A DNA stretch of 63,957 nt, counting the filler, from Octopus bimaculoides (taxonomy: Eukaryota): NCBI RefSeq assembly GCF_001194135.2. It is 8 parts of 7 records of this genome, joined end to end, with 100 filler letters (N's around TTAATTAATTAA, not from the genome) between each part and the next. Parts side by side here need not be neighbours in the genome. Positions count along the whole stretch, not along the records: positions 16,615 to 30,228 come from NC_068994.1; positions 30,329 to 43,595 come from NC_068984.1; positions 43,696 to 47,518 come from NC_068989.1; 5 more parts are not named here. The stretch is one strand, 5' to 3'. The translations under genes and the position numbers were made by a program. Of the stretch, positions 1 to 63,957 are shown in pieces. The notes beneath the pieces are model-generated. The model ran no database searches, was not told the DNA's origin, and saw only the letters and a program-made list of their open reading frames with translations. Position 1 is the first letter of the stretch. The number at the start of each line of letters is the position of its first letter.

Positions 1-12777: not shown

Positions 12778-13654
12778 AGAGGTCTGATCAATAAGTACCC
12801 GGACTGTTACCATAGTAACGGAGTTAAAGCACGCAGAATGAAGCCACTTGGTAAAGATATGACCTTCAACTCTGCTGTGCACGCGCACTTAGTTTTAACG
12901 TTCTAGCTCATTTCCGCTGTGTACAACAGTACTTGGAAGGAAGGTGTGTAGCGTGTGATCGTCGCACGGGCCATGACAGAGAAAACTGTCATGGCGTTAG
13001 CTCAGAGGTCTACGCAAAGTTGCAGAAAGCGTATAGAGAGGAGTGTATGAGCCGCACACAAGAGTACGAGTGGATCAGACATTTCCAAGAAGGCCGAAAA
13101 AATGTCGTTATTGATGAACGTTCTGGGAGAACTGCAACCAGCAAAACTGAGTAAAACATCGCAGATATGTGTGTAGTTGTGAAGGAAAATCGTCGAATCA
13201 CCATCCGTGAGTTATCAGAGTATGTGCAGATTAGTTACAGTTCAGTTCAGTCCTTTATCACTGGAGATTTGGGTATGAGACGTGTGCCAAGTTTGTGGCA
13301 AAACTGCTTTTAACTGACTAAAAAGACACTCGGGTTTCAGTTGCACAAAATCTCCCTGGTTGAGTTGAAAACTTTGAAAACTTTGCGAAAGCTTCTGAGC
13401 AGGTATCGCCAAGATTTTGGCAAAATTTGATGCAGATTCTCTTCTCAGCTCTGTCTGGCATGGTCAATACGACGATCACACGCTACACTCCTTCCTTCGA
13501 AGCACTGCTATAAACAGCGAGAGTGGCCTATAACGTTAAAACTTAGTGCACATGCACAGCAGAGTTGAAGGTCAATCTGTGCCAAGCGGCTTTAAATGTG
13601 TGTTTTAGTTTCGTTACTATAGCAATAGTCCGGATACTTATTGATCAGACCACG
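12778..13654 (+). mobile_element. Non-autonomous mariner element (MITE-like) with long inverted arms and TA target site duplication
   Basis: TA|agaggtctgatcaataagtacccggactgttaccatagtaacg ... cgttactatagcaatagtccggatacttattgatcagaccacg|TA; arms about 190 bp; internal SEVYAKLQKAYREECMSRTQEYEWIRHFQEGRKNVVIDERSGR...RRITIRELSE is a mariner N-terminal HTH. Confidence 0.92.
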
Positions 13655-13729
13655 TAAACACACAGACAGACAGACACACACACACACACATATTTGTACA
13701 TACCCATATACACACAAGCACATATATGC

Positions 13730-13737
<8 letters not shown>

Positions 13738-13787
<50 letters not shown>

Positions 13788-13845
13788 AGAGTGAGAGGGA
13801 GAGAGAAGAGTGAGAGGGAGAGAGAAGAGTGAGAGGGAGAGAGAA
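13738..13845. repeat. (GA)n plus a short GA-rich tandem unit (gagagggagagagaagagt)
   Basis: Direct inspection. Confidence 0.85.
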
Positions 13846-14455
13846 ACAGACACAGAGGTCTTGCTTCAGTGTATGCATCTGGTGGGAAAAGATTGCTGAA
13901 ATAGATTTCCTCAAAAGATAGCAACAATGCATTGATCTAAAAACTTCAAGAAACTTCATCTCTTGTCTACCATTTAATGCATTAAAGAACAGAATTATCA
14001 AAACACTAAACTTCTAAAGCTTTATGAAAGGATTGACTTATTTGCCAGAAAAATCTATTTTGTTTCAGAAGAAGGATTACTTTCCAAATTGCTAAAACCT
14101 TGCTTTCCCAAAGAACAGCCAAGTTATTTAAACTCATGAGCTTTAGTAATTGCCACGACAATCCAGCAAAGTCTGATATGAAATGACTAAAAAAAAAATG
14201 CTATTATCTCTTCATATGACAAGTTAGCAAGAATCAAAGACTTGATAAAATCATCTCGCTATAACGCTATGCAGGTCGCTACCAAAAGTGTTTCATTAAA
14301 AATGTATTCATTATTCAACCAAATACTTACTAATTTTACTATATTACGTTAGTGTTTATATACTATAAAATCTAAGAGCTCAATTATTAACAGATGATTA
14401 CTATGCAATAATTATAAGTGGAATGAATTCGTATATACATGTATGTATATATATA

Positions 14456-14519
<64 letters not shown>

Positions 14520-15024
14520 TACACACACACATTGGATAAAGCGAATGCCCAAAGCAACATATTTAGACAAGATCTCAGAGATGTTTCATGATTTCATTAT
14601 AATTTCTACGGCTGTTTCAGCTTTCAAAGTAGAATATAATTACGTAATTCATCAATATGTATATAAGAAACGATATATCTAAATGCATTGAATACGCCAT
14701 TTTTGCAGAAAATAAAGCTGGAATATTTAGCAAAACTTCAATAAAACTCTTTCTTAATGAAATAAACTCCTTTGTTTATATTTAATCCCCTGAGTTATTG
14801 CATTTCTGGGTAGATTAAGAAGCGGTTGTGTTCATAACAAGAGGTTATAAGAAAACTAGGGAGTTTTTAATTCCATAGCATTTATGTATTTTTTATCGTA
14901 TTTTATGAATATTAGCATAAATTGTTTATTGCTTTCAACTGAGAAAATCACTAGTTTATTGCCTTTTAGAACCTCAAGGGAAACAATTAATTGTTTGCTA
15001 AACATGGCGGAAACAGATTCTGAT

Positions 15025-15231
15025 TTGAAATTTTGACACAAGGCCAGCAATATCAGAGGAGCGCGTGAGTCGGTGACATCAACTTCAGTGTTCAGGTGGT
15101 AATTATTTTCATAGAACCCGAAAGGATGAAAAGCCAAGTCGACCCCGGCGGTATTTGAACTCAGAAAGTGATTACAGACGAAATACCACTAAGCATCTTG
15201 CCCGGCGTTCTAATGATTCCGCCTGCTCGGC
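15025..15231 (-). mobile_element. SINE family A copy (diverged)
   Basis: aaggatgaaaagccaagtcgaccccggcggtatttgaactcagaa...gacgaaataccactaagcatcttgcccggcgttctaatgattccgcctgctcg is the reverse complement of the family A head and body. Confidence 0.8.
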
Positions 15232-15409
15232 GTTTTTGGTCGGAAACACATATTGCAATGTATTTCTATTCAATTACACCAGTTTTTAGGTTTCCTCGTC
15301 GATTTTTGCATCTTTAACGAACTTCATACGTACACAGGCCAAATCCCACATAAGCATGCATGTATACGGACACAGATATAAATATCTATATACTGTGTGC
15401 ATGCGTTTG

Positions 15410-15582
15410 ACAGTCGCACTTCGTCGCCATTCCGTCCACCGAGTTTCACGCACAAGACATTAGTCTGTCCGAAACTTTGGTAGAAATCACTTGTTCAATG
15501 TGACGTACAGTAAGACCGAAACTGAAAGCCTGTTGTTTTCAAGCGGACTCCTTAACCTCACGAACATGACATGCCTGCGCCG
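15410..15582 (-). mobile_element. SINE family B 5' part (old)
   Basis: Reverse complement ggcgcaggcatg...gaacaagtgatttctacca...ggtggacggaa aligns loosely to the head of 40832 and 62730. Confidence 0.55.
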
Positions 15583-16261
15583 TATGTATTGTGGCAGAGA
15601 CTTAACCATATGAACCGAGCTCTGAATAAACACCATATAGGGAAACGGTAAGGTAGCACTCTTTATGCTTTGCTCTTATACTGTATAAAAATTTGGCTTT
15701 GAGTTGAAACTGAACCGTAATAGATTAGCTCACACCACAGACATGGTACAACAGTCTTGTCATCATAAGGTCATTTGTAAGCGGAAAAGTTGATCTGTTA
15801 ATCATTGCACCATAGCAAAGTTTTTACGAAAACGTAGACGAGTAATATTTAAAGAGTTTCGCTTTCTCATGAGTTCGCGGTACTTACAATATAATTAAAA
15901 AAGTTCATTTAAAAATGAGAGAAAACAACGAAAGAAAACCAAACAATTAAAACGAATTTTTCTGTTGTATATGATTCAACAACTAGTTTGCTAATTGAAT
16001 CTATTTAGATAACAACATCGCTTTGTTTTTACACTGTTTCAGTGACATAGAGTTTCAAATAACTGTTGAAGAACACTAACAGACACACACACACACACAT
16101 GCAAACAGACACGTGTATTTGTGTAAAAACAGGAGATTATATATATAATACTTATACGCATCTGTGTACGTATATACAGGTATGCATATCAGCATATTTA
16201 TTTACATACGTATACATGCATTTATATATATATATATATATCTATATATATAAAAATGAGA

Positions 16262-16514
16262 ATGTGTGTGTGTCTGTCTGTCTGTGTGAATCCCTAAAAC
16301 TCGAGAACTACGCAACCAATTTCAATGAAGTTTTATACATGCCTTACTTAGGGTTCCAGTTGTGTTTTAGTAAAAAAAAATATTAACGTCTTGCAGAGTT
16401 CGAGCACACGGCAACATAATATCTCCTCCACTATTTAAGTATTACGTGTCAAAAGTGAAACAAAAACACTCATGTCAAATACTTTCACTTTAAAAATGAA
16501 ACTATTCCACTAAC
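16262..16514 (+). mobile_element. Helentron/DINE-1-like non-autonomous element 5' part
   Basis: (tgtc)n microsatellite followed by gtgaatccctaaaactcgagaactacgcaaccaatttcaatgaagttttatacatg, the layout typical of HINE/DINE elements; truncated by a spacer. Confidence 0.5.
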
Positions 16515-16614
16515 NNNNNNNNNNNNNNNNNNNNNNNNNNNNNNNNNNNNNNNNNNNNTTAATTAATTAANNNNNNNNNNNNNNNNNNNNNNNNNNNNNN
16601 NNNNNNNNNNNNNN
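16515..16614. other. Artificial 100-bp join spacer N44-TTAATTAATTAA-N44 (also at 30273, 43640, 47563, 54050, 61157, 62662)
   Basis: Identical 12-mer with stops in all six frames, centred in N runs, seven times. Confidence 0.95.
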
Positions 16615-16632
16615 TATATATAGAAAACAAAA

Positions 16633-16670
16633 CTGTCCGACGAACGGGAACGTGAAACACTGAGTAATAA
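16633..16670 (+). ncRNA. Hammerhead-like motif (type I, variant core)
   Basis: ctgt-CCGACGA-ACG-GGAA-CGT-GAAA-CACTGAGT-A-ataa: core with U4C, 3-bp stem II with GNRA loop, imperfect stems III and I. Confidence 0.35.
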
Positions 16671-16819
16671 ATCGAAAGGTAATCTACTATAAATCGGCAC
16701 GAACTTTCCGTACAACCCAATAGATTAAAAAAGGTTGTTGTATAAGGCCGGAACAATGCGAAAAAGTACAAAGTAAACTACAAAAGGAAAAGAAGACAGA
16801 ACAAAGTTGCAGTTTTACC

Positions 16820-16867
16820 TTTTATTTCTATATTTCGGGCTGAAGACCCTTTCTTCAGGTAAAAAAA
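16820..16867 (-). ncRNA. Hammerhead-like motif (type I, minimal)
   Basis: Minus strand tttttttac-CTGAAGA-AA-GGGT-CTTCA-GCCC-GAAA-TA-T-A-gaaataaaa: canonical core, stem II, palindromic ATAT stem III, weak stem I. Confidence 0.45.
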
Positions 16868-16891
16868 TAGAAAGCGGCAGTTGGCAAAGGT

Positions 16892-16928
<37 letters not shown>

Positions 16929-16939
16929 TTGTGCTTGTG

Positions 16940-17256
16940 TTTGTCTTTCAACACCGTTTGGCAACCGGTGTTGGTGTGTTTTCGTTCCCGTCACTTATTG
17001 GTTCAGGTAAAAGAAAGTTGGCAAAAATCGCGCTCGCGCCTGCGTCGTTGTGTCTGTGTTTGTCCCCCCACCACCGTTTGATAACCCGTGTTGGTGTGTT
17101 TACATCCTCGTAACTTAGTGGTTCGGTGAAAGAGACCGATAGAATATGTACCAGCCTTGAAAAAAAAGATAACAACAATAACAAAAAAAAACAAGTCCTT
17201 CGAAACGGTACCCCAACATGGCCGCAGTCAAATGACTGAAGCAAGTAAAATTAAAA
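16940..17256 (+). mobile_element. SINE family B 3' part with partial internal duplication
   Basis: ccgtttg.caacc.gtgttggtgtgttt occurs twice; ends catggccgcagtcaaatgactgaagcaagtaaaa like 40832-41250. Confidence 0.8.
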
Positions 17257-17952
17257 GGAATCTCCACTCCAACCCAGACACAAATGTGAAGGGACTCGAA
17301 AAATTCCTCGTCTACCTTTGTGTTTCCTGTTAATCAAAGTAGAGGGCGTTGTAAGTATTTTCTGCCTCTGGGTGTATTACATGAATCCTTGCAAAGACAC
17401 TGAATTTCTATGTTCTCCAGACATTGTCTAATCTAAAACCAACGCTCTCCAAAATGTCCGCGTCTTCGTCGTTGTCGCTATTGGTGATGGTGGCGGAGGT
17501 GGTGGTNNNNNNNNNNATAATGGTGGTGGCGATGGTGTTTTTATTGTTATTGATGGTGGAGGTCGTAGTTGGTGGTAGTGGTGGTTATTATTTAGGCGGT
17601 GGTGGCAGTGGTGGCTGTAGTGGTGACACGGGGGCTGGTTTTAGTGGTGGTTGTAGTGGTGTTGGTGGCAATGGTAGCCATGGTGATGATGATGATGATG
17701 ATGATGATGGTGGTAGCAGTGGTGAAGGTGATAATAATGATGCTGGAGTAGTAATGGTGACGGTAGAGGTGGTGGTGTTGGTAGTGGTGATGGTGGCGGT
17801 GGTTGTGGTGGTAGTGGTCAAAAAGCATTTCTGTCATAAGGATTTCATTCTTATTTGGAATCGTAACGGAAGGAGACTCCCACCCCGGGTGCATCTCATT
17901 TAATTTTCATTAATTAAGATCATCAGGCGACGAATTGTTAGAATCCTTAGTG

Positions 17953-18060
17953 CAGTGGTTCTCAACCAGGGTACATATGACCCCCACCCCGGGTGGGGGT
18001 GTTCATATAAGATTATGTTGCTAAAGTTTATGTGCAATAACATGTTTATACTGCTACATT
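17953..18060 (+). mobile_element. hAT (Charlie-like) MITE end fragment
   Basis: Begins cagtggttctcaacc, a hAT-type TIR; interrupted by the SINE at 18067; second TIR not found. Confidence 0.45.
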
Positions 18061-18066
18061 AGCGAA

Positions 18067-18380
18067 GGCGCATAGCTCAGAGTTTAGAGCGTCGGGTTTA
18101 CAAACACGAGGGAGTGAGTTCGATTCCCGGCCCGGGCTGTGCGTTGTGTTCTTGAGCAAGACACTTTATTTCACGTTGCTCCAGTTCACTCAGCTGTAAA
18201 AATGAGTTGCGACATCACTGGTGCCAAGGTGTATCTGTTGTATGGAGAGGTGAGACTAATATGCATGGGAGATTGCTGGTCTTCGATAAACAACCTTTCC
18301 ATGACTTGTGCCTCGGAGGGGTACTTACTAGGTGCAATCCCATGGTCCTTCATGACCGAAGGGGGTCTTTACCCTTTTAC
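18067..18380 (+). mobile_element. tRNA-derived SINE family C
   Basis: Head ggcgcatagctcagagtttagagcg...gagttcgattcccgg with Pol III A and B boxes, then the central block cttgagcaagacactttatttcacgttgctccagt shared with 18622-18754 and 60759-60990. Confidence 0.88.
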
Positions 18381-18394
18381 TTCTACATTCCTGA

Positions 18395-18497
18395 AGATAT
18401 TTTAGCAATTACGTTTCGGTTGATATACCATCCAGCTTTTATCAGATATCTTGGGGAAATTTCGAACCTGGGTTCTCATTCCTAAGGAATTTTTCGA

Positions 18498-18563
<66 letters not shown>

Positions 18564-18622
18564 TCAGGTCACTGCTTGGAATCGAACTCGGAATCTTGGG
18601 GTTAGTATCCCGCGCTCTTGAC
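18395..18622 (-). mobile_element. SINE-like element: tRNA-like head + (AAT)n + hammerhead-like tail
   Basis: Minus strand ggtcaagagcgcgggatactaaccccaagattccgagttcgattcc (B box), (aat)n, then gatat-CTGATAA-A-AGCTG-N10-CAACC-GAAA-CG-T-A. Confidence 0.6.
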
Positions 18623-18754
18623 CAGCTGAGTGGACTGGAGCAACGTGAAATGAAGTTTTGCTCAAGAAAACAACGCGTCGCCCGGTCAAGGAATCGAAAC
18701 CACAGTCTTACGATCATGATGTTGACAACCTAACTAGTAAGCCACGCACCTCCA
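18622..18754 (-). mobile_element. tRNA-derived SINE head (family C/D-related)
   Basis: Reverse complement ggaggtgcgtggcttactagttagg...gtttcgattccttgaccgggcgacgcgttgttttcttgagcaaaacttcatttcacgttgctccag; same head as 60759. Confidence 0.8.
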
Positions 18755-19237
18755 CAGACTTGACGAAAATATTGTGATATTGTGAGTTATTTAGACGCAT
18801 TAATATCAAAGTGTAGGCATGGTGGAAAATGGTGCCATGACAAGTAATTAGACACTACATACACACAATGCAATTTCTAACGCTGCAGTTTGCATAATAC
18901 TATATTTAGTTAATATATGAATGTTAGTGACACAATTGAATCGCTATAATGAGACAGACGTAACTAATTAAATACGTGTGTGGTTAAACATATGAATATG
19001 CCAGAAACAATGTAAATTATAAACTCTAAACTTCGAGACCTCGGAGTTTCGTATGCTACTTACACAATCGTCAGTGGAGGAAGAAATTATTCTTTTTTGT
19101 AAACACACACACACACGCACACACACGAGCACGCATACATGCGCACGCATATATTATGGTAGTACAGTGTTACGTGATATTCTACACAAACACACGCACG
19201 TACATATATGCAAACAGAATAAATGAATATATGTACA

Positions 19238-19275
<38 letters not shown>

Positions 19276-19479
19276 TAACGTTGTGTCTGCCACTTGCTAA
19301 AATTACGTGATAAGTGACATGTACAAACATCAACTCACTTAAGTTACTTATGTAACTATATTTAACGAATATTTTTAAACGCTTCATTTTCTCTATGAGT
19401 TTTATATCTTCTTCTTGGTACCAGCATGTACTTATGTATTGCGTTAAGTCAAATGTTTTGCAATATTTTGCTTAATTAA

Positions 19480-19907
19480 GGCGGCGAACTGGCATGAAAA
19501 GTTAGTACGCCGGGCGAAATGCTTAATGGTATTTCGTCTGTTTACGTTCTGAGTTCAAATTCCGCCGAGGTCGTCTTTGCCTTTCATCCTTTCGGGGTCG
19601 ATTAAATAAGTACCAGTTACGCACTGGGGTCGATATAATCGACTTAATCCCTTTGTCTGTCCTTATTTGTCCCCTTTATGTTTAACCCCTTGTGGGCAAT
19701 AAAGAAATAAGAAACGTTAGTACGCCAGGCGAAATGCTTAGCGGTATCTCGTCTGTCTTTACGTTCTGAGTTCAAATTCCGCTGAGGTCGTCTTTGCCTT
19801 TCATCTTTTCGGGATCGATAAATTAAGTACCAGTTGCATACTGGGGTCCATCTAATCGACTGGCTCCCTCTCCCAAAATTTCGGGCTTTGTGCTTAGCGT
19901 AGAAAAG
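19480..19907 (+). mobile_element. SINE family A dimer (tail type A1 followed by 5'-clipped tail type A2)
   Basis: Two bodies in tandem, 19480-19713 ending aataaagaaataagaa and 19711-19907 ending gctttgtgcttagcgtagaaaag. Confidence 0.92.
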
Positions 19908-20881
19908 AAGAGAATAAAATGTTTTCGGTTGCTCCCACGTCATTCAGCCCAGTTCAAACTCGTAAAGCATCTGTGCAGTTTTCAAGTCACCCACGGAATC
20001 AAATAATGCACAACGTATCAGCGAACCAACTGCCACGGTACAACCAGCCTCAGCGACTACCTTCCACAGCTTAAACGCTTCGGTCACGTGATCTACTCGC
20101 AGCAGTCGTCTCAAGATATTTACATATATTTCGTGTTACGCTAAGAAGTGGTATACGGCACCACAATTTTCGACTCGAGTCAAATATAACATGCTACTCG
20201 AAGTCGTTGTAAGAGAATCCGCGTAAGTGGAGTCAAGACGGGCTAGTCTGTACAAGCACCAAGTCGTATTACTTGTAATCATGAAGCCAAACAAAATAAT
20301 GATAATTTGAAATAATTTAAGACGTACATTTCTGGTCTGCGTAATATACAATAGGAAATGAAAGCCTGAAATTAGTCCGTTACAAAATCTCAATTCGAGA
20401 TAGAAGCAATATACAAACCAAAATGTATTGCTTATGGCCACTTTAATGTGGATGCTTTCTTAAAGACGACGATACTGCCATTTAACCCTAGGACGACATC
20501 TCCTCCAGCTGGTTCCTTCAGTGCGCTTCTCGCACCCGATATTTATTGTAAGCGGGAGATAACTCCTGCCACCCTAGCTTCCAGACCACCAGACCAGGTG
20601 GTTTCAATCTGTATTGGATCTCCTCAGTGATGGGTACTTGTTGCCAGTAATACTTTTTTGGTTCATATGCTGCTTCTCTCTCGAGCAGAGATTTTCTAAC
20701 GGTCTAGTTTGCTTGTTACAAAATCAAAGATTCTATGACACTGTGTTTTCTATATATTGCGAGCGACGTAAACTGACAAACGAGTATTCAAGATTTCTTA
20801 CCAATAGAAAAAGAGTTGGTTTCTAGCCCTGATGCAAGTCTTCTTCCTTGGAATTTCAACAACATCAACAGGATAGTTTTG

Positions 20882-20916
<35 letters not shown>

Positions 20917-21401
20917 NNNNNNNNNNNNNNNNNNNNNNNNNNNNNNNNNNNNNNNNNNNNNNNNNNNNNNNNNNNNNNNNNNNNNNNNNNNNNNNNNNNN
21001 NNNNNNNNNNNNNNNNNNNNNNNNNNNNNNNNNNNNNNNNNNNNNNNNNNNNNNNNNNNNNNNNNNNNNNNNNNNNNNNNNNNNNNNNNNNNNNNNNNNN
21101 NNNNNNNNNNNNNNNNNNNNNNNNNNNNNNNNNNNNNNNNNNNNNNNNNNNNNNNNNNNNNNNNNNNNNNNNNNNNNNNNNNNNNNNNNNNNNNNNNNNN
21201 NNNNNNNNNNNNNNNNNNNNNNNNNNNNNNNNNNNNNNNNNNNNNNNNNNNNNNNNNNNNNNNNNNNNNNNNNNNNNNNNNNNNNNNNNNNNNNNNNNNN
21301 NNNNNNNNNNNNNNNNNNNNNNNNNNNNNNNNNNNNNNNNNNNNNNNNNNNNNNNNNNNNNNNNNNNNNNNNNNNNNNNNNNNNNNTTTATAAACAAACA
21401 C

Positions 21402-21415
21402 TGCTGCTGCTGCCG

Positions 21416-21447
<32 letters not shown>

Positions 21448-21476
21448 GAAACTACTGCTGCTGCTGCTACTACTAT

Positions 21477-21525
<49 letters not shown>

Positions 21526-21529
21526 GCTG

Positions 21530-21566
<37 letters not shown>

Positions 21567-21675
21567 TACTACTACTACTACTACTTTCATCACTACCATC
21601 GCTACCACCATCCTATTCCGCTCCTCCTCCTCCTCCTCCTACTACTACTACTACTACTGCTACTACTACTACTTA
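21402..21675. repeat. (CTA/CTG/CCT)n trinucleotide tract
   Basis: Direct inspection. Confidence 0.9.
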
Positions 21676-22115
21676 CAAATCCCGAGTATGGTGTCTCAAG
21701 GAAGTACGGCTGCACCTAGATATGCATGTTTTTTATTGATGTCATTGCTGCTGCTAACGATGCTGGTGGTGGCGGCGGCGATAATGGTGGTAGTGCTATT
21801 TTCCGAATGTAGGACAAAGTGCGAACGTGACTGATGCCCGTTTCCAGAAGAGGACAGAAATAACCGAAGCACAAACAAACAAACACAAATATACAAGTAA
21901 GCGCTCATACATAGAAAGAGAGAGAAAAAAACAAATCCGATACCAAGACATACATAAATCCATGAATACATATTTTATTAATGCCGTTACCCCAACCGCC
22001 ACTGCGAAGTTCCTGCAATAAATCTACGGATAACAACAGGTAATCGATACTGTGCCGGTGCTTTACTCATCATCTACTTGTACATTTTGTACAATTTCTC
22101 CACTATATATATATA

Positions 22116-22316
22116 TATGATTGACCGTTGACTGAACACTATTCAATTTTTTTTCTCCGTGTTTTTCTCCTTGTCTCCGTATTCTTTCTGTTGAAGAGCG
22201 TAGCTCGAAACGTCAAAGACTTTCCGTATTCCCGAGCGTCATACTAATATATACTTTTGTTATTTACACCACCTGTCCTCGTCTGTTGTTATTATTTGTA
22301 TATTCTCCCATATATA
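22116..22316 (+). mobile_element. Short (TA)n-flanked repeat family P2 with hammerhead-like motif (near-identical to 43397-43595)
   Basis: About 200 bp, near-identical to 43397-43595 (one substitution seen); diverged copy at 33504-33700. Confidence 0.85.
22183..22219 (+). ncRNA. Minimal type I hammerhead-like motif (A6U core, extra A after A9)
   Basis: tcttt-CTGTTGA-A-GAGC-GTA-GCTC-GAAA-CG-T-C-aaaga: 5-bp stem I, 4-bp stem II, palindromic ACGT stem III, GUC site. Confidence 0.55.
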
Positions 22317-23377
22317 TATNNNNNNNNNNNNNNNNNNNNNNNNNNNNNNNNNNNNNNNNNNNNNNNNNNNNNNNNNNNNNNNNNNNNNNNNNNNNNNNNN
22401 NNNNNNNNNNNNNNNNNNNNNNNNNNNNNNNNNNNNNNNNNNNNNNNNNNNNNNNNNNNNNNNNNNNNNNNNNNNNNNNNNNNNNNNNNNNNNNNNNNNN
22501 NNNNNNNNNNNNNNNNNNNNNNNNNNNNNNNNNNNNNNNNNNNNNNNNNNNNNNNNNNNNNNNNNNNNNNNNNNNNNNNNNNNNNNNNNNNNNNNNNNNN
22601 NNNNNNNNNNNNNNNNNNNNNNNNNNNNNNNNNNNNNNNNNNNNNNNNNNNNNNNNNNNNNNNNNNNNNNNNNNNNNNNNNNNNNNNNNNNNNNNNNNNN
22701 NNNNNNNNNNNNNNNNNNNNNNNNNNNNNNNNNNNNNNNNNNNNNNNNNNNNNNNNNNNNNNNNNNNNNNNNNNNNNNNNNNNNNNNNNNNNNNNNNNNN
22801 NNNNNNNNNNNNNNNNNNNNNNNNNNNNNNNNNNNNNNNNNNNNNNNNNNNNNNNNNNNNNNNNNNNNNNNNNNNNNNNNNNNNNNNNNNNNNNNNNNNN
22901 NNNNNNNNNNNNNNNNNNNNNNNNNNNNNNNNNNNNNNNNNNNNNNNNNNNNNNNNNNNNNNNNNNNNNNNNNNNNNNNNNNNNNNNNNNNNNNNNNNNN
23001 NNNNNNNNNNNNNNNNNNNNNNNNNNNNNNNNNNNNNNNNNNNNNNNNNNNNNNNNNNNNNNNNNNNNNNNNNNNNNNNNNNNNNNNNNNNNNNNNNNNN
23101 NNNNNNNNNNNNNNNNNNNNNNNNNNNNNNNNNNNNNNNNNNNNNNNNNNNNNNNNNNNNNNNNNNNNNNNNNNNNNNNNNNNNNNNNNNNNNNNNNNNN
23201 NNNNNNNNNNNNNNNNNNNNNNNNNNNNNNNNNNNNNNNNNNNNNNNNNNNNNNNNNNNNNNNNNNNNNNNNNNNNNNNNNNNNNNNNNNNNNNNNNNNN
23301 NNNNNNAGCTTCGTCACTATTATAGGTATCAAAATGCACAAGAAATACTCATAGATTACGGAGAGAACGATGTATAC

Positions 23378-23435
<58 letters not shown>

Positions 23436-23532
23436 TTAACTATATATCTGTCTGTCTGTGTGTCTATCTATCTATCTATACACGCACACACGCACACACG
23501 CACACACACACACACACACCTACATAGTTGCA

Positions 23533-24345
23533 TACGTATATGGGATACCCAAAAGAAACTGGAATTTTGCATTATTATTTTATTCACTTACTTTTCCATG
23601 TTTACACGTTTATCACCTTCAATGTATCGGTCCAGACGCGTTTCCCATTGTTCAAAGCAGTCCTGGAACTCTTGCAAAGTGATGCCTTGTAACGTCTCCG
23701 TCGTTTTTTGTTTTCTTATCTTCACCTCTTCCACATCTGCCAAACGTTTTCCTTTAAGGACTTTTTCATTCAGGGGAACAAAAAAAAAAAAAGTCACAAG
23801 GAGCAAGAGCGGGTGAATAGGGAGGGTGTGTAAGCGGGGTCATGTCATTTTAAGCCAAAAAGTGTCTCACACTGAAGGAGGTCTGTGTAGGTGCATTATC
23901 GTGATGCAACCACCATCCTCCATTTTGTCACAGGTCCGGGCGATTTCGTCTCACCACTCGCAAACGCTTCTGAACTTCCAAGTAAAAAGGCTGGTGAACA
24001 GTTTGACCAATAGGAAGAAATTCTGTGTAGACAATTCCTTTCACATCTATGAAACAAATCAGCATCGTTTTGACACTGGACTTCACTTGACCCACTTATT
24101 GTGGGGCGTGGTGACATTAAATGCTTTCATTGTTGTTTCATTTCCGGTTTGTAACTGTAGTAACAGCTTTCATCACCAATGATGACCTTCGAAAAAAATG
24201 TCCGGGTCAACTTCCAACCGTTCTTTCAGTTCCCGACACACATTCGGTTGTCACTGCTTTTGATCTTCCGTGAGTAAACGAAGCACGAATTTTGCTGCAA
24301 CTCTTTTCATTCGCAATTCCTCGTTCAAAATTCGCTCCAGGAATT
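23533..24345 (-). mobile_element. Decayed mariner transposase C-terminal half plus terminal repeat
   Basis: Minus-strand fragments SKVIIGDES, WLHHDNAP, HPPYSPALAPCDFFF, LKGKRLADVEEVK, FQDCFEQWETRLDRYIEGD match the mariner DD34D catalytic domain, with frameshifts and stops; probable TIR near 23533-23570. Confidence 0.92.
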
Positions 24346-24352
24346 ATTCTTT

Positions 24353-24480
24353 GTAAGCCTAGTACTTAGTCTATCGGTCTCTTTTTGCCGAACCGCTAAG
24401 TTACGGAGATGTAAACACACCAAGATCGGTTGTCAAGCGATGATGGGGGGGGGGGACAAACACAGACACACAAGCACATA
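24353..24480 (-). mobile_element. SINE family B fragment abutting the mariner remnant
   Basis: gtaagcctagtacttagtctatcggtctctttttgccgaaccgctaagttacgg... is the reverse complement of 41050-41150. Confidence 0.85.
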
Positions 24481-25842
24481 CACACCTATATATATAAACT
24501 TAGATAAACTTAGATATGTTTCGACCAAAGATTGGTCCATGTCTAACTTAATAGNNNNNNNNNNNNNNNNNNNNNNNNNNNNNNNNNNNNNNNNNNNNNN
24601 NNNNNNNNNNNNNNNNNNNNNNNNNNNNNNNNNNNNNNNNNNNNNNNNNNNNNNNNNNNNNNNNNNNNNNNNNNNNNNNNNNNNNNNNNNNNNNNNNNNN
24701 NNNNNNNNNNNNNNNNNNNNNNNNNNNNNNNNNNNNNNNNNNNNNNNNNNNNNNNNNNNNNNNNNNNNNNNNNNNNNNNNNNNNNNNNNNNNNNNNNNNN
24801 NNNNNNNNNNNNNNNNNNNNNNNNNNNNNNNNNNNNNNNNNNNNNNNNNNNNNNNNNNNNNNNNNNNNNNNNNNNNNNNNNNNNNNNNNNNNNNNNNNNN
24901 NNNNNNNNNNNNNNNNNNNNNNNNNNNNNNNNNNNNNNNNNNNNNNNNNNNNNNNNNNNNNNNNNNNNNNNNNNNNNNNNNNNNNNNNNNNNNNNNNNNN
25001 NNNNNNNNNNNNNNNNNNNNNNNNNNNNNNNNNNNNNNNNNNATGTATATATATACATATATATATACATATATATATACGTATGTATGTATTTATGTAT
25101 CTATATGTAATACATACATACATACGTACATACATATATATATATATATATACAACCAATTACATCATATACATTTGCCTAAATGCAGAACAAACACATT
25201 TAAACGAGATCACACACACAGAGGCACACACACAAACACACACACATAGATACATACACACATACATACATACATACATGCATACATGCACACATACATA
25301 CACGCCAGTGTTATTCTGTTTCAGCTACTTCACGCTGTTTACAATTATTTGAGCAGATTATGTTTCTAATTAGCTGTTATTGTTGTTACTAACGGTGGTG
25401 GTAGTGTCGGTGGTGTTGGTAGTGGTGGTGACAGCAGCGGTAGTGGTAATGGTGGTGGTGCTGGTGTTGATAGTGGTAATGGTGGTATTAGTGGTGGTGG
25501 TGGCGAGTGTGTAGTTGCTTTTCTGCAACACTTTAGCTCTGGTCGTTCCAGACATGACCATCGCGTATTATTATGTATGTCACGAAAAATTGTGGTGGTA
25601 GTTGCAGTGGTTGTGGTGATAGTTGCGGTGGTTGTAGTAGTGGTGAAGGCTGATGAAGGTGGTGGTTGCGGGGCAAAATTTGCTTTGTTTTATTTGTTTA
25701 ACTCTAGGATTACCATGATCGAAATGACTTATGATGAAAGACCTTCCAACTATCATGACCACCACTACCACCACCACCACCAACACTAGTACTTGTTCCA
25801 TCACAACCGCTATTATTTTATTATCATTTTTTCCTGACATGC

Positions 25843-26650
25843 GTGGTCTGATTAATATGTAACCGAACTTTGGCCATAGTAACCAAACTAAACCACGCAG
25901 AGTGAAGCCGCTTGGTACAGATTGACCTTGAACTCTGCTGTGCATGCGCACTAAGATTTAATGTTCTAGCTCACTTCTGCTGTTTACAGCAGTGCTTGGA
26001 AGGAATATGTGTAGCGTGTGATCGTCGCATTGACCATGACAGAGAAAGTTGAGCAGTGAATCTGCATCAAATTTTGCCAAAAGCATGGCTATCCCTGCTC
26101 AGTTCCCATCGTTCTCGACACAATCAAGGAGATATTGTGCAACTGAAACCCGAGTGTTTTTTTGGTCAGCTGAAAGCAGTTTTGGCACAAACTTGGCAGA
26201 CACGTGTCTCATACCCAATTGTTTTCAGTGAGAATGGACTGAGGTAAACCGTAACTAATCTGCACATCCTCTGGTAATTCACGGATGGCGATTCAACGAT
26301 TTGTCCTCACAGCTGCATGCACATCTGCGATGCTTTTCACAGTTCTGCTGGTTGCGGGTCTCTCACAACGTTCTCCATTATCAACATTTCTTCGGCCATC
26401 TTGGAAATATCTGAAACACTCGTACATTTGTGTGCAACTCATACACTCCTCACCATACACTTTCTGCAACTTTGCGTTGGCCTCTGAGCAGGTAATCGCC
26501 ATGACAACTTTCTCTGTTACGGTCAATGCGTCGATCACACGCTACACATGTTCCTTCCAACCACTGCTGTAAGCACCACAAGTGAGCTCGAATGATAAAC
26601 TTAGTGCGCGTGCTCAGCAGAGGTCAAGGTCAACCTATATCAAGTGGCTT
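25843..26650 (-). mobile_element. Second copy of the 12778-13654 mariner MITE, opposite orientation
   Basis: Same arms (gtggtctgat..., ctctgctgtgcatgcgcactaag, tagcgtgtgatcgtcg) and the same HTH remnant CSEANAKLQKVYGEECMSCTQMYECFRYFQDGRRNVDNGERCERPATS; distal right TIR missing. Confidence 0.88.
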
Positions 26651-26939
26651 CAGAATGTGATGATTGTTGTTGAACCCCAGGTCAACCACGACCCAGTAGA
26701 CGTATGATCAAAAGCGTTCCAACCGCGACTGTTCACTATTATTCCTTCCTATATGCATGGAAACTAGAGCCGCATTATCCCCCGTATACTTTTCTGAGAC
26801 GGTTATACGAGATTTGAGTTATATTTGACTGTTGTTTTTAGCTGGCTGAATAAGTAGGTAGTCTTCCGAATGTATCGAGTTTGTGATATTAGAATAGCTG
26901 TTATGGTTGGTAGTTGTGTTGGGGCTGTTGTTGTTGGTG

Positions 26940-26945
26940 TCTGTG

Positions 26946-26981
<36 letters not shown>

Positions 26982-27019
26982 ATGGTGGTGGTGGTGGTCG
27001 TGGTGGTAGCGGTGACAAT

Positions 27020-27054
<35 letters not shown>

Positions 27055-27066
27055 TAGTAGTAATGT

Positions 27067-27097
<31 letters not shown>

Positions 27098-27380
27098 GAT
27101 GGTGGTGGTCGTGGTGGTAGCGGTAGTAGTAGGAGTAGTAGTAGTAGGATGTGGTTGATGATAGTGGTAGTGGTAGTGGTAGTACTAGGGTGTGTTGGTG
27201 TGGTGGTAGTGGTGGTGCTAAACGTTTGTGTCGATGTGACGGTTGTGATTATGGACGTTGTAGTAGTAGTAGTAGTAGTAGTAGTAGGAGGAGGAGGAGG
27301 AGGAGGAAGTGAGGAGGAGTTGTAGTAACGGCGGCGGTGGTGGTGGTGGTGGTGGTGGTTGTGGCAGTAGTGGTGATAGT
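26940..27380. repeat. (GTA/GGT/GCA)n trinucleotide tract with an internal higher-order duplication
   Basis: agtagtagtgatggtggtggt..cgtggtggtagcggt repeated at about 26975 and 27090. Confidence 0.85.
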
Positions 27381-28250
27381 AACAGCAGTAATGGCGTCGG
27401 TTTGAGGTGGTGACAGTGGATATGATAGCAGTAGAAATGACAGTGGATATTGNNNNNNNNNNNNNNNNNNNNNNNNNNNNNNNNNNNNNNNNNNNNNNNN
27501 NNNNNNNNNNNNNNNNNNNNNNNNNNNNNNNNNNNNNNNNNNNNNNNNNNNNNNNNNNNNNNNNNNNNNNNNNNNNNNNNNNNNNNNNNNNNNNNNNNNN
27601 NNNNNNNNNNNNNNNNNNNNNNNNNNNNNNNNNNNNNNNNNNNNNNNNNNNNNNNNNNNNNNNNNNNNNNNNNNNNNNNNNNNNNNNNNNNNNNNNNNNN
27701 NNNNNNNNNNNNNNNNNNNNNNNNNNNNNNNNNNNNNNNNNNNNNNNNNNNNNNNNNNNNNNNNNNNNNNNNNNNNNNNNNNNNNNNNNNNNNNNNNNNN
27801 NNNNNNNNNNNNNNNNNNNNNNNNNNNNNNNNNNNNNNNNNNNNNNNNNNNNNNNNNNNNNNNNNNNNNNNNNNNNNNNNNNNNNNNNNNNNNNNNNNNN
27901 NNNNNNNNNNNNNNNNNNNNNNNNNNNNNNNNNNNNNNNNNNNNNNNNNNNNNNNNNNNNNNNNNNNNNNNNNNNNNNNNNNNNNNNNNNNNNNNNNNNN
28001 NNNNNNNNNNNGTGGTGGTGGTGGGGGTGGCGGCGTCGTCGATGTAGGTTATTACCATTACTGTCATTACCGATCGCGCTGAGTTAGACATTCCTGTTTG
28101 ACGGTTGGCCGCCATGGTGTTGCTTTTAATTGCTAATTAAGGATCAACGCTGCCGCCGTCAACGTCGCTATCATTGCTGCTGCTGCTGCTGCTGCTGCTG
28201 TTGTTGTTGTTGTTTTTGCTGTCGTCATCATTGCTGTTGATTCCGCTCCC

Positions 28251-28286
<36 letters not shown>

Positions 28287-28649
28287 TCTCTCACGGTTCT
28301 TCTTCAGTGATATCTGATTGGTGCTGCCGGATATCTAATTATGAAGCATTATTACTCTAATTGCCGTTGTTGATGTTGTTGTTGTTGTTGTTGGTACTTA
28401 GTGTTTTGTTTTTCTCCTGGTGTTTCTCTTACAGTTTGTCATTTAAAAGTCACCATTGTTTTTGTTGTTGTTGTCATCGTCGTCGTCGTCGTCGTTGTAG
28501 ACGTCGATGCTGCTGTTGCTGTTTACTTCCAACTTAAACCTGATCTAGCTGCAGAACTATGACGAAAAATGTTCCAACCGTGACCATCTTGTTCTATTTA
28601 TTTATTTATTTATTCATTTATTCATTCAACCCTAGGAGCATGACACTGA

Positions 28650-29014
28650 GTATTTCGTCCTTCGTCCAGCGAACTAACGATTCTGCCAGCTCGCCATCTT
28701 GCTTAATAATGGTTTCAAATTTTGCCACAAGGGCAGCTTGCTGGAGGTGGGGATGAGTCGATTACAAATTCAACTGGTACTTCTTTTATCAATCCCAAAA
28801 GGATGAAAGCAAAGTCGACCTCGACGGAATTTGAACTCAGGACGTAGCAACGGACGAAATACCACTAAGCATTTCGTCCGGCGTGCTAACGACTCTGACA
28901 GACAGTTCGCTGCCTTGCATAATAATAAAAATAATTTCTACTAAAGGCACAAGGCCTGAAATTTGAGGGGAGGAGACTAGTCGATTACATCGATGGCAGT
29001 GTTTCACGGGTACC
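28650..29014 (-). mobile_element. Cluster of SINE family A pieces (head 28650-28697, full copy 28718-28914, tail 28935-29014)
   Basis: Reverse-complement matches to the family A head ggcagcgaactg..cgttagcacgccggacgaaatgcttag and to its tail. Confidence 0.8.
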
Positions 29015-29477
29015 NNNNNNNNNNNNNNNNNNNNNNNNNNNNNNNNNNNNNNNNNNNNNNNNNNNNNNNNNNNNNNNNNNNNNNNNNNNNNNNNNNNNNN
29101 NNNNNNNNNNNNNNNNNNNNNNNNNNNNNNNNNNNNNNNNNNNNNNNNNNNNNNNNNNNNNNNNNNNNNNNNNNNNNNNNNNNNNNNNNNNNNNNNNNNN
29201 NNNNNNNNNNNNNNNNNNNNNNNNNNNNNNNNNNNNNNNNNNNNNNNNNNNNNNNNNNNNNNNNNNNNNNNNNNNNNNNNNNNNNNNNNNNNNNNNNNNN
29301 NNNNNNNNNNNNNNNNNNNNNNNNNNNNNNNNNNNNNNNNNNNNNNNNNNNNNNNNNNNNNNNNNNNNNNNNNNNNNNNNNNNNNNNNNNNNNNNNNNNN
29401 NNNNNNNNNNNNNNNNNNNNNNNNNNNNNNNNNNNNNNNNNNNNNNNNNNNNNNNNNNNNNNNNNNNNNNNNNNNNT

Positions 29478-29784
29478 TTCGGGGTCGATAAATTTAGTAC
29501 CAGCGAAACGCTCGGGTCGATGTAGTCGACTAGTCCCCACCCTACAAATTTGAAGCCTTGTGCCACCAGTAGAAAAGATTGTTGTTATCATCAAAGCGGT
29601 GAGCTAGCAGGGTCGTTAGAGCGCCGAGCAAAATATTTGGCGGTATTTCGTCCGCCCTTACGCTCTAAGTTCAAATTCCACCGAGGTCGACTTTGCCTTT
29701 CATCCTCTCGGGGTCGATAAAATAACTACCAGCTGATCACTGGGGTCGACGTAATCGACTAACGATTCCGCCAGCTCACCGCCT
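29478..29784 (+). mobile_element. SINE family A tail (29478-29577) and a copy (29594-29760) capped by an inverted head (29759-29784)
   Basis: Direct alignment to 36789-37022; the terminal 26-nt arms match 21/26 in inverted orientation. Confidence 0.8.
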
Positions 29785-30168
29785 GATATTGCCGATGTGA
29801 TATGCGCACACATGCCAGTGTGCTCCACACGATTTTTCCCACCGGATACATATATGGTGTTGCCTTGTGGAGCAACACACTGTACTTAGACGACATGCTG
29901 TGATTGCTAGACAGACATGTAGGTGAATAATGCTATTGACTTAACGTCCACAGCGGTCATCGACCTGGTCAGCAGAAACACACCAAACACCTCTTACCTC
30001 TCTACCTCAAACTGACCGACATATCCTCTTCTTTCTTTCTTTCTTTCTTTCTTTCTTTCCTTCTTGTCTCTAAATCTCTTTTCTCTCGCTTTTATTCCCG
30101 CTCAACCATCAGAGACTCTGTCTGTCTCTGTGTTTCTCTCTTTCTCTCTCTCTTTCTCTCTCCCTCTT

Positions 30169-30209
<41 letters not shown>

Positions 30210-30328
30210 TTCTCTCTCTCTCTCTCTCNNNNNNNNNNNNNNNNNNNNNNNNNNNNNNNNNNNNNNNNNNNNTTAATTAATTAANNNNNNNNNNNNNNNN
30301 NNNNNNNNNNNNNNNNNNNNNNNNNNNN

Positions 30329-30510
30329 CCAACCACCACCACCACCACCACCACCATGACAACAATGGTAACAGCAGCAATAATTGTAGCAACAGTAGTA
30401 GGAGTGGTATTAGTAGTGGCAGTGGAAGCAGAAGTAGCAACAACTGGAGTGATAGTGGCAGTAAGAGTAAGGATAGTACTAAGTGTAGTAATACTAGTAA
30501 CAGCAGCAAC

Positions 30511-30541
<31 letters not shown>

Positions 30542-30663
30542 AAAGAAGAAATAGCGGCAGTAATGATTTGTGGTAGAAGTAGTAGTAGTAGTAATGGTGG
30601 TAGTGGTAGTAATAGTAATAGCAGCGGCAGTTGTGATTTGTAGTAGTAGAAGTTGTGGTATTG

Positions 30664-30697
<34 letters not shown>

Positions 30698-31020
30698 AAA
30701 TAGCGGCAGTAATGATTTGTGGTAGTAGTAGTAGTAGCAGTAGTAGTAGTAGTAGTGGTGGTGGTGGTGGTAGTGGTGGTAGTTATGCTTTAGCTGCTCA
30801 AGCAACTGGCGCAAGAACGACAACGATGGAAGCGAGCTTTGGCGGGATCTGTTACCGCGTTAAATGCACGTGAGCCGGAAGTCGTTGTTACTGTTGATGC
30901 TGTTGTTGTTGTTGTAGTTGATGATTCTACCGTTGTTGTGGTAGATAATGATGTTATTGTTATTGTAATTGTTGTTTTAGTTGTTGTTGTTGTTGTTGTT
31001 GTTGTTGTTACTGCTCAAGT
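30329..31020. repeat. Compound (GTA/GGT/GTT)n low-complexity tract with duplicated gaaatagcggcagtaatgatttgtggtag unit
   Basis: Direct inspection. Confidence 0.85.
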
Positions 31021-31118
31021 TTAATGACGTCAGAATGAATCATTTGTAATGCAGTCTCGGTATTTTATCTCCAAGGTAACAATCTATATGTTCAGTGGGG
31101 TGAAGGAGAGAGAAAGGC

Positions 31119-31162
<44 letters not shown>

Positions 31163-31433
31163 GGAGAGAGGAGAGAGAGAGGGGAGAGAGAGAGTGAGAG
31201 AAAGAAAGTGAGAGAGAGAAAGCGGGAGTGATAGTAAAAAGACGAAGAAAGACAGAGTAGGGAGAGATAGTGCAGAGTGAGAATATATAGAGAGAGAGTG
31301 GGAGAGAATATAGAGTGAGTAGAGGAGAGAGAGAGAAGGGGAGAAAAAGTGGTAGAAGAAAGAAAGATAAAGTGTATAGTAAAGAAAGAGACGAGAGAGT
31401 TGAGAATAGGAGTGAGAAATGAGCGTGCAGATT

Positions 31434-31469
<36 letters not shown>

Positions 31470-31630
31470 GCGTTAGAATTTACATAAAATATAGATGATT
31501 ATATAGATAATGTAGCGTTACGTATGAAAAGGCGAGTGGGAGGCACAGATAAATAAACAACTTATGCTTACTTCCTAAAATAACCCTCCAAATAAAAGTA
31601 ACCCGATGAGCTTCTGATCACTCTTCCGTT

Positions 31631-31900
31631 CAGGGCCAGATTAAGACTCGTAAAAGCCCTAAGCACTTAAAAAATTTTGGTGCCCCTCTATAATATATAA
31701 CTCGAAATATAAACAATAATAAACCATAAAATAAATTATTTTTCGCAGTGAAACAAAACTAACAGCGAGATAGAAAAGAATGTTTATTTTTGTATACTTC
31801 CATTTTATATTTGAGAAGTTTTCTCCTACTTTTTTTTTAATTGCATAATCTTTGATCAAATCCTCACTATGACACCATGAACGCTTCGAAATTATATTTC
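31631..31900 (-). mobile_element. Probable hAT transposon 3' end remnant
   Basis: cagggccagattaagac at 31631 resembles a hAT TIR; minus-strand HSEDLIKDYAIKKK resembles the end of the hAT dimerisation domain. Confidence 0.4.
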
Positions 31901-32639
31901 CGATAGTATAAACAACTTCGAATATTATTTTAGCAAATTTAAAATGAAATCGTTTACTATTTTTTAAGGGTAAAAATAAAGCATGAGCGAGCACGGGTCT
32001 TGTGCAGAACAAACATCACCGATCTGACTGTTACCTGTATTCTTGTCAAGAGATGCCAGTAAGTTTTTTTACACTTACCAGGCTCGTTCATATTAGCCCG
32101 AGATGCTGGATAATTTTTCGTTCCTTTAAGAATATTGTAGAACGGAAACTTTTCATAAATTGCAATTTAAATCCTAATCTCTATAGAAATTTATATATAT
32201 TTGTTTTCTCCTCTCTTTAATTTTATATACATATTATATATATANNNNNNNNNNNNNNNNNNNNNNNNNNNNNNNNNNNNNNNNNNNNNNNNNNNNNNNN
32301 NNNNNNNNNNNNNNNNNNNNNNNNNNNNNNNNNNNNNNNNNNNNNNNNNNNNNNNNNNNNNNNNNNNNNNNNNNNNNNNNNNNNNNNNNNNNNNNNNNNN
32401 NNNNNNNNNNNNNNNNNNNNNNNNNNNNNNNNNNNNNNNNNNNNNNNNNNNNNNNNNNNNNNNNNNNNNNNNNNNNNNNNNNNNNNNNNNNNNNNNNNNN
32501 NNNNNNNNNNNNNNNNNNNNNNNNNNNNNNNNNNNNNNNNNNNNNNNNNNNNNNNNNNNNNNNNNNTGACATAGGAATAAATTTCAATAATAATGGATAT
32601 TAGCGTCAAAACTCTCTTTGTATATATATATATATATAT

Positions 32640-32940
32640 AAGATAAACAAGAGTGAAAAAACTACAGAAGGCTTGTGTTACATGGTTGAAGTATATATTT
32701 AAATTATGTCAGAAAAATGTTATAAAATTTTTTTGGTATATAAACATTGTATTTGGAGAAATAACCGGTTTCGTGTTGTCTTTTCAAATTTCTCTACTTC
32801 ATGGTAACATGTCCTCGCTCCCGTGTATAAAAAATAGAGTTCTAGATAGGGGGAGGTAATTAGGGATTTCTTCCGGTATAAGGGAGATAATTGAAATGTA
32901 GAAGGTGGTAGATTTTGATTAATTTGTCATGGTTTGGTTT
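32640..32940 (-). mobile_element. Short (TA)n-flanked repeat family P1 with hammerhead (second copy 47205-47512)
   Basis: About 300 bp shared with 47205-47512, with substitutions and indels outside the ribozyme; (TA)n on both sides. Confidence 0.85.
32756..32794 (-). ncRNA. Minimal type I hammerhead ribozyme, U3-A8 core variant
   Basis: Minus strand GAGAAAT-TTGAAAA-G(ACAACA)C-GAAA-CCGG-T-T-ATTTCTC: perfect 7-bp stem I, palindromic ACCGGT stem III, 1-bp stem II, GUU site. Confidence 0.7.
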
Positions 32941-33503
32941 AGAAGGAATACTATATATATATATATATATATGATATCGTCGAAGGATTCAAACAAAAAC
33001 ATTGGAAAGAAAATTGAAAAGTCGATGCTATACAAAATCCTTTGATTTGTATCGAGTTACAACACTGCCTTTTGACTCTGTCAGAAATGTAGTGAACCAA
33101 TAACTGGTTCGTGAGGAATCTGTAACCAAGGAAGATATTGGTTGCCAAACTACGATATAAATAAAATTAGAATTTAAAGTTGCAATCTGTCATTTATATG
33201 GCAGGGTCACTAGGATAGACATTTTCCTAGATTCCAGAGCGTTTAAGCAACTGAAACATCACGAAATGACCGCCAGTCCATCACAGAGATATCGCTCTTG
33301 CTGCTGATATATATTTTCAGATGACTGATCTAGTGGAACGGTCAGGGAGTCGATCTTAGTCGAAATGAAATGGATAAATTTAATTGCCTATTTTACATGC
33401 AGCTGCCTCGTTAAAGCTATTCACAAAAGCATGAATTCCACAGCCTCAACTATTTTCTATCGATATCTGTCATGTATATATATATATATATCCGGCATTC
33501 GCC

Positions 33504-33700
33504 ATGATAGATCGCTGACCACTACATTTATATTTTTTTCTCCTTGTTTTTCTCCTTATTTCTTTGTGTTCCTTTCAGTTAAAGAGTGTAGCTCGAAACG
33601 TTAAAGACTTTCTCTATTCCCGAGCGTTAAACTAATACATCCATTTGTTGTTTATACCACCTGTCCTCGTCTGTTGTTGTTTTTTTCGCAAGTTCTCCTA
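33504..33700 (+). mobile_element. Diverged copy of repeat family P2
   Basis: Aligns to 22116-22316; hammerhead core decayed to CAGTTAA (33572-33607) while GAG.GTA-GCTC-GAAACGT is kept. Confidence 0.8.
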
Positions 33701-33765
33701 TATATATATAGTGCAATATAATATATTTTATAACGATGAGTTTTCCTAGACATGTAAATATATTT

Positions 33766-34112
33766 TGACGGCGTTCAAATCTCGCCGAGGTCGACTTTAC
33801 CTGTCATCCTTTCTGGGTCGATAGAATAAGTATTGGTTTCAGTATTGAGGTCGATTTAATCGACCAGCCCCTTACCGAACTTGCCAAAATTTGACATCAA
33901 TTGACTTTTGCACACCGAGGAAAATGCTTAGCCTCTTTACGTTCTGGCTTCAAACTCCGTCAAGTTCAACTTTGCCTTTCATCTTTTCAGGGTCGATAGA
34001 ATAAGTACCAGTCAAGCACTAGGATTGGTAAAATAAGTACCAGTCAAATACTGGGGTCAATGTAATACGCTAGACCCATCCCGGAAATTTCAGGCCTTAT
34101 GCCTACAGTAGG
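33766..34112 (+). mobile_element. Two diverged SINE family A copies (33766-33885, 33915-34112)
   Basis: gttcaaatctcgccgaggtcgactttacctgtcatcc...; second copy ends aaatttcaggccttatgcctacagtag. Confidence 0.75.
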
Positions 34113-34122
34113 ATGGAATATT

Positions 34123-34535
34123 CTTTTCTACTTTAGCACAAGTCCCGAAATTTTGGGGGAAGTGGCCAGTCGATTATATCGACCCCAGTACGCAACTAAT
34201 ACTTAATTTATCGACCCCGAAATGATAAAAGGCAAAGTCGAGTTCGGCGGAATTTGAACTCAGAACGTAAAGACAGATGAAATACTGCTTAGCATTTCGC
34301 TCGGCGTGCTAATGTTTCTTATTTCTTTATTGCTCACAAGGGGCTAAACATAGAGGGGACAAACAAGGACAGACAAAGGGATTAAGTCGATTACATCGAC
34401 CCCAATACGTAACTGGTACTTAATTTATCGACCTCGAAAGGATGAAAAGCAAAGACGACCTCTTCAGAATTTGAACTCAGAATGTAAAGACAGACGAAAT
34501 GCCGCTAAACATTTCGGCGTATTAACGTTTCTGCA
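34123..34535 (-). mobile_element. SINE family A dimer (A1 then clipped A2), same architecture as 19480-19907
   Basis: Reverse complement ...gcaataaagaaataagaaac|attagcacgccgagcgaaatgc... Confidence 0.9.
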
Positions 34536-34991
34536 ANNNNNNNNNNNNNNNNNNNNNNNNNNNNNNNNNNNNNNNNNNNNNNNNNNNNNNNNNNNNNNNN
34601 NNNNNNNNNNNNNNNNNNNNNNNNNNNNNNNNNNNNNNNNNNNNNNNNNNNNNNNNNNNNNNNNNNNNNNNNNNNNNNNNNNNNNNNNNNNNNNNNNNNN
34701 NNNNNNNNNNNNNNNNNNNNNNNNNNNNNNNNNNNNNNNNNNNNNNNNNNNNNNNNNNNNNNNNNNNNNNNNNNNNNNNNNNNNNNNNNNNNNNNNNNNN
34801 NNNNNNNNNNNNNNNNNNNNNNNNNNNNNNNNNNNNNNNNNNNNNNNNNNNNNNNNNNNNNNNNNNNNNNNNNNNNNNNNNNNNNNNNNNNNNNNNNNNN
34901 NNNNNNNNNNNNNNNNNNNNNNNNNNNNNNNNNNNNNNNNNNNNNNNNNNNNNNNNNNNNNNNNNNNNNNNNNNNNNNNNNNNNNNNNNNN

Positions 34992-35031
<40 letters not shown>

Positions 35032-35604
35032 CACATACACACACACGAATTTCTACATAATTGTATCTGTATACATGCTTGTATGTGTGAGTGTATATAT
35101 ATATATGCACATATACATATGTATATATGTATGAATGTATTTGTATGTATGCATGTATGTATGTATGTTTCTATGTACGTATGTACCTACGTATTACGTA
35201 CGTCTTTTCTTCTCTCTAATTCCCGAAAGCGGTGAGTGATGACGGAAGCTTGCTTATTACAAATAAAGAAAACATGCTTGTCGGCGCTTTTTACAGACAC
35301 CCGCCATATACACTCTAACGTCTGTGATATAAATAGCCTCTGTTTCTATATTTGGTGAAGAAGCACTCTGTTGTTTGATAAAAATAGCTGCGGCGCAGTT
35401 TATTTCTGGATTCTTGGGTCTTGCTTATAATTTTCTTGGTGCTTTTCTTGTTGTTGTTGTTGTTGGTGTTTTTCTTTTTGCTGTTGCTGGTGTTGGTAGG
35501 TGGGGTATAGACGTTGTTGGTGATGCTCTCTCGGTAGTCAAGGTTGCAAGAGATACACATGTTTATTTTATAAAACGGATGTCTGTATGTGTATGGATGA
35601 ATAA

Positions 35605-35654
<50 letters not shown>

Positions 35655-35916
35655 GCTTGTGTCTTGCGTAAGAAAATGAGAATGTAATGAATTAATGTCT
35701 GGCGTTTTTTCTGGATAAGCGGAAAAATATCGGCGGAATTTTATAGTAATATAAAATGAATAAATACTGTTGACTCATACACATACATTACATGCATATA
35801 TACATCAATGCACACATACATAAATACTACGCACACACAAACACACACACGCGCGCACACATATATACACATAGATACATAGGCACATACATATGTATGT
35901 ACATACACCTATAACA

Positions 35917-36297
35917 GGAGGTGCAATGGCCCAGTGGTTAGGGCAGCGGATTCGTGGTCATAGGTTTGCGGTTTCGATTCCCAGACCGGGCGTTGTGAGT
36001 GTTTATTGAGCGAAAACACCTAAAGCTCCATGAGGCTCCGCCAGGGGGTGGTGGCGAACCCTGCTGTGCTCTTCCACCACAACTTTCTCTCCCTCTTACT
36101 TCCTGTTTCTGTTGTGCCTGTAATTCAAAGGGTCAGCCTTGTCACACTGTGTCACGCTGAATATCCCCGAGAACTACGTTAAGGGTACACGTGTCTGTGG
36201 AGTGCTCAACCACTTGCACGTTAATTTCACGAGCAGGCTGTTTTGTTGATCGGATCAACTGGAATCCTCGTCGTCGTTAGCGACGGAGTGCCAACAA
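35917..36297 (+). mobile_element. tRNA-derived SINE family D
   Basis: Head ggaggtgcaatggcccagtggttagggcagcgg...gtttcgattcccagaccggg (A/B boxes); tail ...gcgacggagtgccaacaa; partial match at 62330-62410. Confidence 0.85.
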
Positions 36298-36355
36298 TGT
36301 ATGTATGTATGTATGTATGTATGACTTGACGAATGGTTGGAAAGATGGGTGTGAT

Positions 36356-36603
36356 GAGTGCAGGTGGCCTAGTAGTTAGAGAGTTGCATTCACAATCGCG
36401 AAATCGTTGTTTCCATTCCTGGGCTGGGCGCTGAGTCGTGCTTTTGAGCAAAGCACTTCATCTCACTTTGCTCTACGATCACTTCCAAATCTGACATGAG
36501 GCACGCAGTTCATCCATACATGTCGCTGTAAACGAATAATTTGAGCAGGCTGTTCAATAAGTTGCAAGAAATCACCTGTCCTCTCCGCTAGATGAGTCAA
36601 CAA
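36356..36603 (+). mobile_element. Old tRNA-derived SINE (C/D-related)
   Basis: ggtggcctagtagttagag...gtttccattcctgggctgggcg...ttttgagcaaagcacttcatctcac. Confidence 0.6.
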
Positions 36604-36788
36604 TGTATGGATGTGTGTATGTGTGCATGCATTCGTGTCTGAGCGTGTGTGTGTTTGTGTGTATAAATACTAGTTTGACCATAAATGTGTTTTACTCTTT
36701 TTGCATGTGTAAGCCCTTTGGCCACGGAAGATAAGGTTGGAAAGTTGTCCTGCTGATGACTATTACTGAGGCAGAAACATGTATTTCC

Positions 36789-37022
36789 AGCGGCGAGCTG
36801 GCAGAATCGTTAGCACGCCGGACGAAATGCTTAGCGTTATTTCATCTGCCGTTACGTTCTGAGTTCAAATTCCGCCGAGGTTGACTTTGCCTTTCATCCT
36901 TTCGGGGTCGATAAATTAAGTACCAATTAGGCACTGGGGTCGATGTAATCGACTTACTCCCTTTGTTTGTCCTTGTTTGTCTCCTCTATGTTTAGCCCCT
37001 TGTGGGCAATAAAGAAATAAGA
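36789..37022 (+). mobile_element. Full-length SINE family A (tail A1) with 16-bp target site duplication
   Basis: agaaacatgtatttcc at 36773-36788 and at 37020-37035. Confidence 0.93.
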
Positions 37023-37373
37023 AACATGTATTTCCTTTTACTTCCACATTGCATTTGGCTACCGAAGCTTAGGAAGAAATGGAGTGTGGTATCATATACT
37101 TAGTCTCAGAGAGAAGGTTCGATTCGGTAAATGGTTCATATGGCCATATTAAACCGAAGGATAGATTCAATTAACAACCTAAGAACAAATGCAGCCCATT
37201 TAGCGAACCTACACACGCAAATTTCTTTCTGCGTAATTTATTTCCCAAGATCTGGATTGGTTTGCGGCTCTGACAGAATTTATTTACCAAAGTGCTGTAC
37301 CGAACGATCGAAACTGGTACGACACTATAACATACTGACTGTTGTAACGACATACCTACCAGAACTTCTCTTA

Positions 37374-37434
<61 letters not shown>

Positions 37435-38014
37435 NNNNNNNNNNNNNNNNNNNNNNNNNNNNNNNNNNNNNNNNNNNNNNNNNNNNNNNNNNNNNNNNNN
37501 NNNNNNNNNNNNNNNNNNNNNNNNNNNNNNNNNNNNNNNNNNNNNNNNNNNNNNNNNNNNNNNNNNNNNNNNNNNNNNNNNNNNNNNNNNNNNNNNNNNN
37601 NNNNNNNNNNNNNNNNNNNNNNNNNNNNNNNNNNNNNNNNNNNNNNNNNNNNNNNNNNNNNNNNNNNNNNNNNNNNNNNNNNNNNNNNNNNNNNNNNNNN
37701 NNNNNNNNNNNNNNNNNNNNNNNNNNNNNNNNNNNNNNNNNNNNNNNNNNNNNNNNNNNNNNNNNNNNNNNNNNNNNNNNNNNNNNNNNNNNNNNNNNNN
37801 NNNNNNNNNNNNNNNNNNNNNNNNNNNNNNNNNNNNNNNNNNNNNNNNNNNNNNNNNNNNNNNNNNNNNNNNNNNNNNNNNNNNNNNNNNNNNNNNNNNN
37901 NNNNNNNNNNNNNNNNNNNNNNNNNNNNNNNNNNNNNNNNNNNNNNNNNNNNNNNNNNNNNNNNNNNNNNNNNNNNNNNNNNNNNNNNNNNNNNNNNNNN
38001 NNNNNNNNNNNNNN

Positions 38015-38066
<52 letters not shown>

Positions 38067-39573
38067 GCATGTATGTATGCATACATGAAAAGTATACATA
38101 CATTTACCTACATACACACAAACACATACACACACATATATTTATCTCATACGATATGGTATAGTCCCTTAGTAATAATAGGTCGTAATGTCAGGTTTCA
38201 TTCTCCGCTTTAAGTAAAAAATTATCAGATAATAATATAACTCAGCCACTTGGATTTCTTGTAACAAATGCTCGTTTTGAAACATTGTAATGGATGTAAC
38301 TCATTATATGACATTGTTTGAGCTGAGATAGTTTCTCTAAGTATTTAGAGATATATAAGAGGACAGATTAATGCTGATAAGATCTGGAATAGCGAAACAT
38401 GTCTGCAATTATTATTTGGTTGATAACAAAAATCAGATTTTCCTCTATCTAAGTACGTAAATTAACTTCGAAATTTTGTGAGATTAATTCTGAATTCCTT
38501 ATAATCAACTTGTATTTTTGAAAGTCGTTAACAGTTTAAAAATTGCATTAAATTGTTATTTACATTCGTCGACTGAATTTTAATTAGACGTATGCAGCAT
38601 ATTATTGCTTATATATATATATATATATATNNNNNNNNNNNNNNNNNNNNNNNNNNNNNNNNNNNNNNNNNNNNNNNNNNNNNNNNNNNNNNNNNNNNNN
38701 NNNNNNNNNNNNNNNNNNNNNNNNNNNNNNNNNNNNNNNNNNNNNNNNNNNNNNNNNNNNNNNNNNNNNNNNNNNNNNNNNNNNNNNNNNNNNNNNNNNN
38801 NNNNNNNNNNNNNNNNNNNNNNNNNNNNNNNNNNNNNNNNNNNNNNNNNNNNNNNNNNNNNNNNNNNNNNNNNNNNNNNNNNNNNNNNNNNNNNNNNNNN
38901 NNNNNNNNNNNNNNNNNNNNNNNNNNNNNNNNNNNNNNNNNNNNNNNNNNNNNNNNNNNNNNNNNNNNNNNNNNNNNNNNNNNNNNNNNNNNNNNNNNNN
39001 NNNNNNNNNNNNNNNNNNNNNNNNNNNNNNNNNNNNNNNNNNNNNNNNNNNNNNNNNNNNNNNNNNNNNNNNNNNNNNNNNNNNNNNNNNNNNNNNNNNN
39101 NNNNNNNNNNNNNNNNNNNNNNNNNNNNNNNNNNNNNNNNNNNNNNNNNNNNNNNNNNNNNNNNNNNNNNNNNNNNNNNNNNNNNNNNNNNNNNNNNNNN
39201 NNNNNNNNNNNNNNNNNNNNNNNNNNNNNNNNNNNNNNNNNNNNNNNNNNNNNNNNNNNNNNNNNNNNNNNNNNNNNNNNNNNNNNNNNNNNNNNNNNNN
39301 NNNNNNNNNNNNNNNNNNNNNNNNNNNNNNNNNNNNNNNNNNNNNNNNNNNNNNNNNNNNNNNNNNNNNNNNNNNNNNNNNNNNNNNNNNNNNNNNNNNN
39401 NNNNNNNNNNNNNNNNNNNNNNNNNNNNNNNNNNNNNNNNNNNNNNNNNNNNNNNNNNNNNNNNNNNNNNNNNNNNNNNNNNNNNNNNNNNNNNNNNNNN
39501 NNNNNNNNNNNNNNNNNNNNNNNNNNNNNNNNNNNNNNNNNNNNNNNNNNNNNNNNNNNNNNNNNNNNNNNNN

Positions 39574-39604
<31 letters not shown>

Positions 39605-40704
39605 ACATATATACATATACCATCATCCACACACCCGCACATTATAGACTCACACACTTACACTTGCATACCTCCACACACGTCAAAGACACTAGCCCCT
39701 ATCCACACACACGTTCTTACATACACACACACGCATGCGTATCTTCGCTTTGGGATCACCAATGATTTATTATCTCCCCTTCTTTCTACCTCTACTGTCA
39801 CACCTTTTTTCCTCATCCAGTCGCTAAATCCACACATTTAGTACGGTATTATCCATACAATTTCAAAATAAGGTGATTAAAATCAAAATACGCAACAAGG
39901 ATATCCAGATGTAATACAGTACGATCGTTTCATGCAACTCCATTTAATTGAACAATGTAATCATTACATCAATTTAAAATGCAGAGCAATCCTCAGCTGC
40001 ACAAATGCATAGAATTGAATTAAATTAGAACAGATGGATACGTTAGTATAATTATACCTAAAATCTACAAGAATTTAAGGAGATAGACAAAAAACACGTT
40101 GATTCTACTACAACATAGAAGTTAATAAATAAAATGTCCAGAAGACTCTGCCTGTCACTAATTTTATTTGTTTTTTTAAATTTTAATTTATAGACTAGTT
40201 TACCAAATCTTGTATATCTAAGGTTTGAGAGAATAAAGGGCATTCTCTGTTAGGGGTAGGGGTGAGAGAGCAGACAGAAATCATAGTTGGTATAGTCATA
40301 AAATCATGAGGTTTGGTAAAGGAAAACTTAAAACAAGATGTTGGCTGACAACTAAGCGGGATCGCCCTCTAGCAGACCATTGATAATGACACAGGGGAAG
40401 TCTTATCATGTAGTACTATAGTTAAATGATTCAAAACAATGTAGCTATATTGTATACAGATAATGTTTATGGCTATTCAGAGGATTATTAAGAAGAATAT
40501 ATTAAGAAAAGGAAAGAAATTTTTGGCTACTTTTGAGTATATACCAAACTTTTACTACAATAGAGGGACGAAAAGAAATTATTCAGAAATCGTTTAATAT
40601 TTGTACATATTGTACACTTAAATACTAACTCATCATATGGTATCTATGAATATTGACTAATATGTATATACTGGTATTAATAAAGGAGTATTGAGGTAAT
40701 AGAA

Positions 40705-40831
40705 CATTCTAATTATATATTAATAAAATTATATTCTAATTATATTCTAATTATATATTAATTATATTCTAATTATATTCTAATGATATATTAATTATAT
40801 TCTAATTATATATTAATAAAATTATATTCTA
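40705..40831. repeat. AT-rich minisatellite (attatattcta / attatatattaataaa units)
   Basis: Direct inspection. Confidence 0.8.
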
Positions 40832-41250
40832 GGCGCGGGAGTGCCTGTGTGGTAAGTAGCTTGCTTACCAACCACATGGTTCTGGGTTCAGTCCCACTGC
40901 GTGGCACCTTGGGCAAGTGTCTTCAACTATAGCCTCGGGCCGACCAAAGCCTTGTGAGTGGATTTGGTAGACGGAAAATGAAAGAAGCCCGTCGTATATA
41001 TGTATATGTATATATATATGTATGTGTGTGTATATGTTTGTGTGTCTGTGTTTGTCCCCCCGACATCGCTTGACAACCGATGCTGGTGTGTTTACGTCCC
41101 CGTAACCTAGCGGTTCGGCAAAAGAGACCGATAGAATAAGTACTAGGCTTCCAAAGAAAAAGTCCCGCGGTCGATTTGCTCGACTAAAGGCGGTGCTCCA
41201 GCATGGCCGCAGTCAAATGACTGAAACAAGTAAAAGAATAAAAGAAAAAG
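40832..41250 (+). mobile_element. Full-length SINE family B
   Basis: tRNA-like head (tgtggtaag...gggttcagtccc), central ccttgggcaagtgtcttc block, internal (TA)/(TG) repeat, tail gcatggccgcagtcaaatgactgaaacaagtaaaagaataaaag; highly similar to 62730-63141. Confidence 0.92.
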
Positions 41251-42126
41251 AGCAGTGTTTTTTATATGTAGCGAATATACCAGTATAGTTTTATATAAGC
41301 TAAATATGAATTTATAGAGATACAATGATTAGCTTAATTTATTTATGAATAAATAAAGGCTAATTATAAATTAATAAAGAAATGAAATAAAATACTCAAT
41401 TAAGGCAGAATACCATAGAAATAAAATAGCTTCATTACTAATGCTATGGTAAAAAGTATACTTTTTCTATAAATCTTCTCTATTGGTGTTAATAAGTTAA
41501 ATATACTTTACCAAGGACCATACATACTGAGGTAATACACCAGGAGTGCCTACATATACATCTATCCCTTAGATGGTTGCATAACCTCTAACTTATATCA
41601 ATATATGTATATGTATAATTTGTTGGATGCCGGTGACTTCTGCTTCAAATATGATTACTTCAATGTCGCTGGACTGATGTAGAAACATGCGTTTGTATTG
41701 CTGCATATACTGTTTCATCAGTCAATTTAGTTCGTTGAAATATTACATCATTTTCATATTGGAAGAGATTTTTCATGAACTTAGTGTTATTGAAGAAAAG
41801 CTAACGCGAACGAATTTAACTATATCGTCTGGCTTCTCTGGTAGCTTTTTTCATACAGCAAATAGAGTAAATTGTACGGATCTGCAATTGACGAAGAAGT
41901 TACTGGTCCTAAAAAGCGATCTACTATAAGATATATAAGAAATCTTACTATGTACTTTAATATACAACCATGTAACACTTCTTTACAGGTGATTAGTTTA
42001 ATATATGTATTTATAATCCATCATTACACGAATAAATTAAAACTAATGAATTTTCTTAGAGTCCACTAAGATAAAACCTAACGAAATTAATGAACACATA
42101 CATACATACATACATACATACATACA

Positions 42127-42158
<32 letters not shown>

Positions 42159-43396
42159 CACGTATATACATACATACATACATGCATACTTAGCTATATT
42201 TATGCATACAAAAAAATATATTATATCCACTTACATTGTCTACATATCAACGTCTATATTGTATGCATATATATATATATATATANNNNNNNNNNNNNNN
42301 NNNNNNNNNNNNNNNNNNNNNNNNNNNNNNNNNNNNNNNNNNNNNNNNNNNNNNNNNNNNNNNNNNNNNNNNNNNNNNNNNNNNNNNNNNNNNNNNNNNN
42401 NNNNNNNNNNNNNNNNNNNNNNNNNNNNNNNNNNNNNNNNNNNNNNNNNNNNNNNNNNNNNNNNNNNNNNNNNNNNNNNNNNNNNNNNNNNNNNNNNNNN
42501 NNNNNNNNNNNNNNNNNNNNNNNNNNNNNNNNNNNNNNNNNNNNNNNNNNNNNNNNNNNNNNNNNNNNNNNNNNNNNNNNNNNNNNNNNNNNNNNNNNNN
42601 NNNNNNNNNNNNNNNNNNNNNNNNNNNNNNNNNNNNNNNNNNNNNNNNNNNNNNNNNNNNNNNNNNNNNNNNNNNNNNNNNNNNNNNNNNNNNNNNNNNN
42701 NNNNNNNNNNNNNNNNNNNNNNNNNNNNNNNNNNNNNNNNNNNNNNNNNNNNNNNNNNNNNNNNNNNNNNNNNNNNNNNNNNNNNNNNNNNNNNNNNNNN
42801 NNNNNNNNNNNNNNNNNNNNNNNNNNNNNNNNNNNNNNNNNNNNNNNNNNNNNNNNNNNNNNNNNNNNNNNNNNNNNNNNNNNNNNNNNNNNNNNNNNNN
42901 NNNNNNNNNTATATAAGCAAAATGTACATATATAAACATAATAACATATGTAGTTATAGATAAACGTATGTATGTTTGTATGTCCATATGTATGTATGCA
43001 TGCATGCATGCATGCAATGTAGACATTGCAACTCATCTGTGAGGATTCAGTTTTAAGTTCAAATTTTACTAGCGTTAATTTTGTTTATTTTCTATAAAAT
43101 CATACTCGGTGACTTTAGTGTAGTAATATAATGCATCAATAGGCTTACACATAGTGTTCGATCGAAATATGAATTGTAATAATTTGAATGCCTTCAGCTC
43201 CTTAAGATTATACAAACAATTAACAGGCCAAATGTGATAACTTATAAAAAAAAAAAGATTAGTTGATCGTAATTCTTTGACAATACAGACAGTGTAGATT
43301 CTAGAATTTCTGGTATTGAAGAGTAACTGGTAAGAGTAGTGAATATGTTTCGTTCTTATTACAAGCATTCAGCAAGGCTGCAAGCAACCTCATTAT

Positions 43397-43595
43397 TATG
43401 ATTGACCGTTGACTGAATACTATTCAATTTTTTTTTCTCCGTGTTTTTCTCCTTGTCTCCGTATTCTTTCTGTTGAAGAGCGTAGCTCGAAACGTCAAAG
43501 ACTTTCCGTATTCCCGAGCGTCATACTAATATATACTTTTGTTATTTACACCACCTGTCCTCGTCTGTTGTTATTATTTGTATATTCTCCCATAT
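43397..43595 (+). mobile_element. Repeat family P2 copy; hammerhead-like motif at 43465-43501
   Basis: Near-identical to 22116-22316; different left flank. Confidence 0.85.
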
Positions 43596-43695
43596 NNNNN
43601 NNNNNNNNNNNNNNNNNNNNNNNNNNNNNNNNNNNNNNNTTAATTAATTAANNNNNNNNNNNNNNNNNNNNNNNNNNNNNNNNNNNNNNNNNNNN

Positions 43696-43720
43696 CGTCG
43701 TCGTCATCATCATCATCATC

Positions 43721-43752
<32 letters not shown>

Positions 43753-43915
43753 CATAATCATCATCATCGTCGTCGTCGTCGTCGTCGTCATCGTCATCGT
43801 AATCGTCATCGTCATCGTCGTCGTCGTCGTCATCATCATCATCATCATCATCATCACCACCATCATCACCAACATTATCAGCATCGCTGTCGTCGTCGTC
43901 ATCATCATCATCATC

Positions 43916-43947
<32 letters not shown>

Positions 43948-44885
43948 CATCATCATCGTCGTCGTCGTCGTCGTCGTCATCGTAATCGTCATCGTCATCG
44001 TCGTCGTCGTCGTTATCATCATCATCATCANNNNNNNNNNNNNNNNNNNNNNNNNNNNNNNNNNNNNNNNNNNNNNNNNNNNNNNNNNNNNNNNNNNNNN
44101 NNNNNNNNNNNNNNNNNNNNNNNNNNNNNNNNNNNNNNNNNNNNNNNNNNNNNNNNNNNNNNNNNNNNNNNNNNNNNNNNNNNNNNNNNNNNNNNNNNNN
44201 NNNNNNNNNNNNNNNNNNNNNNNNNNNNNNNNNNNNNNNNNNNNNNNNNNNNNNNNNNNNNNNNNNNNNNNNNNNNNNNNNNNNNNNNNNNNNNNNNNNN
44301 NNNNNNNNNNNNNNNNNNNNNNNNNNNNNNNNNNNNNNNNNNNNNNNNNNNNNNNNNNNNNNNNNNNNNNNNNNNNNNNNNNNNNNNNNNNNNNNNNNNN
44401 NNNNNNNNNNNNNNNNNNNNNNNNNNNNNNNNNNNNNNNNNNNNNNNNNNNNNNNNNNNNNNNNNNNNNNNNNNNNNNNNNNNNNNNNNNNNNNNNNNNN
44501 NNNNNNNNNNNNACCACCACCACCACCACCACCATCACCACTATCGCGACAATCACCATCAACAGCAGCACTAGTGTCACCACCACTACTACTATTACTA
44601 CCATCACCACCACCACCACCAACAAAAACAACCTCAACAACATCCCATCATTATCATAATCATGATCATCAACATCGTCATCACCACTGTAACTGCCATC
44701 ACCACCACCACAATCACCACGACGACGAAGTGAAGATGACCGCCACCACTTCCACTACTACCACCACCACGCTGTCATCGTCATCATCAGCACCATTAAC
44801 AATGTCATCACCATCATCATCATTTACTGCTTCCCGCAGCAGCAGCGGAAGTAGCAGCAGCAGTAGTAGTAGCAGCAGCAGCAGC
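43696..44885. repeat. (CAT/CGT/CAC/CAG)n trinucleotide region with a roughly 190-bp higher-order duplication, split by an N gap
   Basis: Direct inspection. Confidence 0.85.
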
Positions 44886-46301
44886 GTTAGATAGAATGGA
44901 ATAACGGGATTATGCCTTGTCGTATTCGATTACGCCCCTTCAGATTCTATAGGGATCATTCTTTATCTACCAATCAGTATTATATGATTTATTATTTTAT
45001 TACCCCAAATTTTATTGCCTTGTGCCGCTTATAGAAATTAACACGTGTGTGTGTAGGGGGGTGCCGGTGTGTAAATGTGTGCACGTGTGTGCAGGCCCCC
45101 TCAAAAAATGTTACAGGGTCTCCTCCCGGACAAAGCAATGCCTCAGTGCCTATAGTATTTATTTATTTATTGACAGCAAGCCACAACATAGGTAGATTAG
45201 CATTGAGCTCCTAAACTCATCCCCATCGCCTGGATAAACTATCATGTGTGCCTATGCATTAAGACGGGACCCAGTGTGTGCGGCGTCGAGTGAAGCTAAA
45301 AACAGAAGCAGTGACATCCTAAAACCTCACAGCCTTCAATGTTTTAGCTTTTTTTTATATCAGTTTGTTATTTGCTTTTGTAATTATTAACTATATTAAT
45401 CGTTTGTTTCGACTTAGCTTTCAAGAAATTATATGCTGGTCGGGTGTTTCTCAAAATGGACAGTACTACCCGCTAGGGAGTGGTGGAAAAATTCGTATGA
45501 GTATTAGGAACAAATGAGGCGGTAGAGAGGTGATACGTGCATCTGTACATATTTTTTAGTCTTAGGCTCCTACTAATTTAAATATTTTTAATGTAATATT
45601 TCCATAAACATGTTGTTAGTTACAATAACAGCAATACGGATAAAAGCAATAGCAACGACAAAATGAACAGTAATAATGTACTTCGAAATATGAATACCTA
45701 TACCAATAAAACCGAATATAAACCCACCTATGTTGCTAGTATTCATTTATAGAAGGGTGATACTGGAGTAAGTAGACACGCGCCTCAAACTAGTACCCGG
45801 AACTAAATTTGTCTGGCCTGATTATACAAAAAAGTACATGAAAAATAGTGAGATGGATCACATTGAACCTTTGCAAGGGAGCGTTGAAAACATGTTATTG
45901 AAAGAAATCTTTGAGATGCACGGTGCTAATAGAACAGAAAAGAAAAACACTACTAAAATGATAGCAAATGCCAGATTAACCTATACTCTGTTTAGATTTG
46001 TTGTGGGATGCAACACTTCAATAGGAATATACGTATTATTGCTTTTATGTTGTGGCCATAACGCTATAATGCGGACATACGGACATACAACAATTTATTT
46101 TTCTTAACATTACTCGTCTTTCGTTCTTTTTCTTCCGTGTTTTTTTCCTTTTGCTTTGTCTTGCTTTTCTTTCCTTTTCTGAAACACGATTCCATCTGTC
46201 TCATTTTATGTATTTCCCACAAATTAACTATTACATACATACATACATACAGACATACATACAGACATACATACACACACACACACATACATACATACAT
46301 A

Positions 46302-46337
<36 letters not shown>

Positions 46338-46637
46338 CATATATATGTGTGTATGTATGTATGTGTGGTTCGTTGGTTCGTGTATATATATNNNNNNNNN
46401 NNNNNNNNNNNNNNNNNNNNNNNNNNNNNNNNNNNNNNNNNNNNNNNNNNNNNNNNNNNNNNNNNNNNNNNNNNNNNNNNNNNNNNNNNNNNNNNNNNNN
46501 NNNNNNNNNNNNNNNNNNNNNNNNNNNNNNNNNNNNNNNNNNNNNNNNNNNNNNNNNNNNNNNNNATGGAGAACACGTTAACTATTCAAAAATACACACA
46601 AAAACCCGTTAACTTCACTTAATTCTTTATTATTCGG

Positions 46638-46680
46638 TCCCAAAATTTTCGTCGCACCAACGGCAACCTGATCAATGACG
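46638..46680 (-). ncRNA. Degenerate hammerhead-like motif
   Basis: Minus strand gtca-TTGATCA-G-GTTGC-N7-GCGAC-GAAA-AT-T-T-tggg: 5-bp stem II and AATT palindrome, but core position 8 broken and stem I only 3 bp. Confidence 0.25.
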
Positions 46681-46755
<75 letters not shown>

Positions 46756-47204
46756 ACACCGCCACTGCTGCTATTAATACTACTAATACTGTCAACTCTT
46801 GCTGCTGTTTCCTCTTGTCTTTGATTTTTGGAAGCTTCTGTTTAAGGTTATTGATTTTCATTGACTGACTGACTGAGTACAATGTTAAAGGAAGACAGAA
46901 GGAAAGAAAAATGACAGGGCATGTGAAATGCAACAAAATTCCAGGTTAATTGACCAATTATGAGCACCCAATTAGCATGGCTGACCTGTGTCTATAACAA
47001 GAACATATAGTATAATCTCAGAACTTATATATAGGAACCAACAAACTTCGCCACAAACCACAAACTTGATGCAGTGGAATCGTGTCAGTGACCAGGTCGC
47101 AGTGGATGCGACGGAAGTTTGAAGTTAACAGCGTTTTTCTGTTTTTTTAATGGTTCATACGTGTCTTTCAAGATGTAATTGCATATATATATATATATAT
47201 ATAT

Positions 47205-47512
47205 AAAAGATAATAAGAGTGAAAAAACTACAGAAGGCTTGTGTTACATGGTTAAAGTATATATTTAAATTATGTCAGAAAAATGTTAGAAAAATGTTAT
47301 AAAATCTTTTTGGTATATAAACATTGTATTTTGAGAAATAACCGGTTTCGTGTTGTCTTTTCAAATTTCTCTACTTCATTGTGTCGTGTTCGCTCCAGTC
47401 TGAGAAAGAAGAGTTCTAGATAGGGGGAGGTAATTAGGGATTTCTTCCGGTATAGGGGAGATAATCGAAATCTAGGAGGTGGTAGAATTTGATTAATTTA
47501 CCATGGTTTTGT
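47205..47512 (-). mobile_element. Repeat family P1 copy
   Basis: Aligns to 32640-32940; preceded by (TA)n. Confidence 0.85.
47333..47371 (-). ncRNA. Minimal type I hammerhead ribozyme, identical (39/39) to 32756-32794
   Basis: Plus-strand gagaaataaccggtttcgtgttgtcttttcaaatttctc in both copies. Confidence 0.7.
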
Positions 47513-48180
47513 TCTATANNNNNNNNNNNNNNNNNNNNNNNNNNNNNNNNNNNNNNNNNNNNTTAATTAATTAANNNNNNNNNNNNNNNNNNNNNNNNNN
47601 NNNNNNNNNNNNNNNNNNTATATATATACACATATATATATATACAAACACATACATACATGTACAAGCACACACTTTTTCATGCCGGAGCATCGGATCT
47701 CTGCTCCTCTAATCTAAATATCTTTACATGTGTGCGTATGTTTGCGTGTGTTTATGTGTGTATGTATGTGCGCGCCCGTGTGTGTATGTATCTGTGTGTA
47801 TGTGTCTGAGATTGTGCTTATGTGTCCGTGTGTGCGTATCACGGACTTTCTATGATAACGTCTTTCAACCTCTGCCTGTATATTCAGTTATGTAATCTAA
47901 AGCGGGCGTTTATTTAGTTACTCAATGTAATTCATACACAATCTATAGAATCGCTGACAAATCTATAGCGAAGCCTACACATAGTGAGAGATGCTATCGT
48001 TCGCCTGTATAGCAACATGCGCTCATACTTTACATGTATACTGCCATGTTTTTACATACATCTTTCTAAATATGCATACATATAAATACACCCAACCATG
48101 TATATAATTATACACACAGAAATAGGAGTTGACACACACACAAGCACACACATGTATATATGTGTGTCTACAAATATATT

Positions 48181-48237
<57 letters not shown>

Positions 48238-48417
48238 TTACATGTACATATATATCTGCATTTTAAATCTGTCTGTGTATGTACGCATGTATGTATGTAT
48301 ATATGTATGTATGTATGTATCTATCTATCTATTTGTCTGTCTCTTTGCATATACATATATATATATATATGCATATATATCCATATATAAATAGATAGAT
48401 AAATAGATATAGGTACG

Positions 48418-48450
<33 letters not shown>

Positions 48451-49151
48451 GTGTGTGTGTGTATGTCTATGTATGTCTATATAGATATAAGTACACACAC
48501 ATGTTTATAGTTTTATTACTCTGTACCTACCAACTCCCTTAACGTACAATTGTAAATGCTCATATTTACATTTCCATTCAAATGCACGCATTTGCATTTG
48601 CATATAATTATTTTTTCCTATTCCCACTCTTTGATACATTCTCAGTCACACTAGAACGAAGTGTGTCGTTTATTGTTCACACTCTCATTCATTTTATTAT
48701 AGCATTTGAATAACAGCATCAAATGCATTTAATATATGTATGGACCATATACATTTCACTGCTTTGCGTTGATAAAATTACCTTATCAGAAAATGTACTA
48801 TTTATGCATATATACTATATTAATTATTTCCTCAGCTGTTTGATTTTTCTACATAATTCATTTGATATCACTCATCTATTAGCGAACGTATTGCAGTGGA
48901 ATAAATGACTGACTTTTATCTGTATTTTGTTTATAAGACTATTGGAGTAGAAGCGATAATAATTATATAGAAAGTGACGAAACCTACACCAGTTGCAGTC
49001 TTTATATTATCTTTACATCCGCCGTAGTGATAACCACCTCTTTCACACCATCTCTGTATCTCCGTATTTATATACATATACCCTTCCTATTCTGTATACA
49101 TATAGATAGATACATAGATAGATAGATAGATAGATAGACAGATAGTTAGAT

Positions 49152-49208
<57 letters not shown>

Positions 49209-49644
49209 ATTATATATATAAATATATATATATATATAATTATATATATAATTATATATGCATATACACACACATATATTTATATATTCACACATTCATA
49301 CATATATTTATACACACACATATATATATATATATGTATATATACATGCATGTATGCATGTATATATACTTACACATACATATACACAGGAATATATTTG
49401 TGTTTCTGTGTGTGTTTCTGCATGTGTTTGTGCTTGTGTGTGTATGTATGCGAGTGTGTAATGGAGGATAAGTTAATATTGCGTCGGCGGAGAGCAATGT
49501 AATATCGCAAGTAATTAAGAAATCATTTGGCTACAGTCTGTTTCGTGCAATTGTGCAACAGCTGCATAACTCCATTATTCACGCAGCATGACTTTGCTTA
49601 TCGTAGCGTTCCGCAGGCGTGTGAGGAACTAGAAAGCAATATCT

Positions 49645-49850
49645 CTTTCATCTTTCACTCGTTTCAGTCACTGAACTGCGGCCATATTGGGGTCAAGGCC
49701 TTACAGGTTTTCGACTATAAAAGTCAACGCCAGTATTTATTTGAAAACCTAGCAATTATTCACTCGATATCCTTAACTGAATCGCTAAGTTACGGAAATC
49801 CAACACCATCTGGTGGGCGAGTGACAACCTTAAATATAAACAGACACGCG
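49645..49850 (-). mobile_element. Old SINE family B 3' part
   Basis: gtttcagtcactgaactgcggccatattgg...gaatcgctaagttacgga. Confidence 0.6.
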
Positions 49851-49890
49851 CGCGCGCACAGACACACAGACACACAGACACACACACACA

Positions 49891-49930
<40 letters not shown>

Positions 49931-50091
49931 NNNNNNNNNNNNNNNNNNNNNNNNNNNNNNNNNNNNNNNNNNNNNNNNNNNNNNNNNNNNNNNNNNNNNN
50001 NNNNNNNNNNNNNNNNNNNNNNNNNNNNNNNNNNNNNNNNNNNNNNNNNNNNNNNNNNNNNNNNNNNNNNNNNNNNNNNNNNNNNNNNNNT

Positions 50092-50128
<37 letters not shown>

Positions 50129-50208
50129 TAAAAATATATAAAGAACATTAATATCATCAGATATACCAATGTTAGTGGCCGCAGGCTAAAACCGTATAGA
50201 GAGAATTA

Positions 50209-50241
<33 letters not shown>

Positions 50242-50349
50242 TGAAGGGCACTTCTTTTAAAAACACCAGCTTTGCTAAAAATAGCTGTCTAAACACTCCG
50301 AAGCCACAAAAATTAATTACATGTATGTGTGTGCGTGTTAAGTACATAT

Positions 50350-50475
50350 TTCTTTCTGATTCTGTCTACCAAATCCAGTCAGAAGACTCGACCAAGTAAA
50401 AGATGCACAGTGGATGAACGTAAAACCTCATGTTTGAGAATAATGTTTCTCTAACACACAGCCACTCTTGCCTAA
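50350..50475 (-). mobile_element. Old SINE family B head
   Basis: Reverse complement aggcaagagtggctgtgtg...ggatttggtagacagaatcagaaagaa. Confidence 0.6.
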
Positions 50476-50750
50476 AATTGAGGGAATAACTCTAGCAGAT
50501 TACTTTGCCCAAAATTGGCAGAACTTCTAATTTTAAACTTCATTTATACACAACTCCGTGAGCAATGTCGTCAAGAGACTTGAAAAACTAACTTCCTGCT
50601 TTAGGCTAAGGTGAATGTATGTGGAGAATACGCAGCATCTGAAGAACTTGCATTTAAGACATCCGTTTCTATCGCTCAAAATTCAGAAGAGTCACGAAAG
50701 TTATCGGTTCATTCCGTTTTATCGTCCGTTTTTTTTCTTTTTTCTGGCAG

Positions 50751-50838
50751 ACTTTTGAATAATTTTGCATTCTCAAGAAAAACTTTCCTGAAGAACAAGA
50801 TGGAAAGCTTGAAATTGTTTAGTGGGGTCGACATTTAA
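50751..50838 (+). CDS. Candidate terminal exon (phase 2): RLLNNFAFSRKTFLKNKMESLKLFSGVDI*
   Basis: Very strong acceptor ccgttttttttcttttttctggcag; the other frames stop within 4 codons. Confidence 0.25.
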
Positions 50839-50961
50839 TGACGTCAGTAGCCTAATTAGCGTCAGCATAGGTAATTATGTTTACCCAACCCTCAAACCGA
50901 TTTTGTGTGTTCCATCTGTTTATGTACGTTTTTTTCGTCTTAGAAGCCGATAAACTAATCC

Positions 50962-52849
50962 CATATGCGAGTATAACATCGTAAAAAAAAAGGCTCACTG
51001 CAAGTGTATATATAAAATGTTGAACATCAATACAGTCAGAGATTTCTATGCTCAATTTTTACTGAAATGGCCACTCGATACCTTATACTGTAGTAACAGG
51101 TATGAGGCCCGCAATTTTGCGGGAAGGTGTGTAGGTTATTACATAGATTACCTAGTCCTCAACTGGTACTTATTGTATATATACTCCGAAAGGATGCAAG
51201 GAAAAGTCGACCTACGTGGAACTTGAACTCAGAACACGAAGACACACGAAATGTTCCGTAAAATTTTGCTCGAAGTGGCAACCAAACCGTTAGTTCACCG
51301 CTTTCGAAATCGATAAAATAGTCCTGGGATGAAATATCCCCTGGGGTGATATGAGTGACCAAATCTTTCAAGACGGCTGTTCGGTGTGAAAGACTAGTAA
51401 ATTATGCACCACAAACTGGCAAGATATTCAAAGAATGTTGGTGTGTGAATAATATTTTGTAACATACATGTTTGTTTATCTATACTGGCTTCAAATTTTG
51501 GCACATGACTTGCAAGTTGAGGGGAGCGGGTAAGTCGATTACATTGACCCAGAGCATAACAAAGGATGAAACGCAAATGCGACCAGAACTCAAGGATGGA
51601 CGAAATGCTGCAAAGCTAACGATTCTGGCAAAACTCACCTTATGTTGTTTATCTATATCCAACACTCCCCACCCATGTAGTAAATATGAATATTATTCGA
51701 TGGTCGAAATTTGTCTTGATTTGTTATAGAGTCTTCACACAATTATTTAATATGGACACACGGATGTTATTCTATGGCATAAACATATATTGATTATCTT
51801 CATTGTCTGCACACATGTTGTAAATGCTCCCATGTGGTTGTGATTTGGTAATCTAAAGGTATTTTGTTTATATCGTCTTCATACATGTAGTAAACAGAGT
51901 CGTGTAAACGTTATTCTGTAATCAAAGATTACGCTGAATATATTGTCACCAAATAAGGAACAAGTATGACCACACCAACGTTATTTGATAGAGTAAATGT
52001 ATGTTCAGTAAATGTGGTAATGTAAATATTATTTTATAGCCTAAGAGTATACTGATGAACTTCCCTGGGAAATGTTCTTCAATTATTTTTACTCAGTGAA
52101 CTGTAAATTTTTTTTAATATAAAACATCGACTTGTCTAGATTAATATCTTCCTTCCATTCGACATTTCATGAGTGTACTGAATAAATTTTATCTTATTTC
52201 AAACACATCCTACACCTTGCTGCATATTGAAATAACAATCTTTTTATATAGGTGTAAAGGTGGATGGTAGGAGAATGGGATAGACGTCTACTCGATTCTC
52301 TTTGATATTATATTGTCTGCAGCAGCTAATATGTTGAATCATGGGAAATTCAAAAGGTAGACACACCATAACTACCTGCGTGTCTATCGCAAAGACAGAA
52401 AGCATCAATATTTGCCATTGTTTCACCAAGTGTACATTAAAAAGAATATTATATCTGCGTGTGTATATATGTATATATATATAAGTATATATATAGAGAG
52501 AGAGCGATAGACGGAGGGTCAGACAGACAGCCAGTCTATATACATATAGACACACAGACACACACACACACACACACACATGAACACATGTATATGTATA
52601 TGTATACATCGAAAACGAAGCAAGAACAAGGAAAGAACACTGTCCAATGTACGTCCAAAATACGTAATTAGCTTGATGCTGAATCAAAAGAAGAATTATT
52701 GAGTGAAAGCTAGATTGTAACAGTATAAGGTATCGAGTGGCAATTTCAGTAAACATTGAGCATAGAAATCTCTGACTGTATTGATGTTCAACATTTTATA
52801 TATACACTTGCAGTGAGCCTTTTTTTTTACGATGTTATACTCGCATATG
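50962..52849. repeat. 130-bp inverted duplication (50962-51091 / 52720-52849), 128/130 identical
   Basis: catatgcgagtataacatcg...cgataccttatactgt versus its reverse complement; two mismatches; 1628-bp spacer. Confidence 0.95.
51101..51640 (-). mobile_element. Two very old SINE family A copies (51101-51303, 51492-51640)
   Basis: aaggatgcaaggaaaagtcgacct..ttgaactcagaac; taagtcgattacattgaccc..gctaacgattctggca. Confidence 0.6.
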
Positions 52850-53420
52850 TGTGCAAATCAGTGTATAAACTAATATCTTTTTGGGTCAATCTGGCACCAT
52901 ATACAAGGTATTAGCTACAGTTTTGTGCAATTCGTAAAAGTAATGTATGCAGTTGGTCTCGTCTTGAATGGCAAACGTATTGAACATAACCAATCAAATA
53001 ATCGGATATTCGAATCTTTTTCGTTCAATAGTGTTATATATTAGACAAAACTAGTATTACATATGTATACGTACACACACACATTCATATATATGTATAT
53101 ATATATATATATNNNNNNNNNNNNNNNNNNNNNNNNNNNNNNNNNNNNNNNNNNNNNNNNNNNNNNNNNNNNNNNNNNNNNNNNNNNNNNNNNNNNNNNN
53201 NNNNNNNNNNNNNNNNNNNNNNNNNNNNNNNNNNNNNNNNNNNNNNNNNNNNNNNNNNNNNNNNNNNNNNNNNNNNNNNNNNNNNNNNNNNNNNNNNNNN
53301 NNNNNNNNNNNNNNNNNNNNNNNNNNNNNNNNNNNNNNNNNNNNNNNNNNNNNNNNNNNNNNNNNNNNNNNNNNNNNNNNNNNNNNNNNNNNNNNNNNNN
53401 NNNNNNNNNNNNNNNNNNNN

Positions 53421-53475
<55 letters not shown>

Positions 53476-53963
53476 ATATATGTATGTACGCATGAATATA
53501 TGTATTAGAAAATGCTGTGTAAGCATGATACTTATCACCGTTTTTACACAGATGCACAGGGGCATAAAATAATTTACGCCGGTAGGAAAATAAACACCAT
53601 ATTCATGCATACGCGCATAAACGCTACCACAGACACTTACACACACACGCCCATATATATATATATAAGTTTATATTTTTATACAGATGATTATTTAATT
53701 ATCATATGCATTTGTGAGATAAACAGAGCCAATTGTTTGATGTTGTACAATAAAATATCTCCATCAGCGAATCAGAGAATAATCAGTTGTTGAGTTCATG
53801 TCATTAATGGAAGGACATTAATGGAGCCTGGTTAAATGCTACATGCATGAATCAAACATGTCTCTACAACAACTTATAGGCAGGTTATACATGAATATAT
53901 ATATATATACATATATGTATATGTATGTATGTATGTATGTGCGAGAATGTCTGTGTGTAGCGC

Positions 53964-54005
<42 letters not shown>

Positions 54006-54137
54006 NNNNNNNNNNNNNNNNNNNNNNNNNNNNNNNNNNNNNNNNNNNNTTAATTAATTAANNNNNNNNNNNNNNNNNNNNNNNNNNNNNNNNNNNNNNN
54101 NNNNNCAGGTATTCCTCGTCGACGCCCAGATAGATAA

Positions 54138-54190
<53 letters not shown>

Positions 54191-54733
54191 CAAACAGACA
54201 GGCAGGCAGACAGATATACACACACCGACACATATGTCTTACGCACATATGCACACATACATACGCGCACACACACACACAATATAGAAGTGTGATCAAT
54301 TATTGCATAAGATCTACATTAAAATCGCATGTATAAACACTAAATTAAAAGATAGGAACAGTGTGTATATATGTGACGGAGTGTATATGTGATGGTATGT
54401 ACATATATGTATGTAGGTGTGTACGTCATTATGCATATACCTATATCTGACAATTTCACATTTAAATGAACGTGTGTATGAGTGACTGCGCGTGCGTGCA
54501 TGTAGACGGAAAAATAATTGCATGTGTATATGTATATGTTTTTACAATATCTTTTTCAACATAGTCTTCTAACCATGTCTTTCCTATTATAATAATACTT
54601 TGTGTATTAAATTGTGGTTTTGAAGATAAGATTTAGTACATGCATGGCGTAAACAACACGCTCGCTGATAAATATTAAAGGGAAATTATTTGTTTTAATC
54701 CTCCTTTTATTTTTAATACTTTTGTAACATATA

Positions 54734-55110
54734 GGCGTAGGCGCGGCAATGTAGTAAGAAGCTTCTTCCCAACCAGATTCAGTCCGATTGTGTGACACCA
54801 TGGGCAAGCGCCTTCTACTATAGTCTCTGGCCGACCAAGACCTTCTGAGCGAATTTGGTAGACGGAAACTGAAAGAAACCCGTCGTGTGTGTGTGTGTGT
54901 GTGTTTATTAGTCCTCCACTATCGCTTGACAATCGATGTTGGTGTATATATTTCCCAGTAACATAAAGGTTCTGCAAAAGGGAATTAATAAATTAAATAC
55001 TGATTGTTTTTAAAGAAATAAATAATGAGGTCGATTCATTCGACTAAAATTCATCAAGGCGGTGCCCCAGTATGGCCGCAGTTTAGCGAGAGAAACAATT
55101 ATAAGATAAA
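54734..55110 (+). mobile_element. Diverged SINE family B
   Basis: ggcgtagg...tgggcaagcgccttctactatag...tttggtagacggaaactgaaagaaacccgtcg...tatggccgcag. Confidence 0.85.
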
Positions 55111-55299
55111 AGTTTAAAAAAAGATGATAAAAGAAAAACTTGGTTTTTATGNNNNNNNNNNNNNNNNNNNNNNNNNNNNNNNNNNNNNNNNNNNNNNNNN
55201 NNNNNNNNNNNNNNNNNNNNNNNNNNNNNNNNNNNNNNNNNNNNNNNNNNNNNNNNNNNNNNNNNNNNNNNNNNNNNNNNNNNNNNNNNNNNNNNTATA

Positions 55300-55590
55300 C
55301 GAGGGCAAGTCAAAAATTATCCGCACTTTCACCATAACATATCTTTATTATTGTCACACTGCTTTCTGCGCATGCGTGCTTATAGTTGGTACTATTGTGG
55401 TCTCGTGTCTCGTGATCGAAGTTTGACCCTGATCGTAGCATTTTTCTTTCTGGCTTTACAGTGTAAGCATGGCCGTTCTACTAGCAATGTGCACCAAAGA
55501 AGAACAGAGAACAGTGATCCGATCTCTCTGGTCGGAAGGTGTATCGGTTGCTGAAATTCATCGGAAGTTTTTAGCAAAGTATTCTGAAAA
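55300..55590 (+). mobile_element. Mariner 5' end remnant (TIR plus first 40 codons of transposase)
   Basis: TA|cgagggcaagtcaaaaattatccgcac TIR; MAVLLAMCTKEEQRTVIRSLWSEGVSVAEIHRKFLAKYSE matches the mariner N-terminal EQRxVIRFL...EIH motif. Confidence 0.85.
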
Positions 55591-56034
55591 ACCAATGAAA
55601 CACAATAATAGTGGGCTACAGTTCCACAGAAAATTTTATTACGACTTTGTCACTTCCATATCAAAGTTTCCCGGACCACAAACCGGTCAAACATTCCATC
55701 TCTATTTAACTATAATATCCCTGCTTTGTCTTCCGAATGAGTGGTTCCTTAATACATATAGTGTGTGCCTAATGAAAGAATTGGTATGTCAAGGTAAAGT
55801 AATATCGCTTGATGATATGGACAGAAACGATATCGATCTCATTAGAAGTTCCCTTAAAACCCAATAATCCAACATTTATTCCCCCTTTCGACACCAGGAA
55901 AACAAGATTACTACATCATTGTCTCAATATATCTTGAACCTGAAAAATAAAGTTTTATTAAACGAGAAAAATGGGCGCATGAGTTATTGAAAACGCTATA
56001 CCATCTAGTGTGTATAGATAAATATTTAATTTTT

Positions 56035-56130
56035 TACCTTTCATTTATGTCAGTCATTAGACTGCAGTCACGCTCGAGCACCGTCTTAAAGAATTTTTAG
56101 TCGAATAAATCGACCCCAGAATTTTTTTTA
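56035..56130 (-). mobile_element. SINE family B 3' tail fragment
   Basis: cagtcattagactgcagtcacgctcgagcaccgtctt...tagtcgaataaatcgaccccag. Confidence 0.7.
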
Positions 56131-56519
56131 CATGTATATATATTTATATATCTATATATCTATATATGTATGTGAATGCATATACGAATGTGTGTAGATG
56201 AAGCCTACTTTATTCTGTGTATATATGTATGTGTATATGTATTATGTATGTATACGCATAATATGAAGTGGAGTGAGAGACAGCAGGTGAATATCTGTGT
56301 ACGTATATATATGAGTATAAGTGTTGATAAGAAAATATTGAACACTTAAACAGGTGTATATACTTGCATTACAGAAGCATGTTTGCATTACACAGCAGAG
56401 ATAAACGAAGGACACAAATATTTGCATATATATATATACTTACGCATGCGCACAAAAAATATATACATGTATGTACATTGTGTATATATACGTATACACA
56501 TGCATATAGGTATGTATGT

Positions 56520-56653
56520 GCGTACGTATGTAGTTGGTAGGTAGGTACGTAGGTAGGTAGGTAGGTAGGTAGGTAGGTAGATAGGTAGGTAGGTAGGGAG
56601 GGAGGTAGGGAGGTAGGTAGGTAGGAAGGGNNNNNNNNNNNNNNNNNNNNNNN

Positions 56654-56698
<45 letters not shown>

Positions 56699-56770
56699 GC
56701 CGATTAATTGATTGATTGATGGATGGATGGATGGATGGATGGATGGATGGATGGATGGATGGATGGATGG
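56520..56770. repeat. Tetranucleotide array (GGTA)n-(GATA)n-(GGAT)n
   Basis: Direct inspection. Confidence 0.9.
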
Positions 56771-56882
56771 ACAGACGTGTGTATGTATGTACATACATGT
56801 GTATATCTCTGTGTAAAGATTCAGAAAGCAAATTTACAAATACACACACAGATATTGATATGAATATACGTGCGCGTGCGCG

Positions 56883-56915
<33 letters not shown>

Positions 56916-57238
56916 AGCTGCATTTTCATAAACACACGTACACAAACACATTCACACGTACAGTTATGCACATACACAAATGTACAAACACCTACACATA
57001 TCTATATATCCATCCATCTATCTATCTACTTATTTATCTATCTATCTATCCATCTCTCTCTCTCTCTCTCTCTCTGTATATATATATATATATAAAAGCA
57101 CATATACATATATACTTACATATAAATATATACATATACATGTATATATGTACATATATGTATATGTGTGTATGTGTGTGTGTTTGTTGTCTACACTACC
57201 TGTCTTCGTCTTTTGTTATTTTTTGAGAATTCTCCCCC

Positions 57239-57277
<39 letters not shown>

Positions 57278-57370
57278 ATATATACATTGCGAGAGACACG
57301 GATGAGCGAATATATTGTACACAATAGTAAAATGCACTAGTGCAATGTATTCCCTTTCGTTGCACGTCAG

Positions 57371-57457
57371 TACAATTGAGTACAGCTGCACTGGGCTGCA
57401 GCAAAGACGTCTGCACACGTGAGTGCAGCGCTTGCTGTATTCACTGCACGGAAGCGG
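57371..57457 (+). CDS. Candidate symmetric phase 1-1 Cys-rich exon: xQLSTAALGCSKDVCTRECSACCIHCTEAG
   Basis: ttccctttcgttgcacgtcag| 87 nt |gtgaga; six Cys; no homology recognised. Confidence 0.3.
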
Positions 57458-57948
57458 GTGAGAGTATGAAATTATATTGCAGGAACATTTGTAGACAGTC
57501 AACTGCAGTTGTCATGCCTGGCGGAGCACATAGCATATCTCATATGCAGCTTAGAATATAATATGTAACACTATACTGCAGCTGTATTATAGCCAGCGGG
57601 GGAACCCCTGGCCGGACAGTGGAGTCATTAGAAGTAACAGTCAAATCTCGTTGAAATTATAAACTGTCGTTTTGAAGTAGTGGAAAGAACAATATTAGGT
57701 TATGCAACGCCCGTCCAAACCACTACGACCATACTAATAAATGTGATAGTCACGATTGGATGACCTCTGTTCATTGGTCTTTACGACCAGGGCTGGACTT
57801 TGGCCAAACAGCAATAACAAGATGAACGATGACGTCAAAGAGAGTTTATATATGGTCATCGACCTTCGAAAAATAGCAGCTAGATATCATTCAAATCATA
57901 CTCGACCATCTTCAAAATGGAACGAAAGTACCATATTACGCATTTATT

Positions 57949-58132
57949 CGCAGGTGTGGTTGTGTGGTAAAATGTTTACTTCCCGACCACATGGTTCTGA
58001 GTTCACTCCCACTGTGTGGCACCTTGAGCAAGTGTCTTCTGTTATAGCCTCGAGACGACCAAAACCTTGTGAGTGAATTTGGTAGACGGAATCTGAAAGA
58101 AGCCCCTCGTATATACATAGGTGTGTGTGTGC

Positions 58133-58207
<75 letters not shown>

Positions 58208-58416
58208 TGTGTTTGTCCCCCCCCCACCGCTTGACAACCGGTATTGGTGTTTTTATGTCCTCATATCTTAACGGTTCTGCAAAAGGAGACTGATAAAATA
58301 AGTACCAGGCTTAAAAAGAAAATAACTACTGGGGGTCGATTAGTTCAACTAAAAAAAAAACTCCTCAAGGCAATATCCCAGCATGGTCGTAGTCTAATGA
58401 CTGAAACAAGATAAAG
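57949..58416 (+). mobile_element. Diverged SINE family B with expanded (TG)n
   Basis: gtgtggtaaaatgtttacttcccgaccacatggttctgagttcactccc...ccttgagcaagtgtcttc...gactgaaacaagataaag. Confidence 0.88.
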
Positions 58417-58444
58417 GATTCCTAATCATAAAAACTAAAGACTG

Positions 58445-58735
58445 GCACTACATCTTACACTACACACTATACCTACACTCTACACACTACATGCCAAGCT
58501 TTACACACTGCATACTGCACGCTACACGCTACACAGTGCACACAACATACTACAGAATATTTTCTACAAATTACATACTGCAGAATGCTCTCTACACGCT
58601 AAGCACAACACATTATATTGTACATGTTAGACACTACACATACGCTACACGCCACGATATACATACCACACGTTGTACATACTACACACTACATACTACA
58701 CACTACATGCAACACATTATGTACCCATACTGAAC
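58445..58735. repeat. Degenerate 7-mer-based minisatellite (ctacaca/ctacacg)
   Basis: Direct inspection. Confidence 0.75.
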
Positions 58736-58814
58736 GATACACTCTTCTTCAATCTCTCTCGCCTTCTATCCTATCACTTTCTCTTTTATCCGTCTCTCTC
58801 TCTCTTTATGTATG

Positions 58815-58858
<44 letters not shown>

Positions 58859-59175
58859 NNNNNNNNNNNNNNNNNNNNNNNNNNNNNNNNNNNNNNNNNN
58901 NNNNNNNNNNNNNNNNNNNNNNNNNNNNNNNNNNNNNNNNNNNNNNNNNNNNNNNNNNNNNNNNNNNNNNNTTTTCTTTCTATCGAATTATTCCCCTCTA
59001 TAGATCTCCGTCTACCTTTCCATGCTTTTATCTATCAATCCATATCCATCTGTATATTTATCTACCACTCTTTCATCCTCTCACTATATCTATTTCACTT
59101 TCTCGCCCCCTCTCTCTCTCCCTCTCCCTGTCTCTCTCACTTTCTCTCTTTCTCTCTTTTTCTGTCTCTCTTTCT

Positions 59176-59226
<51 letters not shown>

Positions 59227-60287
59227 CTCTGTCTCCTCCTTTCTCGTATATCAAAATAGAATTCAAATGGTCCAATAATGAATATATCAAACAACTTGAA
59301 GACCCAACAATGCCGAGTTCGATTCATCTTCGAATGTTTTCGTTTTTCATGTTGCTCATGTTGTTCTCTATCGGAGAATTTTCGAGAAACAGAAAGAAAC
59401 AGCTCAACAAAGCTGATCCCTTCTCTAAACTTCGGATCTTCTGAAATAGCAGTTTGGGCAATTTCTATTACAGCTGCTCGAACTGAACATCGACTGTGCC
59501 AGGTTCACCTGTCTATCAAAATCGTGGGCGTAACCCTCCTCTTCTGACGAAGACATACTGTTGTTCGAATCTTACCCTTTTATGAACCGTATGGCTTCAT
59601 AGGGAACAGTACTTTTTTAATGTTTTCACCAATCGAACGAAATAGATGAGAGTGACAGAGAGAGGTGAGTAGAAAGAGAGGGTAGAGAAGGTGATAAGAT
59701 AAGAGAGAGAAAGGGAGATAGCCAAGAGAGATTGCCAAGTTATAGTCTCTCAGTCACAAATGCATATCCAAAAGGTTTTAGGAGTACAACTAAGTAATAA
59801 CAGATAATACAAGATAATTAATTTTATACTTTTGGGAAGAAACCAGGGGGATATAAAGTAATTAACTTTACATTATAAAGAAAAAATGTTGGAGACTTCG
59901 GCGTTTCGGACAATTATCTGTTGTCAAGAAAAATCAGAAAAAGTAATATGAGAAAATACTATTTTTCGACAAGAACCATGTAGTTAATGAATAACATGGA
60001 AAGAGAGAAGTAAATAGAATGGAATGGTTTTTCTTAGCCCGGAGAGTGCTTTCGATCAAGGGAAATAATGTGTGAGCGTTTAGCATGTATGTGTGAGAGT
60101 GTCTGTCTGTTTTCTCAAGTCAAAGAAGATAGGATGTGAGAATGTGTTTCATTATGTGCGTGTCACTAAGCGTATATGTGTGTATAGAGCGATTTGTATG
60201 AACAAGGGTGCTTGTATATATGGTTGTACTCTTGTGTAAGTAGTGTGAGTGAAGCTTAATGGTACATGTGATAGATGGATGGTGTAT

Positions 60288-60356
<69 letters not shown>

Positions 60357-60758
60357 NNNNNNNNNNGTATGTCTGTGTGTGAAGACGGAAGGTATGGGGT
60401 TGCGATGTGCACTGGTAGGTTCCTAACGCTGTGGAGGGTTAGGTGCGAAGCAGCGTTACAAAAGCAAAACAAGGAGATTATTAATCCCAGTAGGGTGATC
60501 TGTGAATAGATGTGTGAAGGATTACACGGTCCACTGAAGGCTAGCAGTCACAATAACCACTCTTCTTGTAAAAGTGTAATATATAGATATATGTATGCAC
60601 ATGTGTATATCTGTGTGTGTATGCATGCATGTATGAATGTATGTACGTATGTATGTATGTATGTATGCATGCATGCATGTATGTATGTATGTATGTGTGT
60701 GTATGTATGTATGTATGTATGTATGTATGTATGTATGTATGTGTCTGTGGATATATGT

Positions 60759-60990
60759 GGAGGTGCGTGGCTTAATGGAATGGTTAAGGTTTTGCACTCA
60801 TGATCGTAAGAATGTGGTTTCCATCCCTGAACCGGGGGATGGCAAAACACTCCATTTCACGTTGTTTCAGTCCAATAAGCTGGAAAAAAGAAATGAGTAA
60901 TCCCGCGACGGACCGGGGTCTCGTCCAATATATAGTCCACAGAATCCGGGAAACCGGCCTTATGAGCGTATAACTCGGGAAGGACCTGAG
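60759..60990 (+). mobile_element. Old tRNA-derived SINE (same head as 18622-18754)
   Basis: ggaggtgcgtggcttaatgg...gtttccatccctgaaccggg...aaacactccatttcacgttg. Confidence 0.7.
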
Positions 60991-61254
60991 AATGCTTTTT
61001 CTCTGCTATACACACACACACATATACACACGTATATACATACACACACATACACTCGTATACACACACACACACATATATATATATAGTATATATATAT
61101 AGTATATATATANNNNNNNNNNNNNNNNNNNNNNNNNNNNNNNNNNNNNNNNNNNNTTAATTAATTAANNNNNNNNNNNNNNNNNNNNNNNNNNNNNNNN
61201 NNNNNNNNNNNNATATATATACTCACATACTTGCACACAGACACACTGACATAG

Positions 61255-61287
<33 letters not shown>

Positions 61288-61521
61288 CTTAAATCTATAT
61301 CAACATAGCTATCTATGTACCTATATATATTTTATATTCATAAATGGATATCTATATATAAGTATATATCTGTGCACATATAAACTCTCTCTATATATAT
61401 ACACACACACACTTGCGTGTGTGTGTGTGTGTTTATGTGTGTATATCTATTTATATGTTTATATGTCAGCCTGTGTATTTGTGTCTGTACGTGTATGAAT
61501 GTAGAATGTAGTATCAGCTGA

Positions 61522-61590
<69 letters not shown>

Positions 61591-62574
61591 GCATATACAT
61601 ATATATGTATGCACATGCGTGTGTGCGTTTATGTTTATATATATATTCTGTGAGGATTTTACTGATATACAAATATAAAAAGAAAAACAATCGATCAGTA
61701 AAACTACTGAATCATAGAAACGGGCAAAAAATATGAAAAATGAAAAAAATATCGTTAAAATTGTGTTGGAAACCCAATATATTTGTCAGTTGGCTAACAA
61801 AATTAAGAAATAACATTTCGACTTCGAGCGCGCGCACATACACACACGCACACACTCACACGCACACATACAATAACTAAATGTCATATGTATACATAAA
61901 TGTATTATATTGCTGAGAGTGTTAGTGTTTCAAATTTAGTGCAACATAATACTGCTGTCATATATATCTAATGGACACAGACATCATAGCCATTTTGTGA
62001 ACAAGTTATTCACGGTGTATTATATCAGTCAAGATTTCCCTTGAACCTATATCATCTCATATTATATTCTACCATTGCAATCATTAATATGCTAACTCAA
62101 GTCATCTAACTAAAACTAGAGATACAATGGTCTTTTCTCACTGTTTGTAGGCACACCCTAGCCAAATAGTTAAGACGTTCGCTTCATTTTCTATAACCTC
62201 TGTCCAACCTATATTTTTATGAGTGAAATTCGGTAGCCGGAGATTGTACAGAACCCAGTGGCTGAATTTATCTGAAATTTCAGAAGTTCTTTGTCGCACG
62301 TTACATAACGCTGATTCTTTTCAAAGGTTACGTTAAGGGTACACATGTCTGCGGAATATTCAGCCACTAGAGCATAAATTTAAGTTAATCAGACGACTGA
62401 AGTCTCAACAATTCCAGTTCATAAATAATCATATTAAATCTATATGAAAAGATATACGGATATATGATCAAGTGTTATAATCCAACAAAATCAACAAATG
62501 TATTAATATAAAATGCCGAGTCTTCTCCGAAACAAGTATAGCATATTGAGAGTAGAAGTGTTGTTTCTTTGTAT

Positions 62575-62617
<43 letters not shown>

Positions 62618-62729
62618 NNNNNNNNNNNNNNNNNNNNNNNNNNNNNNNNNNNNNNNNNNNNTTAATTAATTAANNNNNNNNNNNNNNNNNNNNNNNNNNN
62701 NNNNNNNNNNNNNNNNNGATCTATATATA

Positions 62730-63141
62730 GGCGTAGGAGTGGCTGTGTGGTAAGTAGCTTGCTTACCAACCACATTGTTCCGGGTTCAGTCCCACTGCGT
62801 GACATGTTGGGCAAGTGTCTTCTACTATAGCCTCGGGCCACCCAAGGCCTTGTGAGTGGATTTGGTAGACGGAAACTGAAAGAAGCTCGTCGTATATATG
62901 TATGTATATATATGTGTGTGTGTGTGTGTGTGTTTGTGTGTCTGTGTTTGTCCTTCCAACATCGCTTGACAACTGATGCTGGTGTGTTTACGTCCCCGTA
63001 ACTTAGCGGTTCGGCAAAATAGACCGATAGAATAAGTACTAGGCTTCCAAAGAATAAGTCCTGGGGTCGATTTGCTCGACTAAAGACGGTGCTCCAGCAT
63101 GGCCACAGTCAAAAGACTGAAACAAGTAAAAGAGTAAAGAG
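62730..63141 (+). mobile_element. Full-length SINE family B
   Basis: Highly similar to 40832-41250. Confidence 0.92.
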
Positions 63142-63412
63142 TATATATATACAAGCATGTATATATATGTATACATATATATGTATATACATGTATAAGT
63201 GTGTGTGTGTGTGTTAATTTTAATGTGTTTTTTTTTAAAGCCAGAACAATGCAATTTATAAAAATAAAACAAATCGACAGTTTTACTCGATATTTCACTA
63301 CTTTAGGGTCAGGACCCCTTCCTCTGGAAATCTAAGGAGAAAAGTTGTCCTGTGTCCCGTAGTGGGCGTGTATTTGATATACGTCGCTATAGCAGCCAAC
63401 CGGTTGTGTGCA

Positions 63413-63737
63413 ATTCTGACCCGTTACTAATTCGTGGTGTCTATTTCTTAATTAAAAGAGATTTTATTCTCAAGTTCCCAGTTTTTCTGTCTGTAGCTTC
63501 TAGGGAAACCTGGATGTCTTGGGTGTGGCGTTTCTCTAGATGTTTTTTTGGCGCAATAATCATTAGCATAGAGGTGTTCTTTAGTCCGTATGTATAATTG
63601 TTTGGCGGTACTTCCTTTATACTAATGCTTCTTGCGTCAAAAATCATCTACAGAAATGCCCCACCCAGGGAACTTGAGAATAAAAGAAGCCCTTTTAATT
63701 AAAAAATACACAGCACGTATTAATAACACAACAGAAT
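63413..63737. mobile_element. Degenerate foldback/MITE-like element with about 67-70 bp imperfect inverted arms
   Basis: 63413-63479 versus the reverse complement of 63668-63737, sharing ttaattaaaag..ttttattctcaagttccc. Confidence 0.65.
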
Positions 63738-63957
63738 CTCTCGCGATGGATTGGTTAATATAGCGATTCATATGAAACAAACTCACGCACACTACAGGAT
63801 AGAGAAGTCATGGAATTGCAACTTTTCTCCAAAGATTTCCCGAGCAAGGCTTCCCAAAACTGAAACACTGAAATAATACAGATAAAACTATCAATCTGCT
63901 TTATTTGTATAAATTGCATTGTTTTTGGCTGAAAAAAAAATACAATTATAAACATTT

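Follow-up and report, generated by a model that had tools for sequence, protein, structure and literature searches.

The short hammerhead-bearing repeats of Octopus bimaculoides studied here are very probably, for the most part, 5'-truncated 3' ends of several coding Penelope-like elements (PLEs), one of which carries in its tail a decayed tRNA gene that likely serves as a Pol III promoter and gives rise to SINE-like copies. The window, i.e. the whole stretch of DNA that was analysed (63,957 nucleotides, filler included), contains five families, named here after their window positions: 16617, 18395, 46638, P1 (at about 32640 and 47205) and P2 (at about 22116, 33504 and 43397). The original prediction of several distinct short repeats was correct: all were located at these places and the families are unrelated. 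It read them as a population of short non-autonomous retrozymes, and here the data disagree: P1, P2, 16617 and 18395 are truncated ends of coding PLEs, and a separate non-autonomous hammerhead population is not supported by the window repeats and their genomic relatives. The sole part that behaves like a non-autonomous unit is the tRNA-derived head of the 18395 element, which the prediction had not remarked on.

Coding relatives of the repeats

That none of the repeats encodes protein, as initially stated, is true for the window fragments, but in four of the five families (P1, P2, 16617 and 18395) PLE coding sequence is found upstream in copies elsewhere in the genome. An ORF with a PLE-type reverse transcriptase (RT) together with a C-terminal GIY-YIG endonuclease precedes P1, P2 and 18395, and the GIY-YIG end alone precedes 16617; no coding ORF tied to 46638 was found among its eight genomic matches. 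RVT_1 was the sole model matched in the Pfam search and, because the GIY-YIG model had no match, the endonuclease was identified through homologues and visual inspection of motifs. P1 and P2 are judged Neptune-type by their motifs; 18395 is assigned to the Penelope/Poseidon type by linker absence and similarity.

The PLE-linked families have fixed 3' ends and ragged 5' ends. P2 has a single 3' end, P1 copies end at 0-2 or 35-38 nucleotides short and 18395 copies at 0 or about 29-40, corresponding to an optional 3' tail of 30-40 nucleotides in the latter two families. Inverted partners are seen in P1, 16617 and 18395. These features match the way PLEs are known to insert. Such ends would arise if the PLE protein nicks AT-rich DNA and reverse transcription begins from one set position 3' of the hammerhead and in most cases halts early, leaving stumps of 100-300 nucleotides.

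P1 and P2

22119..22313, + strand: P2, the young 3' end of a PLE of Neptune type, flanked on either side by (TA)n; the hammerhead is intact (C3 at 22188), carries U at position 6 and is predicted to be cut after 22214
about 43397..43595, + strand: P2 copy whose hammerhead is intact (C3 at 43470)
33504..33699, + strand: copy of an older P2 subfamily with decayed hammerhead core, matched by the 3' ends of loci L333 and L339
32641..32939, - strand: P1, 3' end of a Neptune-type PLE with (TA)n on both sides; hammerhead with U3 at 32787, U3-A8 pair and 1-bp stem II
about 47205..47513, - strand: P1 copy whose hammerhead is intact and has a U3-A8 pair (U3 at 47364)

The P2 copies at 22119-22313 and 43400-43595 are 99% identical, and the copy at 33504 is 83-85% alike to these young P2; the P1 copies at 32641-32939 and 47208-47513 are 88% identical. 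The P2 copy at 43397..43595 has its 3' end at the end of its stretch of sequence and no (TA)n at its 5' side; the copy at 33504..33699 has (TA)n directly downstream and another 14 nucleotides upstream, and the P1 copy at 47205..47513 has its 3' end on (TA)11.

The link to coding sequence is seen at several loci. At a P1 locus (L108), ORF pieces with a CX4CxxC linker and a GIY-YIG motif precede the hammerhead, with an inverted copy upstream. A P2 locus (L339) is free of gaps from the DKG region of the RT to a P2-like end (77-79% alike), and at three others (L324, L330 and L342) RT and 95-100% P2 sequence lie on the same strand, 2.8-3 kb apart across a gap. The CX2-5CxxC linker is clear in P1 (L108), and one P2 copy (L307) has a decayed cysteine cluster in its place. 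Only 161 P2 copies reach 180 nucleotides upstream, compared with 3,424 exact matches genome-wide at the hammerhead. Tandem arrays are not a feature of these families: there was one same-strand pair less than 1 kb apart among the 100 P2 places listed and no same-strand pair less than 5 kb apart among the 100 P1 places listed.

The repeats had been proposed to target (TA)n. This stands for P2 and P1, with 3'-side adjacency in 24/24 and 10-11/21 copies, respectively, far above the background of 4%, and 5'-side adjacency in 13/25 and 10/25. It is not general, as adjacency is weak in 16617 (3/13) and nearly absent in 18395 (1/29) and 46638 (0/8). Microsatellite and TA targeting is known for Neptune and Naiad PLEs from the available text of PMC8557442.

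16617 and 46638

16725..16894, - strand: 16617 element, 5'- and 3'-truncated PLE end; 13 genomic matches, family with C-terminal GIY-YIG
about 16863-16824, - strand: decayed hammerhead of 16617, C3 at 16858, ATAT palindrome
16623..16724, - strand: segment of about 100 nucleotides outside the 16617 family, absent from 12 other copies, then (TA)4 at the end of this stretch of sequence
46567..46680, - strand: 46638, old hammerhead-bearing repeat with 8 genomic matches, decayed here

A GIY-YIG-type ORF end lies upstream at two loci of the 16617 family (L093 and L098) and several copies have inverted partners. The suggestion that P1, P2 and 16617 all abut (TA)n holds for the first two but not for the 16617 element in the window: its match to the family stops near 16725, with some 100 nucleotides between that point and (TA)4. 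We take the end of this intervening segment to resemble a mariner terminal repeat. Relatives of 46638 have a G3-C8 pair and a 6-bp stem II.

Hammerhead motifs

A relaxed type I descriptor, composed after the motifs had been seen, finds four intact hammerheads in the window (22188, 43470, 32787 and 47364). The decayed window copies at 16617, 18395, 33504 and 46638 do not pass it, and their intact forms are visible only in genomic relatives. Two further candidates from a first loose scan, at 36753 and 50788, failed the stricter descriptor. Genomic matches numbered 669 for P1 (up to one mismatch), 5,235 for 18395 (up to two mismatches), 13 for 16617 (up to two) and 8 for 46638 (up to three), with none in the reversed-pattern control of any of these families or of P2. 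An intact hammerhead is present in 30/30 P2 and 30/30 P1 copies (both sets chosen by the motif), 13/30 of 18395, 2/13 of 16617 and 2/8 of 46638. As had been predicted, these are minimal type I hammerheads of the PLE type, scored by core, G10.1-C11.1, stem I, 3-8 pair and palindromic stem III, the last with all four expected variants (ACGT, ACCGGT, ATAT and AATT); P2 departs from this at A6. Among the 150 of 216 Rfam window matches listed there was no hammerhead family, only low-complexity miRNA and snoRNA matches.

One could read the motifs as chance matches in AT-rich repeats, given that the descriptor is relaxed and was fitted post hoc and that half of the eight window copies fail it. The same descriptor, however, has no match in any of 100 block-wise dinucleotide shuffles, the motifs are placed 3' of PLE ORFs and the 3-8 pair covaries between families (C-G, U-A and G-C). 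Position and covariation refute the chance reading, whose probability is next to nil. Within families, neither 127 aligned 18395 pieces nor the P2 variants contain compensatory stem changes, consistent with neutral decay; decay without double changes is what dead copies from a single source should show. Among older P2 subfamilies, variation falls on positions 7 and 17 and the remaining core is mostly kept.

The five hammerheads supply natural core variants: U6, U3-A8 with a 1-bp stem II, and G3-C8. P2 with its U6 and P1 with its 1-bp stem II may be poor ribozymes; an A6C change lowers hammerhead activity (PMC3088659, available text). Cleavage by the predicted hammerheads would require a dimer or the help of protein; the genomic copies are mostly single and decaying.

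A tRNA-derived head in the 18395 family

18563..18623, - strand: tRNA-derived head of a Poseidon-type pseudo-LTR, 5'-truncated, with the A box lost and the B box at about 18589-18578
18500..18564, - strand: (TAA)n inside the pseudo-LTR, separating the head from the tail in short copies as well as coding ones
18411..18499, - strand: pseudo-LTR tail, in which the ORF has its start codon (18479-18477); its hammerhead is decayed

The pseudo-LTR of 18395 reads, in order, tRNA-derived A/B-box head, (TAA)n, start codon and hammerhead. In the window copy the hammerhead (C3 at 18445) has a changed G8 and is cut at its 3' side, with the 3' strand of stem I lost; relatives have an intact CUGAUGA core. 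The frame of the start codon stays open into the RT. One near full-length element (locus L176; RVT_1 with E=9e-11) has a partial tandem of the pseudo-LTR, and its translation is 37% identical over 765 amino acids to an 836-aa Anolis protein, not necessarily PAc, and has no CX2-5CxxC linker. The A box is found 32-33 nucleotides past the stop marker in 12 of 20 long loci, and most of the others have gaps. Among 90 head-anchored copies, 80 have the tail or hammerhead and 44 an inverted copy upstream.

The full head is colinear with tRNA genes of the same genome, with up to 49 identities to genes of 72-74 nucleotides and z up to 7 (Arg, Thr, Ala and Lys genes compared), and A and B boxes are kept at tRNA spacing. 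Relaxed ARAGORN calls a tRNA in 23/90 heads and in 0/900 shuffles; default ARAGORN calls none at 11 loci, and Rfam gives no tRNA call at head-bearing loci even at E 10. Of the 47 copies extending as far as the start of the head, about 35 terminate within 10 nucleotides of it (6.9 expected, P ~1e-19), with at least one of the 35 calls, plus several ends inside the head, being internal deletions of longer copies. These ends sit immediately 5' of the complete tRNA, in most cases between -3 and +2. The 33-mer immediately upstream of the head has 968 copies, compared with 3,830 for the head, and in three runs of two other organisms opposite-strand joints occur at the same base as the pile-up. P2 5' ends cluster locally too (in a small sample), so P2 is not a clean control for the pile-up. 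The stretch from the head to the end of the element has no shared T4 run.

By their position, the 5' ends at the head start suggest that most head-reaching 18395 copies begin there as Pol III-started, SINE-like RNAs; Pol III use is inferred from the boxes, the 5' ends and the lack of T4 runs. Copies with an intact head would be transcribed from about 3 nucleotides upstream of the first tRNA base through the hammerhead tail; the protein of the parent would then copy this short RNA in trans, as with a SINE that has not left its parent. SINEs are by definition non-coding parasites that combine a small-RNA promoter with a coding partner's tail. No separate lineage sharing only the 3' tail with its partner was found here: head and tail are both in the coding element. 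An independent SINE that borrowed a PLE tail was also considered and was set aside because the head is in the coding copies too.

Alternative readings

The head could be a passively captured SINE remnant with no role for Pol III, the pile-up marking a Pol II start, a processing site or a stop of reverse transcription. We regard this as possible but rather unlikely. The PLE promoters known so far are located in the pseudo-LTR, with introns in those studied that point to Pol II (PMC8557442, available text), and the AUG of the ORF is downstream of the head, favouring capped RNA. One raw RNA run (unstranded, with another organism label) gave no evidence for Pol III: it had no end pile-up, its reads following the gradient of genomic copies, and speaks neither for nor against. 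The retained boxes and the missing common T4 run from head to end speak against passive capture, as do the ends, which lie neither inside the tRNA nor exactly at its first base. Processing by RNase P would give ends exactly at +1. A bolder reading than SINE-like RNAs from the head is doubtful: starting at the head of the upstream pseudo-LTR, Pol III would transcribe all 2.6 kb of the coding unit, giving an RNA that is translated uncapped. In its favour, no T4 run is common to more than three of up to 52 aligned pieces along the unit, L176 has one T4 run with 4.4 expected (third-base null, P=0.05) and 4 TTT to 15 TTC among its Phe codons, and P1 has nine T4 runs in 1.2 kb. Yet a codon-shuffle null expects just 1.9 T4 runs in L176 (P=0.39), the P2 ORF is T4-poor too, although it lacks a tRNA head (P=0.03 and 0.08), the 5' third is covered by 4-12 copies only, and Pol III is described as weakly processive (PMC10886601, available text). 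It is correspondingly questionable that a coding PLE swapped its Pol II promoter for a captured tRNA gene, with one promoter giving both an uncapped mRNA (a 2.6-kb T4-free frame) and thousands of SINE-like offspring; if true, this would be a SINE caught at birth within its parent.

That the repeats are instead independent short retrozymes which target (TA)n and spread via circular RNA is very improbable, and for P1, P2, 16617 and 18395 largely refuted. Copies are short and numerous, P1 and P2 adjoin (TA)n, 46638 has no ORF that was found, and a preprint (10.64898/2026.07.22.740005, available text) derives animal retrozymes from PLE pseudo-LTRs. Against this, four families run into coding sequence and have neither a unit length nor tandem arrays: in place of head-to-tail arrays of fixed-length non-coding units, the places and loci listed are single or inverted.

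Comparison with known systems

Comparisons refer to the available text of the cited papers. Hammerhead-bearing PLE stumps in TA tracts are an ordinary, already described kind of thing. With the PLE pseudo-LTR hammerheads of Cervera and de la Pena (2014, PMC4209133) the octopus motifs share the type I fold, palindromic 15.2-16.2/loop 3, the extra base after A9, G10.1-C11.1 and the U3-A8 variant, and also the occurrence as mostly single copies tied to truncated PLEs, with inverted pairs 100-700 bp apart; U6 of P2, the natural G3-C8 of 46638 and the tRNA head are not among the features described there. Neptune PLEs (Craig et al. 2021, PMC8557442) likewise have the C-terminal GIY-YIG, the CX2-5CxxC linker (evident in P1, present as a decayed cysteine cluster in the P2 copy), microsatellite bias, inverted partners and an optional tail of 30-40 bp; P1 and P2 do not differ in kind and are new family members, placed by motifs. 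Metazoan non-LTR retrozymes (PMC7229834) are also short and non-coding with a type I hammerhead, but are tandem, with canonical hammerheads and circular RNAs, whereas the octopus repeats occur singly, as stumps of coding elements, and their hammerheads are minimal.

The 18395 element shares with Poseidon PAc of Anolis carolinensis (Frangieh et al. 2024, PMC11167929) an RT with C-terminal GIY-YIG, the absence of a Zn linker, an ORF that begins in the pseudo-LTR and overlaps the hammerhead, and two fixed 3' ends. It differs by the tRNA-derived head and (TAA)n in the pseudo-LTR and by most head-reaching copies starting there; no such head is described for PAc in that text. A coding PLE with a tRNA-derived head was not found in the published text searched, and Repbase or paper supplements could list this family. 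The Schistosoma hammerhead SINEs Sm-alpha and Sj-alpha (PMC6765202) also have a Pol III-type promoter followed by a hammerhead, but are tandem and non-coding, while the 18395 cassette is within a coding PLE and its copies are dispersed or inverted. Cassandra, Helenus and Ajax (TRIMp3; Kojima 2024, PMC10886601) share a tRNA- or 5S-derived Pol III promoter in the terminal repeat; these are non-autonomous LTR elements argued to share no repeat with an autonomous partner, whereas in 18395 the coding element itself carries the promoter-like head. Should the head function as a Pol III promoter, it would be joined with ribozyme, start codon and copying signal in one cassette within a coding element. 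This would offer a direct route for the birth of SINEs and a PLE counterpart of Cassandra and Helenus, and also an easy way to test if Pol III can drive a coding retroelement.

Repeat families and their hammerhead motifs

Every repeat named in the original prediction is present at its place in the window, in stretches rich in microsatellites and gaps (16617-18622 from contig C14, 46638 from C9); an intact hammerhead, however, was found at only four window copies, while the motif is decayed in the copies at 16617, 18395, 33504 and 46638. A relaxed type I descriptor, composed only once the motifs had been seen (Watson-Crick 3-8 pair, G10.1-C11.1, palindromic stem III, at least 4/5 stem I pairs), gave 4 window matches vs 0 in 100 shuffles. 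All five families recur in the genome (2.34 Gb in 145,327 contigs).

Genomic matches, loci read, 3' sides at (TA)n and 3-8 pair of each family. Controls gave 0 matches throughout. (TA)n: (TA)3 or longer within 8 nt of the 3' end; copies ending at a gap left out.
P2 (PLE, Neptune-type by motifs): 3,424 matches at 0 mismatches; 30 loci; 24/24 (6 left out); C-G
P1 (PLE, Neptune-type by motifs): 669 at 1 mismatch; 30 loci; 11/21 (9 left out), 10 after removing one mis-called end; U-A
18395 (Penelope/Poseidon-type PLE): 5,235 at 2 mismatches; 30 loci; 1/29 (1 left out); C-G
16617 (GIY-YIG end): 13 at 2 mismatches; 13 loci; 3/13; C-G
46638: 8 at 3 mismatches; 8 loci; 0/8; G-C in most relatives

The U3-A8 pair is already known. 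In older P2 subfamilies positions 7 and 17 and loop II vary and the U at position 6 is retained; an A6C change is reported to reduce hammerhead activity (PMC3088659). Within families no compensatory changes were found, only decay.

Other elements observed in the window are:
12773-13654 and 25837-26652: two copies of an 820-bp MITE-like element, 81% alike; its terminal inverted repeats are ~200 bp long
19481-19909, 34121-34534, 36790-37027, 28770-29013, 29477-29763 and 15021-15232: an abundant repeat, duplicated internally with a spacing of ~215 nt
50962-51091 and 52720-52849: an inverted pair, 130 bp, 98% alike, 1.6 kb between
50788 (+) and 36753 (+): hammerhead-like strings that passed a loose scan and failed a stricter one
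18623-18760: a different SINE-like element directly before the 18395 copy, also matching 60756-60883, whose head, judged by eye, seems to be of tRNA type

TA tracts and linkage to Penelope-like elements

The predicted adjacency to (TA)n exceeds the background (4.0% of 12,305 flank positions) in P2 and P1 but not in 18395 or 46638, with 16617 at 3/13; six further P1 copies end in (CA)n. TA is also found on the 5' side of 13/25 P2 and 10/25 P1 copies, and therefore these two families insert into tracts. A bias to microsatellites is already described for Neptune and Naiad (PMC8557442).

P2 copies share a single 3' end and have 5' ends scattered 10-130 nt upstream of the motif (25/30 copies gap-free); a 27-mer placed 180 nt upstream gave only 161 genomic matches. 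One copy is joined to a DKG-type RT piece which, used as query, identified RT copies elsewhere in the genome, one of them continuing into a GIY-YIG domain (L307). Among 20 longer stretches, RT runs to a P2-like end without a gap at L339 and with a gap at L333, and three more (L324, L330, L342) have 95-100% P2 sequence 2.8-3 kb downstream of RT, again across a gap. P1 has two alternative 3' ends ~38 nt apart, frequent inverted partners and, at L108, a frameshifted ORF of 1.1 kb with CX4CxxC and GIY-YIG. A GIY-YIG end is present at 2/13 loci of the 16617 family, and several have inverted partners. The 46638 repeats are short and old, and none of their 8 loci yielded an ORF. This insertion pattern matches that reported for PLEs (PMC8557442, PMC8969392), and a 2014 study already described single minimal hammerheads of truncated-PLE origin (PMC4209133). 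The original observation is confirmed in part and its interpretation supported in part, but not for a population of non-autonomous ribozyme retroelements. The repeats are mostly known PLE debris.

The 18395 family has a tRNA-like head in its pseudo-LTR

An RT piece of the 18395 family, lying next to an inverted copy, is closely matched at 150 or more sites in the genome. Locus L176 is near full length, in the order inverted end, partial pseudo-LTR, ORF, pseudo-LTR; it matches RVT_1 (E=9e-11) and is 37% identical to an 836-aa Anolis protein over 765 aa. In L176 and related loci, the second motif of the endonuclease's GIY-YIG domain is YKG in every translated copy. A decayed RT from another PLE family lies directly behind a Poseidon-type copy (L109:7900-9500).

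The stop codon is followed, after about 30 nt, by a 73-nt head that bears A and B boxes, then by (TAA)n and a tail. The tail contains an ATG and the hammerhead as well as the 3' end. The stop-to-A-box distance is 32-33 nt in 12/20 long loci, the remainder being gapped, truncated or deleted in between. Over its whole length the head aligns with tRNA genes of the same genome (four isotypes compared; best 49 identities, z 7.1), and relaxed ARAGORN called 23/90 heads as tRNA vs 0/900 shuffles; Rfam made no tRNA call on the head. Near-identical Thr(AGT) genes make up 7/17 tRNA matches, and two tRNA-Thr(AGT) genes lie 163 nt apart at C1:197303311-197303547 (L351/L355).

The 5' ends were placed in 90 copies, drawn from the first 100 of 3,830 matches and anchored in the 3' half of the head; 80 have tail or hammerhead (5 of the remaining 10 meet a gap) and 44 an inverted copy upstream. 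With one left out for a gap, 42/89 end inside the head, 35/89 in a window of 10 nt around its start (6.9 expected at the in-head rate) and 12/89 beyond; because a few end calls are internal deletions in longer copies, the long fraction is nearer 15/89. A 33-mer upstream of the head has 968 genome-wide matches, 25% of the head count. Ends are most frequent 3 nt before the first base of the tRNA; opposite-strand joints lie at this same position in three sequencing runs with two other organism labels.

The simplest reading of these sequence data is that the RNA would start just upstream of the head and be made by Pol III. P2 likewise has local clusters of 5' ends, and the start could instead be one by Pol II. 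That Pol III transcribes the whole coding element seems unlikely. In favour of it, no T4 run common to more than three copies was found along the 2.6-kb unit; against it, the significance of this scarcity varies with the null (P is 0.39 with a codon shuffle, 0.05 with a third-base null and 0.04 with a base shuffle), and the P2 ORF, which has no head, is also T4-poor.

Comparison with known systems

The 18395 family is a new variant that deserves a bench test; the rest is mostly known. A PLE with a tRNA-derived pseudo-LTR was not found in the portions of the literature searched (including PMC6765202, PMC10886601, PMC7229834, PMC13282606, PMC8967140, PMC6962438 and a 2026 retrozyme preprint). 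In 18/24 complete tails the frame opened by the tail ATG remains in phase as far as the end of the element, and a homologue at 55% identity starts with a matching peptide; therefore the ribozyme lies inside the coding frame, like that of the anole Poseidon element. There, the ribozyme is reported to cleave only with protein present and to be dispensable for insertion in vitro, and two internal reverse-transcription start sites account for the tail (PMC11167929). In the literature searched, Sm-alpha SINEs and members of the Cassandra/Helenus group come closest to the 18395 cassette.
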